Below, piece after piece: positions 1 through 64,000 of a stretch of DNA of 64,000 bases. A model generated the notes under the pieces. That model worked only from the letters and a program-made list of their open reading frames with translations. It was not told where the DNA came from and did no database searches. Every line of letters starts with the position of its first letter. Positions within the stretch are counted from its first letter, which is position 1. The DNA is from Longimicrobiales bacterium (GTDB taxonomy: Bacteria; Gemmatimonadota; Gemmatimonadetes; Longimicrobiales; Gaopeijiaceae), in contig CBDBCH010000002.1 in the NCBI GenBank assembly GCA_965203235.1, positions 94-64,093 on the forward strand, read 5' to 3'. Position numbers and translations under genes: made by a program.

Positions 1-2419
1 CCGCGATTTTCCGAATGAGTCAAGCGACTGGCGGGACGATTCCGGCGAACGGGGACGAGGTTCAGGTGCTCGACCGGGCTACCCGGCGAGTCCTGTTCGC
101 GGGCAACATCAGGAATCCGCGCTGGCGTGGGCTGATCTCCGATTCGTGGATACGGGTAGATGCTGCGGCGATTGGCGCGGAAGGCGTCTCCGGGACAGGC
201 TGATACCGCCAGCGGACGGGGTGCGTATCGCCAAGATGACCACCGGGCAGGCGCAGGTCGTCGCGCTGGTGGGCTTGTTTTCGGGCGAGGGATTTACGCT
301 CGACGGGACCGTTGGAGACCTTGCTCCGATTCCCAGACGATGTTCGGCTCCAGTCCGTCGAGTCGGTGCTCTCACGGTTGCTAGATACGGGTGACTTCAT
401 TTTCACTGTCTCGAACGACAAGGTGGTGCGAGTTCGGGCGCGGGGGTCTCTCCCGACTTCCGCCCTGATAGCCGGACCGGACAACGTGTCGCTCATCAGC
501 ACGGAGACTGACGCGAGCAACCACCGGACGCGCCAGTGGGTGCGACATGGATCGTCACCGGCAAGCGGACTTTCAACGGGATGGCCGCTCCCGGCGGTTT
601 CCGGTGGTGGTTTCCAGCGCGGAGGAACTGGATTTTTTCTCCGATTCCGCCACCACGACGGCGAAGAACGCTGACCGGGACCGGGGGCTTCGGTGGCGGT
701 TCGATGCGCGGGCGGCGATTCGGACTGACCTGAATGGGGGGATCGACTTCGTCGGGGGCAATGCGCTGACGGCGGCTTCCGGGACGGTCTACATGGGGGA
801 AGTCGGGTATCCGCCTACCGGGGTTGATGTGGAGGAAGCGGGCGGCGCGGGGACCCTGATGTCAATGGAGATTCCGGCTGCGCCCACCTTCCTTCCGGGG
901 TACGCGTTGGGGATTCGGCATACGGCGAGCGGTGACGTTTGGACGTTCGAGGATCAGAGGATCGTCGATAGCTACGGGGGAAACAATGTTCGCCGGGAGG
1001 CCTCGCAAGACAGGCTGCTCGGACACTATCGGGCGGATGACCAGTACCCCGGACAGGCTGTGGGTGGTTAGCGGCAGAACGGCGCGGGCGTACCATTTCA
1101 ATGGGGTTCGGGACGCGGCGCGGGACGTGACGTTCACCGGCTTGATTCACAGCATCGCAGGAATCGGGAATCGGCTCTACGCGCTGACCGGCGAGCTTTC
1201 GATTGGCGGCTCAGCTTTCCCTGTCGCTTTCGAGGTGGAAGTCCGGGACGCGAATACGAAGAACGAGATAACCCAGACGGGGGCACCGAGCTTCCTGAAC
1301 CGACCGGATGATGGCACCTTGATATGGGGACCTTGCCGTTGGGGGCGGAATCGTTTGGATGCTCCGGGGCACGACGGAAGCGGCGCGGCGGGGCGGCAAC
1401 ACTCTTGGCTGGAAGGCGGAGGCCTACGATCAGGACGACTGGACGCGGTTGACCGACCGGGACATCACCGTGAACACCCCGGAGGATACGCAGATTGCGG
1501 CTACGCGGCTCTACGTTTGGGGGAACCACCTGTACTACCGGGGGCAGAGAAACTGGCACACGGCGTACAACATGTCGACTGGCGAGAGCGAGGCTGCGCA
1601 CGTCGTTGATTCGTTCAACCTGACCCGCCCGACCATCGGCGAGGGAGAGGAACCCGTCGCGGGCAACTCCCGGCTCTGGATTCGCCCTTCATCGACTTCC
1701 GGGCAGCTTCGGGCTTGGCGGCTTGGGCGGGCGCGAGGGCAGTTCCGAAAGCCCACCACCACCGAGGCTCTGGCGATGCGCTCCCGGCTCTCGCAGGACG
1801 ACCGCTTCCGGGTCATCCTCATGGACGCCAGCGTTCCGGGCGTCTCCGCTACCCGCGCTCGCTACGAACCCGTCTCCGTGGATGTTCAGGAAATCACTTC
1901 CCTGAGCGTTGACGGTACCGACATCGAGCTTGGGGGCTCCGGGTGGCACTTCGACGCCGCCACCCAAGAGCTTGCCATCCATATCGGGAGCGTGGGAACC
2001 CCGACCACCAGTCAGCAGATAATCATCGAGTGGGTCGGGCGCGCGCTTGCGCTGGCGAGTAAGGAAGGGCTTGCGGTGGACCGGCTGACCGAGTTCGAGG
2101 GGCAGGACGCCTTGCGCTTCGACGAGCGCAGCGGGCGGCGCAAATCCTCTTGGGGCAGCACGGGGAGGTAGCCGAGCGGCTGATAGTCCGCTTCGTCTGG
2201 GGCACCCCCATCCATGTGGAGGTCGGGCAGCGGCTACAAATTGACAGTAGCTTGGCGGCGAAGTACGGTGTGAAGAACCCCACCGGCGCCGACCGTTGGC
2301 TGGTTTCCGAAGTCGTTATTACCGAGCAGGGCGATTTGATTCGCTACGAGGTTCGGTGTATCCGGGATCGGTTCCAGCAGCGGTGGGCGGATTTCTGGCG
2401 TAGCATTGCGAGGAACTGA
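1..2419 (+). pseudogene. Frameshift-disrupted copy of the 1225-aa tail protein gene, truncated at the window edge
   Basis: Fragments 15..203, 146..394, 312..674, 547..1071, 932..1609, 1359..2171 and 2150..2419, in rotating frames, reproduce consecutive stretches of the intact ORF 30379..34056(-). There are at least 6 frame changes. Confidence 0.8.
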
Positions 2420-2420
2420 C

Positions 2421-2711
2421 ATGGCGCAAACCCGATTCGTCACTCTCGAACCAGGGGTGGTCGTGGATATTGCTACGGCGGCGGGTATCGGGGATGGGCG
2501 GTACACGCTTGATAATGTCGGGGTCTACTCTGTGCGGGTCGCCTTCGTGGATTCGCTTCCGGCGAACCTGCAGGATGATTCCATAACTAGCTTTGCTCCT
2601 ATGATTCCTCCGCATGGCTACGGCAGTTCGCGGGGGTTCTCGCTGAACGGCGACCACATGCTCGTGGTGAGTGGCGAGGGTTCCACGGTGGCTATCACCG
2701 AGGACGAGTAA
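2421..2711 (+). CDS. Hypothetical tail-module protein (96 aa), intact copy
   Basis: Translation identical to 30087..30377(-). ATG at 2421 follows the upstream stop at 2417..2419. The ORF-track start at 2406 would overlap the upstream gene. Confidence 0.55.
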   Translation: MAQTRFVTLEPGVVVDIATAAGIGDGRYTLDNVGVYSVRVAFVDSLPANLQDDSITSFAPMIPPHGYGSSRGFSLNGDHMLVVSGEGSTVAITEDE

Positions 2712-5700
2712 TGGGTCTCTCTCCGGCAGGCGGGCATGGCGGATTCGCTGGCGACGCCTTCAAGATCGGCCCTTCCCCTAACCGGTTCGCGGCGGCTTCG
2801 CTGACCGCTGCCGAGGCAGCAAGGGACGCGCAGGCGGCAACGGCGGCGTGGGTTGCCCGCTACGAGGCGGACCGGCTGGCGGTCATCCTCCTCCAGGACA
2901 CGACGGCTGACCGGCTCTACGTGCAGTCGCTCGAACCGACGCTGGTTACGGGGAGCGGCAACAGCAAGGACTACTCGAACGCGTGGCTGACCCTTGCGAT
3001 TGCTCCGGGTGGCTTCACCCGGGACCAAGCCCTTGCGCTGATCGCGGATTGGGCGGAACAGGGCAATGCGACCCTGATTCCCGACACGAAGCTCGCGGCG
3101 GACATTGCGCGGGATTCGGACGTCACGGCTGCGATTGCGACTGCGGTGGCGCGGGTGCGCGGAGGAGTGGCGGCTGACCGGGACACGCTGGAGAAAGTCG
3201 CGGACGCCCTGGCGGTGGTGACGGCGCGTGGCGCGGTCATCAATGTGGAGCGGTCGGGGGACAACATCGTCGTTCACCAGCGGGATGGCTCCACTGACTC
3301 GTTGTCGGTGGCTCCGCTGACCCCGGCGATTGACCGGGCGGGCGTACTGGCCCTGATAGCGGATTGGGCGGAGGCGGGGAACACCACCCCGTTGCCGGAC
3401 TCGAAAGTCCCCGCGAGCATCGCCCGCGACAGTGAGTTGAACAATGCTGTCGCCAATGTGTTGACGGCGATCAGGGGGAATGCGCCAAGCAACCGGAACA
3501 CGCTGGAGGAGATCAACAATGCGCTGGCCGTTGTGGAGAACAGGAACCCGGTCATTGCGGTCAGTCTCTCCAGCAATGTGCTGTCCTTCCGGTTCCGGGA
3601 TGCCACGACACAAAATGTCACCCTGCCCGCTGGCGGGGGTGGCGGCACTTCGGGCTGGACCAGGCTGCCGTAGATGCGCGGGTCAGGGCGGGCGTCGCGG
3701 ATTGGGCGGAAACAGGGGATACAAGCGATGTCCCCGACACCAAGCTCTCAAGCAATATCGCTCGCACCAGTGCGATCCCGTCGATCACCGGGCTACAGGA
3801 CGCTGCGGGCGTAAGGAACACAGTCGAACCTTCCTGGCGGCGGGCAGCAATGTGACGCTGACCCGCGTGGGTGACACGCTGACCATCGCCTCTACTGGCG
3901 GCAGCGGTGGCGGCCTGACGCAGGAGCAGGTGCGTGACACCATTGCGGGCTTCATCCGTGGCGTCGGGATTTCCGTCGTTCACGATGACACCGCGAATAC
4001 GCTGACTCTGACGCGCTTGCCGCTTGAGTTCGGCGAGCAGATGATCGGGGAGAGTCTTGGTGCCTACTCGCGCACCACTTCCCAGACGCCGAACGCGAGC
4101 GAGTTCTACAGGGTGTCGGCAGTTCGATTCGGATTCGGACAAGCAATGCGGAGCACACCGAGTTGGCGAATGCGACTCACATCTTCGTCAACAAGTCTGT
4201 CTCCACATTGGCGGTGGCGCGGTTCGGGGTCAACTACAGCGACCTGACGCTGAATATCAATATCCCTGACACCAACGACCCGATAAATCTCCACTACGCC
4301 TCCACGCTGATCGGTAGACGATGGGCGGAAGCGCGTCACGCTACGACCCTTTTCCACTATCTTGGGGAATCCTCCGGCGAACCGCAACACGCTGGAGAAG
4401 ATTGCCACCGCTTTGTTGGCAGTCGAGAACAGGAACCCGGTCACGGCAGTCGCTGTTTCCGGCAACGACATCATCACGTCTAACCAGCAGGGTCAGACTA
4501 CGACTATCACCACTGGTTGGCAGGATGCGGTGGGCGTCAGGAGCGTCGTCACCGACTTCATCAAGCCCGGCACCAACGTACAGGTGGTGCGGCAGGGCGA
4601 TGAATTGACGATCAGTTCCACCACCGGTGGCAGCGGCACCGCGCCGCAGAATGAGATCATCGTGGTGACTGGCGACAGGACTTTCACTGTCGCTGAATCG
4701 ACACAGCTTCACCGCAAGATCATACTGACGCACAGCGACAGTGACATCACGATCACGCTGTCCGAGCCGACCGGCAGTACCGACTTGGGCACCTTGGTGT
4801 TCAACATGGGTTCCGGTGCTGTGCGTATCACCGCCACGCCCACTTCCCGGATCGATGGCCCCGATTGCCCTGAACAAGCAGGGCGACAGCGCAGCCATCA
4901 ATTGGGATGACAGCACTCGCAAGTGGGAGCCGCGACAGCTTGGCGGCATCACCCACATTGACAGCGACTACGTGTCGCTTACCAATGAAGACACCGCCCG
5001 TCTTTCGGGGAGGATACTGATATGTACGGCGACTTCGGATATTCGAGTCTCACTCCGGTCTGGCGTTGGTGCTCTGTTAGTGATAAACGCTTCGCCCAAC
5101 AACTCCAACGTATTGTTGACGACGAGCGCGAGCAACTTGCGTTCGAGGGAACTTACAAGCACGACGAGCGGCCAGACGATGTTCGGTCGGTGGACGGGAA
5201 GCGTGTGGGAGTTCCAGGGCGATTGGGAGACTGTCGCTGCAATGGGCGAGGGAAGGATCGAGTTCCCTGGTTCCAGATGCGAAGATTGCGGCGAGCATTG
5301 CTCGTGACTCCGAAGTCAACACGGCTGTCGCCACTGCGCTGACGACTGTTCGGGGTGGGGCACCGGCGAGTCGGGGACACGTTGAAGGAAATCAACGATG
5401 CGGTGGTCACGCTGGAGTCGCGGAACCCGATCATCAGTGCCTCGATTACGAACCGGATCATCACCTTCACCCGGCAAGACGGACGACGCAGACTGTCACC
5501 GTTCCGGCGCGCTCCGGGCAGACCACAGGCCTGATTGAATCGGAAGTCCGGGCACTGGTGGAGCAGTATGCCGAAGTCGGGCAGACGGGGACTATCCCTA
5601 TCACCCGCTTCGGGGACGGGGTTATCACCGAGGGCGAAGTTGGCGCAGGCGGTGAAGGACAAGCTCGATGAGAGCGACCATGTTTTCATCTCCGCTTCGC

Positions 5701-6514
5701 GTACCTTCACCGCTTCCGAGGCGCAAGAGCTTCACCGCAAGAGTCTCTGGTACATCGGGAGCGCAACCGGGACTATCACTCTGCCCGCCCTGACCGGGCA
5801 CTCTTCCCGCGTGGAAGTGGCTCTGTTGGCGAACACGTCCTCACACAGCGTGGGCATGCAGGTCAATGCGCAGCAGACTACCGGACCGCAACTGGCGCAG
5901 GCTCTGGTAGATGGCGACATCGGGTTGCTTGTTTGGGACGGGGCGCAGTGGTCTATCAACAGCACCGGCTTCGCTTTCACCTTCCGGGAAGCGACCATAT
6001 CCGGCAAGCAGATCACGCTGATTCGCCACAACCGGAACTTTCCGAACCGGGTGCTTGACATCCCCATCCCCCGACATCGCTTCGGAGGCGGAAGCCGTGG
6101 CCGGAACTGATAATGTAGACTACATGACTGCACTTCGCGTCAAGGAGGCGATTGACCATGCACAAGGCACCCGCTCCGGGGCGCATGACTTCTTTTTTGG
6201 TGGTCTGGCGGCTGATCCAACTAGCAGCCTGGACCTTTCTACTCTGCAAAGCACTCGCGTCAGTACATCGGGTAATCAGGAAGTTGTCGTCAATCGCACC
6301 TGGAGGCGGTGCCGACCGACATTTTTACGTCATCCAGCGCGTCACCGACGGCGACATCATTGGATGGACTTTGGACGGCGGCACAAGCACCGGATGGACA
6401 AAAGGAACAACTACATTGACCATCGGGGGCGTCCAGTACGAGTGGTACAAGAGCGAGTACACGTGGCGTAGCTCTGTGACGCAGGGACTCCGGTTGGGGA
6501 TTACGAGGGCGTAA
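2711..6514 (+). pseudogene. Frameshift-disrupted copy of the 1266-aa tail fibre gene
   Basis: Fragments 2711..3673, 3480..4247, 4163..4483, 4362..4910, 4741..5307, 5535..6110, 6055..6471 and 6152..6514 tile the intact ORF 26287..30087(-). The indels I compared are 1-nt changes in short runs: cttcgggctgg at ~3652 vs cttcggggctgg, and gtcgaacctt at ~3827 vs gtcgaaacctt. At least one substitution is also present (LLVIN vs LIVIN). Confidence 0.85.
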
Positions 6515-9130
6515 TGAGCTTCCGAATCGAGAAGGGGATCACAGTTCTCCACGGGGTACGGCTATCGTTCCCGGCACGTCCACCAGTCCTATCGGCGTGG
6601 ATGTTGGGCTTGGCGATTGGAACCTCGTCGTTGAGCCGGGCACCTACTACCCGACCGGAGAGATGGACCACAGGCCGTTCGACGGCACCAAGTGGTCTAT
6701 GCGGGTGGCGGTGCTCGCTGGCGGAAGCCCGCCTGACATTGAGCAACACGCCCAACAGGGTGATCGCGGCAAGAGCCGCGTGAGGACGCTCCGGGATTTG
6801 GAGCCAGTGGGTCGGTTGGGAAGACACGCTGCCTCGTTCGTGCCGAATGGCAACGCGGACAGGGTTGCCATGCAGAACATCCAAACGCAGCAAAGGCACA
6901 TCCACGAGGTCGAACTGACTGTCACTTCGGGGATCGTTGCAACTACTCCGAATGTTTACGGATGGTCTATCGCGCCTTCCACCGCTACGCAGACATTGCC
7001 GCAGGGCGGAGACCTTGCGAGGGTGGATGGCGGAGAACTTTCTGACGTTCCGAACCACCTTTTGGTGGCTATGTACTCCACTTCGGCTGCTACGCCCGTC
7101 AGTAAGTTCAGGTTCAAGAGCTTCGTCAATACCTTGATTCGGGTGAAGATAGGAGACACCGAGTACGCCCTGACGCGAACTGTCAACAACAGCACTGTCG
7201 CCTCATGGGGAGACTTCCAGTTTGACGAGTATGAGATTTCGAGTTCGGAAACGAACCGAGACCCCTTGGGGTTCAGTGCTACTGGTGTCACGAAGAACGG
7301 CATCCAGTTCTTCCAGTCTCGTCACCGCCCGCTCTATACCGCCACGTTTGATGAAGAGCGGTCTTTCGATCTCTATGGATTGCAGGCACTGACGGGGCAC
7401 ATCGCACAGCGCGTTGAGATTGAATCTTTGCAGGGCACCAACAAGGTGCTTGAGACTGCCTACAGTCTCGCCGACGAGCGGACGATTCACACATTCCGGC
7501 ATCATCCCCGCGTGTCTGTCACGGGTATGACCAGCGCGATCATCGATCTGGAGAACCAACACTATCCACTCCGATTGGTGCGTGGAGACACTCGCATCTT
7601 CGGCGCGGATGAAAGTCCGGGTGAGGAGGACTTGGGTCGCAGATCACAGACCGCCGATGAGTTGGTCGATTTTACGCTCCAAAACTACGGGATTACCACC
7701 GAGACAGTGAAGGACGGACTGTTGGTGATGGAGTTCGGGACGCTCTCCCGTGTCATCTTCAACATGAACTCCCGGCGCATGGAGACGGCTGCTGCTGGCG
7801 ATCTTGAGATTCCTCGGCGTAGGACAACGAATCACTGTCCGGTACTTCCCGACCGGAAGCGCGATGGATGTCGTTGACGGCAACTTCGTGGCGGAGAACA
7901 CGTCAGGCGGGGCTAGCGCGGCCAAGCAGTACCGCATCTACGGCAGTCCAACAGCTATCCAAGCTCTGAAAGACCACCATGTGGCGTATGTCGGGAGAGG
8001 CGACCTTTCCATCCTCCCGACTCTAAAGACTGTTGGGCCTATGGGCGCGATTCATAGCCTGAATGTGGATTCGATGGGGGCTGTGAGTACCGATACAGCG
8101 AACTCGGCGTACAGGTACGTTGACCTGACGATCAATGCGGGGACGGCTCCCCGTCCGAGCAGAGGCAGCGCGGTGGTGCTTGGCATCCCGAAGGCTCTGA
8201 TTCGCACCCTGACAGCAACCCCGACCATGTGAGGACGCCGCTTGAGTGGACGGAAGACCTTTCGGGAATCGGGATTGATCCTCTTAGTCCTTACCCCGGA
8301 ACGATTTATCTGCCCTGGCCGGAGGAAGCGAATGTTCTTCGGTTGACTATGAACACGCCGCAGATCAGTGGCACTTCCGGCACAAAGATGCGGATTCAGT
8401 ACCTGACCACCGGGACGCCCACGCGATTCGATTGGGTGCTGTCGCGCACCAGTGATGGCCCTATCGAGTTCACCAGCGGCGCGAGCCATACCTACGAGTT
8501 CCATAAGGATTCGTTCCGCTTCGATGACAAGTTGAAGCTGCGCATGGTCGCTGTGGATGCCACTGGCGACCCAAGCGGTGCCGTGAACTTCGGAAGTGGG
8601 GACACTCTCAAGGCGAAGCTGGAGTATCTCAATCTCCCCAACATCGCAGACGAGGACGCACCCATTCATCGGGAGTTCGCAGCGTGTCATCAAGACCGCC
8701 AAGACGAACAACATCGCCGGGACGACGATGACTAACATCTCCTTCGGGAGAGCGATAGAAATCGCCCGGATCGATGAGATTGCGATGCGCGTGAACCCGG
8801 ATTCGGATCAAGGCGAGACGCAAGGCGCGGGCGAGCGGATTATCCGGCTGACTCGTGCGGACATCGATATTGGAGACCTGTTCGGGGCGGGGAGCTTCAC
8901 CCTGCCTACCAGCACGACCGCGAAGATGGCTGTGCTACTTTTCCTGGGGCTTGCGGACAACCTTCGCGAACCTATGGCGGGACCGAGTCGCGCGTTCATA
9001 GCGGGCGTGTCGAGCGATCCTGTTATGATTCTTTCTATGGTTGAAGATGGTGTCTACGCAACTGGCGTTGGCATCGCCTGCTTCAACGTCGACCACAACA
9101 TTCTTGCGGGTCAAGTGAGGTTTTATCTGA
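6514..9130 (+). pseudogene. Frameshift-disrupted copy of the 871-aa tail protein gene
   Basis: Fragments 6514..6783, 6597..7877, 7804..8232, 8229..8735 and 8596..9426 tile the intact ORF 23672..26287(-). One example is an extra g at ~8655 (gacgaggacgc vs gacgagacgc). Confidence 0.85.
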
Positions 9131-9131
9131 T

Positions 9132-10099
9132 ATGGCATCTGCCACCGACACGTTGCTCTACATTTTTCGGGACCCCGACACGCCACGACCGAGAGAATTC
9201 CCGACTTTCTTCGGGCGCGACCAGATTACCCCTACTGGATGGGTTGGAGTTTGTATCGGGACTATCGCGGAGGCGCGGGAGGCGGCTTCGGAAGGTATCG
9301 GTCTGCGTATGGAGCACCCCGACTTCGACGATGAGAGCTACGACCACCATTTCCCTGCTAGCTACTCGCCTTATGGCTATGTCCCTATTCCTTCGGGGAA
9401 AAAGCGTTGGCTGGAAAGGGCTGTGAACTGGGGGGTTGACGGCTGCCAATCCGCAGTTCAAGCCAGTTGAAATCGAACACGGGCAATACGACATTCAGTT
9501 CAGGTATCCGAACTCGTACTCTGCGATCACGCCAACATTCTCGCTCCCGGCTGACGCTGACTTGAAGATGGCTGCGCATGTCAAGAACGGAGTTATGCGG
9601 GGACTCACCGAACGGGTGTTTGCGGTCTACTCGCATTGGAGCGGTATGAAGGAGGTCTACGACCATTGGCGTCCGGCGGCCGAGCGGATCATCAAGGGGG
9701 CGAACCGGGAGCAAGAGCTTTCCGCAATGGCGAGCTACATGACCGGAAAGGCGGCGGCGGCGAAATGCGAACAAGGACCGGGCAACGCTCGCGCTAATCG
9801 AAGTGGGGATGGCTCTGGAAGCCGACTTCGCACGGGCTAGCACCTTCGCACAGGTGGAGAAAGCGGCGAAGAAATACCTTGCCGGGACCTTCGGGGAGGA
9901 TTGGCATGTCGCTGACTTCTTCAAGTCGGACCGGGCGTATGTTCAGTGGAAGGCTCAGGAAGCGAAGCTCGAGGAGAGTCGCAAGGCTATCGAGGATACC
10001 CACCTTGGGCGCATTTCCAATCCCTTCAACATAGTCGCGTTGAAGCCCCTGTTGAAGGCTCACCCTCGACTGTCCTACACCTATGGGGTACAACGATGA
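9132..10099 (+). pseudogene. Frameshift-disrupted copy of the 321-aa hypothetical gene
   Basis: Fragments 9132..9470, 9436..9840 and 9803..10099 tile the intact ORF 22705..23670(-). Confidence 0.8.
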
Positions 10100-10333
10100 C
10101 CGACTTGATTGTCGAGATCGCCGTCCTGTTCGTCTCTCTCGGCGCCTCCGTCTGGTACATGATGGCTGAGGTCAAGAAAATGGTGGAGGATCAGGGCAAG
10201 CGAATGGAGCAGGGCTTTCGGGATGTCGTTCAAGCGATTCGGGGACATGGAACGTTCTGTCTCTGAGGCGCATAACCGCCAGCAAGAGGATTTGACGCAC
10301 CTTCGGGCGCGGATCAATGGAGGGGGCAAGTGA
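10096..10333 (+). pseudogene. Copy of the 78-aa membrane protein gene with a 1-nt insertion
   Basis: An extra g at ~10243 (attcggggacatgg vs attcgggacatgg in 22472..22708) truncates the reading frame at 10266. Confidence 0.7.
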
Positions 10334-10500
10334 TGAGCGAGGAGCTTTTCATTCTGATTTACCTGGGGATGCTCATGGCCTTCGTGGGCTTCGTCCTCTA
10401 TGCGGTGGAGGCGCGGATTGACCGCACCGACAGGCGTATCCGGCGGGCGGCAAGCGAACCCCTCTGGAAGGTGGAGCGGGGACCTGCGGGGAAAAAGTGA
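10333..10500 (+). CDS. Small membrane protein (55 aa)
   Basis: MSEELFILIYLGMLMAFVGFVLYAVEARIDR... has one hydrophobic helix. TGATG start/stop coupling upstream and GTGA coupling downstream. Below the 60-aa ORF-track cutoff. Mirror copy at 22305..22472(-). Confidence 0.55.
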   Translation: MSEELFILIYLGMLMAFVGFVLYAVEARIDRTDRRIRRAASEPLWKVERGPAGKK

Positions 10501-11174
10501 ACGCCGTTGCCCCGCAAATCATCCGCCACGAGATACGGGAAGGGGCGCGGGTTCCGTGGCAAGTTATTCCGCCGGTGCTCTTCGGGGGCTTGCTGGTCGG
10601 GGCTATACTTGGGGGACTGACTATCCGGTCTTGCTATGATCCCCCGGAAGTGCTGGAGGCGACGCAAGCCGCGTATGAGGAGCGGATCGTGGAGCTTGAA
10701 AAAGCGGGAAAGGAAGCGCAGGAAGCGGCTTCGGAGGCGGCGCAGGAAGCCTACGAGCACCGGTTGAAGGCTACCGGGCTGGAGGACCAGCTTCGGAGAT
10801 ACCGGGAACAGGTTACTGACCGTCGCCGGGAGGCGGTAGAGGAGGTCAAGCGGGAAATCTCCGAGTTGCCGGAGGGCGCGTCCACTTACGAGGTCGCAAA
10901 GGTGGCGAACTTGGGGTTCCGGCAGATGTCGCTTTTCGCTGAGTCCCTGGAGCATGAGCTTGACCTGCAGACGGTTAGGGCGGCGCAGTCGGAGGCGGCT
11001 ATCGCTGACCTGCAGTACGCCTACTCCGAAGAACGGGCGGCGCGGGAGTACGCGGAAAAGCGGGCGGAAACCGCAGAGGCGCGGGTCGAGGAGTGGCGGG
11101 GCACGAACCGGCGGCGTATCGCCACTGCCGGGGCTATCGCCCTCGCGGTCGCTGTGGTACTCTTGGCGTCATGA
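10497..11174 (+). CDS. Membrane-anchored coiled-coil protein (225 aa)
   Basis: N-terminal (PPVLFGGLLVGAILGGL) and C-terminal (AIALAVAVVLLAS) hydrophobic helices flank a long E/A/R-rich coiled-coil region. Differs from the mirror copy 21631..22308 by one residue (S vs L, c/t at ~10990). Confidence 0.6.
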   Translation: MNAVAPQIIRHEIREGARVPWQVIPPVLFGGLLVGAILGGLTIRSCYDPPEVLEATQAAYEERIVELEKAGKEAQEAASEAAQEAYEHRLKATGLEDQLRRYREQVTDRRREAVEEVKREISELPEGASTYEVAKVANLGFRQMSLFAESLEHELDLQTVRAAQSEAAIADLQYAYSEERAAREYAEKRAETAEARVEEWRGTNRRRIATAGAIALAVAVVLLAS

Positions 11175-11407
11175 GCGACAAGCCGAACAAGGTCAGGTTC
11201 CTGTCGCGGAAACTTCATGGGGAGGCGGGGCACCCCGGATACGACGTCAAGCGGGCGGATGGTCCGGGAGAACTGACCGAGGATTGGGGAATACTCATGC
11301 AGGTCTTGAACAAGAGTTGGCTTTGGATGTCGCGCTCCGGGACCGAGTTCGGCACCTACCCTTCCTTCGCGGAGGCCAAGCGGCGTATCCGCGCTGAGCT
11401 AGAGTAG
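11171..11407 (+). CDS. Hypothetical protein (78 aa)
   Basis: ATG at 11171 overlaps the upstream stop (ATGA). The coding-like composition begins there, so the ORF-track 11093 start is trimmed. Mirror at 21398..21634. Confidence 0.5.
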   Translation: MSDKPNKVRFLSRKLHGEAGHPGYDVKRADGPGELTEDWGILMQVLNKSWLWMSRSGTEFGTYPSFAEAKRRIRAELE

Positions 11408-11411
11408 ACCC

Positions 11412-11723
11412 ATGCTCTCGATTCTGACGAACATCTTTTCCGGTCTCCGGGCTTGGCGCAGCACCGAGCGGATTCTGAACGAACCCCGGTATCAGGTGGG
11501 GACGATTCTGCACGAGATTCGGGATTCTTCGGGCGGACCGGCTCTGATGAAGAAGTCGGTGATTCGCTCGATGAGCTTGAAAGCCTACAACGCTGGCCGG
11601 GTCGAGGTTCAGTCGTTGACCGGGGGGGGAGTCTTGGGGGACCGGGTCATGGTGTTTTCCGCGAGGGAGTTCGACGCGCTTCACCCGGTGATTGCGCTGG
11701 TTCCGCCAAAGGCGAAAAGATGA
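11412..11723 (+). CDS. Hypothetical protein (103 aa)
   Basis: ORF-track ORF. Identical mirror at 21082..21393(-). Tightly packed in a co-directional gene string. Confidence 0.5.
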   Translation: MLSILTNIFSGLRAWRSTERILNEPRYQVGTILHEIRDSSGGPALMKKSVIRSMSLKAYNAGRVEVQSLTGGGVLGDRVMVFSAREFDALHPVIALVPPKAKR

Positions 11724-11851
11724 CCGAGACGGAAGCCATTTGGATATTCGTCGCCTTCGTTGCGACTATCACCCTGTCGGCTGCGGTGCTGATGTTCGTA
11801 TCGGAATACACCATGTTCCACATGGGGCGCGGGAAGCGAAAGCGGAAATGA
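11720..11851 (+). CDS. Small membrane protein (43 aa)
   Basis: MTETEAIWIFVAFVATITLSAAVLMFVSEY... has one TM helix and a basic tail. ATGA coupling at both ends. Mirror at 20954..21085. Confidence 0.5.
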   Translation: MTETEAIWIFVAFVATITLSAAVLMFVSEYTMFHMGRGKRKRK

Positions 11852-12144
11852 AGCGATCACTACTGGCGGCGGGCTTCGCCGTGACCGTCGCGGGCTTCGT
11901 CGGCTCCACTTGGCTCCTGTCCTTCGGCACCGACCCGGTGACCGGCGAGGCCTACCGGGCGATACCGAGAGATGTCATGTACCAGTGGTCCACCAGTCTC
12001 GCCGGGATTCTGCTGGCGGCGTGTACCGCCTACTTCCTGCCGCTCGATTGGATCACCCCCAAGACCGAGAAAGAGCGTATCGCCGGAGTGGTTTGCTTGA
12101 CCGCGCTGTGGTGCGTCATCATCCTGAGCATGGCGAGGCACTGA
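11848..12144 (+). CDS. Multi-pass membrane protein (98 aa), holin-like candidate
   Basis: MKRSLLAAGFAVTVAGFVGSTWLL..., ...LAGILLAACTAYFL... and ...VVCLTALWCVIILSM give about 3 hydrophobic helices. ATGA coupling. Mirror at 20661..20957. Confidence 0.5.
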   Translation: MKRSLLAAGFAVTVAGFVGSTWLLSFGTDPVTGEAYRAIPRDVMYQWSTSLAGILLAACTAYFLPLDWITPKTEKERIAGVVCLTALWCVIILSMARH

Positions 12145-12458
12145 TGGCGAAAGTCCTGTTCGTTCCGATTCGCCCGATTGACCGGCGGTACAAGGTCGCC
12201 AGCTACGAGGTCTACTACGCCGCCCGGATGCGGGGCTATCTCCAGTGGCTCTCGCCAATGGAGGGCGACCCAACAGAGAAAAAGTGGAACTGGAATCCCT
12301 GGGTTGGCATGGGCTGGAAGGACGGATTCGATACGCTGGAGGAAGCGCAAGAGTTCATTCGGGGGCTCACCGAGGGATGGGACCGGGAGGACGCCGAAGT
12401 TCGCCAGACGATGAGTAGTATCCGGGAGGAGGGGAAGTGCGGCGAAAAGTCTGCCTGA
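12144..12458 (+). CDS. Hypothetical protein (104 aa)
   Basis: The ATG at 12144 overlaps the upstream stop (TGATG). Mirror at 20347..20661. Confidence 0.5.
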   Translation: MAKVLFVPIRPIDRRYKVASYEVYYAARMRGYLQWLSPMEGDPTEKKWNWNPWVGMGWKDGFDTLEEAQEFIRGLTEGWDREDAEVRQTMSSIREEGKCGEKSA

Positions 12459-12628
12459 ACTGCGCCAACGAGACGCTGAACGGCGCCCCGTACTGCCTCC
12501 GGTGCGGGCGGGAGATCGGGCGCAGGCGCCAGCGGGCGGCGGAGGAGCGGCGGCTGCGCTACGTCCCCGCGACCCAGCGGGATTCGGGGGAAAAGGTCGA
12601 GGTCGGCGCCGCCTTCACCCCGAATTGA
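12437..12628 (+). CDS. Small zinc-ribbon protein (63 aa)
   Basis: CLNC...(10 aa)...CLRC motif. GTG start. Mirror at 20177..20368. Confidence 0.5.
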   Translation: MRRKVCLNCANETLNGAPYCLRCGREIGRRRQRAAEERRLRYVPATQRDSGEKVEVGAAFTPN

Positions 12629-12648
12629 AGCGAGGGGGTGGGCTGCCC

Positions 12649-13215
12649 GTGAGGTGGCTCGGAGCGGTCGCGGCGACGCTCCTGATGGCGACCATCGGCT
12701 ACGCCTGGCCGCCGGAAGCGGCGCCATACAGAGACACGTGGGACATGGAGTGGCGCCGGTGCGGACTCCGGCAGGTCTACGAACCCTGGATGCTCGGTCA
12801 GGTCACCCAGGAATCGCGCTGGCGCCCGGATGCCGTATCCCCGGCTGGCGCCATCGGTCTGGCGCAGGTCATGCCCGGAACGATGCGCGCGGTGCGTCGC
12901 GTCTACCGGGCGCGTCTTGCGGGCGCGGCGGGCGGCCCCGACTCTCCTGTGGTGGCGTTCCGCGTCCAGTGCGCCCTGACTCTCGAGAATCTGCGCGCGT
13001 TCCCTGGCGCCCCGGACCGTCGCACCCGGTGGGCTTGGGCGGCAGCGGCCTACAACGGCGGCGCCTCCTACCTGTTCCGGGAGCAAGAGGCAATGGCGGA
13101 CCGGTGGGATTGGCGGAACCGGACGGAGTGCCGCCGGTTCCGGTCGGCGGCGTCCTGCCGGGAAAATGAGGCCTATCCGGCGCACTGTCTCCGTTGGGTT
13201 CGGCTGTTCGAGTAG
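12649..13215 (+). CDS. Lytic transglycosylase (SLT domain), probable endolysin with N-terminal signal-anchor
   Basis: QESRWRPDAVSPAGAIGLAQVMPGT plus AYNGG match the SLT catalytic-Glu signature. GTG at 12649 lies about 10 nt after GAGGGGG and just after the upstream stop (12628). N-terminus: VRWLGAVAATLLMATIGYAW. Confidence 0.85.
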   Translation: MRWLGAVAATLLMATIGYAWPPEAAPYRDTWDMEWRRCGLRQVYEPWMLGQVTQESRWRPDAVSPAGAIGLAQVMPGTMRAVRRVYRARLAGAAGGPDSPVVAFRVQCALTLENLRAFPGAPDRRTRWAWAAAAYNGGASYLFREQEAMADRWDWRNRTECRRFRSAASCRENEAYPAHCLRWVRLFE

Positions 13216-13405
13216 CGGCTCGCCTGTCGGCTTCCTTCCACCCCGCTGGAAGGGACATGATTTGCTTCGTGGTGCGGGCAAGCTCCGGGTTGGCTTCGTT
13301 GAATCGCTTTTTCCAGTTTCGGAGCAGCTTCGTGTTGTCGGCTCGCCATTGCTGGTCGGGGTACAAATCCACCCAGTTCCCGTTCGGGAGTTGAACGCGA
13401 GGCAT
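12869..13405 (-). CDS. Hypothetical protein, 3' end uncertain (mirror of 19400..19936)
   Basis: The N-terminal part (MPRVQLPNGNWVDLYPDQQWRADNTKLLRNWKKRFNEANPEL...) looks coding. The distal ~350 nt overlap the convergent SLT gene and are low-complexity. Confidence 0.35.
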   Translation of the reverse strand: MPRVQLPNGNWVDLYPDQQWRADNTKLLRNWKKRFNEANPELARTTKQIMSLPAGWKEADRRAATRTAEPNGDSAPDRPHFPGRTPPTGTGGTPSGSANPTGPPLPLAPGTGRRRRRCRPLPPKPTGCDGPGRQGTRADSRESGRTGRGTPPQESRGRPPRPQDAPGRRDAPRASFRA

Positions 13406-13972
13406 CACACGTCGATGGGCTTGCGCCCGTTGCGTTTGCGGATTTGATTCACCACCGAGAGGAACGTGTGGATCCAAGCGGACTGGTCGCCTGGCAGCTT
13501 GTTCCGGGAGGCGATTATGTTTTCCGCAATGTCGGGGCGACCGGCGACCCACTTCAAGGATGTTTCCTTCGAGCAGGTCTGGCACTTCAACTTGGCGACA
13601 TTCACCTTCGGGGTCATGTAGCGGTGCGGGGGGCACTTGCGTGCGCCAGCATCGGCAGTTGATTCGCTACTGCCGGCGGATTCTCCAATCCCCACGAAGT
13701 TGATTCCGCCGTTGTTCTGCTTTCCAGGCTCGAACACTCCAACCGCCTCGCCGGTATCAGGATCGACGGTTGGGTCGATCATGGATTCCGGGACGGTCTC
13801 CGGCGGCTGCACGTAATCGTCAATCACAGGGGCTTCGCCCTTCGGCCAGACGCGCAGGACTCGCCGCAAGACCATACGCAGCGCGACGGAGCGGGTCCTC
13901 GCCGATTCGGGCGGCTTCCCGGTCAATGGCCTCGGTGAGGTCGTCGGGGGCGGAAAAGCTGATTGTAGTCAT
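13405..13972 (-). pseudogene. Copy of the RHH-domain gene with a 1-nt insertion near its 5' end
   Basis: An extra g at ~13893 (ggagcgggtcctc vs ggagcggtcctc in 18834..19400) takes the N-terminal ribbon-helix-helix segment out of frame. ORF-track shows only 13405..13926. Confidence 0.65.
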
Positions 13973-14343
13973 TGGGCGCAGAGCAACCTTCGCACACCGA
14001 CGATTCTTCCCTCTTCGTTCCGCACGACGGAATCAGGGCCGGTGTCGGGTGCGAAAACCACCGGCTTCAATGAATCGGGGACATAGGGGAGCAGCATCGT
14101 GGGGACGATGACATACTCTGTTCCGCCATTCGAGTAGGTGTCGAGGGCTTGCTGGATGTGCCGGATGGCTTCCTTTGACGGCTTCCCCGCGCTGAATACG
14201 GGAATGGTGTGCCCTTCGACGCGGATTGTCGAGACCTTTTCCTGTTCGAGTTTCAGACGGAGCGGTCTGTTGAAAGTCGGGGGAATCTCCACGACGAAAT
14301 CGTCGTCATAGATGCTGATGGCGTGTGGGGTCAAGTTATTCAT
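13969..14343 (-). CDS. Hypothetical protein (124 aa)
   Basis: Mirror of 18463..18837 (x+y=32806), identical translation. Confidence 0.5.
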   Translation of the reverse strand: MNNLTPHAISIYDDDFVVEIPPTFNRPLRLKLEQEKVSTIRVEGHTIPVFSAGKPSKEAIRHIQQALDTYSNGGTEYVIVPTMLLPYVPDSLKPVVFAPDTGPDSVVRNEEGRIVGVRRLLCAQ

Positions 14344-14560
14344 GGCTCTCCTCGTCGAGCATTGGCACCCATCCACTATCGAAAGTGTCGGCGACTTCCT
14401 GAACGGCGTCACAGAGGTCAAGCAGTTCCTTCCGGTAGAAGAGGCCGGAATGGTGCTCGATGTGAAGCCGGATGATGTCAATGGGCTGTTGGGGTTCGTC
14501 TCCGCGCAAGATGGAAGCAAGCGCGGAGATGGCTTCGGGCATAGTCATGGATTCGGTCAT
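14336..14560 (-). CDS. Hypothetical protein (74 aa)
   Basis: Mirror of 18246..18470, identical translation. Confidence 0.5.
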   Translation of the reverse strand: MTESMTMPEAISALASILRGDEPQQPIDIIRLHIEHHSGLFYRKELLDLCDAVQEVADTFDSGWVPMLDEESHE

Positions 14561-14561
14561 G

Positions 14562-14837
14562 CTACGCCTCCTTCGGGGGATTCAGGATCATCCTGCGGAC
14601 GGTATCCATAGCCTTCGCTTGGGTCTTACCGCCCATGTAGATGTCGCAACCTTCCTCGAAAGGGGTTCCCTTCAACAGCGTGGAAGCCTCCGCGTGCACC
14701 ACGTGCGGGCAGAACTGGTATCCGTGCGAGTAGGAGTAGAAGTACCCGACCAGCACGGGCGGCTTTGTGTCAGATAGGACGAGGACATCGAACGAATCGA
14801 CCGCGGCCGTCCTGCGGAAGCAGACGGTGCGTCTCAT
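14562..14837 (-). CDS. Hypothetical protein (91 aa)
   Basis: Mirror of 17969..18244, identical translation. Confidence 0.5.
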   Translation of the reverse strand: MRRTVCFRRTAAVDSFDVLVLSDTKPPVLVGYFYSYSHGYQFCPHVVHAEASTLLKGTPFEEGCDIYMGGKTQAKAMDTVRRMILNPPKEA

Positions 14838-15085
14838 GCGTCCGCCTCTCGCTGGCACAGCCAGCATATGTTCGCCGGGGCGATCCAATCCATGCCCCGG
14901 TCGCAGGTGGGGCAGGGTCCGCGCTTCGGGCGCGGCGCAGGCGGCCCGTAGTCCTGGACGACCTCGTACTGGATGGTGGGGGTGTCGTCCCCCGCTTCGC
15001 GGCGCCGGGCGATCTCGGCGAGCCGGTCGCCGGGGCGGTATGTGGGGGCCCGACCATCGTCGAGCCCCCGCCGGAACATGCCCAT
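14834..15085 (-). CDS. Small zinc-ribbon protein (83 aa)
   Basis: Mirror of 17721..17972, identical translation. Confidence 0.55.
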   Translation of the reverse strand: MGMFRRGLDDGRAPTYRPGDRLAEIARRREAGDDTPTIQYEVVQDYGPPAPRPKRGPCPTCDRGMDWIAPANICWLCQREADA

Positions 15086-15498
15086 CAGTATGCATCCTCG
15101 TATTCACACCGCGGGCACTGCCCGCATCGGGTGCCAATCGGGGTCGCGTCGATTGGGGTCTTGCGCACCACGCGGTAGGTGATGGAGGAGTGCCCGGTCT
15201 CGTCCTCATCCTCGTATCGGATGAGCGAGACCGTCTCCGGGTCGCGCCCCCAATCCTCTGCCGCCACCGCAATCGCATCGGCGCGACCGGCAGCAGAGTC
15301 GAGCGCGTCCCAGTCCGCGCTGGAGTCGATAGCGATCTCCAGTGCTTCCGAGACATCGACCTCAGCGGAATAGATGACCGCGCCATCGTGGGAGTAGGCG
15401 CAGGCGGCCCGGAGCTCGTCGCTCCAGCACTCGCCAGCGGCCCCGTGCGGTTCGCCGAACTCGGGAACTTCAGCGCGGTAGATGGTGAGCTTTCTCAT
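15085..15498 (-). CDS. Telomere-proximal hypothetical protein (137 aa)
   Basis: Mirror of 17308..17721, identical translation. Confidence 0.6.
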   Translation of the reverse strand: MRKLTIYRAEVPEFGEPHGAAGECWSDELRAACAYSHDGAVIYSAEVDVSEALEIAIDSSADWDALDSAAGRADAIAVAAEDWGRDPETVSLIRYEDEDETGHSSITYRVVRKTPIDATPIGTRCGQCPRCEYEDAY

Positions 15499-15505
15499 GT
15501 GACTG

Positions 15506-15612
15506 CCCTCCTTTGTGGCAGACGGGAATCCTAGCGTGCCCGAATTCGCCCTGTCAAGTGCCAATTCGCCCAAATCGGCACTTTTTTCGCCCAAATCGCA
15601 TTTTTTTTCGCC
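15506..15612 (-). promoter_or_regulatory. ITR promoter/operator/RBS module (mirror of 17194..17300)
   Basis: Reverse complement of the module described at 17194..17300. tgtcaa at 15552..15557 and atccta at 15528..15533. Confidence 0.55.
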
Positions 15613-15827
15613 TCCTGCGGCCGGAAAACGAAAAAACGCACGAAAGGGGTTCAGACGCCACCGGAACGACCGAGGGGATAGCTGGCTAGCCGTAGCGCGC
15701 CAGGATGCCCACAGCGCGCCACAGAATCGCATTCAGGGGAACATCTGACCGGCAGACGCCCCCGGATTCGGACCGCCGGGGCGGAAAAGACCGGCCGACC
15801 GCTCCGAAAAATCGCCTCCCCATCTCC

Positions 15828-15887
15828 GAGTCGCCTCCCCCCCGACTCCCCCCTGAGGGGGAGGAGGAGTCGGGGTGGAGGCGTCTC
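15828..15887. repeat. G/C-rich 60-bp imperfect palindrome inside the ITR
   Basis: gagtcgcctcc (15828..15838) pairs with ggaggcgtctc (15877..15887) at 10/11. ccgactcc (15842..15849) pairs with ggagtcgg (15866..15873) at 8/8. Both share one axis (sum 31715). Also present in the other three ITR copies (about 16919..16978, 51357..51416, 52351..52410). Confidence 0.7.
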
Positions 15888-15992
15888 TCCAAAACACCCT
15901 CGAAAACGGCGCAAATCGGGGGAGCGAGGGCGGGACGCCAGGGACGCGGGTTCGACCGGGGGGTTCGAGGGCGGAAATCGGGGTTCTGAAAC

Positions 15993-16288
15993 CTGTCATT
16001 CGCGCTTCATTCTCGCTTCATTCTCGCTTCATCAAGGCGATGAAAGCTAACATCCCTGGGGGGGGAGTTCGGGAAATGAACCGGGGGGCTTCCACCGCTG
16101 GCGGGGATGATTCGCGGATGAAGCGCGGATGATAGAGACATCAGCGAGACATCAAGGCTAACATCAAGGGCGGATGAAGCGCGGATGATAGAGACATCCG
16201 GCGTGTCATACGGCGATGAAAAGCTAACATCAAGCTGTCATCAAGCCCACGAGCGCTATGCATAAGGCGTGTCATGTATCATTTTCGC
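15993..16288. repeat. Subtelomeric iteron-like repeat array (ITR copy A)
   Basis: An 11-bp tandem repeat gcttcattctc occurs at 16004, 16015 and (degenerate) 16026. A 29-bp direct repeat gcggatgaagcgcggatgatagagacatc occurs at 16114..16142 and 16170..16198. gctaacatc(aag) occurs 3 times (~16046, 16157, 16223). gatgatag occurs at 16128 and 16184. Confidence 0.85.
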
Positions 16289-16517
16289 AAGCGGGAGTTT
16301 GCACCTATCATCGTTCTCCGGCGCGAAACATGCTGGGGCTAGCGGGGCTTGCGGGCTATCATCGTCCCCAAGAGCTTCTAGCGGTCCCCGGCTTCTAAGG
16401 CTGTGCCTTAGACGCCGGGGATCGCAAGAATCTCTAGGGGAGGATGATAGACCGCTAGCCCCGCTTGCCCCACCATGATTCGCGGCGGGGAAGGATGATA
16501 GGTGCATACTCCCGCTA
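16289..16517. other. Junction-1 core: 229-bp imperfect palindrome, candidate duplex copy of a mismatched hairpin telomere
   Basis: Pairing i with 32806-i gives 96 complementary and 16 non-complementary pairs per 112-nt half, with no indels. The 5-nt apex ctgtg is at 16401..16405. The flanks are exactly complementary from 16288/16518 outward. Confidence 0.85.
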
Positions 16518-17317
16518 GCGAAAATGATACATGACACGCCTTATGCATAGCGCTCGTGGGCTTGATGACAGCTTGATGTTAGCTTTTCATCGCCGTATGA
16601 CACGCCGGATGTCTCTATCATCCGCGCTTCATCCGCCCTTGATGTTAGCCTTGATGTCTCGCTGATGTCTCTATCATCCGCGCTTCATCCGCGAATCATC
16701 CCCGCCAGCGGTGGAAGCCCCCCGGTTCATTTCCCGAACTCCCCCCCCAGGGATGTTAGCTTTCATCGCCTTGATGAAGCGAGAATGAAGCGAGAATGAA
16801 GCGCGAATGACAGGTTTCAGAACCCCGATTTCCGCCCTCGAACCCCCCGGTCGAACCCGCGTCCCTGGCGTCCCGCCCTCGCTCCCCCGATTTGCGCCGT
16901 TTTCGAGGGTGTTTTGGAGAGACGCCTCCACCCCGACTCCTCCTCCCCCTCAGGGGGGAGTCGGGGGGGAGGCGACTCGGAGATGGGGAGGCGATTTTTC
17001 GGAGCGGTCGGCCGGTCTTTTCCGCCCCGGCGGTCCGAATCCGGGGGCGTCTGCCGGTCAGATGTTCCCCTGAATGCGATTCTGTGGCGCGCTGTGGGCA
17101 TCCTGGCGCGCTACGGCTAGCCAGCTATCCCCTCGGTCGTTCCGGTGGCGTCTGAACCCCTTTCGTGCGTTTTTTCGTTTTCCGGCCGCAGGAGGCGAAA
17201 AAAAATGCGATTTGGGCGAAAAAAGTGCCGATTTGGGCGAATTGGCACTTGACAGGGCGAATTCGGGCACGCTAGGATTCCCGTCTGCCACAAAGGAGGG
17301 CAGTCACATGAGAAAGC
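16404..17317. repeat. Inverted terminal repeat, copy B (left end of the complete genome unit)
   Basis: Reverse complement of 15489..16402. Shares its outer 800 bp (16518..17317) with 51950..52749, the same 790-nt distance from core edge to ATG. Confidence 0.9.
17194..17300 (+). promoter_or_regulatory. ITR promoter with phased GGCGAA boxes and RBS for the telomere-proximal gene
   Basis: TTGACA at 17249..17254, 18-nt spacer, TAGGAT at 17273..17278, AAGGAGGG at 17293..17300, ATG at 17308. GGCGAA boxes sit at 17194, 17215, 17236 and 17256 (spacing 21/21/20 nt). The last box lies in the promoter spacer. Boxes 2 and 3 belong to a longer repeat, tgc(c)gatttgggcgaa. Confidence 0.6.
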
Positions 17318-17721
17318 TCACCATCTACCGCGCTGAAGTTCCCGAGTTCGGCGAACCGCACGGGGCCGCTGGCGAGTGCTGGAGCGACGAGCTCCGGGCC
17401 GCCTGCGCCTACTCCCACGATGGCGCGGTCATCTATTCCGCTGAGGTCGATGTCTCGGAAGCACTGGAGATCGCTATCGACTCCAGCGCGGACTGGGACG
17501 CGCTCGACTCTGCTGCCGGTCGCGCCGATGCGATTGCGGTGGCGGCAGAGGATTGGGGGCGCGACCCGGAGACGGTCTCGCTCATCCGATACGAGGATGA
17601 GGACGAGACCGGGCACTCCTCCATCACCTACCGCGTGGTGCGCAAGACCCCAATCGACGCGACCCCGATTGGCACCCGATGCGGGCAGTGCCCGCGGTGT
17701 GAATACGAGGATGCATACTGA
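17308..17721 (+). CDS. Telomere-proximal hypothetical protein (137 aa), acidic, C-terminal CxxCxxC
   Basis: The ATG lies 8 nt after AAGGAGGG. The first 3 codons (MRK) lie inside the ITR. ORF-track 17074..17721 is trimmed to the RBS-supported start. Ends ...CGQCPRCEYEDAY. Confidence 0.6.
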   Translation: MRKLTIYRAEVPEFGEPHGAAGECWSDELRAACAYSHDGAVIYSAEVDVSEALEIAIDSSADWDALDSAAGRADAIAVAAEDWGRDPETVSLIRYEDEDETGHSSITYRVVRKTPIDATPIGTRCGQCPRCEYEDAY

Positions 17722-17972
17722 TGGGCATGTTCCGGCGGGGGCTCGACGATGGTCGGGCCCCCACATACCGCCCCGGCGACCGGCTCGCCGAGATCGCCCG
17801 GCGCCGCGAAGCGGGGGACGACACCCCCACCATCCAGTACGAGGTCGTCCAGGACTACGGGCCGCCTGCGCCGCGCCCGAAGCGCGGACCCTGCCCCACC
17901 TGCGACCGGGGCATGGATTGGATCGCCCCGGCGAACATATGCTGGCTGTGCCAGCGAGAGGCGGACGCATGA
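17721..17972 (+). CDS. Small zinc-ribbon protein (83 aa)
   Basis: CPTC...(13 aa)...CWLC. TGATG coupling at 17719..17723 and ATGA coupling at 17969..17972. Confidence 0.55.
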   Translation: MGMFRRGLDDGRAPTYRPGDRLAEIARRREAGDDTPTIQYEVVQDYGPPAPRPKRGPCPTCDRGMDWIAPANICWLCQREADA

Positions 17973-18244
17973 GACGCACCGTCTGCTTCCGCAGGACGGC
18001 CGCGGTCGATTCGTTCGATGTCCTCGTCCTATCTGACACAAAGCCGCCCGTGCTGGTCGGGTACTTCTACTCCTACTCGCACGGATACCAGTTCTGCCCG
18101 CACGTGGTGCACGCGGAGGCTTCCACGCTGTTGAAGGGAACCCCTTTCGAGGAAGGTTGCGACATCTACATGGGCGGTAAGACCCAAGCGAAGGCTATGG
18201 ATACCGTCCGCAGGATGATCCTGAATCCCCCGAAGGAGGCGTAG
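17969..18244 (+). CDS. Hypothetical protein (91 aa)
   Basis: MRRTVCFRRTAAVDSFDVLVLSDTKPPVLVGYFYSYSHGYQF... The ATG at 17969 overlaps the upstream stop. The longer ORF-track ORF (17420..18244) upstream part is Arg/Pro shadow sequence. Confidence 0.5.
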   Translation: MRRTVCFRRTAAVDSFDVLVLSDTKPPVLVGYFYSYSHGYQFCPHVVHAEASTLLKGTPFEEGCDIYMGGKTQAKAMDTVRRMILNPPKEA

Positions 18245-18245
18245 C

Positions 18246-18470
18246 ATGACCGAATCCATGACTATGCCCGAAGCCATCTCCGCGCTTGCTTCCATCTTGC
18301 GCGGAGACGAACCCCAACAGCCCATTGACATCATCCGGCTTCACATCGAGCACCATTCCGGCCTCTTCTACCGGAAGGAACTGCTTGACCTCTGTGACGC
18401 CGTTCAGGAAGTCGCCGACACTTTCGATAGTGGATGGGTGCCAATGCTCGACGAGGAGAGCCATGAATAA
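18246..18470 (+). CDS. Hypothetical acidic protein (74 aa)
   Basis: ATG lies 2 nt after the upstream TAG. Co-directional tight packing. Confidence 0.5.
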   Translation: MTESMTMPEAISALASILRGDEPQQPIDIIRLHIEHHSGLFYRKELLDLCDAVQEVADTFDSGWVPMLDEESHE

Positions 18471-18837
18471 CTTGACCCCACACGCCATCAGCATCTATGA
18501 CGACGATTTCGTCGTGGAGATTCCCCCGACTTTCAACAGACCGCTCCGTCTGAAACTCGAACAGGAAAAGGTCTCGACAATCCGCGTCGAAGGGCACACC
18601 ATTCCCGTATTCAGCGCGGGGAAGCCGTCAAAGGAAGCCATCCGGCACATCCAGCAAGCCCTCGACACCTACTCGAATGGCGGAACAGAGTATGTCATCG
18701 TCCCCACGATGCTGCTCCCCTATGTCCCCGATTCATTGAAGCCGGTGGTTTTCGCACCCGACACCGGCCCTGATTCCGTCGTGCGGAACGAAGAGGGAAG
18801 AATCGTCGGTGTGCGAAGGTTGCTCTGCGCCCAATGA
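18463..18837 (+). CDS. Hypothetical protein (124 aa)
   Basis: MNNLTPHAISIYDDDFVVEIPPTFNRPLRL... ATG at 18463 (residue 60 of ORF 18286..18837), with an 8-nt overlap with the upstream gene. Confidence 0.5.
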   Translation: MNNLTPHAISIYDDDFVVEIPPTFNRPLRLKLEQEKVSTIRVEGHTIPVFSAGKPSKEAIRHIQQALDTYSNGGTEYVIVPTMLLPYVPDSLKPVVFAPDTGPDSVVRNEEGRIVGVRRLLCAQ

Positions 18838-19400
18838 CTACAATCAGCTTTTCCGCCCCCGACGACCTCACCGAGGCCATTGACCGGGAAGCCGCCCGAA
18901 TCGGCGAGGACCGCTCCGTCGCGCTGCGTATGGTCTTGCGGCGAGTCCTGCGCGTCTGGCCGAAGGGCGAAGCCCCTGTGATTGACGATTACGTGCAGCC
19001 GCCGGAGACCGTCCCGGAATCCATGATCGACCCAACCGTCGATCCTGATACCGGCGAGGCGGTTGGAGTGTTCGAGCCTGGAAAGCAGAACAACGGCGGA
19101 ATCAACTTCGTGGGGATTGGAGAATCCGCCGGCAGTAGCGAATCAACTGCCGATGCTGGCGCACGCAAGTGCCCCCCGCACCGCTACATGACCCCGAAGG
19201 TGAATGTCGCCAAGTTGAAGTGCCAGACCTGCTCGAAGGAAACATCCTTGAAGTGGGTCGCCGGTCGCCCCGACATTGCGGAAAACATAATCGCCTCCCG
19301 GAACAAGCTGCCAGGCGACCAGTCCGCTTGGATCCACACGTTCCTCTCGGTGGTGAATCAAATCCGCAAACGCAACGGGCGCAAGCCCATCGACGTGTGA
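18834..19400 (+). CDS. Ribbon-helix-helix (CopG/Arc-like) DNA-binding protein with C-terminal Cys cluster (188 aa)
   Basis: The N-terminus TISFSAPDDLTEAIDREAARIGEDRSVALRMVLRRVL fits a beta-strand/helix/helix RHH pattern. The C-terminal part has CPPH...CQTC. ATGA coupling upstream. Confidence 0.6.
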   Translation: MTTISFSAPDDLTEAIDREAARIGEDRSVALRMVLRRVLRVWPKGEAPVIDDYVQPPETVPESMIDPTVDPDTGEAVGVFEPGKQNNGGINFVGIGESAGSSESTADAGARKCPPHRYMTPKVNVAKLKCQTCSKETSLKWVAGRPDIAENIIASRNKLPGDQSAWIHTFLSVVNQIRKRNGRKPIDV

Positions 19401-19936
19401 TGCCTCGCGTTCAACTCCCGAACGGGAACTGGGTGGATTTGTACCCCGACCAGCAATGGCGAGCCGACAACACGAAGCTGCTCCGAAACTGGAAAAAGCG
19501 ATTCAACGAAGCCAACCCGGAGCTTGCCCGCACCACGAAGCAAATCATGTCCCTTCCAGCGGGGTGGAAGGAAGCCGACAGGCGAGCCGCTACTCGAACA
19601 GCCGAACCCAACGGAGACAGTGCGCCGGATAGGCCTCATTTTCCCGGCAGGACGCCGCCGACCGGAACCGGCGGCACTCCGTCCGGTTCCGCCAATCCCA
19701 CCGGTCCGCCATTGCCTCTTGCTCCCGGAACAGGTAGGAGGCGCCGCCGTTGTAGGCCGCTGCCGCCCAAGCCCACCGGGTGCGACGGTCCGGGGCGCCA
19801 GGGAACGCGCGCAGATTCTCGAGAGTCAGGGCGCACTGGACGCGGAACGCCACCACAGGAGAGTCGGGGCCGCCCGCCGCGCCCGCAAGACGCGCCCGGT
19901 AGACGCGACGCACCGCGCGCATCGTTCCGGGCATGA
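19400..19936 (+). CDS. Hypothetical protein, 3' end uncertain
   Basis: The ATG at 19400 overlaps the upstream TGA. The first ~70 codons look coding. No in-frame stop occurs until 19936, so the ORF overlaps the convergent SLT gene by ~350 nt with a Pro/Gly/Arg-rich tail. Confidence 0.35.
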   Translation: MPRVQLPNGNWVDLYPDQQWRADNTKLLRNWKKRFNEANPELARTTKQIMSLPAGWKEADRRAATRTAEPNGDSAPDRPHFPGRTPPTGTGGTPSGSANPTGPPLPLAPGTGRRRRRCRPLPPKPTGCDGPGRQGTRADSRESGRTGRGTPPQESRGRPPRPQDAPGRRDAPRASFRA

Positions 19937-20156
19937 CCTGCGCCAGACCGATGGCGCCAGCCGGGGATACGGCATCCGGGCGCCAGCGCGATTCCTGGGT
20001 GACCTGACCGAGCATCCAGGGTTCGTAGACCTGCCGGAGTCCGCACCGGCGCCACTCCATGTCCCACGTGTCTCTGTATGGCGCCGCTTCCGGCGGCCAG
20101 GCGTAGCCGATGGTCGCCATCAGGAGCGTCGCCGCGACCGCTCCGAGCCACCTCAC
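19590..20156 (-). CDS. Lytic transglycosylase (SLT domain), probable endolysin
   Basis: Mirror of 12649..13215 (x+y=32805). SLT signature QESRW...AGAIGLAQVMP and AYNGG. Confidence 0.85.
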   Translation of the reverse strand: MRWLGAVAATLLMATIGYAWPPEAAPYRDTWDMEWRRCGLRQVYEPWMLGQVTQESRWRPDAVSPAGAIGLAQVMPGTMRAVRRVYRARLAGAAGGPDSPVVAFRVQCALTLENLRAFPGAPDRRTRWAWAAAAYNGGASYLFREQEAMADRWDWRNRTECRRFRSAASCRENEAYPAHCLRWVRLFE

Positions 20157-20176
20157 GGGCAGCCCACCCCCTCGCT

Positions 20177-20368
20177 TCAATTCGGGGTGAAGGCGGCGCC
20201 GACCTCGACCTTTTCCCCCGAATCCCGCTGGGTCGCGGGGACGTAGCGCAGCCGCCGCTCCTCCGCCGCCCGCTGGCGCCTGCGCCCGATCTCCCGCCCG
20301 CACCGGAGGCAGTACGGGGCGCCGTTCAGCGTCTCGTTGGCGCAGTTCAGGCAGACTTTTCGCCGCAC
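20177..20368 (-). CDS. Small zinc-ribbon protein (63 aa)
   Basis: Mirror of 12437..12628. CLNC...CLRC. Confidence 0.5.
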   Translation of the reverse strand: MRRKVCLNCANETLNGAPYCLRCGREIGRRRQRAAEERRLRYVPATQRDSGEKVEVGAAFTPN

Positions 20369-20661
20369 TTCCCCTCCTCCCGGATACTACTCATCGTCTG
20401 GCGAACTTCGGCGTCCTCCCGGTCCCATCCCTCGGTGAGCCCCCGAATGAACTCTTGCGCTTCCTCCAGCGTATCGAATCCGTCCTTCCAGCCCATGCCA
20501 ACCCAGGGATTCCAGTTCCACTTTTTCTCTGTTGGGTCGCCCTCCATTGGCGAGAGCCACTGGAGATAGCCCCGCATCCGGGCGGCGTAGTAGACCTCGT
20601 AGCTGGCGACCTTGTACCGCCGGTCAATCGGGCGAATCGGAACGAACAGGACTTTCGCCAT
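20347..20661 (-). CDS. Hypothetical protein (104 aa)
   Basis: Mirror of 12144..12458. Confidence 0.5.
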   Translation of the reverse strand: MAKVLFVPIRPIDRRYKVASYEVYYAARMRGYLQWLSPMEGDPTEKKWNWNPWVGMGWKDGFDTLEEAQEFIRGLTEGWDREDAEVRQTMSSIREEGKCGEKSA

Positions 20662-20957
20662 CAGTGCCTCGCCATGCTCAGGATGATGACGCACCACAGC
20701 GCGGTCAAGCAAACCACTCCGGCGATACGCTCTTTCTCGGTCTTGGGGGTGATCCAATCGAGCGGCAGGAAGTAGGCGGTACACGCCGCCAGCAGAATCC
20801 CGGCGAGACTGGTGGACCACTGGTACATGACATCTCTCGGTATCGCCCGGTAGGCCTCGCCGGTCACCGGGTCGGTGCCGAAGGACAGGAGCCAAGTGGA
20901 GCCGACGAAGCCCGCGACGGTCACGGCGAAGCCCGCCGCCAGTAGTGATCGCTTCAT
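20661..20957 (-). CDS. Multi-pass membrane protein (98 aa), holin-like candidate
   Basis: Mirror of 11848..12144. Confidence 0.5.
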   Translation of the reverse strand: MKRSLLAAGFAVTVAGFVGSTWLLSFGTDPVTGEAYRAIPRDVMYQWSTSLAGILLAACTAYFLPLDWITPKTEKERIAGVVCLTALWCVIILSMARH

Positions 20958-21085
20958 TTCCGCTTTCGCTTCCCGCGCCCCATGTGGAACATGGTGTATT
21001 CCGATACGAACATCAGCACCGCAGCCGACAGGGTGATAGTCGCAACGAAGGCGACGAATATCCAAATGGCTTCCGTCTCGGTCAT
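20954..21085 (-). CDS. Small membrane protein (43 aa)
   Basis: Mirror of 11720..11851. Confidence 0.5.
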   Translation of the reverse strand: MTETEAIWIFVAFVATITLSAAVLMFVSEYTMFHMGRGKRKRK

Positions 21086-21393
21086 CTTTTCGCCTTTGGC
21101 GGAACCAGCGCAATCACCGGGTGAAGCGCGTCGAACTCCCTCGCGGAAAACACCATGACCCGGTCCCCCAAGACTCCCCCCCCGGTCAACGACTGAACCT
21201 CGACCCGGCCAGCGTTGTAGGCTTTCAAGCTCATCGAGCGAATCACCGACTTCTTCATCAGAGCCGGTCCGCCCGAAGAATCCCGAATCTCGTGCAGAAT
21301 CGTCCCCACCTGATACCGGGGTTCGTTCAGAATCCGCTCGGTGCTGCGCCAAGCCCGGAGACCGGAAAAGATGTTCGTCAGAATCGAGAGCAT
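21082..21393 (-). CDS. Hypothetical protein (103 aa)
   Basis: Mirror of 11412..11723. Confidence 0.5.
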   Translation of the reverse strand: MLSILTNIFSGLRAWRSTERILNEPRYQVGTILHEIRDSSGGPALMKKSVIRSMSLKAYNAGRVEVQSLTGGGVLGDRVMVFSAREFDALHPVIALVPPKAKR

Positions 21394-21397
21394 GGGT

Positions 21398-21634
21398 CTA
21401 CTCTAGCTCAGCGCGGATACGCCGCTTGGCCTCCGCGAAGGAAGGGTAGGTGCCGAACTCGGTCCCGGAGCGCGACATCCAAAGCCAACTCTTGTTCAAG
21501 ACCTGCATGAGTATTCCCCAATCCTCGGTCAGTTCTCCCGGACCATCCGCCCGCTTGACGTCGTATCCGGGGTGCCCCGCCTCCCCATGAAGTTTCCGCG
21601 ACAGGAACCTGACCTTGTTCGGCTTGTCGCTCAT
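21398..21634 (-). CDS. Hypothetical protein (78 aa)
   Basis: Mirror of 11171..11407. Confidence 0.5.
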   Translation of the reverse strand: MSDKPNKVRFLSRKLHGEAGHPGYDVKRADGPGELTEDWGILMQVLNKSWLWMSRSGTEFGTYPSFAEAKRRIRAELE

Positions 21635-22308
21635 GACGCCAAGAGTACCACAGCGACCGCGAGGGCGATAGCCCCGGCAGTGGCGATACGCCGCCGGTTC
21701 GTGCCCCGCCACTCCTCGACCCGCGCCTCTGCGGTTTCCGCCCGCTTTTCCGCGTACTCCCGCGCCGCCCGTTCTTCGGAGTAGGCGTACTGCAGGTCAG
21801 CGATAGCCGCCTCCAACTGCGCCGCCCTAACCGTCTGCAGGTCAAGCTCATGCTCCAGGGACTCAGCGAAAAGCGACATCTGCCGGAACCCCAAGTTCGC
21901 CACCTTTGCGACCTCGTAAGTGGACGCGCCCTCCGGCAACTCGGAGATTTCCCGCTTGACCTCCTCTACCGCCTCCCGGCGACGGTCAGTAACCTGTTCC
22001 CGGTATCTCCGAAGCTGGTCCTCCAGCCCGGTAGCCTTCAACCGGTGCTCGTAGGCTTCCTGCGCCGCCTCCGAAGCCGCTTCCTGCGCTTCCTTTCCCG
22101 CTTTTTCAAGCTCCACGATCCGCTCCTCATACGCGGCTTGCGTCGCCTCCAGCACTTCCGGGGGATCATAGCAAGACCGGATAGTCAGTCCCCCAAGTAT
22201 AGCCCCGACCAGCAAGCCCCCGAAGAGCACCGGCGGAATAACTTGCCACGGAACCCGCGCCCCTTCCCGTATCTCGTGGCGGATGATTTGCGGGGCAACG
22301 GCGTTCAC
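21631..22308 (-). CDS. Membrane-anchored coiled-coil protein (225 aa)
   Basis: Mirror of 10497..11174. Two terminal TM helices flank a coiled coil. Confidence 0.6.
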   Translation of the reverse strand: MNAVAPQIIRHEIREGARVPWQVIPPVLFGGLLVGAILGGLTIRSCYDPPEVLEATQAAYEERIVELEKAGKEAQEAASEAAQEAYEHRLKATGLEDQLRRYREQVTDRRREAVEEVKREISELPEGASTYEVAKVANLGFRQMSLFAESLEHELDLQTVRAAQLEAAIADLQYAYSEERAAREYAEKRAETAEARVEEWRGTNRRRIATAGAIALAVAVVLLAS

Positions 22309-22472
22309 TTTTTCCCCGCAGGTCCCCGCTCCACCTTCCAGAGGGGTTCGCTTGCCGCCCGCCGGATACGCCTGTCGGTGCGGTCAATCCGCGCCTCCAC
22401 CGCATAGAGGACGAAGCCCACGAAGGCCATGAGCATCCCCAGGTAAATCAGAATGAAAAGCTCCTCGCTCAT
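22305..22472 (-). CDS. Small membrane protein (55 aa)
   Basis: Mirror of 10333..10500. Confidence 0.55.
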   Translation of the reverse strand: MSEELFILIYLGMLMAFVGFVLYAVEARIDRTDRRIRRAASEPLWKVERGPAGKK

Positions 22473-22708
22473 CACTTGCCCCCTCCATTGATCCGCGCCC
22501 GAAGGTGCGTCAAATCCTCTTGCTGGCGGTTATGCGCCTCAGAGACAGAACGTTCCATGTCCCGAATCGCTTGAACGACATCCCGAAAGCCCTGCTCCAT
22601 TCGCTTGCCCTGATCCTCCACCATTTTCTTGACCTCAGCCATCATGTACCAGACGGAGGCGCCGAGAGAGACGAACAGGACGGCGATCTCGACAATCAAG
22701 TCGGTCAT
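22472..22708 (-). CDS. Small membrane protein (78 aa), N-terminal TM helix plus charged tail, holin-like candidate
   Basis: MTDLIVEIAVLFVSLGASVWYMMAEVKK... The ATG overlaps the upstream stop (ATGA). ORF-track 22472..22858 is trimmed to this start. Confidence 0.55.
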   Translation of the reverse strand: MTDLIVEIAVLFVSLGASVWYMMAEVKKMVEDQGKRMEQGFRDVVQAIRDMERSVSEAHNRQQEDLTHLRARINGGGK

Positions 22709-23670
22709 CGTTGTACCCCATAGGTGTAGGACAGTCGAGGGTGAGCCTTCAACAGGGGCTTCAACGCGACTATGTTGAAGGGATTGGAAATGCGCCCAAG
22801 GTGGGTATCCTCGATAGCCTTGCGACTCTCCTCGAGCTTCGCTTCCTGAGCCTTCCACTGAACATACGCCCGGTCCGACTTGAAGAAGTCAGCGACATGC
22901 CAATCCTCCCCGAAGGTCCCGGCAAGGTATTTCTTCGCCGCTTTCTCCACCTGTGCGAAGGTGCTAGCCCGTGCGAAGTCGGCTTCCAGAGCCATCCCCA
23001 CTTCGATTAGCGCGAGCGTTGCCCGGTCCTTGTTCGCATTCGCCGCCGCCGCCTTTCCGGTCATGTAGCTCGCCATTGCGGAAAGCTCTTGCTCCCGGTT
23101 CGCCCCCTTGATGATCCGCTCGGCCGCCGGACGCCAATGGTCGTAGACCTCCTTCATACCGCTCCAATGCGAGTAGACCGCAAACACCCGTTCGGTGAGT
23201 CCCCGCATAACTCCGTTCTTGACATGCGCAGCCATCTTCAAGTCAGCGTCAGCCGGGAGCGAGAATGTTGGCGTGATCGCAGAGTACGAGTTCGGATACC
23301 TGAACTGAATGTCGTATTGCCCGTGTTCGATTTCAACTGGCTTGAACTGCGGATTGGCAGCCGTCAACCCCCAGTTCACAGCCCTTTCCAGCCAACGCTT
23401 TTTCCCCGAAGGAATAGGGACATAGCCATAAGGCGAGTAGCTAGCAGGGAAATGGTGGTCGTAGCTCTCATCGTCGAAGTCGGGGTGCTCCATACGCAGA
23501 CCGATACCTTCCGAAGCCGCCTCCCGCGCCTCCGCGATAGTCCCGATACAAACTCCAACCCATCCAGTAGGGGTAATCTGGTCGCGCCCGAAGAAAGTCG
23601 GGAATTCTCTCGGTCGTGGCGTGTCGGGGTCCCGGAAAATGTAGAGCAACGTGTCGGTGGCAGATGCCAT
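22705..23670 (-). CDS. Hypothetical protein (321 aa) between the tail and lysis genes
   Basis: Intact ORF, 1 nt downstream of the 871-aa gene. No motif recognised. Confidence 0.6.
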   Translation of the reverse strand: MASATDTLLYIFRDPDTPRPREFPTFFGRDQITPTGWVGVCIGTIAEAREAASEGIGLRMEHPDFDDESYDHHFPASYSPYGYVPIPSGKKRWLERAVNWGLTAANPQFKPVEIEHGQYDIQFRYPNSYSAITPTFSLPADADLKMAAHVKNGVMRGLTERVFAVYSHWSGMKEVYDHWRPAAERIIKGANREQELSAMASYMTGKAAAANANKDRATLALIEVGMALEADFARASTFAQVEKAAKKYLAGTFGEDWHVADFFKSDRAYVQWKAQEAKLEESRKAIEDTHLGRISNPFNIVALKPLLKAHPRLSYTYGVQR

Positions 23671-23671
23671 A

Positions 23672-26287
23672 TCAGATAAACCTCACTTGACCCGCAAGAA
23701 TGTTGTGGTCGACGTTGAAGCAGGCGATGCCAACGCCAGTTGCGTAGACACCATCTTCAACCATAGAAAGAATCATAACAGGATCGCTCGACACGCCCGC
23801 TATGAACGCGCGACTCGGTCCCGCCATAGGTTCGCGAAGGTTGTCCGCAAGCCCCAGGAAAAGTAGCACAGCCATCTTCGCGGTCGTGCTGGTAGGCAGG
23901 GTGAAGCTCCCCGCCCCGAACAGGTCTCCAATATCGATGTCCGCACGAGTCAGCCGGATAATCCGCTCGCCCGCGCCTTGCGTCTCGCCTTGATCCGAAT
24001 CCGGGTTCACGCGCATCGCAATCTCATCGATCCGGGCGATTTCTATCGCTCTCCCGAAGGAGATGTTAGTCATCGTCGTCCCGGCGATGTTGTTCGTCTT
24101 GGCGGTCTTGATGACACGCTGCGAACTCCCGATGAATGGGTGCGTCTCGTCTGCGATGTTGGGGAGATTGAGATACTCCAGCTTCGCCTTGAGAGTGTCC
24201 CCACTTCCGAAGTTCACGGCACCGCTTGGGTCGCCAGTGGCATCCACAGCGACCATGCGCAGCTTCAACTTGTCATCGAAGCGGAACGAATCCTTATGGA
24301 ACTCGTAGGTATGGCTCGCGCCGCTGGTGAACTCGATAGGGCCATCACTGGTGCGCGACAGCACCCAATCGAATCGCGTGGGCGTCCCGGTGGTCAGGTA
24401 CTGAATCCGCATCTTTGTGCCGGAAGTGCCACTGATCTGCGGCGTGTTCATAGTCAACCGAAGAACATTCGCTTCCTCCGGCCAGGGCAGATAAATCGTT
24501 CCGGGGTAAGGACTAAGAGGATCAATCCCGATTCCCGAAAGGTCTTCCGTCCACTCAAGCGGCGTCCTCACATGGTCGGGGTTGCTGTCAGGGTGCGAAT
24601 CAGAAGCCTTCGGGATGCCAAGCACCACCGCGCTGCCTCTGCTCGGACGGGGAGCCGTCCCCGCATTGATCGTCAGGTCAACGTACCTGTACGCCGAGTT
24701 CGCTGTATCGGTACTCACAGCCCCCATCGAATCCACATTCAGGCTATGAATCGCGCCCATAGGCCCAACAGTCTTTAGAGTCGGGAGGATGGAAAGGTCG
24801 CCTCTCCCGACATACGCCACATGGTGGTCTTTCAGAGCTTGGATAGCTGTTGGACTGCCGTAGATGCGGTACTGCTTGGCCGCGCTAGCCCCGCCTGACG
24901 TGTTCTCCGCCACGAAGTTGCCGTCAACGACATCCATCGCGCTTCCGGTCGGGAAGTACCGGACAGTGATTCGTTGTCCTACGCGAGGAATCTCAAGATC
25001 GCCAGCAGCAGCCGTCTCCATGCGCCGGGAGTTCATGTTGAAGATGACACGGGAGAGCGTCCCGAACTCCATCACCAACAGTCCGTCCTTCACTGTCTCG
25101 GTGGTAATCCCGTAGTTTTGGAGCGTAAAATCGACCAACTCATCGGCGGTCTGTGATCTGCGACCCAAGTCCTCCTCACCCGGACTTTCATCCGCGCCGA
25201 AGATGCGAGTGTCTCCACGCACCAATCGGAGTGGATAGTGTTGGTTCTCCAGATCGATGATCGCGCTGGTCATACCCGTGACAGACACGCGGGGATGATG
25301 CCGGAATGTGTGAATCGTCCGCTCGTCGGCGAGACTGTAGGCAGTCTCAAGCACCTTGTTGGTGCCCTGCAAAGATTCAATCTCAACGCGCTGTGCGATG
25401 TGCCCCGTCAGTGCCTGCAATCCATAGAGATCGAAAGACCGCTCTTCATCAAACGTGGCGGTATAGAGCGGGCGGTGACGAGACTGGAAGAACTGGATGC
25501 CGTTCTTCGTGACACCAGTAGCACTGAACCCCAAGGGGTCTCGGTTCGTTTCCGAACTCGAAATCTCATACTCGTCAAACTGGAAGTCTCCCCATGAGGC
25601 GACAGTGCTGTTGTTGACAGTTCGCGTCAGGGCGTACTCGGTGTCTCCTATCTTCACCCGAATCAAGGTATTGACGAAGCTCTTGAACCTGAACTTACTG
25701 ACGGGCGTAGCAGCCGAAGTGGAGTACATAGCCACCAAAAGGTGGTTCGGAACGTCAGAAAGTTCTCCGCCATCCACCCTCGCAAGGTCTCCGCCCTGCG
25801 GCAATGTCTGCGTAGCGGTGGAAGGCGCGATAGACCATCCGTAAACATTCGGAGTAGTTGCAACGATCCCCGAAGTGACAGTCAGTTCGACCTCGTGGAT
25901 GTGCCTTTGCTGCGTTTGGATGTTCTGCATGGCAACCCTGTCCGCGTTGCCATTCGGCACGAACGAGGGCAGCGTGTCTTCCCAACCGACCCACTGGCTC
26001 CAAATCCCGGAGCGTCTCACGCGGCTCTTGCCGCGATCACCCTGTTGGGCGTGTTGCTCAATGTCAGGCGGGCTTCCGCCAGCGAGCACCGCCACCCGCA
26101 TAGACCACTTGGTGCCGTCGAACGGCCTGTGGTCCATCTCTCCGGTCGGGTAGTAGGTGCCCGGCTCAACGACGAGGTTCCAATCGCCAAGCCCAACATC
26201 CACGCCGATAGGACTGGTGGACGTGCCGGGAACGATAGCCGTACCCCCGTGGAGAACTGTGATCCCCTTCTCGATTCGGAAGCTCAT
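23672..26287 (-). CDS. Large tail/baseplate-associated protein (871 aa)
   Basis: Intact ORF. The ATG overlaps the stop of the upstream fibre gene (26287). Position is within the tail module. No catalytic motif recognised. Confidence 0.6.
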   Translation of the reverse strand: MSFRIEKGITVLHGGTAIVPGTSTSPIGVDVGLGDWNLVVEPGTYYPTGEMDHRPFDGTKWSMRVAVLAGGSPPDIEQHAQQGDRGKSRVRRSGIWSQWVGWEDTLPSFVPNGNADRVAMQNIQTQQRHIHEVELTVTSGIVATTPNVYGWSIAPSTATQTLPQGGDLARVDGGELSDVPNHLLVAMYSTSAATPVSKFRFKSFVNTLIRVKIGDTEYALTRTVNNSTVASWGDFQFDEYEISSSETNRDPLGFSATGVTKNGIQFFQSRHRPLYTATFDEERSFDLYGLQALTGHIAQRVEIESLQGTNKVLETAYSLADERTIHTFRHHPRVSVTGMTSAIIDLENQHYPLRLVRGDTRIFGADESPGEEDLGRRSQTADELVDFTLQNYGITTETVKDGLLVMEFGTLSRVIFNMNSRRMETAAAGDLEIPRVGQRITVRYFPTGSAMDVVDGNFVAENTSGGASAAKQYRIYGSPTAIQALKDHHVAYVGRGDLSILPTLKTVGPMGAIHSLNVDSMGAVSTDTANSAYRYVDLTINAGTAPRPSRGSAVVLGIPKASDSHPDSNPDHVRTPLEWTEDLSGIGIDPLSPYPGTIYLPWPEEANVLRLTMNTPQISGTSGTKMRIQYLTTGTPTRFDWVLSRTSDGPIEFTSGASHTYEFHKDSFRFDDKLKLRMVAVDATGDPSGAVNFGSGDTLKAKLEYLNLPNIADETHPFIGSSQRVIKTAKTNNIAGTTMTNISFGRAIEIARIDEIAMRVNPDSDQGETQGAGERIIRLTRADIDIGDLFGAGSFTLPTSTTAKMAVLLFLGLADNLREPMAGPSRAFIAGVSSDPVMILSMVEDGVYATGVGIACFNVDHNILAGQVRFI

Positions 26288-29200
26288 TACGCCCTCGTAA
26301 TCCCCAACCGGAGTCCCTGCGTCACAGAGCTACGCCACGTGTACTCGCTCTTGTACCACTCGTACTGGACGCCCCCGATGGTCAATGTAGTTGTTCCTTT
26401 TGTCCATCCGGTGCTTGTGCCGCCGTCCAAAGTCCATCCAATGATGTCGCCGTCGGTGACGCGCTGGATGACGTAAAAATGTCGGTCGGCACCGCTCCAG
26501 GTGCGATTGACGACAACTTCCTGATTACCCGATGTACTGACGCGAGTGCTTTGCAGAGTAGAAAGGTCCAGGCTGCTAGTTGGATCAGCCGCCAGACCAC
26601 CAAAAAAGAAGTCATGCGCCCCGGAGCGGGTGCCTTGTGCATGGTCAATCGCCTCCTTGACGCGAAGTGCAGTCATGTAGTCTACATTATCAGTTCCGGC
26701 CACGGCTTCCGCCTCCGAAGCGATGTCGGGGATGGGGATGTCAAGCACCCGGTTCGGAAAGTTCCGGTTGTGGCGAATCAGCGTGATCTGCTTGCCGGAT
26801 ATGGTCGCTTCCCGGAAGGTGAAAGCGAAGCCGGTGCTGTTGATAGACCACTGCGCCCCGTCCCAAACAAGCAACCCGATGTCGCCATCTACCAGAGCCT
26901 GCGCCAGTTGCGGTCCGGTAGTCTGCTGCGCATTGACCTGCATGCCCACGCTGTGTGAGGACGTGTTCGCCAACAGAGCCACTTCCACGCGGGAAGAGTG
27001 CCCGGTCAGGGCGGGCAGAGTGATAGTCCCGGTTGCGCTCCCGATGTACCAGAGACTCTTGCGGTGAAGCTCTTGCGCCTCGGAAGCGGTGAAGGTACGC
27101 GAAGCGGAGATGAAAACATGGTCGCTCTCATCGAGCTTGTCCTTCACCGCCTGCGCCAACTTCGCCTCGGTGATAACCCCGTCCCCGAAGCGGGTGATAG
27201 GGATAGTCCCCGTCTGCCCGACTTCGGCATACTGCTCCACCAGTGCCCGGACTTCCGATTCAATCAGGCCTGTGGTCTGCCCGGAGCGCGCCGGAACGGT
27301 GACAGTCTGCGTCGTCCCGTCTTGCCGGGTGAAGGTGATGATCCGGTTCGTAATCGAGGCACTGATGATCGGGTTCCGCGACTCCAGCGTGACCACCGCA
27401 TCGTTGATTTCCTTCAACGTGTCCCGACTCGCCGGTGCCCCACCCCGAACAGTCGTCAGCGCAGTGGCGACAGCCGTGTTGACTTCGGAGTCACGAGCAA
27501 TGCTCGCCGCAATCTTCGCATCTGGAACCAGGGAACTCGATCCTTCCCTCGCCCATGCAGCGACAGTCTCCCAATCGCCCTGGAACTCCCACACGCTTCC
27601 CGTCCACCGACCGAACATCGTCTGGCCGCTCGTCGTGCTTGTAAGTTCCCTCGAACGCAAGTTGCTCGCGCTCGTCGTCAACAATACGTTGGAGTTGTTG
27701 GGCGAAGCGTTTATCACTATCAGAGCACCAACGCCAGACCGGAGTGAGACTCGAATATCCGAAGTCGCCGTACATATCAGTATCCTCCCCGAAAGACGGG
27801 CGGTGTCTTCATTGGTAAGCGACACGTAGTCGCTGTCAATGTGGGTGATGCCGCCAAGCTGTCGCGGCTCCCACTTGCGAGTGCTGTCATCCCAATTGAT
27901 GGCTGCGCTGTCGCCCTGCTTGTTCAGGGCAATCGGGCCATCGATCCGGGAAGTGGGCGTGGCGGTGATACGCACAGCACCGGAACCCATGTTGAACACC
28001 AAGGTGCCCAAGTCGGTACTGCCGGTCGGCTCGGACAGCGTGATCGTGATGTCACTGTCGCTGTGCGTCAGTATGATCTTGCGGTGAAGCTGTGTCGATT
28101 CAGCGACAGTGAAAGTCCTGTCGCCAGTCACCACGATGATCTCATTCTGCGGCGCGGTGCCGCTGCCACCGGTGGTGGAACTGATCGTCAATTCATCGCC
28201 CTGCCGCACCACCTGTACGTTGGTGCCGGGCTTGATGAAGTCGGTGACGACGCTCCTGACGCCCACCGCATCCTGCCAACCAGTGGTGATAGTCGTAGTC
28301 TGACCCTGCTGGTTAGACGTGATGATGTCGTTGCCGGAAACAGCGACTGCCGTGACCGGGTTCCTGTTCTCGACTGCCAACAAAGCGGTGGCAATCTTCT
28401 CCAGCGTGTTGCGGTTCGCCGGAGGATTCCCCAAGATAGTGGAAAGGGTCGTAGCGTGACGCGCTTCCGCCCATCGTCTACCGATCAGCGTGGAGGCGTA
28501 GTGGAGATTTATCGGGTCGTTGGTGTCAGGGATATTGATATTCAGCGTCAGGTCGCTGTAGTTGACCCCGAACCGCGCCACCGCCAATGTGGAGACAGAC
28601 TTGTTGACGAAGATGTGAGTCGCATTCGCCAACTCGGTGTGCTCCGCATTGCTTGTCCGAATCCGAATCGAACTGCCGGACACCCTGTAGAACTCGCTCG
28701 CGTTCGGCGTCTGGGAAGTGGTGCGCGAGTAGGCACCAAGACTCTCCCCGATCATCTGCTCGCCGAACTCAAGCGGCAAGCGCGTCAGAGTCAGCGTATT
28801 CGCGGTGTCATCGTGAACGACGGAAATCCCGACGCCACGGATGAAGCCCGCAATGGTGTCACGCACCTGCTCCTGCGTCAGGCCGCCACCGCTGCCGCCA
28901 GTAGAGGCGATGGTCAGCGTGTCACCCACGCGGGTCAGCGTCACATTGCTGCCCGCCGCCAGGAAGGTTTCGACTGTGTTCCTTACGCCCGCAGCGTCCT
29001 GTAGCCCGGTGATCGACGGGATCGCACTGGTGCGAGCGATATTGCTTGAGAGCTTGGTGTCGGGGACATCGCTTGTATCCCCTGTTTCCGCCCAATCCGC
29101 GACGCCCGCCCTGACCCGCGCATCTACGGCAGCCTGGTCCAGCCCCGAAGTGCCGCCACCCCCGCCAGCGGGCAGGGTGACATTTTGTGTCGTGGCATCC

Positions 29201-30087
29201 CGGAACCGGAAGGACAGCACATTGCTGGAGAGACTGACCGCAATGACCGGGTTCCTGTTCTCCACAACGGCCAGCGCATTGTTGATCTCCTCCAGCGTGT
29301 TCCGGTTGCTTGGCGCATTCCCCCTGATCGCCGTCAACACATTGGCGACAGCATTGTTCAACTCACTGTCGCGGGCGATGCTCGCGGGGACTTTCGAGTC
29401 CGGCAACGGGGTGGTGTTCCCCGCCTCCGCCCAATCCGCTATCAGGGCCAGTACGCCCGCCCGGTCAATCGCCGGGGTCAGCGGAGCCACCGACAACGAG
29501 TCAGTGGAGCCATCCCGCTGGTGAACGACGATGTTGTCCCCCGACCGCTCCACATTGATGACCGCGCCACGCGCCGTCACCACCGCCAGGGCGTCCGCGA
29601 CTTTCTCCAGCGTGTCCCGGTCAGCCGCCACTCCTCCGCGCACCCGCGCCACCGCAGTCGCAATCGCAGCCGTGACGTCCGAATCCCGCGCAATGTCCGC
29701 CGCGAGCTTCGTGTCGGGAATCAGGGTCGCATTGCCCTGTTCCGCCCAATCCGCGATCAGCGCAAGGGCTTGGTCCCGGGTGAAGCCACCCGGAGCAATC
29801 GCAAGGGTCAGCCACGCGTTCGAGTAGTCCTTGCTGTTGCCGCTCCCCGTAACCAGCGTCGGTTCGAGCGACTGCACGTAGAGCCGGTCAGCCGTCGTGT
29901 CCTGGAGGAGGATGACCGCCAGCCGGTCCGCCTCGTAGCGGGCAACCCACGCCGCCGTTGCCGCCTGCGCGTCCCTTGCTGCCTCGGCAGCGGTCAGCGA
30001 AGCCGCCGCGAACCGGTTAGGGGAAGGGCCGATCTTGAAGGCGTCGCCAGCGAATCCGCCATGCCCGCCTGCCGGAGAGAGACCCAT
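26287..30087 (-). CDS. Tail fibre-like protein (1266 aa) with repeated ADWAE...IARDSE...NRNTLE modules
   Basis: There are 4-5 copies of a module such as LIADWAEQGNATLIPDTKLAADIARDSDVTAAIATAV..RGG...DRDTLEKVADALAVV. Gly-rich linkers (GGGGGTSG, STGGSGGG, TTGGSG) separate them. Follows the tape measure and distal tail genes. Confidence 0.65.
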   Translation of the reverse strand: MGLSPAGGHGGFAGDAFKIGPSPNRFAAASLTAAEAARDAQAATAAWVARYEADRLAVILLQDTTADRLYVQSLEPTLVTGSGNSKDYSNAWLTLAIAPGGFTRDQALALIADWAEQGNATLIPDTKLAADIARDSDVTAAIATAVARVRGGVAADRDTLEKVADALAVVTARGAVINVERSGDNIVVHQRDGSTDSLSVAPLTPAIDRAGVLALIADWAEAGNTTPLPDSKVPASIARDSELNNAVANVLTAIRGNAPSNRNTLEEINNALAVVENRNPVIAVSLSSNVLSFRFRDATTQNVTLPAGGGGGTSGLDQAAVDARVRAGVADWAETGDTSDVPDTKLSSNIARTSAIPSITGLQDAAGVRNTVETFLAAGSNVTLTRVGDTLTIASTGGSGGGLTQEQVRDTIAGFIRGVGISVVHDDTANTLTLTRLPLEFGEQMIGESLGAYSRTTSQTPNASEFYRVSGSSIRIRTSNAEHTELANATHIFVNKSVSTLAVARFGVNYSDLTLNINIPDTNDPINLHYASTLIGRRWAEARHATTLSTILGNPPANRNTLEKIATALLAVENRNPVTAVAVSGNDIITSNQQGQTTTITTGWQDAVGVRSVVTDFIKPGTNVQVVRQGDELTISSTTGGSGTAPQNEIIVVTGDRTFTVAESTQLHRKIILTHSDSDITITLSEPTGSTDLGTLVFNMGSGAVRITATPTSRIDGPIALNKQGDSAAINWDDSTRKWEPRQLGGITHIDSDYVSLTNEDTARLSGRILICTATSDIRVSLRSGVGALIVINASPNNSNVLLTTSASNLRSRELTSTTSGQTMFGRWTGSVWEFQGDWETVAAWAREGSSSLVPDAKIAASIARDSEVNTAVATALTTVRGGAPASRDTLKEINDAVVTLESRNPIISASITNRIITFTRQDGTTQTVTVPARSGQTTGLIESEVRALVEQYAEVGQTGTIPITRFGDGVITEAKLAQAVKDKLDESDHVFISASRTFTASEAQELHRKSLWYIGSATGTITLPALTGHSSRVEVALLANTSSHSVGMQVNAQQTTGPQLAQALVDGDIGLLVWDGAQWSINSTGFAFTFREATISGKQITLIRHNRNFPNRVLDIPIPDIASEAEAVAGTDNVDYMTALRVKEAIDHAQGTRSGAHDFFFGGLAADPTSSLDLSTLQSTRVSTSGNQEVVVNRTWSGADRHFYVIQRVTDGDIIGWTLDGGTSTGWTKGTTTLTIGGVQYEWYKSEYTWRSSVTQGLRLGITRA

Positions 30088-30377
30088 TACTCGTCCTCGG
30101 TGATAGCCACCGTGGAACCCTCGCCACTCACCACGAGCATGTGGTCGCCGTTCAGCGAGAACCCCCGCGAACTGCCGTAGCCATGCGGAGGAATCATAGG
30201 AGCAAAGCTAGTTATGGAATCATCCTGCAGGTTCGCCGGAAGCGAATCCACGAAGGCGACCCGCACAGAGTAGACCCCGACATTATCAAGCGTGTACCGC
30301 CCATCCCCGATACCCGCCGCCGTAGCAATATCCACGACCACCCCTGGTTCGAGAGTGACGAATCGGGTTTGCGCCAT
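30087..30377 (-). CDS. Hypothetical tail-module protein (96 aa)
   Basis: MAQTRFVTLEPGVVVDIATAAGIGDGRYTLDNVGVYSV... The ATG at 30377 lies just after the upstream stop (30379..30381). Confidence 0.55.
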   Translation of the reverse strand: MAQTRFVTLEPGVVVDIATAAGIGDGRYTLDNVGVYSVRVAFVDSLPANLQDDSITSFAPMIPPHGYGSSRGFSLNGDHMLVVSGEGSTVAITEDE

Positions 30378-30378
30378 G

Positions 30379-33300
30379 TCAGTTCCTCGCAATGCTACGC
30401 CAGAAATCCGCCCACCGCTGCTGGAACCGATCCCGGATACACCGAACCTCGTAGCGAATCAAATCGCCCTGCTCGGTAATAACGACTTCGGAAACCAGCC
30501 AACGGTCGGCGCCGGTGGGGTTCTTCACACCGTACTTCGCCGCCAAGCTACTGTCAATTTGTAGCCGCTGCCCGACCTCCACATGGATGGGGGTGCCCCA
30601 GACGAAGCGGACTATCAGCCGCTCGGCTACCTCCCCGTGCTGCCCCAAGAGGATTTGCGCCGCCCGCTGCGCCTCGTCGAAGCGCAAGGCGTCCTGCCCC
30701 TCGAACTCGGTCAGCCGGTCCACCGCAAGCCCTTCCTTACTCGCCAGCGCAAGCGCGCGCCCGACCCACTCGATGATTATCTGCTGACTGGTGGTCGGGG
30801 TTCCCACGCTCCCGATATGGATGGCAAGCTCTTGGGTGGCGGCGTCGAAGTGCCACCCGGAGCCCCCAAGCTCGATGTCGGTACCGTCAACGCTCAGGGA
30901 AGTGATTTCCTGAACATCCACGGAGACGGGTTCGTAGCGAGCGCGGGTAGCGGAGACGCCCGGAACGCTGGCGTCCATGAGGATGACCCGGAAGCGGTCG
31001 TCCTGCGAGAGCCGGGAGCGCATCGCCAGAGCCTCGGTGGTGGTGGGCTTTCGGAACTGCCCTCGCGCCCGCCCAAGCCGCCAAGCCCGAAGCTGCCCGG
31101 AAGTCGATGAAGGGCGAATCCAGAGCCGGGAGTTGCCCGCGACGGGTTCCTCTCCCTCGCCGATGGTCGGGCGGGTCAGGTTGAACGAATCAACGACGTG
31201 CGCAGCCTCGCTCTCGCCAGTCGACATGTTGTACGCCGTGTGCCAGTTTCTCTGCCCCCGGTAGTACAGGTGGTTCCCCCAAACGTAGAGCCGCGTAGCC
31301 GCAATCTGCGTATCCTCCGGGGTGTTCACGGTGATGTCCCGGTCGGTCAACCGCGTCCAGTCGTCCTGATCGTAGGCCTCCGCCTTCCAGCCAAGAGTGT
31401 TGCCGCCCCGCCGCGCCGCTTCCGTCGTGCCCCGGAGCATCCAAACGATTCCGCCCCCAACGGCAAGGTCCCATATCAAGGTGCCATCATCCGGTCGGTT
31501 CAGGAAGCTCGGTGCCCCCGTCTGGGTTATCTCGTTCTTCGTATTCGCGTCCCGGACTTCCACCTCGAAAGCGACAGGGAAAGCTGAGCCGCCAATCGAA
31601 AGCTCGCCGGTCAGCGCGTAGAGCCGATTCCCGATTCCTGCGATGCTGTGAATCAAGCCGGTGAACGTCACGTCCCGCGCCGCGTCCCGAACCCCATTGA
31701 AATGGTACGCCCGCGCCGTTCTGCCGCTAACCACCCACAGCCTGTCCGGGGTACTGGTCATCCGCCCGATAGTGTCGAGCAGCCTGTCTTGCGAGGCCTC
31801 CCGGCGAACATTGTTTCCCCCGTAGCTATCGACGATCCTCTGATCCTCGAACGTCCAAACGTCACCGCTCGCCGTATGCCGAATCCCCAACGCGTACCCC
31901 GGAAGGAAGGTGGGCGCAGCCGGAATCTCCATTGACATCAGGGTCCCCGCGCCGCCCGCTTCCTCCACATCAACCCCGGTAGGCGGATACCCGACTTCCC
32001 CCATGTAGACCGTCCCGGAAGCCGCCGTCAGCGCATTGCCCCCGACGAAGTCGATCCCCCCATTCAGGTCAGTCCGAATCGCCGCCCGCGCATCGAACCG
32101 CCACCGAAGCCCCCGGTCCCGGTCAGCGTTCTTCGCCGTCGTGGTGGCGGAATCGGAGAAAAAATCCAGTTCCTCCGCGCTGGAAACCACCACCGGAAAC
32201 CGCCGGGAGCGGCCATCCCCGTTGAAAGTCCGCTTGCCGGTGACGATTCCATGTCGCACCCACTGGCGCGTCCGGTGGTTGCTCGCGTCAGTCTCCGTGC
32301 TGATGAGCGACACGTTGTCCGGTCCGGCTATCAGGGCGGAAGTCGGGAGAGACCCCCGCGCCCGAACTCGCACCACCTTGTCGTTCGAGACAGTGAAAAT
32401 GAAGTCACCCGTATCTAGCAACCGTGAGAGCACCGACTCGACGGACTGGAGCCGAACATCGTCTGGAATCGGAGCAAGGTCTCCAACGGTCCCGTCGAGC
32501 GTAAATCCCTCGCCCGAAAACAAGCCCACCAGCGCGACGACCTGCGCCTGCCCGGTGGTCATCTTGGCGATACGCACCCCGTCCGCTGGCGGTATCAGCC
32601 TGTCCCGGAGACGCCTTCCCGCGCCAATCGCCGCAGCATCTACCCGTATCCACGAATCGGAGATCAGCCCACGCCAGCGCGGATTCCTGATGTTGCCCGC
32701 GAACAGGACTCGCCGGGTAGCCCGGTCGAGCACCTGAACCTCGTCCCCGTTCGCCGGAATCGTCCCGCCAGTCGCTTGACTCATTCGGAAAATCGCGGAG
32801 TTCGAGACCTCCAACCGATTGGCGATACGAACGCTCCCGGTCAGAACCCCGCCCAGTTCGGTGCCATTCAGCCGGACTTCCAGCCCCCGGTGTCCCGCAA
32901 GCGGAACCCCCCGCGCCGCGATCCGAACCGCGAAACTGATGCTCGCCCTTTGCGGTGGCGTCGAACTATCCGTAGCCGTCCATGTGAACGTCTGAAAGCT
33001 CACCGCAGCCGTCGGGGTCCCCGTAATCCGAATCAGCGATGGGTCGTACGAAAGCCCCGCAGGAAGCACGGAAGGGGTCAGGGTGCGCGTAATCGTCCCT
33101 ACCCCCCCGGTAGGCCTAGGAAGCTGGATACTCGCAGCCCGCCCCACTTCAAGGTACTGGTCAGCGACGGTTCCGGTGAAGGTCAACGCTGGCGGGTCAA
33201 GAATCCGCCCAGTCACCGAAAGCTGCGCGATATCGATGTCAGCGTCTATAGCCGTCAGCGTCCAAGTGAAGCTCGCCGCCGCCTCGGTAGGGAGCGCGGT

Positions 33301-34056
33301 CAGGACGAAGGTGTCCTCATCGAAAGAGTAGTCCTCCGGGAACCCCGCGCCTCTGCTATCCGAAAAGGTGATAGGCGGGTCGCCGCCAACCGGCCTCGGA
33401 AGCTGCAGGTTCACCCGTTGCCCCACATACCATGTCTGCGCCGGAACGGGAGTCGGGAAGCTCGGTTGCGTATCCTCCAGCCACTGGAACTCCCGGAACC
33501 CAACATCGTGGTTGTAGCTGCTCCCGCCCGGACCTACCACATATCTTGGGCGCATCCGAACCCGCGTAGCCGTGTCAGGGATGTTGACGGTGAAGTCAAC
33601 CCATCCGCCGTTCGCCGCAACAGTTTGCGTGTCCCCGCACTCGTCGGTCAGGGTGTCTCCAGCGTCGTACTCGTTCGAGTACGCCCATCCGCAAATGAAA
33701 GGGAGCGACACCCAACCACCGCTACTGCCCCGGTGTTGAATCAGCATCCCCTCGTTGCCATCCCCCCACTCGCCCTGCATACAGAGCCGCAAGCGCAACC
33801 GCCGGTCGGTTCCAGCAGGCACCGTGGTGAACTCCAGCGTCCCGTTGTTGCCCGCCTCAATCAGCGTCCCCGTAATGCTCGAAGTCTCGGTGTAGCAGTA
33901 GTCGAACCCGTTGTTGTTGCCGGGTCCGGTGTTCTGCGTAGGGGTGGACGCAGAGCTACCACGAACTTGCCACTCACCGTTGGAAGCCCCCGCATTGACA
34001 TTGCGGAAGTTCGCCCGCAGGTCCGCAATGGAATCAACGACTACGGTTGCGGCCAT
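30379..34056 (-). CDS. Large tail protein (1225 aa): N-terminal lectin/MAM-like region, cadherin-like Ig repeats, then a distal-tail/tip-like body
   Basis: Lies immediately downstream of the tape measure, and its ATG overlaps the TMP stop. Two repeats resemble the 'putative Ig' (cadherin-like) domain: ...NLQLPRPVGGDPPITFS... and ...SIQLPRPTGGVGTITRTLTPSVLPAGLSYDP..ITGTPT. Confidence 0.6.
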   Translation of the reverse strand: MAATVVVDSIADLRANFRNVNAGASNGEWQVRGSSASTPTQNTGPGNNNGFDYCYTETSSITGTLIEAGNNGTLEFTTVPAGTDRRLRLRLCMQGEWGDGNEGMLIQHRGSSGGWVSLPFICGWAYSNEYDAGDTLTDECGDTQTVAANGGWVDFTVNIPDTATRVRMRPRYVVGPGGSSYNHDVGFREFQWLEDTQPSFPTPVPAQTWYVGQRVNLQLPRPVGGDPPITFSDSRGAGFPEDYSFDEDTFVLTALPTEAAASFTWTLTAIDADIDIAQLSVTGRILDPPALTFTGTVADQYLEVGRAASIQLPRPTGGVGTITRTLTPSVLPAGLSYDPSLIRITGTPTAAVSFQTFTWTATDSSTPPQRASISFAVRIAARGVPLAGHRGLEVRLNGTELGGVLTGSVRIANRLEVSNSAIFRMSQATGGTIPANGDEVQVLDRATRRVLFAGNIRNPRWRGLISDSWIRVDAAAIGAGRRLRDRLIPPADGVRIAKMTTGQAQVVALVGLFSGEGFTLDGTVGDLAPIPDDVRLQSVESVLSRLLDTGDFIFTVSNDKVVRVRARGSLPTSALIAGPDNVSLISTETDASNHRTRQWVRHGIVTGKRTFNGDGRSRRFPVVVSSAEELDFFSDSATTTAKNADRDRGLRWRFDARAAIRTDLNGGIDFVGGNALTAASGTVYMGEVGYPPTGVDVEEAGGAGTLMSMEIPAAPTFLPGYALGIRHTASGDVWTFEDQRIVDSYGGNNVRREASQDRLLDTIGRMTSTPDRLWVVSGRTARAYHFNGVRDAARDVTFTGLIHSIAGIGNRLYALTGELSIGGSAFPVAFEVEVRDANTKNEITQTGAPSFLNRPDDGTLIWDLAVGGGIVWMLRGTTEAARRGGNTLGWKAEAYDQDDWTRLTDRDITVNTPEDTQIAATRLYVWGNHLYYRGQRNWHTAYNMSTGESEAAHVVDSFNLTRPTIGEGEEPVAGNSRLWIRPSSTSGQLRAWRLGRARGQFRKPTTTEALAMRSRLSQDDRFRVILMDASVPGVSATRARYEPVSVDVQEITSLSVDGTDIELGGSGWHFDAATQELAIHIGSVGTPTTSQQIIIEWVGRALALASKEGLAVDRLTEFEGQDALRFDEAQRAAQILLGQHGEVAERLIVRFVWGTPIHVEVGQRLQIDSSLAAKYGVKNPTGADRWLVSEVVITEQGDLIRYEVRCIRDRFQQRWADFWRSIARN

Positions 34057-36263
34057 CAGAGCACTCCGTCAAGCCCATGCTTCATGTGCTCCGCGACGAC
34101 CTCCGCCAGCACCCGCCCGTCTACGGTCAGGACGACCGGGGTGCCGGGACCGGGGATAGGCACACCGGGTTTCGGGGTGACGTCAGGAGGCGTCGCTGGC
34201 GTGTTGCCGCCCTCGCCCTCGCCGGGTCTCCCGGAGCCGGGTCTCCCGCCTCCCGGTCGAGGCGTTGGCGGACCGTTCGGCCAGGGGGGTTCCGGTAGTC
34301 CGCTGTTGGGGTCGCCATGTCCCGGCAGGTGCGGATTTCGGGGTATCCGCCTCGTGGGGTCAATCCGGCTAGGGTCCGCTCCAGCAAGTGGCGGTCTCGG
34401 GGTCGGTCCGCGCGGTTTGATCTCCGGCGGTCCCATGTTCAGGATGCTCTTGGCGATGTCGATACCGGCGAGTATCGCCCCGATGATGCCAGGCAGTTTC
34501 GCACCCACCACTTCCCCGAACAGGTTGGAGAAGGCGTCCCCGAAGAAACGAATCGAGTTGTTGACGAACTCCGACTTGAACGCGGTCGAAAGCGTGTCCG
34601 CGACATTCTGCCCGTTGATCATCGCTTGAATCATCGTCCCGCCAATGTTTCCCCACACCTCCTTGTTGTTCGCCATCTGACTCATCTTCGTGACGACTTG
34701 CGCGTTTCGCCGGTCGAGTTCCTTCCCCTCCGCCGCGAACCATGTCTTGTGGAGCGAAGCGAGATTCCCTATCGCCACCTGGTTCGCCTCCTTGTGCTTC
34801 TGCTCGGAGCGGGTCCAGTAGTCCGTTTGGATCTGTAGCCCGGTAGTAGACCACCCCCGCCAATCGTTCAAGATGCTCTGGAGCAAGCCCTCGTTCTTGG
34901 TCTTGTACCCTTCGAGCATATCCCCCAATCCTTCGTACATTTCTCGCGCCCTATCCTCCATTTCGGGAAGCGATCTCTCGACCTCCTCGATCTTGGTTCC
35001 AGCCGCTTTCGTGCTGCTAACGAGTTGATCGAAAGTTGAAGCCAGCTTACTAACCTCTTCTTCCGCTTCCTTCGTCGCCGTTTCAAGGTCAAAGATTTCA
35101 TTTCCAGTTTCATCCAATTCCTTTTTCGTCTTGTCGAGCGCGTCTCCAGTATCTTCGACCTTCCCCTCGAACTCGTCCAGCACCTTTGATATGTTGGGTC
35201 CCGTTGCGTTCTTCAACTCAGCCAATTCTTCGGTGATTTCTTTCGACTTCTGAATCCACCCAGGGAACTTTTGCGACAGCGCATGAACCGCCCCCAGCAT
35301 CGCCACCAGCCCCGCCACAACCGCGCCCGGACCCAAGAGAGCCTTCCCCAGTCCAAGTAGCGAAGTCTTGACGGTCGTCAACCCCGCCGTAAGCCCACCC
35401 GCGCCGCCTATCTGACTTACGAGCAGTATCGCGGAAGTCGCCACCGACCCGATAGCCCCTGCCGCCTCGCCGGAAGGCCCAACGACCGCCCCCATCTTCT
35501 CTTTGACCTGCACGAGCTTGTCTTTCAGTGTGACCCCCGACTCAGCCAGATCATCCACCGCGCCGGTCGTGTCCCCAAGCTGATCGCGCAGCGACGGGAT
35601 AGAGACCCGCAGCCCCTTATCCATCTCCTGCACCAGCTCGGACATCGCGCCGCGTAGTCCACGCTCGCCGCGGAACTTCGTAGCGAGATTCACGATCAGA
35701 GGGAGCAAGTCATTGATGTCTCCGCCCGCAGCCTGGAAGCGAGCGGATTGCCTGGAGAAAACTCCGGTGAGTCCGTCAACGCTCACTCCCGTATCTTGCG
35801 AAGCCCGAACTAGATCATCGAGCAACTGGATCGCCTCTTCCGCGCCAAGCCCCATCTGATTCACCATCCCGCCAAACAACTCGGTGTTCACGCCCGCTTT
35901 CAACGCCTGCGCAGCCACCGCCTCCAGTTCATCATCGAGCAACCCCATGTGCGTATTCAGATCGGCGAGAGCCGTAGCGACTTGCTGGTTGCCGACCTTC
36001 GGGATTTCGCCCGCCAAGTCCTTCACCGACTGCTTCAGTGCGTCGAGCTTGACGCCAGTTGCTCCGGTGCCCTCGACCAGCGTCCGCTCGATAGCCTGCC
36101 AGTCGCTCCCGAATTTCAGGAGAGCAGCAGACCCCGCACCCATCCCCGCGGTGATCGCCTTGCGGAGCTTCTTGTTCGCCCCTTCAACCTTCCCCGCCGG
36201 ACCGGAGAACTTGTCTTTGAGTTGCGCGACGGCTTCCAGGGTGCCCGCGCTAATGACCGCCAT
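34056..36263 (-). CDS. Tail tape measure protein (735 aa)
   Basis: The size, the position after two small chaperone-like genes, long helical A/L/G-rich segments (GAGSAALLKFGSDWQAIE..., IGGAGGLTAGLTTVKTSLLGLGKALLGPGAVVAGLVAMLGAV) and a Pro/Gly-rich C-terminus all fit a tape measure protein. Confidence 0.85.
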   Translation of the reverse strand: MAVISAGTLEAVAQLKDKFSGPAGKVEGANKKLRKAITAGMGAGSAALLKFGSDWQAIERTLVEGTGATGVKLDALKQSVKDLAGEIPKVGNQQVATALADLNTHMGLLDDELEAVAAQALKAGVNTELFGGMVNQMGLGAEEAIQLLDDLVRASQDTGVSVDGLTGVFSRQSARFQAAGGDINDLLPLIVNLATKFRGERGLRGAMSELVQEMDKGLRVSIPSLRDQLGDTTGAVDDLAESGVTLKDKLVQVKEKMGAVVGPSGEAAGAIGSVATSAILLVSQIGGAGGLTAGLTTVKTSLLGLGKALLGPGAVVAGLVAMLGAVHALSQKFPGWIQKSKEITEELAELKNATGPNISKVLDEFEGKVEDTGDALDKTKKELDETGNEIFDLETATKEAEEEVSKLASTFDQLVSSTKAAGTKIEEVERSLPEMEDRAREMYEGLGDMLEGYKTKNEGLLQSILNDWRGWSTTGLQIQTDYWTRSEQKHKEANQVAIGNLASLHKTWFAAEGKELDRRNAQVVTKMSQMANNKEVWGNIGGTMIQAMINGQNVADTLSTAFKSEFVNNSIRFFGDAFSNLFGEVVGAKLPGIIGAILAGIDIAKSILNMGPPEIKPRGPTPRPPLAGADPSRIDPTRRIPRNPHLPGHGDPNSGLPEPPWPNGPPTPRPGGGRPGSGRPGEGEGGNTPATPPDVTPKPGVPIPGPGTPVVLTVDGRVLAEVVAEHMKHGLDGVL

Positions 36264-36574
36264 TACGCCCGCCCCGCCTGCGCAAGGGCATCCCGATGCT
36301 CTTCCAGCCGCTCGGACGCAACCTGCGCCTCATGCTCCCGGTACATGTCTACCATCCTACCACTCGGTGCGCCAATCCCCCGTTGCGCAGCAGCGTCCAG
36401 CGAGTCGTATCGCTGGATCATCCTCGCCGCGTCGGAGTAGTACGCCGTCGCCAGAGCCATAATCGCCTCCGGGTTGCGGTCAATCTCTTTCGCCGCTTCC
36501 AGCGGGGTGCACCGGAAGCGATCGCAAATCCGCACCAGCAGCAGAGACCGTGGAACGGGTCCGCCGTGCTCCAA
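36263..36574 (-). CDS. Hypothetical protein (103 aa), possible tail assembly chaperone
   Basis: Directly upstream of the tape measure, with start/stop overlap at 36263. Confidence 0.45.
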   Translation of the reverse strand: MEHGGPVPRSLLLVRICDRFRCTPLEAAKEIDRNPEAIMALATAYYSDAARMIQRYDSLDAAAQRGIGAPSGRMVDMYREHEAQVASERLEEHRDALAQAGRA

Positions 36575-36591
36575 GGCCCGGTGGACCCGAA

Positions 36592-37038
36592 TCAGTTTCC
36601 CTCGATGTCCTCTTCGGTCGTCGGCTTCGCCCGCTCCCAGACCTGTTCATGAACCCAATCCCGCGTCTTGCGGTCCAGGGCCTCGATGTGAGGCCGGGAT
36701 ACCTTGATCCGCTTGCCGTCGCTGGTCCGGTAGCTCCAGGCCTCGATCATGTAGAGCGCCAACATGTCGAGATCGAAATCATCGGGAGACGGCGACTTGC
36801 CCGCGTCGTCCTTTCCGGGTTGGGGACTCGGAGCGGGAGCCTGCCGCTCCTGAATCGCCTGCACCGCCTCCCATCCGAGATTCTTGACCGCCTCCCCCGC
36901 GATCTCCATCTGGCGCCGGGTTTGCGCGTCCTGCGCCTTCCCAACGAGGAAGGGCGGGATCGAGTCTCGAAGCTCCATCCACTCGCCGTCCTCGTGCGGG
37001 ATAGGCACCCGGGTGGTCGTCAGTCCAAGAATCGCCAT
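36592..37038 (-). CDS. Hypothetical protein (148 aa), possible tail assembly chaperone
   Basis: Position is two genes upstream of the tape measure. Acidic C-terminus. Confidence 0.45.
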   Translation of the reverse strand: MAILGLTTTRVPIPHEDGEWMELRDSIPPFLVGKAQDAQTRRQMEIAGEAVKNLGWEAVQAIQERQAPAPSPQPGKDDAGKSPSPDDFDLDMLALYMIEAWSYRTSDGKRIKVSRPHIEALDRKTRDWVHEQVWERAKPTTEEDIEGN

Positions 37039-37039
37039 A

Positions 37040-37477
37040 TCAGTCTCCCTTCGGTCGTGCGGCGCTCGCCGCGAAAAGGCGTACCGCCGCCCACCAGTAT
37101 GTGCTGCGGAACCAGGTCATGCCATCCTCCCGGAGGATACGCCGGAACTCCCGATCCGCCAACGGTCGGTATCCCTGGGGAATCTGCCCGGAGCGCATCA
37201 GGTGGTAGAGGCAGTCGTGGATGAAGGCCGCTCGCATCCCGTCCTGCGAATCGACGGTGGGGCCGCTGGGGCCGTCCCAAGTCCAGCCGGGGAGTGCGAC
37301 GAGGACTCCCGCCCCCGATAGCGAGACCTTGCCCGCTATGGCGACCATTCCGCCCCACACGCCCTCGCGCCCGCCGGGTAGGGGATGTATCCAGCGATCC
37401 TCCAGGATGTACCCACGGAGCGTTTTTCGCGCCCTGTAGCTCCCAGCGAAGCGCACCGCCACGGGGACGCGCCTCAC
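37040..37477 (-). CDS. DUF1353-like phage protein (145 aa)
   Basis: LPGWTWDGPSGPT...AAFIHDCLYHLMR...ADREFRRIL...AAVRLF resembles the DUF1353 pattern (G-x-x-D-G-x-S...HD-x-LY...AD). GTG at 37477 overlaps the upstream stop (GTGA). The 5' part of ORF-track 37040..37930 is shadow sequence. Confidence 0.6.
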   Translation of the reverse strand: MRRVPVAVRFAGSYRARKTLRGYILEDRWIHPLPGGREGVWGGMVAIAGKVSLSGAGVLVALPGWTWDGPSGPTVDSQDGMRAAFIHDCLYHLMRSGQIPQGYRPLADREFRRILREDGMTWFRSTYWWAAVRLFAASAARPKGD

Positions 37478-37848
37478 TTCAAGCCCGCCATGAACTCCTT
37501 GCCGGCATCCGCCAGCTTGCCGGAGTCTTGCGCGACCGCTCGCATCGCCTTCTCCAGGTAGCGATTCTCCCGCCCGCGCCCGTAGTTGTAGGGCTTGGCG
37601 TGGGTTTCGGGAGCGTAGTCGACCCGCGAATCGCCGTAGGTGATCTTCGCCTCCTCCCCGGATTGAACCACCTTCCCGGTGTCGTGCAGGTCGCCACGCC
37701 GGAAGGGAACGCGCCTGTGCGATTCCGCCAGCACTTTCTTCGCCACCGCCAAGTTGTACCGCCGGAAGGCCTCCGCCCGGTTCCGGAAGATCGAACTCAT
37801 GGTTCGCCCACCCGGTCCCGGAACCTCGCGGATGGTGAACTCGATCAT
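37474..37848 (-). CDS. HK97 gp10-like head-tail joining/tail completion protein (124 aa)
   Basis: ...RRVPFRRGDLHDTGKVVQSGEEAKITYGDSRVDYAPETH... resembles the gp10-family core (P-x-D-T-G-x-L ... YA-x-x-x-E/H). Confidence 0.5.
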   Translation of the reverse strand: MIEFTIREVPGPGGRTMSSIFRNRAEAFRRYNLAVAKKVLAESHRRVPFRRGDLHDTGKVVQSGEEAKITYGDSRVDYAPETHAKPYNYGRGRENRYLEKAMRAVAQDSGKLADAGKEFMAGLK

Positions 37849-38285
37849 CAGACGCCAGTCTCGACGTAGCCGGTGGCCGCGCCGGAAGCAGCCGCAAGCT
37901 CCACCTCGTACATGATGTGCCCTCGCGCATCAGGGGTGAGCTTCTTCGATACCACGGAGACCTCGAGAGCCTGCGTCACGCCGGTGCGGTGGGTGATCGT
38001 GAAAGTTCGGGGAGGGGTGGCCGCATCCGCCACGGGGCCGAGCCGCTGGTAGTCGCCGGTCGCGCCAGCCTCGAAGAACCCCTTGAGGGTGATCCGAGGG
38101 AATTCCCGGACGCCAACCGAGCCTTCGGAAGCGATCTCGTCGCCGAGAGTGGTTGTGTCCGCCATGATCGCATTGACCTGGATGCCGGAGCATTCCATGA
38201 CGTCGTCGAGCGCGACGGCGGAACCGACGGTGTTGCTCGAGATCGAGTCGATGGAGAATTGGTAGTCGCGGGGGCCGATAGGCAT
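37848..38285 (-). CDS. Putative tail tube-like structural protein (145 aa)
   Basis: The size and beta-rich composition are typical of small tail tube proteins, and it sits in the structural module. Confidence 0.4.
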   Translation of the reverse strand: MPIGPRDYQFSIDSISSNTVGSAVALDDVMECSGIQVNAIMADTTTLGDEIASEGSVGVREFPRITLKGFFEAGATGDYQRLGPVADAATPPRTFTITHRTGVTQALEVSVVSKKLTPDARGHIMYEVELAAASGAATGYVETGV

Positions 38286-38297
38286 GGTGGGTCTCCT

Positions 38298-39068
38298 CTA
38301 CCGCTCTGCTACAGCGGCGAAAATCTTGGCGGACGTGTCGCTTCCCGGAGTGCCGCCCCATTGGTAGTCCAAGTAGAGATAGCGACGGGTTGCGGAAGTG
38401 TTGGCCTCGAATACGAAGCCACCGGTTGCGGAAGGCGTGATTACCAACGGGTTCGAGTGGACGATCCAGTTGCTCGTACCGTTGTTGGAGCCACGCACCT
38501 GAACAGTGAGTTGGGTCGCTCCGTCCCATTCGATGTCCTCAACGGCGAGGACGTAATCGAGAGCCTTGCGACTCTCCTGATCGTAGATGCGAGAATCTGT
38601 GACTGCCGAGGGTTGGGTTGGGTTGGTGTTCCCGACTCGTTGTCCGCCAGCGAGAATCTTCCCATCGATCAACTCCCCGTTGGCGCCTTGTACCCACCGC
38701 ACCCGCATCTTCGAGATTCCCCGGACTTCCGGGGTGATTGACTTCTCGCCGACGAACATCCGGGTGGCGACCTGAATCGGGGAGCCTACGGAGGCGCCTT
38801 CCACGCCGAAGCTCAGCGTCCTGAGCGCGGACTGGTCCCCGAACACCCTGCGCAGCGAGACATCCGCGCTATCCAGGTAGCCGGACTGCTCCATGCCGAA
38901 GCTCCGAAGCCCGATGGGGATTTCGTGCGCCATCCGCCCCGGGGGGCCGATGTAGGCGGACGCCTCGAACTCGCCGGTCTCGCTAGGCAGCATCTCGGTG
39001 AGCGCGCCGGAGCCCGCAAGGTCGTAGCCGTCAGCCCACGCGACGACGTTGGTGCTGGAGAGGGGCAT
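38298..39068 (-). CDS. Putative major structural (tail or decoration) protein (256 aa)
   Basis: Intact ORF in the structural module. No motif recognised. Confidence 0.4.
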   Translation of the reverse strand: MPLSSTNVVAWADGYDLAGSGALTEMLPSETGEFEASAYIGPPGRMAHEIPIGLRSFGMEQSGYLDSADVSLRRVFGDQSALRTLSFGVEGASVGSPIQVATRMFVGEKSITPEVRGISKMRVRWVQGANGELIDGKILAGGQRVGNTNPTQPSAVTDSRIYDQESRKALDYVLAVEDIEWDGATQLTVQVRGSNNGTSNWIVHSNPLVITPSATGGFVFEANTSATRRYLYLDYQWGGTPGSDTSAKIFAAVAER

Positions 39069-39548
39069 CTAGCGTTCCTTCGTGAGGATCATAACAGCCT
39101 CGTACTGCGACCGCCCTTGCGGGTTGATCTCCACGAACTGGGGTTCCTGCTCGCAACGCACATCCGAATACCAAGTGTCGGGCGGGGGTTGCGGCGCATT
39201 GGGGTCGGTAGGGTCAGGACGCGGTCCCTGTGCGAGACTACGCCCGGAAGGTTGCCATGAGTTGGCCATTTTTTCGATGCTTTGAACCGCCGCGAAAACC
39301 GCCTCCCGCGCCTCGCGGGGCATCCCCCGCGCCACCCCCTCGGTCGGAACGACCAGCACCACGACGTGCATATCCGCCTTCGGGACGCCCCCAAGCAAGT
39401 GGAGTGGAGAGCCGCCTCGTGCGGCCACCTCGATAAAGACATCCGACGGAAACTCCCGAAGCTCCGGCCAGCGGGTATCCCATACCTTCCACCGGTCTCC
39501 GTGATCCGCCTTGATCCGCGCCCGAATATCCTGCACGAGTTCGGCCAT
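39069..39548 (-). CDS. Putative neck/tail-completion protein (159 aa)
   Basis: Position is between the connector-like genes and the tail genes. Confidence 0.4.
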   Translation of the reverse strand: MAELVQDIRARIKADHGDRWKVWDTRWPELREFPSDVFIEVAARGGSPLHLLGGVPKADMHVVVLVVPTEGVARGMPREAREAVFAAVQSIEKMANSWQPSGRSLAQGPRPDPTDPNAPQPPPDTWYSDVRCEQEPQFVEINPQGRSQYEAVMILTKER

Positions 39549-39549
39549 G

Positions 39550-39921
39550 TCAGTTCACCCCCACCCGGGTTATGTAGCGAGAGTTGTCCGAGGGGTCCCG
39601 AACCCGCCCCGCAATCGAAACCACCGCGTGTCGCTCCCCAGAGCTTCCCCACTCGAAGTAGTCCGTCAACCCCACCTCCACAGGATCGTAGAAGGTCAGA
39701 GTCCAAACGCTACCCGGTTCGATAGTGTCCGAAGCCGCCCGCGCCGCCTCGTTCCCCACGATCTCCGCCTTCAATTTGCGGGAATCGTAGCTCGTAGGAC
39801 GACCGGTTTCCTCATCCAGTGTAGAGCCGCCGTGGTAATGGACGACATCCTCCAGCAGTTCAAGGTCATCCAGCGTCTCCCGGACAGCCTCCACCGTGTC
39901 GTCGAGCCAGTCGGCAGGCAC
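39550..39921 (-). CDS. Putative head-closure/neck protein (123 aa)
   Basis: VPADWLDDTVEAVRETLDDLELLEDVVHYHGG... The GTG start lies 2 nt after the upstream stop (seen in the mirror at 63846). ORF-track 39550..40260 is trimmed. Confidence 0.45.
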   Translation of the reverse strand: MPADWLDDTVEAVRETLDDLELLEDVVHYHGGSTLDEETGRPTSYDSRKLKAEIVGNEAARAASDTIEPGSVWTLTFYDPVEVGLTDYFEWGSSGERHAVVSIAGRVRDPSDNSRYITRVGVN

Positions 39922-39923
39922 GA

Positions 39924-40436
39924 TCAAACCCTCCGAAGCGGATAGTTCAGGTTGCCGCTTCCCGCCACTGTCCCCCAAGCCTCCGGGAGCATGTCCGTCA
40001 CCGCTTCCGGGATAACCCGGCGAATCGCCCCGCCAGCGAACTGCGAACTGCCCGTCTGACGAATCGCAAAATCCTTCAACGGCAAATCCTTCGTCCGCTC
40101 TTTCCGGTGGAGCGCAAGCCCAAGAAGTGCGGTCATCTGTTGAATCCGGGTAGGAATCTCGGTTGAACTGATGTAGCCGCCATGACCGAAAACCGCAGGC
40201 ATCCACGCCCTCGGCCAAGCGAGCGGTTGCTCCATGTGCGAGGCACGACCGTTCCACCATATCCCCGAACTCAGCACCTCACTCGCAAGACGCAACAGAG
40301 CCTCCTTCCTTGCGAGCGTGGCATCAGCCGAACCTTCGTCAATGGACGCCCAACCAGCCCCATACGGGTGCCCGGCGAGATAGGCGTCTGCCACCGACAC
40401 CACGCAGAGGGTGTCGGTGGCGAGAGTAAGCGCCAT
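39924..40436 (-). CDS. Head-tail connector (gp6-like adaptor) candidate (170 aa)
   Basis: Directly downstream of the major capsid gene. ...ADAYLAGHPYGAGWASIDEG..ATLARKEALLRLASEVL....GRASHMEQPLAWPR resembles the gp6-like adaptor pattern ending in Q-x-L-x-x-PR. Confidence 0.5.
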   Translation of the reverse strand: MALTLATDTLCVVSVADAYLAGHPYGAGWASIDEGSADATLARKEALLRLASEVLSSGIWWNGRASHMEQPLAWPRAWMPAVFGHGGYISSTEIPTRIQQMTALLGLALHRKERTKDLPLKDFAIRQTGSSQFAGGAIRRVIPEAVTDMLPEAWGTVAGSGNLNYPLRRV

Positions 40437-40450
40437 CAGACGCTCCCGTA

Positions 40451-41602
40451 TCAGACCACCGGGGTGGCGATACGGACGATCATCTCCGGGCGGACGACGG
40501 TGAAACCGTAGAGAGCCGAGAGAGTGTACCGAGTACCGCTCTGAATCCGGGTTTCCTCCAGCGTAAGGGAGAACCCGGTTCCGGGGTCAACCAGAGACCG
40601 AATACTCCCGTTGCCCTGCTGCCGGGGAGCGACGGTAGGCCGCATGGCCAAAGCGAAAGCATTGGGGTTCATCGCCCAAGCCGGACGGTGGGTGAACCGC
40701 CGCCCCAGTGCGGTGTTATCGGCCACATTAGCCGCCAGCGGACGGTCAATAGTGATGTTGCCCGCAACCCCGGAGATTCCAGCCTTGACCGCGTAGAGTT
40801 GGCCTCCGAACAGCACGACCTCGCCGGGGTTGATGCCAGACGCGCCCGCAGCATCCACCGGGATCACAGTCGCGCCTGCGGTGACGCCGCCAGCGCGATT
40901 GACCGCGCCCGAGTTCGCTCCCCGCGTGACAGAGGGAATGTTGTTCGAGACAATGAACCGGAATCCGAACGAAGTGCCAAGGTCGCCGGTAGTCTGAATC
41001 TCCGTAGCGGGAACCTGTCCCCGGAAGTCCGCCCGGGTGAAGTCCGACGCACCGAGGAAGTCCTCCTGATCGGTAGGACTGACGAACATGAAGAACTGCC
41101 CCATGTCCGCGTCCCGCGAAGCCAGCAAGCGAAGCGCGGTACGAGTCGCGTTGGTGTTGTTGAAGGCGGTCCCCTGCGCGGTAGTCCCGTGGTTGATCGC
41201 GCCTTCCGCGACATTTTCCGCGACATGCTGGAACATGTCAGCCTCGATCTGGTCAGCCAGAGCCGCCCCGTAGGTCGCCCCAATCGCGGTAAATCCCTCG
41301 CCTCCAACGGAGTAGGAATCCCGATCGTTGACATCCCAATAGACCCGCTTCCAGTGGTCGAGGGTCAGGGTCCGGGTGGTGGTCTGCGGTTCCGCGACGG
41401 CGCCGCCAAGCGAAGTGGCGAGAGTCGGGACATCCCCGACAGTCGGCTTCGTGATGTAGTTGAATTGCAGGGTTTCGCCCTGCGCCGCAGCGTTCAGACG
41501 AGCCGAAAGGTCGCGGTACGCCGCCCGCGCAAAGGTAGCCCGCTTCCGAAGCGCAGCAAGAGCCTGCGCCAAGATGGTGAGCTTAAAATCATTGAGAGCC
41601 AC
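40451..41602 (-). CDS. Major capsid protein (383 aa)
   Basis: Its size, its position after a coiled-coil scaffold-like gene and near the portal gene, and a composition typical of HK97-fold coat proteins support the call. There is an AAGGAGGGAG RBS upstream. Confidence 0.7.
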   Translation of the reverse strand: MALNDFKLTILAQALAALRKRATFARAAYRDLSARLNAAAQGETLQFNYITKPTVGDVPTLATSLGGAVAEPQTTTRTLTLDHWKRVYWDVNDRDSYSVGGEGFTAIGATYGAALADQIEADMFQHVAENVAEGAINHGTTAQGTAFNNTNATRTALRLLASRDADMGQFFMFVSPTDQEDFLGASDFTRADFRGQVPATEIQTTGDLGTSFGFRFIVSNNIPSVTRGANSGAVNRAGGVTAGATVIPVDAAGASGINPGEVVLFGGQLYAVKAGISGVAGNITIDRPLAANVADNTALGRRFTHRPAWAMNPNAFALAMRPTVAPRQQGNGSIRSLVDPGTGFSLTLEETRIQSGTRYTLSALYGFTVVRPEMIVRIATPVV

Positions 41603-41623
41603 GACGCTCCCTCCTTACCGCCC

Positions 41624-42313
41624 TTACTGAACGGTGGTCTGGAGGACGACTTTGCCGGAAGCAATGTCATCCAGGTTCGACAGCACGAAGTCGTCCGAAG
41701 CGTCAACCTCTATCTTCGCGCCATTCTTGCCAAAGGGCACCGCCCTGTCAGTCCCGCCACCGGAGGGACCCCTGAAAAGGTGCTTGGCGTCTCCGAACTT
41801 CGCATCGTTCAGGTACGCGCCTAGCGTTTCGGGAAGCGAACCGCGCCGCACTTGCTCGCCTTGCGGGTCAAGGCGCACCGCGTTGCCTTCCTGCATCGTC
41901 CACCCATCAAGCTGCGCCCGCCGCTCCAAGTCGGGCAGCGCGCCTTCGGTCAGCCCCATCCCGTGAACCGCCTTGCTTAGCGTAGACCGGAAGTCAGCCT
42001 GAATCTGCTTGGTCTCCAGAGCCTTTTTCTCGCTCTCCAGAGCCTCCATTTGCTCCCGGAGCTTGTTGACTTGCTCCGCCAAGGCTGTGTTTTCAGCCGG
42101 GTTCCCGGACCGCTTGGCCTCCGCCATCCGCTTTTCCAACGAGATGTTGTTCTGTCTGAACTCGTCGACCTTGCCGCGCAACTGCTTCACTTCGGGGTTA
42201 TCCCCTTCCGTGTGAAGCAGATACGAGCCATCGTCCTGCTTGACATAATGGTCCCGGAGAGCCTCCGGGAGTTGCGCGTGGGCTTGCTCGTCGAGCGAAA
42301 ACTGAAGTGCCAT
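41624..42313 (-). CDS. Scaffolding protein candidate (229 aa)
   Basis: Central heptad-rich E/K/L/Q segment (VKQLRGKVDEFRQNNISLEKRMAEAK...LREQMEALESEKKALETKQ). Located immediately upstream of the capsid gene. Confidence 0.5.
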   Translation of the reverse strand: MALQFSLDEQAHAQLPEALRDHYVKQDDGSYLLHTEGDNPEVKQLRGKVDEFRQNNISLEKRMAEAKRSGNPAENTALAEQVNKLREQMEALESEKKALETKQIQADFRSTLSKAVHGMGLTEGALPDLERRAQLDGWTMQEGNAVRLDPQGEQVRRGSLPETLGAYLNDAKFGDAKHLFRGPSGGGTDRAVPFGKNGAKIEVDASDDFVLSNLDDIASGKVVLQTTVQ

Positions 42314-42333
42314 ACGCGCACTCTAGCACATAT

Positions 42334-43176
42334 TCAGAACGCAAGTTTTCTCTGTATCGGTCCCGGATCAAAGTTCAACCACAGCACCTCCGTGCGCCGC
42401 GTGTCTTTCCGCTTGCCGTGCTCCCCGAAGCTGGAGCATTGGGCTTGAAGCTCCAGCCGATTCCAGCCAAGATGATTCCACTCCTCGCCGTAGCCGGAAA
42501 TCGCCACCGCGCCGCGTTGCGCTATCAGAGCCTCGGATATGGCTTCCACATCAAGCGTCTGCCCGTTGTCTTTGTATGCCCGACAGTCTGCAGTCCGGTA
42601 GGGAGGATCGCAGTAGACCACGGCGTCCTCGTATTCGGAGACCCGGTTCAGGATGGTCTCCGCCGGTCGGGAATCCAGTTGAACCTTGCGCAGCCGCTGC
42701 GCCAGTCGGAAAACCCGCGAGCCGTCCCGCCAACTGCCCGTGTGGGGGTGGTGCTTGAAGTTCAACCCGAAGCTCGCCGCCCGCGCCGACCCGCCCACCG
42801 CCGCGCCAAGCAGCACCGTCCAAATCGCCGTCGCCCGCTCGACATTCCCGTCCGGTTCCTTTCCCGCCGTCGCCGCCATGGTCCGATGCGCCAACTCATA
42901 GTGCTTGCGCGAGTGCGGCGTAAGTTCAAGGTGCTGCGCCAGCCGCTCCGGGTCATCCCGAACTGCCAACCACCAGTTCACCACATGTCCGTCAAGGTCG
43001 TTGACTATCTCGACGGGGGAAGGTCGCCGTTGGAGCAGCACCCCAAGCATCCCCGAAAACGGTTCGATGTAGCGCGTCCGGTAGGGCAGTAGCTCGGTGA
43101 TCCACCGACCTGTGCCTGACTTGCCGTTCACAGATTTGCCGCCGTAGTAGTAGGGACCGGAGAGGGGTCGCCGCAT
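42334..43176 (-). CDS. DNA N6-adenine methyltransferase (Dam-like, D12 class)
   Basis: N-terminal YYGGK, AdoMet motif IEPFSGMLGV, ...IVNDLD..., and catalytic motif VVYCDPPY. Confidence 0.85.
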   Translation of the reverse strand: MRRPLSGPYYYGGKSVNGKSGTGRWITELLPYRTRYIEPFSGMLGVLLQRRPSPVEIVNDLDGHVVNWWLAVRDDPERLAQHLELTPHSRKHYELAHRTMAATAGKEPDGNVERATAIWTVLLGAAVGGSARAASFGLNFKHHPHTGSWRDGSRVFRLAQRLRKVQLDSRPAETILNRVSEYEDAVVYCDPPYRTADCRAYKDNGQTLDVEAISEALIAQRGAVAISGYGEEWNHLGWNRLELQAQCSSFGEHGKRKDTRRTEVLWLNFDPGPIQRKLAF

Positions 43177-44618
43177 CAGGACTCGTCGTCCTCGCCGTCC
43201 CCTTCCTCGCTTTCTCCGGGTTCGGGAGCCTGCCCCTGCGCAGCCGCAAGCGCGGGAGGCATGGGCGCGGGTTCCTTGATTTCAGGCACGTAGCGTTCCG
43301 CCGGGCGGAGCCACTCGCCGCGAACCAACGCATTGGCAAAGGCTTCCGGCGAGATGAGCCGGTCTTGAACCAGTTGAACCAGCCCGCTGATGTCCGCAGG
43401 CGACAACCGGGTGTCAATCCAGTCGCGGTTCAGGGTGATGCTCGGCTCCTCCCCGGCGTAGCCCATCCACCGCTGGTGGAGCCGAAGCGCATTGCCAACC
43501 ACCCGTTCCACCTCGTCAACTACGCAATGGAGCAGGGTTCGGTCGCCGCTCGCCTTGATTTGCGCAGCGGTGGCGGTCTCGGCGTGGCGCACGGGTTCGG
43601 TGACTACCCGCGCCCCCGCCCCGGCAAGCTGGCGAGCCTTGCGGCCAAGCGCGGTCTCCAGCGCAGCCATACCAGGACCTTGTACTTCAAGGATTCCGGC
43701 GGAACCGGTGGAACCCAAGTACCAGACTTCGGAGCTTCCGATCTTCGCGTTCTTGGGCGGTTGCGGAGCCGAAATCCACGGAGTCGGCAGCGCGACGAAG
43801 TGGAGCGCATGCTCCAAATCGGCGGAAGTTCGGAAGTAGCTCAGCGACAAATCCGCCACATCCAGCATGGTCGGCTTGGGTGGCGAGTAGGGAATCGCCG
43901 TTTCGCTCGGCAAATCCCCGACATGAACCGGGAGGACGTCTAGCGGTTGCCCGGAAGGGAGCCGCAGCGGGAACTCGGCGGCAAGCTGGAACCCAGAGGC
44001 GTCGTCCCGCCATTCCTGCCGCAACGCGCCGAAGCCCGGTTCGCCGATAGACGAATCCGGGGTGTCCCCGAACCGGTAGCGAATCAGGGTAGAGGATTCT
44101 TGAATCTCAGGGATTTCGTCCTCGCTAGCCGGTCGCCAGCCGCGTTCCTCGACGATCGCCTCGGACAGCCCGCCGCCCATTACGGGGGTCGGTCCTCCCC
44201 ACCAGTAGCGCAGGTCAACCGCTTGATGCACGCGCCAGTAAATCCGCTGACCGTAGACATCCTGCAAGAGAATGACCCGCCCGGAGATCAGGATTTCCCG
44301 AATCACCTGTTCGACGATCCGGTTGATCCCGCTCCCGAACAGGTCAAGGTCCTCCATGTCTTTCTCCATGACGGCGGGGACGGAGACTTCGGGCGGATGC
44401 CGCAAGACCACACCGATCAGAGCCTCCACGGTGCGGGAGAACGCGGGGTAGAAGTGCGCCCGCTCCAGGTACGCCCGGTAGTCGGTGCCCTCGGAGAGGG
44501 GGGGCAGGTACTCGATCCCGCGACCGCGCACCGCGTCCACGCCCTCGAAGCAGTCCCGGCACCGCCGCCATTGGTCGCGTCGCTCCGTCCACTGGGGGTG
44601 CACGCTCTGGATCGCCAT
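43176..44618 (-). CDS. Portal protein (480 aa; DUF4055-like N-terminus)
   Basis: MAIQSVHPQWTERRDQWRRCRDCFEGVDAVRGRGIEYLPPL...YRAYLERAHFYPAFSRTVEALIGVV matches the DUF4055 portal-family pattern as I recall it. The ATG at 44618 is preceded by AAGGTGGGA. The 75-codon 5' extension in the ORF track is rejected. Confidence 0.7.
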   Translation of the reverse strand: MAIQSVHPQWTERRDQWRRCRDCFEGVDAVRGRGIEYLPPLSEGTDYRAYLERAHFYPAFSRTVEALIGVVLRHPPEVSVPAVMEKDMEDLDLFGSGINRIVEQVIREILISGRVILLQDVYGQRIYWRVHQAVDLRYWWGGPTPVMGGGLSEAIVEERGWRPASEDEIPEIQESSTLIRYRFGDTPDSSIGEPGFGALRQEWRDDASGFQLAAEFPLRLPSGQPLDVLPVHVGDLPSETAIPYSPPKPTMLDVADLSLSYFRTSADLEHALHFVALPTPWISAPQPPKNAKIGSSEVWYLGSTGSAGILEVQGPGMAALETALGRKARQLAGAGARVVTEPVRHAETATAAQIKASGDRTLLHCVVDEVERVVGNALRLHQRWMGYAGEEPSITLNRDWIDTRLSPADISGLVQLVQDRLISPEAFANALVRGEWLRPAERYVPEIKEPAPMPPALAAAQGQAPEPGESEEGDGEDDES

Positions 44619-44639
44619 GGTGCTGGAGCGTATCCCACC

Positions 44640-44680
44640 TTGATACAGGTAGCAAGGTTCCGGGTAGAATCCCCACCGTG
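44640..44680 (+). promoter_or_regulatory. Candidate promoter giving a leaderless or near-leaderless mRNA for the + strand ATPase gene
   Basis: TTGATA at 44640..44645, 19-nt spacer, TAGAAT at 44665..44670, GTG start at 44678 only 7 nt after the -10. No RBS fits in between. Confidence 0.3.
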
Positions 44681-45934
44681 GGAAAACAGAATGGCGAGTC
44701 CGGGGGAGCTTCCTACCCGCCTTACAAGGAACTGATTGCGCAAGATGTCGCGTTTCTTGGGGTCCGCCAGCTTGCGTGGCGCGCGTTCTGGCTGCGCCAC
44801 TACATCTACGAGCTAGCCCCGAAAGACCAGGACCCCGAAGCACGAGCGGCGCTGGAGGCGACCCGCAAGGAATACCGCCGCCGCCTCCGCCCCCGGATAG
44901 ACGACGAGGACGAACTCGAGGATCGGGAGCGTCGCGCCGCCGATGCCGAAAATGATGCCGCCGCAGCGCGGATTCTCACCGAGCACCGCCCGCATCTGAC
45001 GCTAGTACCCTTCGGACTGCCAGAGCCGCCAGCTGTAATCAAGCCCGCCCACCGCCAGGGAGTTTTCCTCGGTGAGGGGATGGTCGGGATAATGAGCGGT
45101 CCGGGGGAGACCGGGAAATCCACGAGCTTGCTCGCCTTGCTTCACGCCGCCGGGCCCGCCCACTCGAAAGGAATTGACCCCTTCGGGACTGCGATAGGAC
45201 TGAGCGTCCGGCAGGGCCCGGTAGCCCTCCTGAACTACGAGGACCCGCCCCAAATCATCGCCCGCCGCATGGAATGGTACGGACCCCCTTCGGATTGGTC
45301 GCACGTGAACTTGATGAGCGCAAACTGCGGACCGCTATGGGGGCCGGAAGATAACTTCGCCCGGGTCTATTCGGAGACGGAGGACTGGAGCATTCTCTGG
45401 TCGGAAGTGAAAAAGGTAGGTGCGAAGCTCGTGGTCATCGACCCAGCGAGCGTCGCTTTCGCCGGGAATGCGAACGAAGCGGCCGGGGTACGCGCTTTCC
45501 TGGCCGCCCTGACCGGTCAAGCAGTCAAGAACGCGTGCGCCGTCCTCTTGATCGCCCATGATACGAAGTCAAGCCGCAGGGAAGCTGATGTCGCTGGAAC
45601 AGTCTCCGGGTCCGCCCAATGGGTGGATGGCGCCCGCGCCGTCCTGCACCTGCGACCACTGCCGCCAGCGCATGAACACTCCAACCCGGAGCTAGGGGAA
45701 GATCGCTTGCTGGTCATCGCAAAGGCGAACTACGCCCGGTCGGGTATCGGACACGTGCTGGTGCCTCGCACCGGGAGCGATGGTAGATGGGCGGGATTGG
45801 AGGCCGCCAGCCCCGCAAGGGAGTACAGTCGCCATGAGATCGCCGCCCTCGTCAAGGGCGCAGGCAAGCCGAAACAGAAAAAAGCGAAAGCGGAAGAACC
45901 AGAAGAAGCCGAAACAGACGACGTCGACTTCTAA
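44678..45934 (+). CDS. RecA-like (AAA_25/RepA-DnaB C-terminal type) ATPase, paralog 1 (418 aa)
   Basis: Walker A GPGETGKST, Walker B KLVVIDPASVAF, and LLIAHDTKSSR...SGSAQWVDGARAVLHL. It is the only + strand gene here and is divergent from the portal gene. Confidence 0.7.
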   Translation: MGKQNGESGGASYPPYKELIAQDVAFLGVRQLAWRAFWLRHYIYELAPKDQDPEARAALEATRKEYRRRLRPRIDDEDELEDRERRAADAENDAAAARILTEHRPHLTLVPFGLPEPPAVIKPAHRQGVFLGEGMVGIMSGPGETGKSTSLLALLHAAGPAHSKGIDPFGTAIGLSVRQGPVALLNYEDPPQIIARRMEWYGPPSDWSHVNLMSANCGPLWGPEDNFARVYSETEDWSILWSEVKKVGAKLVVIDPASVAFAGNANEAAGVRAFLAALTGQAVKNACAVLLIAHDTKSSRREADVAGTVSGSAQWVDGARAVLHLRPLPPAHEHSNPELGEDRLLVIAKANYARSGIGHVLVPRTGSDGRWAGLEAASPAREYSRHEIAALVKGAGKPKQKKAKAEEPEEAETDDVDF

Positions 45935-46974
45935 ATCTTGATGGTGTCTACAGGCGCGCTGTAGTTCGCCATCGGCACCGAGAGGAAAGCGTTGTTGTCG
46001 TCGTCCCTTTCGATGTGAAGAATCGCCCGGAAGGTCGCATTCCATTGAACTGACCCTGATACGCCGCGGTCGCCGCCCTTGCCGGAATGCGCCACCGCGC
46101 AGAACGCGAGTCCCTTCGTTTTCGCTTCTTCGTTCATGCTCTGGATGAACTGCCGGGCGGGAGACGCAGTTTCGCCAGCGTCGAACGCTGCCGCCAGGGG
46201 GTCGAGCAGGAGAACGCCGCCCTCGGTGATGCCGAGCTTGCGTCTGGCGTCCCGCGCCGCCAGCCCCACCTCATCCCAGAATCTTGCGAACCAAGGACTA
46301 GGACCGGAGCCGGTTCCGGTGTCGCGGGTCTGCCACAGGGGGCGCGCCTTCATCGGGACGAAAAAGAGGGCGTCAGAGCCCGTGAAGCCGAGTTGCGAAG
46401 CTCGCTGGCGCATTCGGAACGGGGAATCCTCGTAGGAAGCGAGAATCCAGGGGGATACCCGGACGGAAATTCCCATGTGGTTGACGCGGGAGCCGGGCTT
46501 GCCGCCGGTCGCCTTGACCGCAAGCTGGAGCGAGAAAGTGCTCTTGCCCGCCTTTGGCAAACCTGTGATAGCAAGTGGTTCCCCGATTGACAGGAGAGAG
46601 CCGGTTCGGTCGTTCGCCAGGCGGATTTCGGGGTCGGGGAACTGAACCTGCGCCGGAAGCAGGGTAGGCGCGAACTCGCCAAGAGCTTGCCGGACTATCC
46701 GAACCCGATCCTCCTCGCCGGTGTCGGTGTGCGCCGCGAGCTCCAGTTGCGCCAGCTTTTCGGCCTCGTCCGCGTAGTCGGTCGTTTGACCGAACACCTT
46801 TCGGGAAAGCCGAATCATGGCCGCGTTGTACTCCCGGCGAGCTTCCGAGGCCTTGCGGGAGCCTTGATCCCGAAGCGAGCGATACTCTCGCATCTTCGAG
46901 CAGGCAAGCTCGGTCAGGTATTGGGTGTCGGGGTCGTCGGGGACGAGGGTCTTGACCGGAAGTTCGTGACTCAT
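45931..46974 (-). CDS. RecA-like (AAA_25/RepA-DnaB C-terminal type) ATPase, paralog 2 (347 aa)
   Basis: Walker A GLPKAGKST, Walker B GVLLLDPLAAAF, and CAVAHSGKGGDRGVSGSVQWNATFRAILHI. Alignable by eye with 44678..45934. Confidence 0.7.
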   Translation of the reverse strand: MSHELPVKTLVPDDPDTQYLTELACSKMREYRSLRDQGSRKASEARREYNAAMIRLSRKVFGQTTDYADEAEKLAQLELAAHTDTGEEDRVRIVRQALGEFAPTLLPAQVQFPDPEIRLANDRTGSLLSIGEPLAITGLPKAGKSTFSLQLAVKATGGKPGSRVNHMGISVRVSPWILASYEDSPFRMRQRASQLGFTGSDALFFVPMKARPLWQTRDTGTGSGPSPWFARFWDEVGLAARDARRKLGITEGGVLLLDPLAAAFDAGETASPARQFIQSMNEEAKTKGLAFCAVAHSGKGGDRGVSGSVQWNATFRAILHIERDDDNNAFLSVPMANYSAPVDTIKI

Positions 46975-47205
46975 AGCAGCTTCCTCTGCGTCGGGACGAG
47001 CGTCATGGGATGCCCCTACGCGGGTCTTTGCGGGAGAAAGCAGGAAAAAACCGCTCGCCGCGCAGGGGGTCTGTGTAGCCCTCGGCCGGGTCGTCGCGGA
47101 CCAGAACGACCAGCACGGAGTGCGGTGCCCATAAAGGAGTGTTCCGAATTTGGGAAAACAGAACAGTGGGCTACGGGTCGCTCGCCGACCGAGGGCAAGA
47201 TCATC

Positions 47206-47772
47206 CTAGCACTTCTCCGAAGTGCCTTCAAGCTGAAACCGCCTTCGCGACTCGTTTTTCTTCCGCTGGTATTCCAGGAAACAGCCCCGGCACTTCTTGC
47301 GGCGCGCCCGGCGGGGTGCTTCCCACCAGTCTTTCAGAATCCGATCTCCGCAATCCCCGCACAGGTGTCGGGTGTGCGGAACCCACGCTTCCCCGCGCCT
47401 CTTCGCCCGCGCCTTCCCGAGTTGGCAGTCCCGGCACCGGAGCGAACCGCGCCTGGGGTCGTATATCCAGTCGTCGGCAACTTGAATCTCGCAGTCTCTA
47501 CACTGGAACGGTCGCAGTCTTGGGTTTTTCCGATTCCGTTCCATTTGTCTTTCCCGCTTGGCCTCTCGGTTCATCGTTCGGAATTTCATATCTTCTTCGC
47601 TCTGATCATCTTCGCTTTCGTGGATATCAAGTCGAGGCAGGACATCATCTATGTGCTTGCGCAGCAACGCCTCCCGCATTCGCCGGTCTGCATCTTCTTT
47701 GACCCGCTTCAGCCATTCATCGACCGGGTTCCTTTCCGGCGGTTCCTGAATGGGATTGTAGATTTCGTTCAC
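47206..47772 (-). CDS. Cys-rich multi-zinc-ribbon protein (188 aa)
   Basis: CRDC...CRDC, CGDC...CRGC pairs. Acidic and basic N-terminal half. GTG start at 47772. Confidence 0.55.
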   Translation of the reverse strand: MNEIYNPIQEPPERNPVDEWLKRVKEDADRRMREALLRKHIDDVLPRLDIHESEDDQSEEDMKFRTMNREAKRERQMERNRKNPRLRPFQCRDCEIQVADDWIYDPRRGSLRCRDCQLGKARAKRRGEAWVPHTRHLCGDCGDRILKDWWEAPRRARRKKCRGCFLEYQRKKNESRRRFQLEGTSEKC

Positions 47773-47789
47773 CGTGATATGCTATCCCC

Positions 47790-48125
47790 ATGAGAAAGCG
47801 CAGCGCAGCCGAAGAACGTCTGGCGATTCTGATTGACCGTGCGGGAATTCCGAAGCCGGAGCGGGAACTGGTTTTCGCCCGGCCTCGCCGGTGGCGGTTC
47901 GACTTCGCCTGGCCTGACCTGCTGCTCGCGGTCGAAGTCGAGGGGATTTCTCCGGGGTTCGGTTCGAGACATCAGCGGATCGGCGGGTTCTTGAAGGATT
48001 GCGAAAAGTATGAAGCCGCCGTCTTGGGCGGTTGGATGGTGTACCGAGTGCCGACCACCTGGATCGAGCGGGAACCGAACAGGGTCATTCGGAACATCAA
48101 ATCGCTGGTGGAGATGGCGAGTTAG
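47790..48125 (+). CDS. PD-(D/E)XK nuclease (DUF559/Vsr-like) (111 aa)
   Basis: ...RWRFDFAWPDLLLAVEVEG....H......KD.EKYEAAVLGGWMVYRV fits the DUF559 pattern (D-F...E-V-D/E-G...H...D..K/R...GW.V.R). Opposite strand to all neighbours. Confidence 0.6.
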   Translation: MRKRSAAEERLAILIDRAGIPKPERELVFARPRRWRFDFAWPDLLLAVEVEGISPGFGSRHQRIGGFLKDCEKYEAAVLGGWMVYRVPTTWIEREPNRVIRNIKSLVEMAS

Positions 48126-48128
48126 GGC

Positions 48129-48452
48129 TCATCCCTTTTTCTGCTTGCTGCGCCTTGCATTTTTCGCTTCTCGCCGGGCGCAGTATTCGTCCATAGCGGC
48201 GAGAACTGCTTTCCTCTCATCTACGGTGCATTGCTCTATGGGGAGCGTGTAGATTGCGGTACGGACTATCACCGAGACTTGATGCTGTATCCCGGTTGTT
48301 TCATTTGCGACTACCACGCATTCGCCTGCCTTTGCGAAACTGCTGTGTCCCAACACCGCGCCGCAAGCGCAGCTATCAACTTCTTCGACTTTCTTGTCAT
48401 GGGGATGCACTGAAACGTAGCGGTAGACGACCTTCCTCTTGATGGTTCTCAC
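48129..48452 (-). CDS. Hypothetical protein (107 aa)
   Basis: VRTIKRKVVYRYVSVHPHDKKVEEVDSCACG... The GTG overlaps the upstream stop (GTGA). ORF-track 48129..48677 is trimmed. Confidence 0.5.
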   Translation of the reverse strand: MRTIKRKVVYRYVSVHPHDKKVEEVDSCACGAVLGHSSFAKAGECVVVANETTGIQHQVSVIVRTAIYTLPIEQCTVDERKAVLAAMDEYCARREAKNARRSKQKKG

Positions 48453-48754
48453 TTGTCTTTCTCCATAATCTCGTGCCCGACCATCTCCTCGATGCGCGGG
48501 TCGCGGTGGGGATACAGACCGTGGAACTTGGCCGTCCAGTGCTTCCGGTCGCGGGGCCGCTCGCAATTCCCGATGATCGGATAGAGCGCCTCGGAGTCCT
48601 CCCGCCATTCCGGGGACTCCAGCAGCGTCTTGTAGGGGTCGCCGCCGAAGCGCCCGAGATGGTAGATCATCGCCCACATGTGGGGGTGGCGCCGCCAGAT
48701 GACGCGCCAGTGGGCGACGTTCACGGGCCGCAAATCCGCGAGGAACTGGTTCAC
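48449..48754 (-). CDS. Hypothetical Trp-rich protein (101 aa), paralog of 49011..49355
   Basis: WRVIWRRHPHMWAMIYHLGRFGGDPYKTLLESPEWREDSEALYPI can be aligned with QRLWRKQPRYWYVIHAMAKTPAGHFREIAESDEWKRDAKHVFYA. Confidence 0.55.
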   Translation of the reverse strand: MNQFLADLRPVNVAHWRVIWRRHPHMWAMIYHLGRFGGDPYKTLLESPEWREDSEALYPIIGNCERPRDRKHWTAKFHGLYPHRDPRIEEMVGHEIMEKDK

Positions 48755-49011
48755 CGCGTCTCCCTGTGCTCGGAGATCGCCCGCCGCATCTCGTCGACGA
48801 GACGCTCCACGCTCCTGTGCACGCTCGTCACGACCTCGGCATCAACAGCCCATCGCGCCAGTACGTCCCGGACCCGCCGCAAGTCGCGCTCGAGTTGTGT
48901 CGCAGCGTCAAGTCGGAGACCGACGGCCGGTTGCTCGTCCTCGTAGCCTTCGGGAGGCGAGTGCAGATCAGGCTGGTTCTGCGGGAGATTCGGGCGGTTG
49001 CGATAGCTCAT
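48751..49011 (-). CDS. Hypothetical protein (86 aa)
   Basis: MSYRNRPNLPQNQPDLHSPPEGYEDEQ... The ATG overlaps the upstream stop (TGATG, seen in the mirror at 54754..54758). Confidence 0.5.
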   Translation of the reverse strand: MSYRNRPNLPQNQPDLHSPPEGYEDEQPAVGLRLDAATQLERDLRRVRDVLARWAVDAEVVTSVHRSVERLVDEMRRAISEHRETR

Positions 49012-49355
49012 CAGAAAAGGCTCTGCTGTTTGACCGGGGCGCGGTTTCGGTCGTCTGCGGGGTTTTCCAGCATCGCCAGTAGCTTTGCGTGCGTCTCCTG
49101 CTCGCGCCGCTTCACAGCTTCCGGGTCGGGAGCCGTCAATTCGGCGAACGGCTTGGCCCAGTCGGGCACCGAGTAGTTTTCCGGGCGGGTCGCGCCCATC
49201 GCGTAGAACACATGCTTCGCATCCCGCTTCCACTCGTCGCTTTCTGCGATCTCGCGGAAGTGGCCGGCTGGTGTTTTCGCCATCGCATGGATGACGTACC
49301 AGTACCGGGGCTGCTTGCGCCAGAGCCTCTGCTGTGCCTTGATGTCAACCGGCAC
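49011..49355 (-). CDS. Hypothetical Trp-rich protein (114 aa), paralog of 48449..48754
   Basis: See 48449..48754. GTG start. Confidence 0.55.
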   Translation of the reverse strand: MPVDIKAQQRLWRKQPRYWYVIHAMAKTPAGHFREIAESDEWKRDAKHVFYAMGATRPENYSVPDWAKPFAELTAPDPEAVKRREQETHAKLLAMLENPADDRNRAPVKQQSLF

Positions 49356-49869
49356 TTTGCGCCGCCATCCGCTTCTTTCTCCAGTACCTTTCGCGCTCCA
49401 GTCTCCTCTCGCGCACTCGGTAGCAGGGTTCGCATGTGCGTCCCTGCGTGCGGTGCCGCGGCAGTCGGAGACGACCGCAAGCCGAGCACTTGACGCGCCC
49501 GTCGGGACGACGAAGATTCTCAGGTCGACGCAATTCCCGGAGCCGCACCAGGTAGCAGGGGCGGCATCTCCTCATCCGGGGCTTCGCGGGCGGGCGATCT
49601 CGGCCGCAGTCGCGGCACATGATCGGCTCCAGCGACGTGTTGCAGATAGGGCAAATTCCGCCGTGAAGGTCGGCGTCAAACACCTTGTCGCATCGCGCGC
49701 AGCACTGGGAAGGGACATTGATCGGGCGCCTCCTCTTGGGCCCCGGCGGCATCTTCTCGTCGAGCGGGCATGGATCCTCCAGGAGCGCCTTCTCGAACTC
49801 GAGGCGCATGCGCTCCACTCGATCCGCCCGAAGGGATGGCGAGTGTCTGCTATTCGGCATACCTGACAC
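49345..49869 (-). CDS. Cys-rich multi-zinc-ribbon protein (about 171-174 aa)
   Basis: CARC...CPIC, CRDC...CRPC, CSAC...CEPC pairs. The start is either GTG at 49869 or ATG at 49860. Confidence 0.55.
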   Translation of the reverse strand: MSGMPNSRHSPSLRADRVERMRLEFEKALLEDPCPLDEKMPPGPKRRRPINVPSQCCARCDKVFDADLHGGICPICNTSLEPIMCRDCGRDRPPAKPRMRRCRPCYLVRLRELRRPENLRRPDGRVKCSACGRLRLPRHRTQGRTCEPCYRVRERRLERERYWRKKRMAAQSAG

Positions 49870-49875
49870 GCCGAG

Positions 49876-50427
49876 TCATTGCTTGGCGTTCCTCTTCCAC
49901 CACTTCTTGAGGCACGGGTCGCAGCGCATCCGCATCCCCTGCCTGCCGCTCGTCATAGCCGTCCCGCACTCCACGCAAAGACCCGACTGGCGACGCTCGC
50001 GCTTGACGCCCATTTTCCGGGCGCGACTCCGGTGCCGCTCTGCGAGAGCGCGGTTCGCCTGGGCGCGCTTGCCAGTGGTCGATCTGATGCTGGACGGCCC
50101 CACCTTTTCGATAAGCGCCCCCTCGCCGCGCCCCTTCGACTGACGCCTTCCGCCGCCGGGCGGCCGGCTCGACCTGCTCATGGCGTTCCGGTAGGCGTCG
50201 TATTTCCGGCTCCTGCCCTGGGCGCGACCTGTGGTCATCCTGATGCTGGAGGGGCCGACCCGCGTGGCCAGCGCGCCTTCTCCGCGCCCCTTTCCTCCCC
50301 GCTTCCGGACGCGACGGCTGACCTCCTTCTCCTGACACCGGTCGCACTTGGTGAAGTGCGAAGGCTCCCAGCACTGCGTGCACAAGCCGTTGTCCACACA
50401 GTGCCAGTACTCCCAGTATCGAGGCAT
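49876..50427 (-). CDS. Zinc-ribbon protein with an internal ~40-aa tandem repeat (183 aa)
   Basis: N-terminal CTQC...CDRC and C-terminal CVEC...CDPC flank two copies of KGRGEGAL(A/I)x(R/K)VGPSSIR(M/S)TTG(R/K). Confidence 0.55.
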   Translation of the reverse strand: MPRYWEYWHCVDNGLCTQCWEPSHFTKCDRCQEKEVSRRVRKRGGKGRGEGALATRVGPSSIRMTTGRAQGRSRKYDAYRNAMSRSSRPPGGGRRQSKGRGEGALIEKVGPSSIRSTTGKRAQANRALAERHRSRARKMGVKRERRQSGLCVECGTAMTSGRQGMRMRCDPCLKKWWKRNAKQ

Positions 50428-50525
50428 CAGGACTTCCAGCGAATCGTAATCCGGCGGTCAAGCCACCGACGAAAGCGACCGCGCAGGATGCGCAGGCGGG
50501 AGTTCCGGGGGGCATAGTGAATCAT
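50427..50525 (-). CDS. Possible very small basic protein (32 aa)
   Basis: MIHYAPRNSRLRILRGRFRRWLDRRITIRWKS. It exactly fills the gap between two genes, with ATGA and TGATG coupling at both ends (mirror 53242..53340). Confidence 0.35.
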   Translation of the reverse strand: MIHYAPRNSRLRILRGRFRRWLDRRITIRWKS

Positions 50526-50713
50526 TTGTTTTCTCCTACGATGTACCATCCCAATTCGTCGATGGCATCCTCGATGCGATACCTAGCATTACGGAGCGAG
50601 AGTCTATCTTCGACGTCGAGTTTCGCCAGTTCCTCGGCATCGAACTGGTCCAGTTCCTCTAGGGCGGCGATGAGCCGCTCCTGGACCTCTTCCGCTCGCT
50701 CCAGCGTGGTCAT
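50522..50713 (-). CDS. Small acidic coiled-coil protein (63 aa)
   Basis: MTTLERAEEVQERLIAALEELDQFDAEELAKLD... The ATG is preceded by GGAG at 7 nt (mirror 53054). The ORF-track GTG start would add 10 codons. Confidence 0.5.
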   Translation of the reverse strand: MTTLERAEEVQERLIAALEELDQFDAEELAKLDVEDRLSLRNARYRIEDAIDELGWYIVGENK

Positions 50714-50730
50714 GTTCTGCTCCGATCCGA

Positions 50731-51027
50731 TCAGGAGAACCACCCGCGAACCTGCCGATGAGCCTCAGCCTTGCCACCGGCAATGTCCCGGTGGAACAGA
50801 ATGTCTCCCGATTCCTGCATGTAGCAGAACCGGTAGCACCCCCGGAAGGGGAACAGGATTCCGACCTGGTCAACCCGGGTTCTCCCGATGAGCTTGACCC
50901 TCTCCTTGCCCGAACCATCACTGGGTTCGAACTCGATGAGGACGCCCCCGAACTCGAGTTCCAGGACTTCGCCAATGCTCATGGGCCGGTCGGGGAGGCC
51001 GGCGTGGTTTTCGATTTGCTTTCTCAT
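50731..51027 (-). CDS. Telomere-proximal hypothetical protein of the right end (98 aa)
   Basis: MRKQIENHAGLPDRPMSIGEV... It has the same promoter, RBS and first 3 codons as 17308..17721 and is unrelated afterwards. Confidence 0.6.
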   Translation of the reverse strand: MRKQIENHAGLPDRPMSIGEVLELEFGGVLIEFEPSDGSGKERVKLIGRTRVDQVGILFPFRGCYRFCYMQESGDILFHRDIAGGKAEAHRQVRGWFS

Positions 51028-51034
51028 GTGACTG

Positions 51035-51141
51035 CCCTCCTTTGTGGCAGACGGGAATCCTAGCGTGCCCGAATTCGCCCTGTCAAGTGCCAATTCGCCC
51101 AAATCGGCACTTTTTTCGCCCAAATCGCATTTTTTTTCGCC
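51035..51141 (-). promoter_or_regulatory. ITR promoter/operator/RBS module (right end)
   Basis: Same sequence as 15506..15612. atccta at 51057..51062 and cat (start codon) at 51025..51027. Confidence 0.55.
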
Positions 51142-51521
51142 TCCTGCGGCCGGAAAACGAAAAAACGCACGAAAGGGGTTCAGACGCCACCGGAACGACC
51201 GAGGGGATAGCTGGCTAGCCGTAGCGCGCCAGGATGCCCACAGCGCGCCACAGAATCGCATTCAGGGGAACATCTGACCGGCAGACGCCCCCGGATTCGG
51301 ACCGCCGGGGCGGAAAAGACCGGCCGACCGCTCCGAAAAATCGCCTCCCCATCTCCGAGTCGCCTCCCCCCCGACTCCCCCCTGAGGGGGAGGAGGAGTC
51401 GGGGTGGAGGCGTCTCTCCAAAACACCCTCGAAAACGGCGCAAATCGGGGGAGCGAGGGCGGGACGCCAGGGACGCGGGTTCGACCGGGGGGTTCGAGGG
51501 CGGAAATCGGGGTTCTGAAAC

Positions 51522-51817
51522 CTGTCATTCGCGCTTCATTCTCGCTTCATTCTCGCTTCATCAAGGCGATGAAAGCTAACATCCCTGGGGGGGGAGTTCG
51601 GGAAATGAACCGGGGGGCTTCCACCGCTGGCGGGGATGATTCGCGGATGAAGCGCGGATGATAGAGACATCAGCGAGACATCAAGGCTAACATCAAGGGC
51701 GGATGAAGCGCGGATGATAGAGACATCCGGCGTGTCATACGGCGATGAAAAGCTAACATCAAGCTGTCATCAAGCCCACGAGCGCTATGCATAAGGCGTG
51801 TCATGTATCATTTTCGC
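51522..51817. repeat. Subtelomeric iteron-like repeat array (ITR copy C)
   Basis: Same sequence as 15993..16288 (offset +35529). Mirror copies lie at 16518..16813 and 51950..52245. Confidence 0.85.
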
Positions 51818-51949
51818 TAGCGGGAGTATGCACCTATCATCCTTAGCCGGGGACCGCTAGAAGCTCTTGGGGACGATGATAGCCCGCAAGCCCCGCTAGC
51901 CCCAGCATGTTTCGCGCCGGAGAACGATGATAGGTGCAAACTCCCGCTT
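51818..51949. other. Junction-2 core: 132 bp, asymmetric, a shortened and inverted version of the junction-1 core
   Basis: 51818..51842 is the reverse complement of 16493..16517. 51843..51846 is ttag. 51847..51949 is the reverse complement of 16289..16391. Only the outer ~25 nt on each side can pair (22/25). Confidence 0.85.
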
Positions 51950-52749
51950 GCGAAAATGATACATGACACGCCTTATGCATAGCGCTCGTGGGCTTGATGA
52001 CAGCTTGATGTTAGCTTTTCATCGCCGTATGACACGCCGGATGTCTCTATCATCCGCGCTTCATCCGCCCTTGATGTTAGCCTTGATGTCTCGCTGATGT
52101 CTCTATCATCCGCGCTTCATCCGCGAATCATCCCCGCCAGCGGTGGAAGCCCCCCGGTTCATTTCCCGAACTCCCCCCCCAGGGATGTTAGCTTTCATCG
52201 CCTTGATGAAGCGAGAATGAAGCGAGAATGAAGCGCGAATGACAGGTTTCAGAACCCCGATTTCCGCCCTCGAACCCCCCGGTCGAACCCGCGTCCCTGG
52301 CGTCCCGCCCTCGCTCCCCCGATTTGCGCCGTTTTCGAGGGTGTTTTGGAGAGACGCCTCCACCCCGACTCCTCCTCCCCCTCAGGGGGGAGTCGGGGGG
52401 GAGGCGACTCGGAGATGGGGAGGCGATTTTTCGGAGCGGTCGGCCGGTCTTTTCCGCCCCGGCGGTCCGAATCCGGGGGCGTCTGCCGGTCAGATGTTCC
52501 CCTGAATGCGATTCTGTGGCGCGCTGTGGGCATCCTGGCGCGCTACGGCTAGCCAGCTATCCCCTCGGTCGTTCCGGTGGCGTCTGAACCCCTTTCGTGC
52601 GTTTTTTCGTTTTCCGGCCGCAGGAGGCGAAAAAAAATGCGATTTGGGCGAAAAAAGTGCCGATTTGGGCGAATTGGCACTTGACAGGGCGAATTCGGGC
52701 ACGCTAGGATTCCCGTCTGCCACAAAGGAGGGCAGTCACATGAGAAAGC
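51884..52749. repeat. Inverted terminal repeat, copy D (right arm of junction 2)
   Basis: Reverse complement of 51018..51883 outside the core. 51950..52749 is identical to 16518..17317. Confidence 0.9.
52626..52732 (+). promoter_or_regulatory. ITR promoter/operator/RBS module
   Basis: Identical to 17194..17300 (offset +35432). TTGACA at 52681, TAGGAT at 52705, ATG at 52740. Confidence 0.55.
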
Positions 52750-53036
52750 AAATCGAAAACCACGCCGGCCTCCCCGACCGGCCCATGAGCATTGGCGAAG
52801 TCCTGGAACTCGAGTTCGGGGGCGTCCTCATCGAGTTCGAACCCAGTGATGGTTCGGGCAAGGAGAGGGTCAAGCTCATCGGGAGAACCCGGGTTGACCA
52901 GGTCGGAATCCTGTTCCCCTTCCGGGGGTGCTACCGGTTCTGCTACATGCAGGAATCGGGAGACATTCTGTTCCACCGGGACATTGCCGGTGGCAAGGCT
53001 GAGGCTCATCGGCAGGTTCGCGGGTGGTTCTCCTGA
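52740..53036 (+). CDS. Telomere-proximal hypothetical protein of the right end (98 aa)
   Basis: Mirror of 50731..51027 (x+y=103767). Confidence 0.6.
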   Translation: MRKQIENHAGLPDRPMSIGEVLELEFGGVLIEFEPSDGSGKERVKLIGRTRVDQVGILFPFRGCYRFCYMQESGDILFHRDIAGGKAEAHRQVRGWFS

Positions 53037-53053
53037 TCGGATCGGAGCAGAAC

Positions 53054-53245
53054 ATGACCACGCTGGAGCGAGCGGAAGAGGTCCAGGAGCGGCTCATCGC
53101 CGCCCTAGAGGAACTGGACCAGTTCGATGCCGAGGAACTGGCGAAACTCGACGTCGAAGATAGACTCTCGCTCCGTAATGCTAGGTATCGCATCGAGGAT
53201 GCCATCGACGAATTGGGATGGTACATCGTAGGAGAAAACAAATGA
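53054..53245 (+). CDS. Small acidic coiled-coil protein (63 aa)
   Basis: Mirror of 50522..50713. Confidence 0.5.
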   Translation: MTTLERAEEVQERLIAALEELDQFDAEELAKLDVEDRLSLRNARYRIEDAIDELGWYIVGENK

Positions 53246-53340
53246 TTCACTATGCCCCCCGGAACTCCCGCCTGCGCATCCTGCGCGGTCGCTTTCGTCG
53301 GTGGCTTGACCGCCGGATTACGATTCGCTGGAAGTCCTGA
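53242..53340 (+). CDS. Possible very small basic protein (32 aa)
   Basis: Mirror of 50427..50525. Confidence 0.35.
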   Translation: MIHYAPRNSRLRILRGRFRRWLDRRITIRWKS

Positions 53341-53891
53341 TGCCTCGATACTGGGAGTACTGGCACTGTGTGGACAACGGCTTGTGCACGCAGTGCTGGG
53401 AGCCTTCGCACTTCACCAAGTGCGACCGGTGTCAGGAGAAGGAGGTCAGCCGTCGCGTCCGGAAGCGGGGAGGAAAGGGGCGCGGAGAAGGCGCGCTGGC
53501 CACGCGGGTCGGCCCCTCCAGCATCAGGATGACCACAGGTCGCGCCCAGGGCAGGAGCCGGAAATACGACGCCTACCGGAACGCCATGAGCAGGTCGAGC
53601 CGGCCGCCCGGCGGCGGAAGGCGTCAGTCGAAGGGGCGCGGCGAGGGGGCGCTTATCGAAAAGGTGGGGCCGTCCAGCATCAGATCGACCACTGGCAAGC
53701 GCGCCCAGGCGAACCGCGCTCTCGCAGAGCGGCACCGGAGTCGCGCCCGGAAAATGGGCGTCAAGCGCGAGCGTCGCCAGTCGGGTCTTTGCGTGGAGTG
53801 CGGGACGGCTATGACGAGCGGCAGGCAGGGGATGCGGATGCGCTGCGACCCGTGCCTCAAGAAGTGGTGGAAGAGGAACGCCAAGCAATGA
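53340..53891 (+). CDS. Zinc-ribbon protein with an internal tandem repeat (183 aa)
   Basis: Mirror of 49876..50427. Confidence 0.55.
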   Translation: MPRYWEYWHCVDNGLCTQCWEPSHFTKCDRCQEKEVSRRVRKRGGKGRGEGALATRVGPSSIRMTTGRAQGRSRKYDAYRNAMSRSSRPPGGGRRQSKGRGEGALIEKVGPSSIRSTTGKRAQANRALAERHRSRARKMGVKRERRQSGLCVECGTAMTSGRQGMRMRCDPCLKKWWKRNAKQ

Positions 53892-53897
53892 CTCGGC

Positions 53898-54422
53898 GTG
53901 TCAGGTATGCCGAATAGCAGACACTCGCCATCCCTTCGGGCGGATCGAGTGGAGCGCATGCGCCTCGAGTTCGAGAAGGCGCTCCTGGAGGATCCATGCC
54001 CGCTCGACGAGAAGATGCCGCCGGGGCCCAAGAGGAGGCGCCCGATCAATGTCCCTTCCCAGTGCTGCGCGCGATGCGACAAGGTGTTTGACGCCGACCT
54101 TCACGGCGGAATTTGCCCTATCTGCAACACGTCGCTGGAGCCGATCATGTGCCGCGACTGCGGCCGAGATCGCCCGCCCGCGAAGCCCCGGATGAGGAGA
54201 TGCCGCCCCTGCTACCTGGTGCGGCTCCGGGAATTGCGTCGACCTGAGAATCTTCGTCGTCCCGACGGGCGCGTCAAGTGCTCGGCTTGCGGTCGTCTCC
54301 GACTGCCGCGGCACCGCACGCAGGGACGCACATGCGAACCCTGCTACCGAGTGCGCGAGAGGAGACTGGAGCGCGAAAGGTACTGGAGAAAGAAGCGGAT
54401 GGCGGCGCAAAGTGCCGGTTGA
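53898..54422 (+). CDS. Cys-rich multi-zinc-ribbon protein
   Basis: Mirror of 49345..49869. Confidence 0.55.
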   Translation: MSGMPNSRHSPSLRADRVERMRLEFEKALLEDPCPLDEKMPPGPKRRRPINVPSQCCARCDKVFDADLHGGICPICNTSLEPIMCRDCGRDRPPAKPRMRRCRPCYLVRLRELRRPENLRRPDGRVKCSACGRLRLPRHRTQGRTCEPCYRVRERRLERERYWRKKRMAAQSAG

Positions 54423-54756
54423 CATCAAGGCACAGCAGAGGCTCTGGCGCAAGCAGCCCCGGTACTGGTACGTCATCCATGCGATGGCGAAAACACCAGC
54501 CGGCCACTTCCGCGAGATCGCAGAAAGCGACGAGTGGAAGCGGGATGCGAAGCATGTGTTCTACGCGATGGGCGCGACCCGCCCGGAAAACTACTCGGTG
54601 CCCGACTGGGCCAAGCCGTTCGCCGAATTGACGGCTCCCGACCCGGAAGCTGTGAAGCGGCGCGAGCAGGAGACGCACGCAAAGCTACTGGCGATGCTGG
54701 AAAACCCCGCAGACGACCGAAACCGCGCCCCGGTCAAACAGCAGAGCCTTTTCTGA
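54412..54756 (+). CDS. Hypothetical Trp-rich protein (114 aa)
   Basis: Mirror of 49011..49355. Confidence 0.55.
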   Translation: MPVDIKAQQRLWRKQPRYWYVIHAMAKTPAGHFREIAESDEWKRDAKHVFYAMGATRPENYSVPDWAKPFAELTAPDPEAVKRREQETHAKLLAMLENPADDRNRAPVKQQSLF

Positions 54757-55016
54757 TGAGCTATCGCAACCGCCCGAATCTCCCGCAGAACCAGCCTGAT
54801 CTGCACTCGCCTCCCGAAGGCTACGAGGACGAGCAACCGGCCGTCGGTCTCCGACTTGACGCTGCGACACAACTCGAGCGCGACTTGCGGCGGGTCCGGG
54901 ACGTACTGGCGCGATGGGCTGTTGATGCCGAGGTCGTGACGAGCGTGCACAGGAGCGTGGAGCGTCTCGTCGACGAGATGCGGCGGGCGATCTCCGAGCA
55001 CAGGGAGACGCGGTGA
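54756..55016 (+). CDS. Hypothetical protein (86 aa)
   Basis: Mirror of 48751..49011. Confidence 0.5.
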   Translation: MSYRNRPNLPQNQPDLHSPPEGYEDEQPAVGLRLDAATQLERDLRRVRDVLARWAVDAEVVTSVHRSVERLVDEMRRAISEHRETR

Positions 55017-55318
55017 ACCAGTTCCTCGCGGATTTGCGGCCCGTGAACGTCGCCCACTGGCGCGTCATCTGGCGGCGCCACCCCCACATGTGGGCGATGA
55101 TCTACCATCTCGGGCGCTTCGGCGGCGACCCCTACAAGACGCTGCTGGAGTCCCCGGAATGGCGGGAGGACTCCGAGGCGCTCTATCCGATCATCGGGAA
55201 TTGCGAGCGGCCCCGCGACCGGAAGCACTGGACGGCCAAGTTCCACGGTCTGTATCCCCACCGCGACCCGCGCATCGAGGAGATGGTCGGGCACGAGATT
55301 ATGGAGAAAGACAAGTGA
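55013..55318 (+). CDS. Hypothetical Trp-rich protein (101 aa)
   Basis: Mirror of 48449..48754. Confidence 0.55.
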   Translation: MNQFLADLRPVNVAHWRVIWRRHPHMWAMIYHLGRFGGDPYKTLLESPEWREDSEALYPIIGNCERPRDRKHWTAKFHGLYPHRDPRIEEMVGHEIMEKDK

Positions 55319-55638
55319 GAACCATCAAGAGGAAGGTCGTCTACCGCTACGTTTCAGTGCATCCCCATGACAAGAAAGTCGAAGAAGTTGATAGCTGCGC
55401 TTGCGGCGCGGTGTTGGGACACAGCAGTTTCGCAAAGGCAGGCGAATGCGTGGTAGTCGCAAATGAAACAACCGGGATACAGCATCAAGTCTCGGTGATA
55501 GTCCGTACCGCAATCTACACGCTCCCCATAGAGCAATGCACCGTAGATGAGAGGAAAGCAGTTCTCGCCGCTATGGACGAATACTGCGCCCGGCGAGAAG
55601 CGAAAAATGCAAGGCGCAGCAAGCAGAAAAAGGGATGA
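55315..55638 (+). CDS. Hypothetical protein (107 aa)
   Basis: Mirror of 48129..48452. Confidence 0.5.
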   Translation: MRTIKRKVVYRYVSVHPHDKKVEEVDSCACGAVLGHSSFAKAGECVVVANETTGIQHQVSVIVRTAIYTLPIEQCTVDERKAVLAAMDEYCARREAKNARRSKQKKG

Positions 55639-55641
55639 GCC

Positions 55642-55977
55642 CTAACTCGCCATCTCCACCAGCGATTTGATGTTCCGAATGACCCTGTTCGGTTCCCGCT
55701 CGATCCAGGTGGTCGGCACTCGGTACACCATCCAACCGCCCAAGACGGCGGCTTCATACTTTTCGCAATCCTTCAAGAACCCGCCGATCCGCTGATGTCT
55801 CGAACCGAACCCCGGAGAAATCCCCTCGACTTCGACCGCGAGCAGCAGGTCAGGCCAGGCGAAGTCGAACCGCCACCGGCGAGGCCGGGCGAAAACCAGT
55901 TCCCGCTCCGGCTTCGGAATTCCCGCACGGTCAATCAGAATCGCCAGACGTTCTTCGGCTGCGCTGCGCTTTCTCAT
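55642..55977 (-). CDS. PD-(D/E)XK nuclease (DUF559/Vsr-like)
   Basis: Mirror of 47790..48125. Confidence 0.6.
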   Translation of the reverse strand: MRKRSAAEERLAILIDRAGIPKPERELVFARPRRWRFDFAWPDLLLAVEVEGISPGFGSRHQRIGGFLKDCEKYEAAVLGGWMVYRVPTTWIEREPNRVIRNIKSLVEMAS

Positions 55978-55994
55978 GGGGATAGCATATCACG

Positions 55995-56561
55995 GTGAAC
56001 GAAATCTACAATCCCATTCAGGAACCGCCGGAAAGGAACCCGGTCGATGAATGGCTGAAGCGGGTCAAAGAAGATGCAGACCGGCGAATGCGGGAGGCGT
56101 TGCTGCGCAAGCACATAGATGATGTCCTGCCTCGACTTGATATCCACGAAAGCGAAGATGATCAGAGCGAAGAAGATATGAAATTCCGAACGATGAACCG
56201 AGAGGCCAAGCGGGAAAGACAAATGGAACGGAATCGGAAAAACCCAAGACTGCGACCGTTCCAGTGTAGAGACTGCGAGATTCAAGTTGCCGACGACTGG
56301 ATATACGACCCCAGGCGCGGTTCGCTCCGGTGCCGGGACTGCCAACTCGGGAAGGCGCGGGCGAAGAGGCGCGGGGAAGCGTGGGTTCCGCACACCCGAC
56401 ACCTGTGCGGGGATTGCGGAGATCGGATTCTGAAAGACTGGTGGGAAGCACCCCGCCGGGCGCGCCGCAAGAAGTGCCGGGGCTGTTTCCTGGAATACCA
56501 GCGGAAGAAAAACGAGTCGCGAAGGCGGTTTCAGCTTGAAGGCACTTCGGAGAAGTGCTAG
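55995..56561 (+). CDS. Cys-rich multi-zinc-ribbon protein (188 aa)
   Basis: Mirror of 47206..47772. Confidence 0.55.
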   Translation: MNEIYNPIQEPPERNPVDEWLKRVKEDADRRMREALLRKHIDDVLPRLDIHESEDDQSEEDMKFRTMNREAKRERQMERNRKNPRLRPFQCRDCEIQVADDWIYDPRRGSLRCRDCQLGKARAKRRGEAWVPHTRHLCGDCGDRILKDWWEAPRRARRKKCRGCFLEYQRKKNESRRRFQLEGTSEKC

Positions 56562-56792
56562 GATGATCTTGCCCTCGGTCGGCGAGCGACCCGTAGCCCA
56601 CTGTTCTGTTTTCCCAAATTCGGAACACTCCTTTATGGGCACCGCACTCCGTGCTGGTCGTTCTGGTCCGCGACGACCCGGCCGAGGGCTACACAGACCC
56701 CCTGCGCGGCGAGCGGTTTTTTCCTGCTTTCTCCCGCAAAGACCCGCGTAGGGGCATCCCATGACGCTCGTCCCGACGCAGAGGAAGCTGCT

Positions 56793-57836
56793 ATGAGTCA
56801 CGAACTTCCGGTCAAGACCCTCGTCCCCGACGACCCCGACACCCAATACCTGACCGAGCTTGCCTGCTCGAAGATGCGAGAGTATCGCTCGCTTCGGGAT
56901 CAAGGCTCCCGCAAGGCCTCGGAAGCTCGCCGGGAGTACAACGCGGCCATGATTCGGCTTTCCCGAAAGGTGTTCGGTCAAACGACCGACTACGCGGACG
57001 AGGCCGAAAAGCTGGCGCAACTGGAGCTCGCGGCGCACACCGACACCGGCGAGGAGGATCGGGTTCGGATAGTCCGGCAAGCTCTTGGCGAGTTCGCGCC
57101 TACCCTGCTTCCGGCGCAGGTTCAGTTCCCCGACCCCGAAATCCGCCTGGCGAACGACCGAACCGGCTCTCTCCTGTCAATCGGGGAACCACTTGCTATC
57201 ACAGGTTTGCCAAAGGCGGGCAAGAGCACTTTCTCGCTCCAGCTTGCGGTCAAGGCGACCGGCGGCAAGCCCGGCTCCCGCGTCAACCACATGGGAATTT
57301 CCGTCCGGGTATCCCCCTGGATTCTCGCTTCCTACGAGGATTCCCCGTTCCGAATGCGCCAGCGAGCTTCGCAACTCGGCTTCACGGGCTCTGACGCCCT
57401 CTTTTTCGTCCCGATGAAGGCGCGCCCCCTGTGGCAGACCCGCGACACCGGAACCGGCTCCGGTCCTAGTCCTTGGTTCGCAAGATTCTGGGATGAGGTG
57501 GGGCTGGCGGCGCGGGACGCCAGACGCAAGCTCGGCATCACCGAGGGCGGCGTTCTCCTGCTCGACCCCCTGGCGGCAGCGTTCGACGCTGGCGAAACTG
57601 CGTCTCCCGCCCGGCAGTTCATCCAGAGCATGAACGAAGAAGCGAAAACGAAGGGACTCGCGTTCTGCGCGGTGGCGCATTCCGGCAAGGGCGGCGACCG
57701 CGGCGTATCAGGGTCAGTTCAATGGAATGCGACCTTCCGGGCGATTCTTCACATCGAAAGGGACGACGACAACAACGCTTTCCTCTCGGTGCCGATGGCG
57801 AACTACAGCGCGCCTGTAGACACCATCAAGATTTAG
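56793..57836 (+). CDS. RecA-like ATPase, paralog 2
   Basis: Mirror of 45931..46974. Confidence 0.7.
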   Translation: MSHELPVKTLVPDDPDTQYLTELACSKMREYRSLRDQGSRKASEARREYNAAMIRLSRKVFGQTTDYADEAEKLAQLELAAHTDTGEEDRVRIVRQALGEFAPTLLPAQVQFPDPEIRLANDRTGSLLSIGEPLAITGLPKAGKSTFSLQLAVKATGGKPGSRVNHMGISVRVSPWILASYEDSPFRMRQRASQLGFTGSDALFFVPMKARPLWQTRDTGTGSGPSPWFARFWDEVGLAARDARRKLGITEGGVLLLDPLAAAFDAGETASPARQFIQSMNEEAKTKGLAFCAVAHSGKGGDRGVSGSVQWNATFRAILHIERDDDNNAFLSVPMANYSAPVDTIKI

Positions 57837-59089
57837 AAGTCGACGTCGTCTGTTTCGGCTTCTTCTGGTTCTTCCGCTTTCGCTTTTTTCTGTTTCGGCT
57901 TGCCTGCGCCCTTGACGAGGGCGGCGATCTCATGGCGACTGTACTCCCTTGCGGGGCTGGCGGCCTCCAATCCCGCCCATCTACCATCGCTCCCGGTGCG
58001 AGGCACCAGCACGTGTCCGATACCCGACCGGGCGTAGTTCGCCTTTGCGATGACCAGCAAGCGATCTTCCCCTAGCTCCGGGTTGGAGTGTTCATGCGCT
58101 GGCGGCAGTGGTCGCAGGTGCAGGACGGCGCGGGCGCCATCCACCCATTGGGCGGACCCGGAGACTGTTCCAGCGACATCAGCTTCCCTGCGGCTTGACT
58201 TCGTATCATGGGCGATCAAGAGGACGGCGCACGCGTTCTTGACTGCTTGACCGGTCAGGGCGGCCAGGAAAGCGCGTACCCCGGCCGCTTCGTTCGCATT
58301 CCCGGCGAAAGCGACGCTCGCTGGGTCGATGACCACGAGCTTCGCACCTACCTTTTTCACTTCCGACCAGAGAATGCTCCAGTCCTCCGTCTCCGAATAG
58401 ACCCGGGCGAAGTTATCTTCCGGCCCCCATAGCGGTCCGCAGTTTGCGCTCATCAAGTTCACGTGCGACCAATCCGAAGGGGGTCCGTACCATTCCATGC
58501 GGCGGGCGATGATTTGGGGCGGGTCCTCGTAGTTCAGGAGGGCTACCGGGCCCTGCCGGACGCTCAGTCCTATCGCAGTCCCGAAGGGGTCAATTCCTTT
58601 CGAGTGGGCGGGCCCGGCGGCGTGAAGCAAGGCGAGCAAGCTCGTGGATTTCCCGGTCTCCCCCGGACCGCTCATTATCCCGACCATCCCCTCACCGAGG
58701 AAAACTCCCTGGCGGTGGGCGGGCTTGATTACAGCTGGCGGCTCTGGCAGTCCGAAGGGTACTAGCGTCAGATGCGGGCGGTGCTCGGTGAGAATCCGCG
58801 CTGCGGCGGCATCATTTTCGGCATCGGCGGCGCGACGCTCCCGATCCTCGAGTTCGTCCTCGTCGTCTATCCGGGGGCGGAGGCGGCGGCGGTATTCCTT
58901 GCGGGTCGCCTCCAGCGCCGCTCGTGCTTCGGGGTCCTGGTCTTTCGGGGCTAGCTCGTAGATGTAGTGGCGCAGCCAGAACGCGCGCCACGCAAGCTGG
59001 CGGACCCCAAGAAACGCGACATCTTGCGCAATCAGTTCCTTGTAAGGCGGGTAGGAAGCTCCCCCGGACTCGCCATTCTGTTTTCCCAC
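57833..59089 (-). CDS. RecA-like ATPase, paralog 1
   Basis: Mirror of 44678..45934. Confidence 0.7.
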   Translation of the reverse strand: MGKQNGESGGASYPPYKELIAQDVAFLGVRQLAWRAFWLRHYIYELAPKDQDPEARAALEATRKEYRRRLRPRIDDEDELEDRERRAADAENDAAAARILTEHRPHLTLVPFGLPEPPAVIKPAHRQGVFLGEGMVGIMSGPGETGKSTSLLALLHAAGPAHSKGIDPFGTAIGLSVRQGPVALLNYEDPPQIIARRMEWYGPPSDWSHVNLMSANCGPLWGPEDNFARVYSETEDWSILWSEVKKVGAKLVVIDPASVAFAGNANEAAGVRAFLAALTGQAVKNACAVLLIAHDTKSSRREADVAGTVSGSAQWVDGARAVLHLRPLPPAHEHSNPELGEDRLLVIAKANYARSGIGHVLVPRTGSDGRWAGLEAASPAREYSRHEIAALVKGAGKPKQKKAKAEEPEEAETDDVDF

Positions 59090-59148
59090 GGTGGGGATTC
59101 TACCCGGAACCTTGCTACCTGTATCAAGGTGGGATACGCTCCAGCACC

Positions 59149-60591
59149 ATGGCGATCCAGAGCGTGCACCCCCAGTGGACGGAGCGACGCGACCAATGGC
59201 GGCGGTGCCGGGACTGCTTCGAGGGCGTGGACGCGGTGCGCGGTCGCGGGATCGAGTACCTGCCCCCCCTCTCCGAGGGCACCGACTACCGGGCGTACCT
59301 GGAGCGGGCGCACTTCTACCCCGCGTTCTCCCGCACCGTGGAGGCTCTGATCGGTGTGGTCTTGCGGCATCCGCCCGAAGTCTCCGTCCCCGCCGTCATG
59401 GAGAAAGACATGGAGGACCTTGACCTGTTCGGGAGCGGGATCAACCGGATCGTCGAACAGGTGATTCGGGAAATCCTGATCTCCGGGCGGGTCATTCTCT
59501 TGCAGGATGTCTACGGTCAGCGGATTTACTGGCGCGTGCATCAAGCGGTTGACCTGCGCTACTGGTGGGGAGGACCGACCCCCGTAATGGGCGGCGGGCT
59601 GTCCGAGGCGATCGTCGAGGAACGCGGCTGGCGACCGGCTAGCGAGGACGAAATCCCTGAGATTCAAGAATCCTCTACCCTGATTCGCTACCGGTTCGGG
59701 GACACCCCGGATTCGTCTATCGGCGAACCGGGCTTCGGCGCGTTGCGGCAGGAATGGCGGGACGACGCCTCTGGGTTCCAGCTTGCCGCCGAGTTCCCGC
59801 TGCGGCTCCCTTCCGGGCAACCGCTAGACGTCCTCCCGGTTCATGTCGGGGATTTGCCGAGCGAAACGGCGATTCCCTACTCGCCACCCAAGCCGACCAT
59901 GCTGGATGTGGCGGATTTGTCGCTGAGCTACTTCCGAACTTCCGCCGATTTGGAGCATGCGCTCCACTTCGTCGCGCTGCCGACTCCGTGGATTTCGGCT
60001 CCGCAACCGCCCAAGAACGCGAAGATCGGAAGCTCCGAAGTCTGGTACTTGGGTTCCACCGGTTCCGCCGGAATCCTTGAAGTACAAGGTCCTGGTATGG
60101 CTGCGCTGGAGACCGCGCTTGGCCGCAAGGCTCGCCAGCTTGCCGGGGCGGGGGCGCGGGTAGTCACCGAACCCGTGCGCCACGCCGAGACCGCCACCGC
60201 TGCGCAAATCAAGGCGAGCGGCGACCGAACCCTGCTCCATTGCGTAGTTGACGAGGTGGAACGGGTGGTTGGCAATGCGCTTCGGCTCCACCAGCGGTGG
60301 ATGGGCTACGCCGGGGAGGAGCCGAGCATCACCCTGAACCGCGACTGGATTGACACCCGGTTGTCGCCTGCGGACATCAGCGGGCTGGTTCAACTGGTTC
60401 AAGACCGGCTCATCTCGCCGGAAGCCTTTGCCAATGCGTTGGTTCGCGGCGAGTGGCTCCGCCCGGCGGAACGCTACGTGCCTGAAATCAAGGAACCCGC
60501 GCCCATGCCTCCCGCGCTTGCGGCTGCGCAGGGGCAGGCTCCCGAACCCGGAGAAAGCGAGGAAGGGGACGGCGAGGACGACGAGTCCTGA
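59149..60591 (+). CDS. Portal protein
   Basis: Mirror of 43176..44618. Confidence 0.7.
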   Translation: MAIQSVHPQWTERRDQWRRCRDCFEGVDAVRGRGIEYLPPLSEGTDYRAYLERAHFYPAFSRTVEALIGVVLRHPPEVSVPAVMEKDMEDLDLFGSGINRIVEQVIREILISGRVILLQDVYGQRIYWRVHQAVDLRYWWGGPTPVMGGGLSEAIVEERGWRPASEDEIPEIQESSTLIRYRFGDTPDSSIGEPGFGALRQEWRDDASGFQLAAEFPLRLPSGQPLDVLPVHVGDLPSETAIPYSPPKPTMLDVADLSLSYFRTSADLEHALHFVALPTPWISAPQPPKNAKIGSSEVWYLGSTGSAGILEVQGPGMAALETALGRKARQLAGAGARVVTEPVRHAETATAAQIKASGDRTLLHCVVDEVERVVGNALRLHQRWMGYAGEEPSITLNRDWIDTRLSPADISGLVQLVQDRLISPEAFANALVRGEWLRPAERYVPEIKEPAPMPPALAAAQGQAPEPGESEEGDGEDDES

Positions 60592-61433
60592 TGCGGCGAC
60601 CCCTCTCCGGTCCCTACTACTACGGCGGCAAATCTGTGAACGGCAAGTCAGGCACAGGTCGGTGGATCACCGAGCTACTGCCCTACCGGACGCGCTACAT
60701 CGAACCGTTTTCGGGGATGCTTGGGGTGCTGCTCCAACGGCGACCTTCCCCCGTCGAGATAGTCAACGACCTTGACGGACATGTGGTGAACTGGTGGTTG
60801 GCAGTTCGGGATGACCCGGAGCGGCTGGCGCAGCACCTTGAACTTACGCCGCACTCGCGCAAGCACTATGAGTTGGCGCATCGGACCATGGCGGCGACGG
60901 CGGGAAAGGAACCGGACGGGAATGTCGAGCGGGCGACGGCGATTTGGACGGTGCTGCTTGGCGCGGCGGTGGGCGGGTCGGCGCGGGCGGCGAGCTTCGG
61001 GTTGAACTTCAAGCACCACCCCCACACGGGCAGTTGGCGGGACGGCTCGCGGGTTTTCCGACTGGCGCAGCGGCTGCGCAAGGTTCAACTGGATTCCCGA
61101 CCGGCGGAGACCATCCTGAACCGGGTCTCCGAATACGAGGACGCCGTGGTCTACTGCGATCCTCCCTACCGGACTGCAGACTGTCGGGCATACAAAGACA
61201 ACGGGCAGACGCTTGATGTGGAAGCCATATCCGAGGCTCTGATAGCGCAACGCGGCGCGGTGGCGATTTCCGGCTACGGCGAGGAGTGGAATCATCTTGG
61301 CTGGAATCGGCTGGAGCTTCAAGCCCAATGCTCCAGCTTCGGGGAGCACGGCAAGCGGAAAGACACGCGGCGCACGGAGGTGCTGTGGTTGAACTTTGAT
61401 CCGGGACCGATACAGAGAAAACTTGCGTTCTGA
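60591..61433 (+). CDS. DNA N6-adenine methyltransferase (Dam-like)
   Basis: Mirror of 42334..43176. DPPY motif. Confidence 0.85.
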   Translation: MRRPLSGPYYYGGKSVNGKSGTGRWITELLPYRTRYIEPFSGMLGVLLQRRPSPVEIVNDLDGHVVNWWLAVRDDPERLAQHLELTPHSRKHYELAHRTMAATAGKEPDGNVERATAIWTVLLGAAVGGSARAASFGLNFKHHPHTGSWRDGSRVFRLAQRLRKVQLDSRPAETILNRVSEYEDAVVYCDPPYRTADCRAYKDNGQTLDVEAISEALIAQRGAVAISGYGEEWNHLGWNRLELQAQCSSFGEHGKRKDTRRTEVLWLNFDPGPIQRKLAF

Positions 61434-61453
61434 ATATGTGCTAGAGTGCGCGT

Positions 61454-62143
61454 ATGGCACTTCAGTTTTCGCTCGACGAGCAAGCCCACGCGCAACTCCC
61501 GGAGGCTCTCCGGGACCATTATGTCAAGCAGGACGATGGCTCGTATCTGCTTCACACGGAAGGGGATAACCCCGAAGTGAAGCAGTTGCGCGGCAAGGTC
61601 GACGAGTTCAGACAGAACAACATCTCGTTGGAAAAGCGGATGGCGGAGGCCAAGCGGTCCGGGAACCCGGCTGAAAACACAGCCTTGGCGGAGCAAGTCA
61701 ACAAGCTCCGGGAGCAAATGGAGGCTCTGGAGAGCGAGAAAAAGGCTCTGGAGACCAAGCAGATTCAGGCTGACTTCCGGTCTACGCTAAGCAAGGCGGT
61801 TCACGGGATGGGGCTGACCGAAGGCGCGCTGCCCGACTTGGAGCGGCGGGCGCAGCTTGATGGGTGGACGATGCAGGAAGGCAACGCGGTGCGCCTTGAC
61901 CCGCAAGGCGAGCAAGTGCGGCGCGGTTCGCTTCCCGAAACGCTAGGCGCGTACCTGAACGATGCGAAGTTCGGAGACGCCAAGCACCTTTTCAGGGGTC
62001 CCTCCGGTGGCGGGACTGACAGGGCGGTGCCCTTTGGCAAGAATGGCGCGAAGATAGAGGTTGACGCTTCGGACGACTTCGTGCTGTCGAACCTGGATGA
62101 CATTGCTTCCGGCAAAGTCGTCCTCCAGACCACCGTTCAGTAA
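61454..62143 (+). CDS. Scaffolding protein candidate
   Basis: Mirror of 41624..42313. Confidence 0.5.
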   Translation: MALQFSLDEQAHAQLPEALRDHYVKQDDGSYLLHTEGDNPEVKQLRGKVDEFRQNNISLEKRMAEAKRSGNPAENTALAEQVNKLREQMEALESEKKALETKQIQADFRSTLSKAVHGMGLTEGALPDLERRAQLDGWTMQEGNAVRLDPQGEQVRRGSLPETLGAYLNDAKFGDAKHLFRGPSGGGTDRAVPFGKNGAKIEVDASDDFVLSNLDDIASGKVVLQTTVQ

Positions 62144-62164
62144 GGGCGGTAAGGAGGGAGCGTC

Positions 62165-63316
62165 GTGGCTCTCAATGATTTTAAGCTCACCATCTTGGCG
62201 CAGGCTCTTGCTGCGCTTCGGAAGCGGGCTACCTTTGCGCGGGCGGCGTACCGCGACCTTTCGGCTCGTCTGAACGCTGCGGCGCAGGGCGAAACCCTGC
62301 AATTCAACTACATCACGAAGCCGACTGTCGGGGATGTCCCGACTCTCGCCACTTCGCTTGGCGGCGCCGTCGCGGAACCGCAGACCACCACCCGGACCCT
62401 GACCCTCGACCACTGGAAGCGGGTCTATTGGGATGTCAACGATCGGGATTCCTACTCCGTTGGAGGCGAGGGATTTACCGCGATTGGGGCGACCTACGGG
62501 GCGGCTCTGGCTGACCAGATCGAGGCTGACATGTTCCAGCATGTCGCGGAAAATGTCGCGGAAGGCGCGATCAACCACGGGACTACCGCGCAGGGGACCG
62601 CCTTCAACAACACCAACGCGACTCGTACCGCGCTTCGCTTGCTGGCTTCGCGGGACGCGGACATGGGGCAGTTCTTCATGTTCGTCAGTCCTACCGATCA
62701 GGAGGACTTCCTCGGTGCGTCGGACTTCACCCGGGCGGACTTCCGGGGACAGGTTCCCGCTACGGAGATTCAGACTACCGGCGACCTTGGCACTTCGTTC
62801 GGATTCCGGTTCATTGTCTCGAACAACATTCCCTCTGTCACGCGGGGAGCGAACTCGGGCGCGGTCAATCGCGCTGGCGGCGTCACCGCAGGCGCGACTG
62901 TGATCCCGGTGGATGCTGCGGGCGCGTCTGGCATCAACCCCGGCGAGGTCGTGCTGTTCGGAGGCCAACTCTACGCGGTCAAGGCTGGAATCTCCGGGGT
63001 TGCGGGCAACATCACTATTGACCGTCCGCTGGCGGCTAATGTGGCCGATAACACCGCACTGGGGCGGCGGTTCACCCACCGTCCGGCTTGGGCGATGAAC
63101 CCCAATGCTTTCGCTTTGGCCATGCGGCCTACCGTCGCTCCCCGGCAGCAGGGCAACGGGAGTATTCGGTCTCTGGTTGACCCCGGAACCGGGTTCTCCC
63201 TTACGCTGGAGGAAACCCGGATTCAGAGCGGTACTCGGTACACTCTCTCGGCTCTCTACGGTTTCACCGTCGTCCGCCCGGAGATGATCGTCCGTATCGC
63301 CACCCCGGTGGTCTGA
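62165..63316 (+). CDS. Major capsid protein
   Basis: Mirror of 40451..41602. Confidence 0.7.
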   Translation: MALNDFKLTILAQALAALRKRATFARAAYRDLSARLNAAAQGETLQFNYITKPTVGDVPTLATSLGGAVAEPQTTTRTLTLDHWKRVYWDVNDRDSYSVGGEGFTAIGATYGAALADQIEADMFQHVAENVAEGAINHGTTAQGTAFNNTNATRTALRLLASRDADMGQFFMFVSPTDQEDFLGASDFTRADFRGQVPATEIQTTGDLGTSFGFRFIVSNNIPSVTRGANSGAVNRAGGVTAGATVIPVDAAGASGINPGEVVLFGGQLYAVKAGISGVAGNITIDRPLAANVADNTALGRRFTHRPAWAMNPNAFALAMRPTVAPRQQGNGSIRSLVDPGTGFSLTLEETRIQSGTRYTLSALYGFTVVRPEMIVRIATPVV

Positions 63317-63330
63317 TACGGGAGCGTCTG

Positions 63331-63843
63331 ATGGCGCTTACTCTCGCCACCGACACCCTCTGCGTGGTGTCGGTGGCAGACGCCTATCTCGCCGGGCACC
63401 CGTATGGGGCTGGTTGGGCGTCCATTGACGAAGGTTCGGCTGATGCCACGCTCGCAAGGAAGGAGGCTCTGTTGCGTCTTGCGAGTGAGGTGCTGAGTTC
63501 GGGGATATGGTGGAACGGTCGTGCCTCGCACATGGAGCAACCGCTCGCTTGGCCGAGGGCGTGGATGCCTGCGGTTTTCGGTCATGGCGGCTACATCAGT
63601 TCAACCGAGATTCCTACCCGGATTCAACAGATGACCGCACTTCTTGGGCTTGCGCTCCACCGGAAAGAGCGGACGAAGGATTTGCCGTTGAAGGATTTTG
63701 CGATTCGTCAGACGGGCAGTTCGCAGTTCGCTGGCGGGGCGATTCGCCGGGTTATCCCGGAAGCGGTGACGGACATGCTCCCGGAGGCTTGGGGGACAGT
63801 GGCGGGAAGCGGCAACCTGAACTATCCGCTTCGGAGGGTTTGA
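63331..63843 (+). CDS. Head-tail connector (gp6-like adaptor) candidate
   Basis: Mirror of 39924..40436. Confidence 0.5.
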   Translation: MALTLATDTLCVVSVADAYLAGHPYGAGWASIDEGSADATLARKEALLRLASEVLSSGIWWNGRASHMEQPLAWPRAWMPAVFGHGGYISSTEIPTRIQQMTALLGLALHRKERTKDLPLKDFAIRQTGSSQFAGGAIRRVIPEAVTDMLPEAWGTVAGSGNLNYPLRRV

Positions 63844-63845
63844 TC

Positions 63846-64000
63846 GTGCCTGCCGACTGGCTCGACGACACGGTGGAGGCTGTCCGGGAGACGCTGGATG
63901 ACCTTGAACTGCTGGAGGATGTCGTCCATTACCACGGCGGCTCTACACTGGATGAGGAAACCGGTCGTCCTACGAGCTACGATTCCCGCAAATTGAAGGC
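63846..64000 (+). CDS. Putative head-closure/neck protein, truncated by the window end
   Basis: Mirror of the 5' part of 39550..39921. GTG start at 63846. Confidence 0.45.
   Translation, partial: MPADWLDDTVEAVRETLDDLELLEDVVHYHGGSTLDEETGRPTSYDSRKLK

What the first reader, a model, noticed from the sequence alone, without database searches (positions are those of the whole stretch)
1..64000. The whole window is a head-to-head / tail-to-tail palindromic concatemer of one ~35.5-kb phage-like genome
Sequence 1..16402 is the reverse complement of 16404..~32805, and 51884..64000 is the reverse complement of 39767..51883. ORF translations are identical on opposite strands at x+y=32806 and x+y=103767. 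The single complete unit is therefore 16403..51883, and its neighbours are joined left-end-to-left-end and right-end-to-right-end. This is the topology of replication intermediates of linear DNAs with covalently closed hairpin ends, such as poxvirus/ASFV concatemers, parvoviral rolling-hairpin forms and the N15-type telRL. Tailed phages are normally expected to form head-to-tail concatemers. The alternative is a fold-back assembly or a read artefact.
Basis: partly seen in the sequence, partly recalled or inferred. Interest (0 to 1): 0.8.

Follow-up and report, generated by a model that had tools for sequence, protein, structure and literature searches.

The report
Phage genome unrolled through hairpin-like ends
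The window is one 35.5-kb tailed-phage genome flanked by mirror-image copies of itself, most likely because sequencing reads ran around covalently closed, imperfectly paired hairpin ends of a linear genome; that end structure is known from poxviruses and archaeal rudiviruses but not from tailed phages, and only the raw reads or a bench test can rule out a fold-back artefact.

Summary
The mirror symmetry is real. Window 1-32798 is self-reverse-complementary at 99.7%. Window 39767-64000 is exact apart from two substitutions and an 84-nt centre.

The unit (16403-51883, 35.48 kb) is a tailed phage with portal, capsid, tape measure and lysis genes. It has 0.9-kb terminal inverted repeats.

The left apex is a natural 229-nt imperfect palindrome, not a clean fold. 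It has a 3-nt loop and 16 single-base mismatches, all within 115 nt of the centre. Two paired GATGATAG boxes sit among the mismatches. The same two arm versions recur, inverted, at the right apex. No SMRTbell adapter is present.

The source contig (67.7 kb) is shorter than two units. It equals one incomplete lap around a "dumbbell", so no concatemer need be invoked.

Mismatched arms cannot survive protelomerase resolution, and no protelomerase, integrase, DNA polymerase or large terminase was detected.

Best reading (about 0.55): a linear genome with pox/rudivirus-style flip-flop hairpin telomeres. Main rival (about 0.25): an internal long palindrome that provoked self-primed fold-back molecules. 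No independent relative with the same ends was found. Raw reads decide.

The parts
1..16402 (-). Copy 1: inverted partial copy of the left 16.4 kb of the unit. Its consensus is error-prone. It ends in the A-type terminal repeat (15489-16393).
   Evidence: 99.7% reverse complement of 16404-32805; 29 single-base indels; frameshifted ORFs.
16289..16517 (.). Left apex: a 229-nt imperfect palindrome (putative hairpin telomere or replicated-telomere junction). It has a TGT loop at 16402-16404 and an 8-bp tip stem. Sixteen 1x1 mismatches lie at distances 10-114 from the centre. Paired GATGATAG boxes lie at distances 40-47 and 91-98.
   Evidence: DNA fold -127 kcal/mol, z = -21. Of the 16 mismatches, 11 are like-with-like (A.A, T.T, G.G, C.C).
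16403..51883 (+). The single complete unit: a 35.48-kb tailed-phage genome.
16404..17317 (+). Left terminal inverted repeat (B-type tip). From the outside inwards: hairpin arm; 11-bp-phased GATGA/TCATC iteron array (about 16430-16810); G+C-rich spacer; operator-like repeats (17194-17235); promoter-like site TTGACA-18-TAGGAT (17249-17278); ribosome-binding site; and the first 3 codons of the terminal gene (ATG at 17308).
51018..51844 (-). Right terminal inverted repeat of the unit. It is B-type and 100% identical to 16491-17317, but it lacks the outermost 77 nt and the loop.
51842..51925 (.). Right apex: 84 nt that are not self-complementary. From 51845 onward this is the outer 81 nt of the A-type arm, present once. 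The apex equals the reverse complement of the left apex with 97 nt deleted (the equivalent of 16394-16490).
51845..64000 (-). Copy 3: inverted partial copy of the right 12.1 kb of the unit, starting with the A-type terminal repeat (51845-52749 = reverse complement of 15489-16393, 100%).
43176..44618 (-). Portal protein (DUF4055).
   Evidence: (phrog_145, 7e-75).
40451..41602 (-). Major capsid protein.
   Evidence: (phrog_283, 3e-35).
42334..43176 (-). D12-class N6-adenine DNA methyltransferase, placed between the portal and scaffold genes.
41624..42313 (-). Head scaffolding protein.
   Evidence: phrog_206.
23672..36263 (-). Tape measure (34056-36263) and three giant tail or host-recognition ORFs (30379-34056, 26287-30087, 23672-26287).
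19590..22708 (-). Lysis region: an SLT transglycosylase (19590-20120) and small proteins that look membrane-bound or coiled-coil. The 'holin-like' and 'spanin-like' labels rest only on reading the translations.
44678..45934 (+). AAA_25 (RepA/DnaB-like) ATPase, transcribed divergently from the portal gene.
45931..46974 (-). Second AAA_25 ATPase, a paralogue (30% identity) convergent with the first.
47790..48125 (+). Stand-alone Vsr/DUF559-fold (EDxHD-type) endonuclease. It is the only nuclease recognised in the genome.
   Evidence: AF2 pLDDT 94; Foldseek match to I-Bth0305I (3r3p) TM 0.73-0.84, 3hrl TM 0.70-0.82, Vsr TM 0.53.

Best explanation
The unit is the complete linear dsDNA genome of a novel tailed phage. 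[quoted passage not shown] The molecule is topologically one continuous strand of about 71 kb (a 'dumbbell').

Long reads that reach an end run round the hairpin and continue on the complementary strand. The assembler therefore unrolled the molecule into inverted copy, unit, inverted copy. The identical sequence would come from the circular head-to-head dimer made when such a molecule is replicated.

The two arms of the hairpin differ at 16 positions. The ends therefore cannot be made by a protelomerase, which always yields perfectly paired hairpins. They must be regenerated in one of two ways. The first is extrusion and cutting of the replicated junction as a cruciform (pox/rudivirus style, structure-specific nuclease plus ligase). 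The second is nicking and unfolding (parvovirus style). Either way gives flip and flop isomers.

Shown: the symmetry, the TIRs, the imperfect palindrome, the arm haplotypes and the gene content. Inferred: covalent closure, read-through and the resolution mechanism.
For: (1) Both apexes sit exactly at the outer tips of a 0.9-kb TIR. They are natural sequence and no SMRTbell adapter was found.

(2) The left apex is an organised 229-nt imperfect palindrome with a 3-nt loop and 16 isolated 1x1 mismatches confined to 115 nt. Two conserved GATGATAG boxes form paired islands flanked by mismatches. Five CTAG sites each face CAAG or CTTG, in a genome otherwise depleted of CTAG (32 observed against 122 expected). 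The fold energy is -127 kcal/mol.

(3) Outside that 115 nt the arms differ almost only by single-base indels, mostly in short homopolymer runs, typical of read error. The A/B difference is therefore real.

(4) The two arm haplotypes are clean. Type A is 100% identical over 905 nt between copies 1 and 3. Type B is 100% identical over 827 nt between the two ends of copy 2. Each haplotype joins both the left and the right unique sequence, as a mismatched hairpin at both ends requires.

(5) The contig is 67.7 kb, below the 70.96-kb circumference of the dumbbell.

(6) The contig contains no junction that joins the right unique sequence to the left unique sequence.

(7) No protelomerase, integrase, DNA polymerase or TerL was found among all plausible ORFs.

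(8) Precedents exist. Hairpin telomeres appear as inverse duplications at both contig ends in long-read Borrelia assemblies (10.1101/2025.07.18.665644). Kaumoebavirus has a 102-bp incompletely paired flip/flop hairpin next to a 1032-bp TIR (PMC7909422).
Against: No reads are available, so covalent closure and read support are unverified. At low coverage, as few as one fold-back read per apex could have produced this contig.

The right apex lacks 97 nt of the expected structure and does not fold into a clean hairpin.

No independent relative with the same ends was found.

The strand arrangement (B...B' on one strand, A...A' on the other) has probability 1/2 under random flip/flop but probability 1 under self-primed fold-back at an internal palindrome.

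No Holliday-junction resolvase, HUH nickase or ligase was identified. The only nuclease is a Vsr/DUF559-fold protein from a very large family.

Mismatched hairpin telomeres have not, to my knowledge, been reported for a tailed phage, so the prior is low.
Confidence: 0.55

Rival explanations
1. Internal palindrome plus fold-back. The real genome is circular or a head-to-tail concatemer, with one internal, nearly perfect 1.8-kb palindrome (right TIR, imperfect 229-nt core, left TIR). This could be an origin or a divergent early control region. Single strands carrying it snap back and self-prime, either during whole-genome amplification or library repair or by template switching in vivo. The resulting fold-back molecules were what the assembler followed.
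For: Self-priming of each strand at such a palindrome predicts exactly the observed configuration. The left-unique sequence would lie on both sides of rc(A)-loop-B, and the right-unique sequence on both sides of rc(B)-A (derived). Whole-genome amplification is known to create artificial palindromic long reads (PMC6218980). The core is flanked by 11-bp iterons and by divergent promoters, as an origin or control region might be. Copy 1 beyond about 5 kb is low-coverage sequence, so few apex-spanning reads may exist.
Against: The contig contains no right-unique to left-unique junction, although normal reads should outnumber chimeras. A single junction cannot easily give two different apex versions (complete on the left, 97 nt shorter on the right). 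An 800-bp perfectly identical inverted repeat around a 229-nt core would itself be very unusual and unstable in a bacterial virus. Such a phage would still need a TerL, and none was detected.
Confidence: 0.25
2. The molecule sequenced was a true intracellular head-to-head / tail-to-tail replicative concatemer, or a circular inverted dimer, of a hairpin-ended genome rather than the monomer.
For: The sequence of such an intermediate is identical to a monomer read round both hairpins. Rudiviruses and poxviruses make these intermediates (PMC5062984).
Against: Nothing in the contig demands more than one lap, since 67.7 kb is less than 70.96 kb. This is the same biological system as the best explanation and cannot be told apart from it by sequence.
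Confidence: 0.1
3. Pure sequencing artefact at open ends. The genome is linear with free or protein-capped TIR ends. Occasional reads continued from one strand to its complement (missed SMRTbell adapter, or nanopore template-complement reads), and these extended the contig at both ends.
For: Fixed physical ends would place such chimeras at a constant position. There is no competing path at a true end, so one read suffices.
Against: The two strands of one duplex are exact complements. Such reads would therefore give rc(A)-A and rc(B)-B, not rc(A)-loop-B with 16 mismatches. No SMRTbell adapter is present. No protein-priming polymerase or terminal protein was found.
Confidence: 0.05
4. N15-type telomere phage. 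A protelomerase cuts a telRL-like site to give perfectly paired hairpins.
For: It is the only hairpin-end system so far described in tailed phages (PMC12624138). The fold-back topology fits.
Against: No protelomerase or tyrosine-recombinase domain was found in any plausible ORF. The centre has an odd length and the arms carry 16 mismatches. Protelomerase resolution joins the two complementary strands of each half-site and would erase these mismatches in one generation (logic applied).
Confidence: 0.03

Closest known systems
NCLDV-type telomeres (vaccinia, ASFV, chloroviruses, Kaumoebavirus LCC10)
   Same: Both have an incompletely base-paired terminal hairpin directly abutting a roughly 1-kb TIR. 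Kaumoebavirus has a 102-bp hairpin and a 1032-bp TIR (PMC7909422). Both have inverted-complement (flip/flop) forms at the two ends and repeat arrays next to the tip. In vaccinia the mismatches are functional, being needed for packaging rather than for resolution (PMC8956199).
   Different: This element is a 35-kb, 62% G+C, HK97-type tailed bacteriophage with portal and tape measure. Its mismatches are 1x1 and mostly like-with-like, rather than A+T-rich extrahelical loops. No RuvC-like resolvase, ligase, topoisomerase or DNA polymerase gene was recognised.
Rudiviridae (SIRV1/SIRV2)
   Same: Both are linear genomes of 32-35 kb with long inverted terminal repeats and covalently closed ends, and rudiviruses make head-to-head / tail-to-tail intermediates (PMC5062984, and established knowledge).
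   Different: Rudiviruses are rod-shaped archaeal viruses with about 25% G+C, an HUH Rep and an Hjc-type resolvase. None of these proteins was detected here, and the virion module is unrelated.
N15 / PY54 / phiKO2 telomere phages
   Same: Both are tailed phages whose DNA can exist as a linear molecule with hairpin ends. Replication through the ends gives palindromic junctions.
   Different: Those phages use a protelomerase acting on a short, perfect dyad. They have no long TIRs, and their virion DNA is cos-ended and packaged by a terminase. Here there is no protelomerase or TerL, there are 0.9-kb TIRs, and the arms are mismatched.
Borrelia hairpin replicons as seen in long-read assemblies
   Same: Contigs carry inverse duplications ('wrap-around') at both ends because reads traverse the hairpin (10.1101/2025.07.18.665644).
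   Different: Borrelia telomeres are essentially perfect palindromes made by ResT. The wrap-arounds reported there are treated as end extensions to be trimmed. Here they cover nearly a whole second genome copy.
Fold-back (palindromic) chimeric long reads from amplification or missed adapters
   Same: The reads and contigs consist of a sequence followed by its reverse complement (PMC6218980).
   Different: Such junctions are normally at arbitrary positions, are perfect complements, or carry adapter sequence. Here both apexes coincide with a natural TIR tip and an organised imperfect palindrome.

Membership tests
Protelomerase (N15-type) telomere phages | Encodes a protelomerase / telomere resolvase (TelN, TelK or ResT family) | tested here: not met
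   No such domain was found in any plausible ORF with Pfam, PHROGs or NCBIfam.
Protelomerase (N15-type) telomere phages | The tel site is a perfect dyad, so the hairpin arms are fully complementary | tested here: not met
   The centre has an odd length (TGT loop) and there are 16 arm mismatches within 115 nt.
Protelomerase (N15-type) telomere phages | Virion DNA has cos ends, is circularly permuted relative to the linear plasmid, and is packaged by a terminase | tested here: not met
   No TerL was found by Pfam, PHROGs or tblastn with Xp15 TerL. The permutation itself cannot be tested from one contig.
Flip-flop hairpin + TIR linear genomes (pox/ASFV/chlorovirus/rudivirus architecture) | Identical inverted terminal repeats at both genome ends | tested here: met
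   16491-17317 is the reverse complement of 51018-51844 at 100%. The repeat is about 0.9 kb in total.
Flip-flop hairpin + TIR linear genomes (pox/ASFV/chlorovirus/rudivirus architecture) | An incompletely base-paired terminal hairpin sequence adjoins the TIR | tested here: met
   The left apex (16289-17) folds as one long hairpin with 16 1x1 mismatches; its coordinates are 16289-16517. The right apex carries the same arms but has lost 97 nt.
Flip-flop hairpin + TIR linear genomes (pox/ASFV/chlorovirus/rudivirus architecture) | Flip and flop (inverted-complement) isomers occur | tested here: inconclusive
   The left and right apexes are inverted complements of each other. Whether both forms occur at each end needs reads.
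Flip-flop hairpin + TIR linear genomes (pox/ASFV/chlorovirus/rudivirus architecture) | Ends are covalently closed (snap-back, exonuclease resistance) | not testable with these tools
   Requires raw reads or DNA.
Flip-flop hairpin + TIR linear genomes (pox/ASFV/chlorovirus/rudivirus architecture) | Junction-resolving enzyme (RuvC-like A22, Hjc) or HUH nickase is encoded | tested here: inconclusive
   None was recognised. The only nuclease is a Vsr/DUF559-fold protein at 47790-48125. The three closest structural-module relatives fetched (L001, L004, L005) carry RusA next to the portal gene, but this phage does not.
Protein-primed TIR genomes (phi29, PRD1, Streptomyces-type) | Family-B protein-priming DNA polymerase and terminal protein; open 5'-capped ends | tested here: not met
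   No polymerase was found. The contig reads through both ends instead of stopping.
Tailed phages (Caudoviricetes) | Portal, HK97-type major capsid protein and tail/tape-measure module | tested here: met
Tailed phages (Caudoviricetes) | Large terminase subunit | tested here: not met
   No match in any ORF. tblastn with Xp15 TerL gave E >= 0.59.
Long-read fold-back chimera (missed adapter / template-complement read) | Arms are exact complements up to the junction, often with adapter sequence at the apex and at an arbitrary position | tested here: not met
   There are 16 clustered arm mismatches. No SMRTbell adapter was found with up to 3 mismatches; other adapters were compared only from memory. 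Both apexes lie at the TIR tips.

The most novel reading that the evidence does not exclude
A tailed bacteriophage that keeps its 35.5-kb linear genome closed by pox/rudivirus-style, mismatch-studded flip-flop hairpins at the tips of 0.9-kb TIRs. It regenerates these ends without a protelomerase, perhaps with its Vsr-fold nuclease and host enzymes acting on the mismatched or cruciform junction. It packages unit-length closed DNA without a recognisable large terminase.
Probability: 0.4. Interest if true: 0.85.

Novelty: new variant of a known kind. Interest (0 to 1): 0.62.

Why it matters
If the ends are real hairpins, the NCLDV/rudivirus solution to the end-replication problem also exists in tailed bacteriophages. 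That solution is an imperfectly paired flip-flop hairpin on a long TIR. Until now the only known hairpin system in tailed phages was the protelomerase of N15-like phages.

It would raise direct, testable questions. Which enzyme resolves the junction? How do mismatched hairpins escape SbcCD and mismatch repair? How does a portal motor package a closed, unit-length genome with no detectable terminase?

There is also a practical point. Palindromic 'double' contigs in long-read metagenomes should not be discarded automatically as chimeras. An imperfect, structured apex on a TIR is a usable signature of natural hairpin ends.

Tried and rejected
SMRTbell adapter search in the window with up to 3 mismatches: none found.

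Near-identical DNA in the phage and plasmid collections: none. The capsid protein against plasmids gave only distant Leptospira hits.

Exact lookup of the window's own proteins to recover the source contig: not on record. The cluster lookup gave no accession.

Capsid-based scans of GTDB genomes and IMG/VR: nothing. An exact 33-mer from the TIR in IMG/VR and JGI metagenomes: nothing.

Relatives by portal or capsid (L001, L004, L005; 39-45% identity) share the structural module, but no long inverted repeat or fold-back was seen in the stretches fetched.

Homologues of the AAA_25 ATPase turned out to sit in a circular plasmid, a 71-kb contig flagged circular that carries an integrase, and two integrase- or CRISPR-Cas-bearing contigs. 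They gave no independent example of the ends.

TerL hunt with Pfam, PHROGs, NCBIfam, PDB sequence search and tblastn: negative.

The single-sequence AlphaFold model of the 111-aa protein was too poor to use. It was redone with an alignment.

tRNA and Rfam scans of the unit: nothing.

GC skew is dominated by gene orientation and says nothing about an origin.

A GC3-based gene call was not discriminating at 62% G+C.

I considered and rejected base-modification-induced miscalls as the source of the A/B differences. They are confined to 115 nt, are haplotype-clean, and include changes outside any one motif.
Full report
OBSERVATION

A self-comparison confirms two long inverted duplications. Window 1-32798 aligns to its own reverse complement at 99.70%, and 39767-64000 does so at 99.81%. 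On the right the relation x+y=103767 holds base for base. Positions 39767-51841 mirror 51926-64000 with only two substitutions, at 51818 and 51828.

On the left the relation is not exact. Copy 2 (16404-32805) and copy 1 (1-16402) differ at 48 sites. Sixteen are substitutions, all at 16413-16517. Twenty-nine are single-base indels, almost all in short homopolymer runs. Three are scattered substitutions. All but one of the differences outside the apex lie more than 5 kb from the apex. The indels frameshift ORFs in copy 1 but not in copy 2. Copy 1 is therefore the low-quality, low-coverage end of a long-read assembly.

WHAT THE UNIT IS

It is a tailed phage. The genes recognised are:
- portal, 43176-44618 (phrog_145, 7e-75; DUF4055);
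- major capsid protein, 40451-41602;
- scaffold;
- tape measure, 34056-36263;
- tail chaperone;
- three giant tail ORFs;
- an SLT transglycosylase lysis region;
- a D12 adenine methyltransferase;
- two paralogous AAA_25 (RepA/DnaB-like) ATPases;
- several small zinc-ribbon proteins.

The lineage is very isolated. There is no DNA match in the phage or plasmid collections. Portal identity to cultured phages is 30% or less. Only two capsid homologues exist among 5.8 billion clustered proteins, one of them the window's own protein on a single 67,717-bp contig.

Across all plausible ORFs I found no large terminase, protelomerase, integrase, DNA polymerase or RusA.

ANATOMY OF THE ENDS

Positions 16491-17317 are the exact reverse complement of 51018-51844. 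Read from the tip inwards, each repeat holds:
- the hairpin arm;
- an array of about 400 bp of 11-bp-phased GATGA/TCATC iterons;
- a G+C-rich spacer;
- two operator-like repeats;
- a sigma-70-like promoter site (TTGACA-18-TAGGAT, 17249-17278);
- a ribosome-binding site;
- the first three codons (MRK) of an inward-reading terminal gene.

The left apex is not a clean fold. It is a 229-nt imperfect palindrome (16289-16517) with a TGT loop centred on 16403 and an 8-bp tip stem. Sixteen isolated 1x1 mismatches lie at distances 10 to 114 from the centre. Beyond that the arms show no further substitution for several kilobases. As single-stranded DNA it folds into one long hairpin (-127 kcal/mol, z = -21).

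The mismatches are organised.
- Two GATGATAG boxes (distances 40-47 and 91-98) are perfectly paired islands. The first is bracketed by mismatches at 39 and 48. The second is preceded by a mismatch at 90.
- Eleven of the 16 mismatches are like-with-like (A.A, T.T, G.G, C.C). The binomial probability is 0.004 against one third expected.
- Five CTAG sites lie in the 229 nt, each facing CAAG or CTTG in the other arm. Across the unit CTAG is depleted, with 32 observed against 122 expected.

The two arm versions, here called A and B, are clean haplotypes. A is 100% identical over 905 nt between copy 1 (15489-16393) and copy 3 (51845-52749). B is 100% identical over 827 nt between the two ends of copy 2.

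The right apex uses the same arms in the inverse order, rc(B) then A. It lacks 97 nt, namely the loop plus the outer 77 nt of B. This leaves an 84-nt centre that is not self-complementary (51842-51925). I cannot explain this deletion. It may be a real variant telomere or a consensus error in a flip/flop mixture.

WHY THE A/B DIFFERENCE MATTERS

If reads had merely continued from one strand of an open-ended duplex to its complement, the arms would be exact complements. That covers a missed adapter or a nanopore template-complement read. They are not exact complements, and the window contains no SMRTbell adapter. Every other difference between the arms looks like read noise, whereas these 16 are clustered, haplotype-clean and patterned.

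The apex is therefore natural sequence. It is either the strand of an incompletely paired hairpin or a duplex imperfect palindrome.

The A/B difference also excludes the N15 mechanism. A protelomerase joins the two complementary strands of each half-site, so its products are perfectly paired. An rc(A)-loop-B junction could not persist beyond one generation. This logic fits the absence of any protelomerase gene.

Mechanisms that keep each strand's own fold do preserve mismatches and generate flip and flop forms. Examples are cruciform extrusion with junction cutting, as in poxviruses and rudiviruses, or nick-and-unfold, as in parvoviruses.

The closest described anatomy is Kaumoebavirus, with a 102-bp incompletely paired flip/flop hairpin beside a 1032-bp TIR (PMC7909422). 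In vaccinia the mismatches are essential for packaging rather than for resolution (PMC8956199).

WHY 'CONCATEMER' IS NOT REQUIRED

The source contig is 67,717 bp. One lap around a dumbbell of this unit is 70.96 kb. The window plus the missing 3.7 kb is thus less than one full lap. Copies 1 and 3 are two pieces of the same complementary strand.

Long-read assemblies of Borrelia show the same thing at hairpin telomeres, namely inverse duplications ('wrap-around') at both contig ends (10.1101/2025.07.18.665644). Here the wrap-around is larger.

An overlap-layout assembler that uses each read once would place ordinary interior reads in either orientation after crossing an apex. That would explain the thin, error-prone far end of copy 1. 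This point is an inference about assembler behaviour and was not tested.

A real circular head-to-head dimer or a longer replicative concatemer has the same sequence. It cannot be distinguished from a monomer here.

THE MAIN RIVAL

The alternative is a circular or head-to-tail genome with one internal 1.8-kb near-perfect palindrome. Displaced single strands could snap back and self-prime during whole-genome amplification (known to create palindromic long reads, PMC6218980), during library repair, or in vivo.

Working through the strands, this predicts exactly the arrangement seen. Left-unique sequence would lie on both sides of rc(A)-loop-B, and right-unique sequence on both sides of rc(B)-A. 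Random flip/flop at two hairpins gives this 'matched' arrangement only half the time. That is a 2:1 likelihood ratio for the rival.

Four points count against it.
- The contig holds no right-to-left junction, although normal reads should dominate.
- One junction should not yield two different apex versions.
- An 800-bp perfect inverted repeat around a short core would be very unusual in a bacterial virus.
- A conventionally packaged phage should encode a terminase.

I put the hairpin reading at about 0.55 and this rival at about 0.25. The replicative-intermediate version of the hairpin system gets about 0.10. Open-end artefact and the N15-type system together get under 0.10.

CANDIDATE ENZYMES

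The only nuclease recognised is a 111-aa protein at 47790-48125. It belongs to a very large family, with 8,272 representatives at E <= 0.001. Fifteen of 49 aligned members hit Pfam DUF559. The family profile weakly matches PDB entries 3r3p and 3hrl.

An alignment-based AlphaFold model (pLDDT 94) superposes on the Vsr-like homing endonuclease I-Bth0305I (TM 0.73-0.84), on DUF559 (TM 0.70-0.82) and on Vsr (TM 0.53). Aspartate 38, glutamate 49, histidine 61, aspartate 70 and lysine 73 are invariant.

A mismatch-nicking fold in a genome with mismatched termini is suggestive, but the family is too widespread to link it to the telomeres.

The two AAA_25 ATPases have homologues in a circular plasmid and in integrase-bearing elements. 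They are most simply replication helicases. Whether one serves in packaging is open.

COMPARATIVE TEST

The closest relatives are L001, L004 and L005, with 39-45% identity in portal and capsid. They share the structural gene order. In each, the portal is the first gene of its operon, next to a divergent RusA and with no adjacent terminase. A more distant relative, L006, has the usual terminase-portal pair.

None of the fetched stretches shows a comparable palindrome or fold-back. One contig end (L005 1-250) carries iteron-like GGTGGACCAACC repeats, but that is not informative. There is therefore no independent confirmation.

VERDICT

If real, this is a new variant of a known kind: pox/rudivirus-style telomeres on a tailed phage. 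The decisive evidence is in the raw reads and in simple snap-back and exonuclease tests.

Noticed in passing
window 16403-51883: A complete structural module (portal, scaffold, capsid, tail, lysis) is present, but no large terminase was detected by Pfam, PHROGs, NCBIfam or tblastn. The portal is the first gene of its operon, next to a divergent gene. The three closest structural-module relatives fetched (L001, L004, L005) have the same layout, with RusA in that position.
   Followed up: partly
window 51842-51925: The right apex lacks 97 nt that the left apex has (the loop plus the outer 77 nt of one arm). This leaves an 84-nt single-copy centre. The deletion ends are not a clean microhomology. 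It may be a real variant or a consensus artefact; this is unknown.
   Followed up: partly
window 16289-16517: Eleven of the 16 hairpin mismatches are like-with-like (A.A, T.T, G.G, C.C; p = 0.004). Five CTAG sites each face CAAG or CTTG, although CTAG is about four-fold depleted in the genome (32 observed against 122 expected). The GATGATAG boxes are paired islands flanked by mismatches.
   Followed up: partly
window 1-11000 versus 21800-32800: Homopolymer indel differences between the left arms are concentrated more than 5 kb from the apex and frameshift only copy 1. The right arms are identical over 12 kb. This suggests very uneven read support along the contig.
   Followed up: partly
window 44678-46974: Two convergent paralogous AAA_25 (RepA-like) ATPases (30% identity) have similar N-terminal extensions of about 110-125 aa. 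Homologues elsewhere are followed by a 470-500-aa partner gene that is absent here.
   Followed up: partly
window 47790-48125: A stand-alone 111-aa Vsr/DUF559-fold (EDxHD-type) nuclease belongs to a family with more than 8,000 representative sequences. PHROGs lists the family (phrog_503) as function unknown.
   Followed up: yes
window 42334-43176: A D12-class adenine methyltransferase is inserted between the portal and scaffold genes. GATC is not depleted in the unit (138 sites).
   Followed up: no
window 47206-50427: A cluster of small minus-strand genes includes paralogues (48449-48754 and 49011-49355) and three basic, multi-CxxC zinc-ribbon proteins (47206-47772, 49345-49869, 49876-50427). 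These could be the iteron or box binders.
   Followed up: no
window 17194-17278 (mirrored near 51057-51141): Two 21-nt operator-like direct repeats (GGCGAAAAAA..GCGATTTG) and a small inverted repeat lie just upstream of a near-consensus promoter inside each TIR. The TIR ends three codons into the terminal genes.
   Followed up: no
L005 1-250: The end of the contig carrying a relative has 250 bp of non-coding sequence with GGTGGACCAACC repeats in both orientations and an 18-nt perfect inverted repeat. This resembles a subterminal iteron array, but no fold-back is visible.
   Followed up: partly
L004 5435-7012: A PEPCK_ATP (phosphoenolpyruvate carboxykinase) gene sits 3 kb upstream of the portal gene in the 97-kb relative, among five tandem DUF6197 genes. 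It is unclear whether it is a host gene or an auxiliary phage gene.
   Followed up: no

What the first reader, a model, noticed from the sequence alone, without database searches (positions are those of the whole stretch)
16289..16517. Junction 1 core is an imperfect palindrome (16 mismatches, no indels), the signature of an incompletely base-paired hairpin telomere
Pairing i with 32806-i gives exact complementarity from 16288/16518 outward. ORF translations show it holds for at least ~2.4 kb. Inside 16289..16517 there are 96 complementary and 16 non-complementary pairs. The mismatched positions are i=16289, 16299, 16313, 16317, 16321, 16328, 16333, 16340, 16350, 16355, 16364, 16370, 16375, 16380, 16384 and 16393. 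All are substitutions and there are no indels. The apex is the 5-nt ctgtg at 16401..16405. Polymerase template switching or assembler fold-back would generate exact complements, so they do not explain a mismatched core confined to the terminal 112 nt. A hairpin terminus with mismatched bases, copied into duplex form at a concatemer junction, would look exactly like this. That is the flip/flop logic of poxvirus and ASFV telomeres. I know of no description of such telomeres in a portal/capsid/tape-measure phage.
Basis: partly seen in the sequence, partly recalled or inferred. Interest (0 to 1): 0.9.

Follow-up and report, generated by a model that had tools for sequence, protein, structure and literature searches.

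The report
Mismatched hairpin telomere of a phage
A 35.5-kb tailed-phage genome appears in this contig folded back on itself at both ends, and the fold-back centre is a 229-base imperfect palindrome that most likely records a poxvirus-style, incompletely base-paired hairpin telomere, which has not been described for a tailed phage.

Summary
Positions 16289-16517 form an imperfect palindrome with 16 substitutions and no indels. The loop is TGT, 3 nt rather than 5. The flanking arms are perfect for 2,395 nt and continue to the window start.

The window reads RC(genome) | junction 1 | 35.48-kb genome | junction 2 | RC(genome). The genome is a tailed phage with 914-nt inverted terminal repeats. 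Junction 2 is the exact reverse complement of junction 1 with a 97-nt internal deletion.

Arm differences outside the core are homopolymer indels, typical of long-read error. Inside the core they are evenly spaced, transversion-biased substitutions. A GATGATAG octamer occurs only at the two ends.

No protelomerase, Holliday-junction resolvase, HUH nickase, protein-primed polymerase or terminase was detected. Mismatches up to 114 nt from the apex cannot be inherited through protelomerase-type cutting at the axis. They require each strand of a replicated junction to fold on itself, as in poxviruses and ASFV.

It rests on one contig. No reads, relatives or resolving enzyme could be found.

The parts
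16289..16517 (.). Junction 1 core. It is a 229-nt imperfect palindrome, read here as the unfolded left-end hairpin. The left arm is 16289-16401 (the reverse complement of arm version A) and the right arm is 16405-16517 (arm version B).
   Evidence: There are 16 substitution mismatches and no indels. As single-stranded DNA it folds into one continuous hairpin in which every mismatch is an isolated 1x1 internal loop. Neither arm has structure of its own, z >= -0.14.
16402..16404 (.). Apex loop TGT, closed by the C16401-G16405 pair.
1..16288 (-). Reverse-complement copy of the genome's left part (the left arm of the giant palindrome). It is perfect from 13894 to 16288. Further out it is a lower-quality copy with homopolymer indels that break the large ORFs.
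   Evidence: one search compared.
16518..17317 (+). Left inverted terminal repeat outside the core (800 nt). With the core arm it measures 914 nt from the axis. It carries iteron-like repeats, two inverted GATGATAG copies and a sigma-70-like promoter at 17249-17278, plus a ribosome-binding site and ATG AGA AAG.
   Evidence: It is 100% identical to the reverse complement of 51018-51817. Repeats are and the promoter.
51018..51817 (-). Right inverted terminal repeat outside the core (800 nt).
51818..51949 (.). Junction 2 core, in flop orientation and truncated. 51818-51844 is the reverse complement of J1 16491-16517 (outer B arm). 51845-51949 is the reverse complement of J1 16289-16393 (A arm). 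J1 16394-16490 (97 nt, including the loop) is missing.
   Evidence: The match is exact with no other mismatch. All 16 A-type bases and 3 B-type bases are reproduced.
16443..16501 (+). Two GATGATAG octamers inside the right core arm (16443-16450 and 16494-16501). Mirror copies lie at 16305-16312 and 16356-16363. Inverted copies outside the core lie at 16615-16622 and 16671-16678, mirrored at 16128-16135 and 16184-16191. The same set occurs around junction 2.
   Evidence: There are 15 copies in the window, all within about 280 nt of a junction, against 0.8 expected by chance. No mismatch falls inside an octamer. The base 5' of both core copies is a G.G mismatch.
17308..17721 (+). First gene at the left end (137 aa, acidic, no known family). 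Its first three codons lie in the terminal repeat.
50731..51027 (-). First gene at the right end (98 aa, no known family). It shares the promoter, ribosome-binding site and first three codons with the left-end gene through the terminal repeat.
19590..44843 (-). Structural and lysis module. It contains an SLT lysin (19590-20303), large tail proteins (23672-26287, 26287-30087, 30379-34056), tape measure (34056-36263), tail chaperone (37040-37930), major capsid protein (40451-41602), scaffold (41624-42313), D12 N6-adenine methyltransferase (42334-43176) and a DUF4055 portal (43176-44843).
44678..46974 (.). Two paralogous, convergently oriented AAA_25 (RepA-like) P-loop ATPases: 44678-45934 (+), 418 aa, and 45931-46974 (-), 347 aa. 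They carry the only P-loops found in the AAA-type ATPase genes of the genome.
   Evidence: Homologues sit in plasmid and island replication modules.
47790..48125 (+). DUF559/Vsr-like PD-(D/E)XK endonuclease (111 aa). It is the only nuclease recognised and is a weak candidate for nicking at the telomere.
   Evidence: It matches phrog_503 at 1e-22. Homologues are named very-short-patch-repair endonuclease or DUF559. The family also occurs in an ordinary terminase-bearing phage.
47206..50427 (-). Three Cys-rich, basic zinc-ribbon-like proteins that look like paralogues (47206-47772, 49345-49869, 49876-50427). They are candidate DNA or telomere binders.
   Evidence: The sequences were compared by eye; there is no significant family hit.

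Best explanation
The contig is a long-read walk around, or a head-to-head/tail-to-tail concatemer of, a 35.48-kb linear double-stranded DNA genome of a tailed phage with 914-nt inverted terminal repeats. The ends of that genome are terminal hairpins.

Junction 1 is the left hairpin written out as one strand. It has a 113-bp stem closed by a TGT loop, and 16 isolated single-base mismatches are spread over the terminal 114 nt.

The mismatches lie far from the apex. They can therefore be inherited only if, after replication through the end, each strand of the duplex junction folds back on itself. Two routes would do this: cruciform or Holliday-junction resolution as in poxviruses and ASFV, or symmetric nicks outside the mismatched zone followed by refolding and ligation as proposed for rudiviruses and parvoviruses. 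Either route yields two inverted-complement isomers, flip and flop. A protelomerase that cuts 6 bp apart at the axis would give fully paired hairpins after one round and cannot maintain the mismatches.

What is shown: the sequence anatomy, the terminal repeats, the flop-oriented second junction, the absence of a protelomerase gene, and a GATGATAG site specific to the ends.

What is inferred: covalent closure of the ends, the resolution chemistry, the enzyme (host RuvC-type resolvase or an unrecognised phage protein), and the idea that GATGATAG sites bind a telomere or packaging protein.
For: (1) Exact anatomy.

(2) The junction lies at the end of a terminal repeat that is 100% identical at both genome ends over 800 nt. 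Each copy carries an inward-facing promoter and a shared start codon.

(3) Junction 2 is the reverse complement of junction 1 with a 97-nt deletion and no other change. Both arm versions A and B therefore occur at both ends, on opposite strands. That is the flip/flop relation. It is not a left-end versus right-end difference or a strain difference.

(4) The error profiles differ. Outside the core the arms differ by 29 homopolymer indels and 3 substitutions over 13.9 kb, and one copy has broken ORFs. Inside the core there are 16 substitutions and no indels in 113 pairs.

(5) The mismatches are over-dispersed, with a minimum spacing of 4 (P = 1.8e-4). Eleven of 16 are N.N homo-mismatches (P = 0.004). 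Only 2 are transition-type. This does not look like random error or neutral strain variation.

(6) GATGATAG occurs 15 times, only at the two junctions, and is never interrupted by a mismatch. The B-arm copy GGATGATAGA is identical to the duplex copies outside the core.

(7) No protelomerase, RusA/RuvC, HUH Rep, polB or terminal protein, or terminase was found in any plausible ORF.

(8) Long reads that continue past a replicon end into the other strand are the accepted signature of covalently closed hairpins (PMC13293297). Heritable hairpin mismatches arising through Holliday-type resolution are established for vaccinia (PMC8956199).
Against: - This is a single contig from one assembly. No reads are available and the sequencing platform is unknown.
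- No relative with the same ends was found in viral, genome or metagenome collections.
- Junction 2 is incomplete, so an intact flop form has not been seen. If junction 2 was polished with reads from junction 1, which share the terminal repeat, it is not independent evidence.
- No resolving enzyme was identified.
- Nanopore basecalling is known to degrade in the second copy of an inverted repeat (PMC7229812). The mismatched zone (114 nt) is similar in extent to the junction 2 deletion.
- Whether virions contain closed hairpins is unknown.
Confidence: 0.6

Rival explanations
1. There is a real terminal palindrome, but the ends are open or only transiently hairpinned (parvovirus-like rolling-hairpin replication). 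The mature genome would carry the 229-bp imperfect palindrome as duplex at each end. Fold-back self-priming would create the head-to-head and tail-to-tail replicative intermediates that were sequenced, and the packaged DNA would not be covalently closed.
For: The junction sequence, the flip/flop relation and the terminal repeats are the same as in the main model. The contig cannot distinguish a concatemer junction from a read-through of a closed hairpin. The lack of a terminase fits any unit-length maturation mechanism.
Against: No HUH/Rep-type nickase and no phage DNA polymerase were found. Open palindromic ends would be substrates for RecBCD and SbcCD. Rolling-hairpin replication is known only for small single-stranded DNA genomes (general knowledge). 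The arms show no T- or Y-shaped internal structure.
Confidence: 0.14
2. The hairpin is real but the mismatches are not. The end would be a perfectly paired hairpin, possibly made by a host protelomerase. The 16 differences and the junction 2 deletion would be systematic long-read basecalling or consensus errors caused by rapid re-zipping of the second arm.
For: Nanopore reads of inverted duplications show incorrect and missed base calls in the second copy (PMC7229812). Read in one direction, the 97-nt junction 2 deletion starts at the apex and removes the first ~86 nt of the second arm. The contig elsewhere shows residual long-read errors. Hairpin replicons with terminal inverted repeats and a protelomerase exist in bacteria (PMC13293297).
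Against: The core has no indels, while all but 3 of the other errors in the contig are indels. The register is kept over 113 pairs. The same A bases (16 of 16) and B bases (3 of 3) recur at junction 2. The substitutions are evenly spaced and biased to complement transversions. Three of them turn CGATGATAG(C) into GGATGATAG(A), matching the undisputed duplex copies. The arms are error-free immediately beyond 114 nt for 2.4 kb. No protelomerase gene is present.
Confidence: 0.12
3. The fold-back is an artefact of library preparation or assembly. Possible causes are MDA or template-switch chimeras, head-to-head ligation of two genome ends, or an assembler walking back along the reverse strand. The true genome would have ordinary ends with terminal repeats.
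For: Palindromic contigs are a known artefact class (general knowledge). The left arm copy is of lower quality, which suggests few supporting reads.
Against: Both junctions fall exactly at the outer end of the terminal repeat rather than at random sites. Template switching or graph fold-back would give exact complements, not a 14% mismatched core. The odd-length, asymmetric TGT centre is incompatible with blunt head-to-head ligation of identical ends. The assembler traversed both ends, so spanning reads were not rare. No protein-primed polymerase or terminase is present to support an alternative end type.
Confidence: 0.08
4. Two co-existing strain variants with perfect hairpins (A/A and B/B) were merged into a chimeric A/B consensus.
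For: The contig comes from an assembly that may be of low coverage, and variant collapse is common (general knowledge).
Against: Every read that crosses a 229-nt core covers both arms, so a majority consensus would pick the same variant on both arms. There are no differences in the adjacent 800-nt terminal repeat or in the next 1.6 kb. The 14:2 transversion bias is unlike natural polymorphism. Junction 2 again pairs A with B.
Confidence: 0.03

Closest known systems
Poxvirus, ASFV and chlorovirus flip/flop hairpin telomeres (vaccinia F/S hairpins; PMC8956199)
   Same: These are linear double-stranded DNA genomes with inverted terminal repeats. The terminal hairpin of about 100 nt is incompletely base-paired. 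The replicated junction is an imperfect palindrome flanked by perfect inverted repeats. The two isomers are inverted complements of each other. The mismatches are heritable because each strand of the junction refolds. Conserved sequence elements lie next to the hairpin.
   Different: The host is a bacterium and the virion is tailed. The hairpin is GC-rich. Its mismatches are all 1x1 substitutions, mostly N.N, rather than extrahelical bases in AT-rich DNA. No RuvC-like resolvase of the A22 type, no telomere-binding I1/I6 homologues and no viral DNA polymerase were detected. The genome is 35 kb rather than 130-370 kb.
Telomere phages N15, PY54, phiKO2 and VP882, and the Borrelia ResT and Agrobacterium TelA systems (protelomerase)
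   Same: These are bacterial or phage linear replicons with hairpin ends. Replication gives head-to-head junctions that must be resolved. Some have terminal inverted repeats (PMC13293297).
   Different: Those hairpins are made by a tyrosine-recombinase-like protelomerase that cuts 6 bp apart at the axis. They are therefore fully paired, and the replicated junction is a perfect palindrome. Here the mismatches reach 114 nt from the apex and no protelomerase gene exists. In N15-type phages the hairpin form is the prophage, and the virion DNA has cos ends made by a terminase, which is absent here.
Rudiviruses (SIRV1/2; PMC5062984)
   Same: The genome is about 32-35 kb of linear double-stranded DNA with long inverted terminal repeats and covalently closed hairpin ends. 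Replicative intermediates are head-to-head and tail-to-tail. Replication starts at the termini.
   Different: These are archaeal rod-shaped viruses. They encode a Rep nicking-joining enzyme and an Hjc-type resolvase (general knowledge). Neither was detected here. No comparable set of regularly spaced mismatches has been described for them.
Parvovirus and AAV terminal hairpins (rolling-hairpin replication)
   Same: They have terminal imperfect palindromes with flip/flop inversion. Protein-binding repeats lie next to mismatches or bubbles that make junction resolution asymmetric.
   Different: These are 5-kb single-stranded DNA genomes. The hairpins are T- or Y-shaped, and an HUH nickase (Rep/NS1) is required. 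Here the hairpin is a simple rod, the genome is 35 kb and no HUH protein was found.

Membership tests
Protelomerase-type hairpin telomere (N15 TelN, TelK, ResT, TelA) | A protelomerase (telomere resolvase) gene on the element | tested here: not met
   No Pfam, PHROGs or NCBIfam hit to telomere resolvase or tyrosine recombinase in any plausible ORF of the complete 35.5-kb genome. A host-encoded enzyme cannot be excluded.
Protelomerase-type hairpin telomere (N15 TelN, TelK, ResT, TelA) | The replicated junction is a perfect palindrome, with the hairpin fully paired beyond the few bases at the turn | tested here: not met
   There are 16 mismatches at 10-114 nt from the axis.
Protelomerase-type hairpin telomere (N15 TelN, TelK, ResT, TelA) | Covalently closed ends | not testable with these tools
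   This needs reads or DNA. The contig continuing into the other strand is consistent with closure.
Pox/ASFV-type flip/flop hairpin telomere | Inverted terminal repeats ending in the hairpin | tested here: met
   The terminal repeat is 914 nt, and its 800 nt outside the core are 100% identical between the ends.
Pox/ASFV-type flip/flop hairpin telomere | Incompletely base-paired terminal hairpin, seen as an imperfect palindrome confined to the junction centre | tested here: met
   The arms are perfect immediately outside the core.
Pox/ASFV-type flip/flop hairpin telomere | Two isomers that are inverted complements (flip and flop) | tested here: inconclusive
   Junction 2 is the reverse complement of junction 1 but lacks 97 nt. 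Within one junction, orientation is undefined because the flanks are palindromic. Read-level data are needed.
Pox/ASFV-type flip/flop hairpin telomere | Head-to-head and tail-to-tail concatemer junctions | tested here: inconclusive
   The contig has exactly this arrangement. A read-through of closed hairpins gives the same sequence.
Pox/ASFV-type flip/flop hairpin telomere | A virus-encoded RuvC-like Holliday-junction resolvase | tested here: not met
   No RuvC or RusA was found (family scans above; RusA of relatives against the genome by tblastn). Distant relatives that share the head genes do encode RusA beside the portal.
Pox/ASFV-type flip/flop hairpin telomere | A conserved resolution element in inverted copies flanking the hairpin | tested here: inconclusive
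   GATGATAG copies specific to the ends flank and populate the core symmetrically. Their function is untested.
Rudivirus-type hairpin genome | A Rep-like nicking-joining enzyme and an Hjc resolvase | tested here: not met
   No HUH/Rep or Hjc family hits. The only nuclease found is a DUF559/Vsr-like protein.
Parvovirus-type rolling hairpin | An HUH nickase and branched (T/Y-shaped) terminal hairpins | tested here: not met
   No HUH protein was found. The arms have no structure of their own.
Protein-primed genomes with terminal repeats (phi29, PRD1, adenovirus) | A family-B DNA polymerase and a terminal protein, with ends that do not continue into the other strand | tested here: not met
   No polymerase was found. 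The contig continues through both ends into the complementary strand.
Tailed phage (Caudoviricetes) | HK97-fold capsid, portal and tail genes | tested here: met
   Portal phrog_145 at 7e-75, major capsid protein phrog_283 at 3e-35, scaffold, tape measure and tail chaperone.
Tailed phage (Caudoviricetes) | A large terminase subunit | tested here: not met
   No terminase hit in any ORF. In the AAA-type ATPase genes the only P-loops are those of the two AAA_25 paralogues.

The most novel reading that the evidence does not exclude
[quoted passage not shown] The ends are poxvirus-like mismatched hairpins produced by strand refolding at concatemer junctions. The regularly spaced, mostly N.N mismatches and the end-specific GATGATAG sites serve as the recognition signal for resolution, packaging or both, as the mismatches do in vaccinia. 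One of the two RepA-like ATPases would act as a nuclease-free packaging motor.
Probability: 0.3. Interest if true: 0.9.

Novelty: new variant of a known kind. Interest (0 to 1): 0.75.

Why it matters
All known phage and bacterial hairpin telomeres are made by protelomerases and are fully base-paired. Mismatched flip/flop hairpins are known only from eukaryotic large DNA viruses, with a parvovirus analogue.

[quoted passage not shown] It would provide a small, tractable model for concatemer-junction resolution and for the role of hairpin mismatches, which are essential for vaccinia packaging (PMC8956199).

It would also raise two questions. One is how a portal-containing capsid is filled without a terminase. 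The other is how such ends escape SbcCD and mismatch repair.

There is a practical point as well. Double-length palindromic contigs in long-read metagenomes may be real hairpin genomes and should not be discarded as artefacts.

Tried and rejected
(1) Relatives with the same ends. An exact terminal-repeat pattern found nothing in viral, genome or metagenome contigs. A portal protein scan of viral contigs found nothing. The closest portal homologues are at most 41% identical and share only head and tail genes, and their available contig ends show no fold-back. A scan of GTDB genomes with a portal profile gave only relatives at 34% identity or less, spread over many phyla, so no host could be assigned.

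(2) Homologues of the AAA_25 ATPase lie in circular plasmids and genomic islands and say nothing about telomeres.

(3) Scans for the motif architecture. GGATGATAG-N-GGATGATAG in viral contigs gave 75 hits at chance level, in low-GC DNA, with no shared proteins. A three-block pattern in metagenomes gave 19 hits. Most are low-GC tandem arrays of the octamer. Two of them (L168, L173) carry a 232-nt imperfect palindrome with GGGGATGATAG at a contig end. I first took this as an independent example. I rejected it because the flank is TG/CA-rich, microsatellite-like DNA with no coding similarity, so it is probably an unrelated fold-back element.

(4) The 368-aa ORF at 46687-47793 was dismissed as a wrong-frame artefact of high GC.

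(5) The Vsr-like nuclease as a dedicated resolvase. The same family sits in an ordinary terminase-bearing phage, so it remains only a weak candidate.

(6) A weak RusA-like match in the protein from 47206-47772 has no catalytic motif.

(7) Rfam and tRNA scans of the genome found nothing.

(8) PDB sequence searches with three proteins found nothing.

(9) The source record could not be retrieved. The proteins are on record only as coming from a 67,717-nt NCBI/ENA contig, with no accession.

Full report
**Observation.** Reading 16100-16700 and pairing i with 32806-i reproduces the finding exactly. The non-complementary pairs lie at 16289, 16299, 16313, 16317, 16321, 16328, 16333, 16340, 16350, 16355, 16364, 16370, 16375, 16380, 16384 and 16393. 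There are no indels, and complementarity is perfect from 16288/16518 out to 13894/18912. C16401 pairs with G16405, so the loop is TGT (16402-16404) rather than 5 nt. As single-stranded DNA the region folds into one uninterrupted hairpin in which each of the 16 differences is an isolated 1x1 mismatch. The energy is -139.7 kcal/mol against -43.8 +/- 3.7 for shuffles. Neither arm has structure of its own, so this is a rod-like hairpin and not a T-shaped one.

**Architecture of the window.** The repeat search shows that the whole window is RC(genome) | junction 1 (axis 16403) | genome | junction 2 (outer flanks symmetric about 51883.5) | RC(genome). The unit between the axes is 35.48 kb.

- The arms of junction 1 extend to the window start. 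Beyond 13894/18912 they differ only by 29 single-base homopolymer indels and 3 substitutions. The left copy has its large ORFs broken, while the central copy has intact ORFs of 871, 1266 and 1225 aa. The contig is therefore a long-read assembly with residual homopolymer errors, and one arm has lower support.
- The arms of junction 2 are identical over 12,084 nt.
- The two genome ends share an inverted terminal repeat. Outside the core it is 800 nt long and 100% identical (16518-17317 against 51018-51817).
- Each repeat copy carries a TTGACA-18-TAGGAT promoter (17249-17278), a ribosome-binding site and the codons ATG AGA AAG. After these codons the two ends diverge into different first genes.

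**Junction 2.** The reverse complement of junction 2 equals junction 1 with positions 16394-16490 deleted and no other difference. Position 51818-51844 is the reverse complement of the outer 27 nt of the right arm (version B). Position 51845-51949 is the reverse complement of the left arm, that is version A, the sequence complementary to the left arm of junction 1. Both arm versions therefore occur at both genome ends, always opposite each other, and the second end is in the inverted orientation.

All 16 A-type bases and 3 B-type bases are reproduced. This rules out a left-end versus right-end difference. It also argues against a random consensus mosaic.

The deletion has no clean microhomology. 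Read in one direction, it begins 9 nt before the loop and removes the first ~86 nt of the second arm. It may be a consensus or basecalling defect at a strong hairpin (PMC7229812), or it may be a real variant. I cannot tell which.

**Nature of the mismatches.**
- They are over-dispersed, with gaps of 4-14 nt. P(min gap >= 4) is 1.8e-4 by random placement.
- Eleven of 16 are homo-mismatches: A.A x4, T.T x3, G.G x3 and C.C x1 (P = 0.004). Only two are the transition type (G.T).
- Five sit at the central W of a CTAG on one arm, opposite CTTG or CAAG on the other. CTAG is rare in the genome (0.9 per kb) but occurs 5 times in the 229-nt core. Every CTAG in the core is therefore intact only in the duplex (replicated) form and is broken in the hairpin form.
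- This pattern resembles neither neutral polymorphism, which is rich in transitions, nor the indel-type errors seen elsewhere in the contig. The bias itself is unexplained.

**End-specific motif.** GATGATAG occurs 15 times in the window, always within about 280 nt of a junction and nowhere else in the 35-kb genome. Chance expectation is 0.8. Each arm has two copies in the core, at 40-47 and 91-98 nt from the axis, and two inverted copies in the perfect duplex, at 212-219 and 268-275 nt. No mismatch falls inside an octamer. The base 5' of both core copies is a G.G mismatch (C.C in the flop form). The B-arm 10-mer GGATGATAGA is identical to the outer duplex copies. The rest of the terminal repeat is packed with short iteron-like repeats. 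I infer that these are protein-binding sites.

**Gene content.** The unit is a tailed phage. It has a DUF4055 portal, major capsid protein, scaffold, tape measure, tail chaperone, large tail proteins, an SLT lysin and a D12 adenine methyltransferase. Every plausible ORF was scanned against Pfam and/or PHROGs, and key ones against NCBIfam. No protelomerase, tyrosine recombinase, RusA/RuvC, HUH Rep, DNA polymerase, terminal protein or terminase was found (the same calls plus 31, 32, 46, 68, 91-93).

In the AAA-type ATPase genes the only P-loops are those of two paralogous, convergent AAA_25 (RepA-like) ATPases. Their homologues sit in plasmid and island replication modules.

The only recognisable nuclease is a 111-aa DUF559/Vsr-like protein. 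That family also occurs in an ordinary terminase-bearing phage.

Three Cys-rich, basic zinc-ribbon-like proteins and one RHH protein are candidate DNA binders.

**Mechanistic inference.** A protelomerase cuts the two strands 6 bp apart at the axis and joins each top strand to its own complement. Everything more than about 3 nt from the turn is then ordinary duplex, and any mismatch is lost after one replication (established mechanism; PMC3558466 is listed). Mismatches out to 114 nt are heritable only if each strand of the duplex junction folds on itself. Vaccinia does this by cruciform extrusion and A22 Holliday-junction cleavage, which gives inverted-complement F and S hairpins (PMC8956199). 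Symmetric nicks outside the mismatched zone, followed by refolding, would have the same result. The sharp boundary at 114 nt, beyond which 800 nt of terminal repeat and 1.6 kb of unique sequence carry no difference, fits this model. Which enzyme acts is unknown. A host RuvC-type resolvase or an unrecognised phage protein is inferred.

**Rivals.**
- Assembly fold-back, MDA chimeras or ligation would give exact complements at arbitrary sites. They would not give a 14% mismatched core with an odd, asymmetric TGT centre, placed exactly at the end of a terminal repeat at both genome ends.
- Merged strain variants would give the same variant on both arms, because every spanning read covers both arms.
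- A nanopore inverted-repeat artefact is the most serious technical rival, and it may explain the junction 2 deletion. It does not predict any of the following: substitutions only with the register kept; the same bases at two junctions; even spacing; or changes that recreate the consensus of the binding site.
- An open-ended, rolling-hairpin variant of the model cannot be separated from closed hairpins with sequence alone.

**Search for independent examples.** None was found. A 232-nt imperfect palindrome with GGGGATGATAG at contig ends in two metagenomes (L168, L173) looked promising. Its flank is microsatellite-like DNA with no shared proteins, so I treat it as unrelated. The phage is a singleton. 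Its best portal relative is 41% identical, and the nearest cultured relatives of its capsid protein are 29% identical Vibrio siphoviruses.

**Literature.** Five full-text searches found hairpin telomeres in phages only of the protelomerase type, and mismatched flip/flop hairpins only in eukaryotic viruses. Long reads that run past a replicon end into the other strand are used as evidence of closed hairpins in bacterial linear plasmids (PMC13293297).

**Verdict.** It is a new variant of a known kind: pox-like telomere logic in a tailed phage that lacks both a protelomerase and a terminase. Interest is high, but the case rests on one contig, and read-level or wet-lab confirmation is needed.

Noticed in passing
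window 16403-51883 (whole genome): No large or small terminase subunit is detectable in a complete tailed-phage genome. The genes next to the portal are two RepA-like AAA_25 ATPases. In three distant relatives (L001-L003) the 10 kb upstream of the portal holds helicase/primase, RusA, HNH and methyltransferase genes, and again no terminase.
   Followed up: partly
window 44678-45934 (+) and 45931-46974 (-): Two paralogous AAA_25 P-loop ATPases are arranged tail-to-tail with a 4-nt overlap. Homologues elsewhere are single-copy and are followed by a protein of about 500 aa in plasmids and islands.
   Followed up: partly
window 16289-16517: Eleven of 16 hairpin mismatches are N.N homo-mismatches, and 5 lie in the centre of a CTAG that is opposite CTTG or CAAG. 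CTAG is about 24-fold enriched in the core. Arm B has GATC and two GANTC sites where arm A has none, and the phage encodes a D12 adenine methyltransferase. No explanation was found.
   Followed up: partly
window 51818-51949: Junction 2 lacks 97 nt (J1 16394-16490), including the loop, and the deletion has no clean microhomology. It could be a consensus or basecalling defect at a hairpin, or a real truncated telomere.
   Followed up: partly
window 1-13894 compared with 18911-32806: The left arm copy differs from the central copy by 29 homopolymer indels that break the large tail-gene ORFs. The right arm copy (51917-64000) is identical to its partner over 12 kb. Read support is therefore uneven along the contig.
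   Followed up: yes
window 17249-17317 and 51018-51086: The terminal repeat ends three codons into the first gene at each end. Two unrelated proteins (137 aa and 98 aa) therefore share a promoter, a ribosome-binding site and the N-terminal residues Met-Arg-Lys.
   Followed up: yes
window 47206-47772, 49345-49869, 49876-50427 (all -): Three Cys-rich, highly basic proteins with repeated CxxC motifs (zinc-ribbon-like) have no family assignment. A further pair of apparent paralogues lies at 48449-48754 and 49011-49355.
   Followed up: no
window 28331-29766 (mirror 3032-4465): Degenerate direct repeats of 53-107 nt, spaced about 315-340 nt and about 890 nt apart, lie inside the 1266-aa tail protein gene. 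They suggest repeated domains.
   Followed up: no
L168 1049-1280 and L173 8-239: An identical 232-nt imperfect palindrome (116-nt arms, 2 mismatches) carrying GGGGATGATAG motifs lies within 3-7 nt of a contig end in two different JGI metagenomes. It is followed by TG/CA-rich, microsatellite-like DNA and is probably an unrelated fold-back element.
   Followed up: partly
L085 and L086 (CBDFKD010000002.1, Acidobacteriota MAG): Two matches to the same DUF4055 portal lie 2.9 Mb apart in opposite orientation on one 5.76-Mb contig, with identical scores. This indicates two copies of one prophage.
   Followed up: no
L001 9509-9958, L002 9366-9821, L003 3702-4163: In all three closest head-gene relatives, a RusA Holliday-junction resolvase is the gene immediately upstream of the portal and diverges from it. 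In two of them it has a C-terminal zinc ribbon. The window phage has no RusA.
   Followed up: partly

Follow-up and report, generated by a model that had tools for sequence, protein, structure and literature searches.

The window analysed here, a stretch of 64,000 nucleotides, belongs to a palindromic contig of 67.7 kb that consists of one full unit and two partial inverted copies. Comparison of the contig with itself by BLASTN reveals left-left and right-right junctions, with palindromic arms of about 16.5 kb and 15.7 kb; the alignments across the two centres extend over 33.0 and 31.5 kb, a pattern in which hairpin read-around and a replicative concatemer are indistinguishable by sequence alone. 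The full unit (16404..51884) contains recognisable virion genes of a tailed phage (portal, HK97-like capsid and tape measure), and the window is probably the read-around assembly of a single linear tailed-phage genome of 35.5 kb.

Each end of this genome carries one copy of an inverted terminal repeat (ITR) of about 0.9 kb, whose inner limit lies 10 nt inside the first gene. Going inward along the ITR, a hairpin arm comes first and is followed by iteron-like repeats and a spacer rich in G+C; next are two GATTTGGGCGAA boxes and a sigma-70-like promoter match, and then a Shine-Dalgarno sequence and the ATG with 7 further nt. The part common to both ends comprises 800 nt at the left (16518..17317, forward strand) and is non-coding save for its last 10 nt; its counterpart at the right end is 51018..51817, inward-reading on the reverse strand. 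The inverted partial genome copies contain a mirror of each, at 15489..16288 (reverse strand) and 51950..52749 (forward strand), as found by self-comparison of the contig. When the four inward-reading copies are compared, starting rightward from 16404 and 51884 and leftward from 16403 and 51883 of the window, all of them are identical over about 800 nt (798 by exact-match extension from a shared anchor), ending in ...CACATGAGAAAGC. The last 10 nt shared by the two ends are ATGAGAAAGC, that is, the ATG and 7 further nucleotides. Beyond this point left and right show 20% identity across the next 300 nt, so the edge is abrupt. The original prediction that 16518..17317 equals 51950..52749, with mirrors at the other two positions, agrees with BLASTN and with the genome search (100% in all cases), and its claim that the ITR ends 10 nt inside the first gene at both ends was borne out by exact-match extension and BLASTN self-comparison alike. 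The ITR would appear to make up the entire non-coding terminal region.

Outside the common part the two ends are joined to their mirrors by turn-arounds. The left one (16289..16517) is an imperfect palindrome of 229 nt whose two arms of about 105 nt mismatch at 16 single positions and whose tip is a stem of 8 bp closed by a loop of 3 nt (TGT); as DNA it folds into one long mismatched hairpin of -118 kcal/mol (z = -20). The right one (51818..51949) has 132 nt and presents the same core in the opposite orientation, without 97 nt. Between the two versions of the arm there are 16 substitutions but no indels, and adapter sequence is absent; the versions are oppositely arranged at the two turn-arounds in a flip/flop-like manner. 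Related to this, the identity of the ends from the telomere core inward, which had also been proposed, is true inside 16518 and 51950, but not in the outermost 105 nt or so, which exist in two versions with 16 differences, the right turn-around moreover being 97 nt shorter. Judging from this single contig, the phage ends look like incompletely base-paired hairpins. At either end the contig runs on into the complementary strand by way of such an imperfect hairpin, and this assembly evidence argues against open, protein-capped ends.

The first gene at the left end, ORF-L (17308..17721, forward strand), encodes 137 aa beginning MRKLTIYRAEV, its first 10 nt being within the ITR. It heads an inward-reading run that continues with five tightly coupled small genes (17721..19400, forward strand), the last of which (18834-19400) has a weak ribbon-helix-helix match. 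The first gene at the right end, ORF-R (50731..51027, reverse strand), encodes 98 aa beginning MRKQIENHAGL and likewise has its first 10 nt within the ITR; it is followed by a block of small genes without assigned function (47206..50743, reverse strand), the first of which (50522-50743) has a 13-nt overlap with the ORF-R stop. As had been stated originally, the two proteins diverge after MRK and are unrelated, with no mutual alignment even at E <= 100. No homologue of ORF-L was found in any database searched, ORF-R retrieved only itself among 1.84 billion representative proteins, and neither has a Pfam or PHROG match. Their AlphaFold models are weak (pLDDT of 65 for ORF-L and 51 for ORF-R), and Foldseek searches of the PDB with these models gave no match below E = 0.05.

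Inside the repeat, two GATTTGGGCGAA boxes located 21 nt apart (17209..17241, forward strand) lie just upstream of the -35 hexamer and are candidate operator or activator sites; they are confined to the ITR copies (8 matches versus 0.36 expected). They are followed by the inward-facing sigma-70-like match TTGACA-18 nt-TAGGAT (17249..17278, forward strand), a promoter predicted from the consensus, with TTGACA at 17249-17254 and TAGGAT at 17273-17278; the 18-nt spacer falls within the 16-18 nt spacing of -35 and -10 hexamers. It agrees with the consensus at 10 of the 12 positions and is the sole match of this quality in the 35.5-kb unit. The Shine-Dalgarno sequence AAGGAGG (17293..17299, forward strand), 8 nt before the ATG at 17308, is the strongest among about 42 phage gene starts. 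At the right end the promoter match occupies 51086-51057 and is followed by the Shine-Dalgarno sequence (51042-51036) and the ATG (51027-51025). TTGACA, TAGGAT, AAGGAGG and the ATG were all found where they had been placed before, and at the level of the sequence two different end genes are indeed set on one expression module. A structured mRNA leader was also considered and was rejected, given that the folding is no better than that of shuffled sequence. Across the 3.54-Mb genome the module does not occur a third time.

The position of the start codon deserves attention, since the frame of both genes is open upstream, within the repeat. The in-frame ATG at 17074 (51261 at the right end) could be the true start, in which case the two proteins would have 81 residues in common and would differ in their C-terminal parts. 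The frame is open from 17074 and from 51261, but with the 78 added codons the coding score falls from 27.9 to 24.3 at the left and from 20.1 to 16.6 at the right, which places the start at ATG 17308 and, at the right, at 51027. Besides, the ATG at 17074 has no preceding Shine-Dalgarno sequence, the extension would cross the promoter-like site and the A/T-rich boxes, and public gene calls take the forms of 137 and 98 aa. A shared N-terminal domain from 17074, rejected on coding score, is thus extremely unlikely. With the repeat reaching only to +10 of the first gene, translation of two unrelated small genes would begin from one and the same initiation region.

A different possibility is that the boundary meets the start codon by neutral accident, in which case the promoter-like site would drive neither gene; transcription of the ORFs would come from other sites, or one ORF, most probably ORF-R, would be a fortuitous frame made by the junction. 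Several observations are in line with it: the ITR promoter is a consensus match, and matches at 9 of the 12 positions occur at chance frequency in the phage genome; in a crude survey of the host, a member of the Gemmatimonadota, TTGACA...TAnnnT was not clearly enriched ahead of genes, the gene and intergenic sets being too noisy to decide; an in-frame continuation of at least 95 open codons arises by chance at 27% of positions and frames in unique DNA; and both ORFs lack homologues. Nevertheless, ORF-L scores +0.209 per codon in the frame of the shared ATG, where the other frames are negative, and ORF-R scores +0.223 per codon, where the other frames are closed after 12 and 32 codons; these codon-usage scores equal those of the confirmed structural genes. 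The next gene is translationally coupled to ORF-L and to ORF-R at the respective ends, no other promoter-like site or intergenic gap is present between the ITR and the end genes, and the strongest Shine-Dalgarno sequence of the phage is located 8 nt ahead of the shared ATG. A neutral accident is therefore rather unlikely. Codon usage, the Shine-Dalgarno sequence and the operon context are the grounds on which both ORFs are predicted to be genes, and both are probably transcribed from the same predicted ITR promoter. With such a common promoter, the two ends would be switched on and regulated together.

The palindrome and the ends could also be products of the assembly, arising from fold-back or chimeric long reads or from traversal of a repeat graph, so that the true ends or topology would differ and the boundary, or the identity of the copies, would have been made by the assembler or the polisher. 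The layout of the 67.7-kb contig, a full unit with two partial inverted copies, is what such a process might leave; the outer left copy contains 58 indels with respect to the full unit in the BLASTN self-comparison, typical of the poorly polished ends of long-read contigs, and the right turn-around lacks 97 nt. The perfect identity of the four ITR copies may itself be an artificial product of consensus polishing. However, the repeats are internal to the contig, unlike stubs of k-mer length at contig ends, measure 800-914 nt and have unique sequence on the inner side of all four copies, and a circular monomer cannot give left-left and right-right junctions. Arms with 16 substitutions, no indels, no adapter and a 3-nt loop are not what the fold-back of a blunt duplex end would yield, for which reason the ends look like genuine physical ends. 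A misjoining of the ends would still leave two junctions with unique sequence at ...ATGAGAAAGC. An origin of the pattern in the assembly is, all in all, decidedly unlikely.

Regarding the origin of the boundary, it is proposed that a single terminal duplication or end-exchange (by illegitimate recombination or template switching) would have transferred the sequence of one end to the other, with an inner breakpoint that fell within the first codons. Thereafter the ends would recombine, or undergo gene conversion, in the ordinary homology-dependent way and so keep the ITR copies identical, in a poxvirus-like manner. The position of the breakpoint could reflect survivorship, since viable junctions would be those that leave the inner operon a working promoter, a ribosome-binding site and an in-frame start. 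One-off end duplication, homogenisation and selection for in-frame junctions, together with the linear read-around genome and the non-coding repeat described above, form the preferred explanation of the locus, to which as a whole a probability of about 0.6 is assigned. The original prediction had invoked a mechanism that copies across the translation start; nothing of this kind is required, given that a single breakpoint and homology-driven homogenisation suffice. The absence of a divergence gradient near the boundary and of paralogy between the proteins of the left and right genome arms points to a sharp and probably recent event instead of a longer repeat that has been eroded. The eroded longer ITR was rejected on these grounds, the left and right proteins being dissimilar and a gradient of identity at the boundary being absent.

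A more active role of the boundary has to be weighed as well. The 10-nt ATGAGAAAGC, or the whole start region, could be a preferred recombination point (through microhomology or as a nuclease or recombinase site), and the ITR would then be a portable expression platform on which first genes are swapped. In the Borrelia vmp system, with its telomeric expression site, the upstream homology sequence likewise spans the start codon. A third, unrelated gene (47790..48125, forward strand; 111 aa, phrog_503) begins with the identical 10-mer and on this account would be a trace of end-gene exchange. In the host the 9-mer is rare, with 15 copies in 3.4 Mb, about 3 of which coincide with gene starts, and a junction at a pre-existing shared 10-mer would alter neither protein, which would explain the in-frame fusion. 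Against this, AGA is a favoured second codon in the phage (4 independent genes); because of this preference, a second identical 10-nt start would arise by chance with a rough probability of 0.02-0.05, a value that is suggestive only. Furthermore, the DNA that precedes this third copy does not resemble the ITR, and no recombinase was found linked to the ATGAGAAAGC site. Exchange of first genes at such a platform, and with it the significance of the gene at 47790, is very unlikely; if it were true, a hairpin-ended tailed phage would shuffle and co-regulate early or anti-defence genes.

If the ITR promoter is active, two different sets of small genes, one at each end, are under one duplicated control module, and one regulator could act on both ends; a candidate is the ribbon-helix-helix protein of the left operon, with the GATTTGGGCGAA boxes as its targets. 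In that case the module would offer a concrete way to test how early genes are expressed in a phage of the Gemmatimonadota, a poorly studied group. Where the boundary lies is also informative about the origin of such repeats: a sharp breakpoint at the first codons is in keeping with a single duplication of an end on which selection then acted.

No close relatives of the phage were found in the public collections searched. The closest portal proteins are 41-43% identical, and the contigs that encode them differ from the phage in what lies upstream of the portal gene and contain no inverted repeats within the DNA examined. In distant relatives RusA adjoins the portal gene. There are no relatives among 301 genomes of the family of the host, and none of the IMG/VR relatives is classed as having ITRs or has an AAA_25 gene; a 36-kb IMG/VR contig whose portal is 37% identical contains no inverted repeats and gave only noise by tblastx. 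Exact-pattern scans retrieved nothing for the telomere motif in viral, genome and metagenome collections and nothing for the RBS-start module in the metagenome collection, and single-protein locus searches also returned nothing.

To our knowledge, hairpin ends combined with long ITRs have been known so far in poxviruses, African swine fever virus (ASFV), chloroviruses and archaeal rudiviruses, and not in tailed phages. The tailed phages N15, PY54, phiKO2 and VP882 are similar in having an intracellular linear form with hairpin ends. Nevertheless, a protelomerase makes their hairpins from a perfect palindrome, and long ITRs are lacking in them, whereas the phage described here has an ITR of 0.9 kb and a 229-nt junction with 16 mismatched positions and an odd 3-nt centre, which is not a perfect telRL-type palindrome. 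No protelomerase and no terminase were recognisable in the phage, and the ResT/TelK/TelN catalytic domain (PF16684) has no match in the whole genome.

Phages phi29 and PRD1 and adenovirus are linear genomes bearing ITRs in which early transcription units face inward at both ends. The likeness to phi29 and adenovirus that had been pointed out originally is an analogy only: those ITRs are short (6 to about 160 bp), their ends have a covalently bound terminal protein and the promoters of the two ends, situated within the ITRs, are different sequences instead of one duplicated module. Pfam and PHROG scans, which covered about 40 phage ORFs, recognised no polymerase in the phage, and a six-frame search of the whole 3.54-Mb genome gave no match to the protein-primed family-B polymerase (PF03175). 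Since this polymerase is absent and the contig reads around the ends, the phage is closer to poxviruses and rudiviruses. It shares with these viruses a long ITR identical at both ends and head-to-head and tail-to-tail junctions; such hairpin-plus-ITR genomes form a class by the way they work and not a clade.

Among the Rudiviridae, SIRV2 has a linear dsDNA genome of 35 kb in which the ends are covalently closed and the ITRs measure 1.6 kb (bioRxiv 10.1101/2021.11.18.469202), and in SIRV1 and SIRV2 replication starts at the termini (bioRxiv 10.1101/2021.11.18.469202; PMC5062984). Genome size and end architecture are strikingly close to those of the phage, the latter as known from its sequence. 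On the other hand, rudiviruses are rod-shaped viruses of archaea which have no genes in common with the phage and contain whole ORFs inside their ITRs. Neither a Rep (HUH) homologue nor a Holliday-junction resolvase was recognised among the phage ORFs scanned. Two AAA_25 ATPases and the phrog_503 protein, labelled Vsr-like in an earlier reading, are candidates only for the resolution of the ends.

The poxviruses (vaccinia, myxoma), as well as ASFV and chloroviruses, have linear dsDNA genomes whose incompletely base-paired hairpin ends occur in two inverted forms, as those of the phage may do. In poxviruses the ITRs expand and contract, recombination homogenises the copies, and the repeat may stop within a reading frame; in myxoma virus Lausanne, the ITR ends within M156R (PMC9973261). 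The resemblance extends to repeats that are the same at both ends, whose length is set by non-homologous events and whose boundary can fall inside an ORF; the end-proximal genes of poxviruses are accessory and often expressed early. In contrast, the phage has a bacterial host and the virion genes of tailed phages, and no resolvase or polymerase of the poxvirus type was recognised in it. Moreover, no gene is contained whole in its ITR; with the boundary at codon 4, an expression module is duplicated and not a gene. The pattern is most simply regarded as a by-product of the formation of end repeats, as in poxviruses, and a boundary at the first codons is a variation on what the terminal repeats of poxviruses already show.

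Contig C3 (67,717 bp), of which the window covers bases 94-64093, belongs to a 3.54-Mb genome of four contigs, whose chromosomal RpoB segment (300 residues) shows 87% identity with a Gemmatimonadota MAG and finds its best matches exclusively in Gemmatimonadota. Self-comparison reveals that C3 is a giant palindrome with only ~3.2 kb of single-copy DNA. It holds one complete phage unit of 35.48 kb (window ~16404..51884), flanked on the left by an inverted partial copy (99.7% identity, 58 gaps) and on the right by a second one (99.85% identity). The outer part of the left copy (window 1-10300 vs 22500-32900) contains many 1-nt indels (58 gap openings over 33 kb), a pattern that looks like the poorly polished end of a long-read contig, and its inner ~6 kb match the complete unit nearly perfectly. 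Another contig, C2 (4,221 bp, outside the window), consists mostly of a ~1.6-kb repeat, of which the chromosome holds at least 7 copies (94-95% identity), and looks like an unplaced insertion-sequence fragment.

The 35.5-kb unit is a tailed-phage genome: it encodes a portal (43176-44618), a scaffold (41624-42313), an HK97-like capsid (40451-41602), a tape measure (34056-36263), an SLT lysin (19590-20303) and a D12 methyltransferase (42334-43176). Two RepA/DnaB-like AAA_25 ATPase genes (44678-45934, + strand, and 45931-46974, - strand) are convergent with a 4-nt overlap, and the first of them diverges from the portal gene, the place usual for the terminase gene. No terminase was recognised on C3. 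The larger surprise of the window is precisely this combination of a tailed phage with hairpin-type ends and without a recognisable terminase. Related to this, contig C4 (41,546 bp, outside the window; G+C 62.1%, equal to C3) is a second, conventional tailed-phage-like replicon, whose products include a large terminase (PF20441/PF03354), an HK97-type portal (PF04860), a protein resembling tape measures and a Prim-Pol/AAA_25 protein; its DNA shows no similarity to that of C3, and it could be a helper for the terminase-less phage.

Each turn-around at the ends of the unit is made of two ~105-nt arms lying outside the identical 800 nt of the inverted terminal repeat (ITR), with 16 differing positions, all of them substitutions. 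The left core (229 nt, single strand) folds into one long hairpin (-118 kcal/mol, z = -20), whose single mismatches lie at regular intervals and whose tip is formed by an 8-bp stem and a 3-nt loop, and the right core is the left core sequence in the opposite arrangement, without 97 nt. Had the turn-arounds arisen as fold-back artefacts of a blunt duplex end, their arms would be perfectly complementary, which is not the case here, and a circular monomer cannot yield left-left and right-right junctions. Since the arms are imperfect, no adapter sequence is present at the turn-arounds and the junctions are incompatible with a circular monomer, the ends in this one assembly are read as probable hairpins with incomplete base pairing, like those of poxviruses or rudiviruses.

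The four inward-facing ITR copies were aligned from a common anchor and compared pairwise. Every left-right pair is identical over 798 nt, up to the last shared bases ...GGAGGGCAGTCACATGAGAAAGC, and identity over the next 300 nt is 20%, so that the edge is abrupt. The coordinates of the repeat in the original prediction (16518..17317 = 51950..52749, with mirrors at 15489..16288 and 51018..51817) are correct, and the signals it described within the shared segment are all present: TTGACA (17249-17254), an 18-nt spacer, TAGGAT (17273-17278), the Shine-Dalgarno sequence AAGGAGG (17293-17299) and the common ATG (17308). A G+C-rich inverted repeat, CCCCGACTCC...GGAGTCGGGG, is located mid-ITR (16925-16975 and mirror copies), between an iteron-like array and the promoter region. 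The first inward-reading genes at the two ends, ORF-L (17308-17721, + strand, 137 aa, MRKLTIYRAEV...) and ORF-R (51027-50731, - strand, 98 aa, MRKQIENHAGL...), cannot be aligned to each other.

For codon-usage scoring, a table derived from long host ORFs was used. At the left end, the 133 codons that continue the frame of the shared ATG score +0.209 per codon, and at the right end the 94 further codons score +0.223, equal to the range of the structural genes (0.13-0.26); the two alternative frames score negatively, and those of the right end close after 12 and 32 codons. Upstream in-frame starts inside the ITR (ATG 17074 / 51261) were discarded, because extension to them lowers the coding score at both ends, which argues that the ITR is non-coding upstream of the shared ATG and that both genes start at this ATG, behind the Shine-Dalgarno sequence. 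AAGGAGG is the longest Shine-Dalgarno match among ~42 phage gene starts, and the gene at 18246 alone ties with it. Downstream of ORF-L come five small, translationally coupled genes (17721-19400), of which the last shows a weak ribbon-helix-helix match; downstream of ORF-R come a gene overlapping it by 13 nt (50522-50743) and more small genes on the - strand. These end-proximal small genes have no Pfam match, and only two have a weak PHROG match; such unmatched small genes are typical of phage early or accessory regions. No homologues were found for ORF-L among 5.8 billion clustered proteins or for ORF-R when 1.84 billion representatives were scanned in full with HMMER, and their predicted structures are weak (pLDDT 65 and 51, respectively) and without Foldseek match. 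What is distinctive of this ITR is that a complete predicted expression module, and no gene, is duplicated, with the repeat ending at codon 4.

TTGACA-18-TAGGAT is the sole 10/12 match on both strands of the 35.5-kb unit to the canonical consensus, which may not be that of the Gemmatimonadota host; 9/12 matches are as frequent as expected by chance. Directly upstream lies a pair of GATTTGGGCGAA boxes spaced 21 nt apart, and the window contains 8 matches to this box (0.36 expected), all inside the four ITR copies. The lone 10/12 match and the ITR-only boxes are compatible with a predicted regulated promoter. Folding detected no significant structure in the predicted mRNA leader. The shared codons AGA AAG are A-rich, and AGA, the rarest host Arg codon, accounts for 3.3% of Arg codons overall and 9.3% at codons 2-5. 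The translation-initiation region reaches ~+13 on the mRNA. Because of these A-rich codons and the higher frequency of AGA at codons 2-5, the 10 ORF nucleotides within the ITR plausibly belong to that region. Four independent phage genes also have AGA as their second codon (window 17969, 47790, 48129 and the two ITR starts), which suggests a preference for A-rich codons directly after the start.

The 10-mer ATGAGAAAGC opens not only ORF-L and ORF-R but also a third, unrelated gene (47790-48125, + strand, 111 aa; phrog_503, E = 1.4e-22), whose upstream sequence is unlike the ITR. The phrog_503 alignment begins at profile position 29, so this protein may be shorter at its N-terminus than the other members; it has no match in Pfam or among PDB sequences. 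This recurrence, together with the scarcity of the 9-mer in the host (the 3.4 Mb contain 15 copies, ~3 at gene starts), could mean that ATGAGAAAGC acted as a microhomology or recombination hot spot at the boundary. This is a low-probability reading, since AGA is favoured as second codon in this phage; the probability that the 10-nt start recurs by chance is put at roughly 0.02-0.05.

With regard to its origin, the boundary might have resulted from erosion of a longer repeat. There is, however, no identity gradient toward it, no resemblance of left-arm to right-arm proteins and no third copy of the expression module in the 3.54-Mb genome, which favours a sharp event, either a duplication or an end exchange, over erosion. 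Such an event would have put one terminal sequence at both ends, homology-dependent recombination between the ends would hold the copies identical afterwards, and junctions silencing the inner operon would be selected against. In unique DNA, at least 95 open codons follow by chance in 27% of positions and frames; given this rate and such selection, an open in-frame continuation is not improbable. The mechanism copying across the translation start, invoked in the original prediction, is thus unnecessary, and that prediction is confirmed in its observation and partly supported in its interpretation. In poxviruses, ITRs expand and contract via non-homologous events, a mutation in one ITR reappears in its partner, and the repeat can end within an ORF, e.g. 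myxoma M156R (PMC9973261).

Searches of 301 genomes from the host family and of IMG/VR detected no related phage, and exact-motif scans of three DNA collections gave nothing related. The closest portal proteins show 41-43% identity. Their contigs carry RusA and a helicase-type gene, VapE-like or other, diverging from the portal gene; no terminase adjoining the portal gene and, in the contig DNA examined, no inverted repeats were found, and none shares the end genes of the C3 phage. In the closest relative by portal protein (ENA contig ctg149151l, 97 kb, 41% identity, G+C 43%), RusA adjoins the portal gene, and tandem arrays of six D12-class adenine methyltransferase genes and of five DUF6197 genes lie upstream of the portal gene (10981-15890 and 6706-9019). 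Another relative, L007 (G+C 61%, like C3), has tandem arrays of ~77-nt and 54-nt units (75-230 and 2565-3034) near the contig end, on the opposite side from the structural genes; in this 15-kb fragment they may be telomere-adjacent repeats.

Searches of the whole 3.54-Mb genome gave no match to a protein-primed polymerase (PF03175), which places the C3 phage outside the phi29/PRD1/adenovirus class, or to a protelomerase (PF16684), which, together with the imperfect junction and the long ITR, excludes the N15 class. In function, the C3 phage is nearest to the hairpin-plus-ITR genomes of poxviruses, ASFV, chloroviruses and rudiviruses, among them SIRV2, with a 35-kb genome, 1.6-kb ITRs and closed ends (bioRxiv 10.1101/2021.11.18.469202; PMC5062984).
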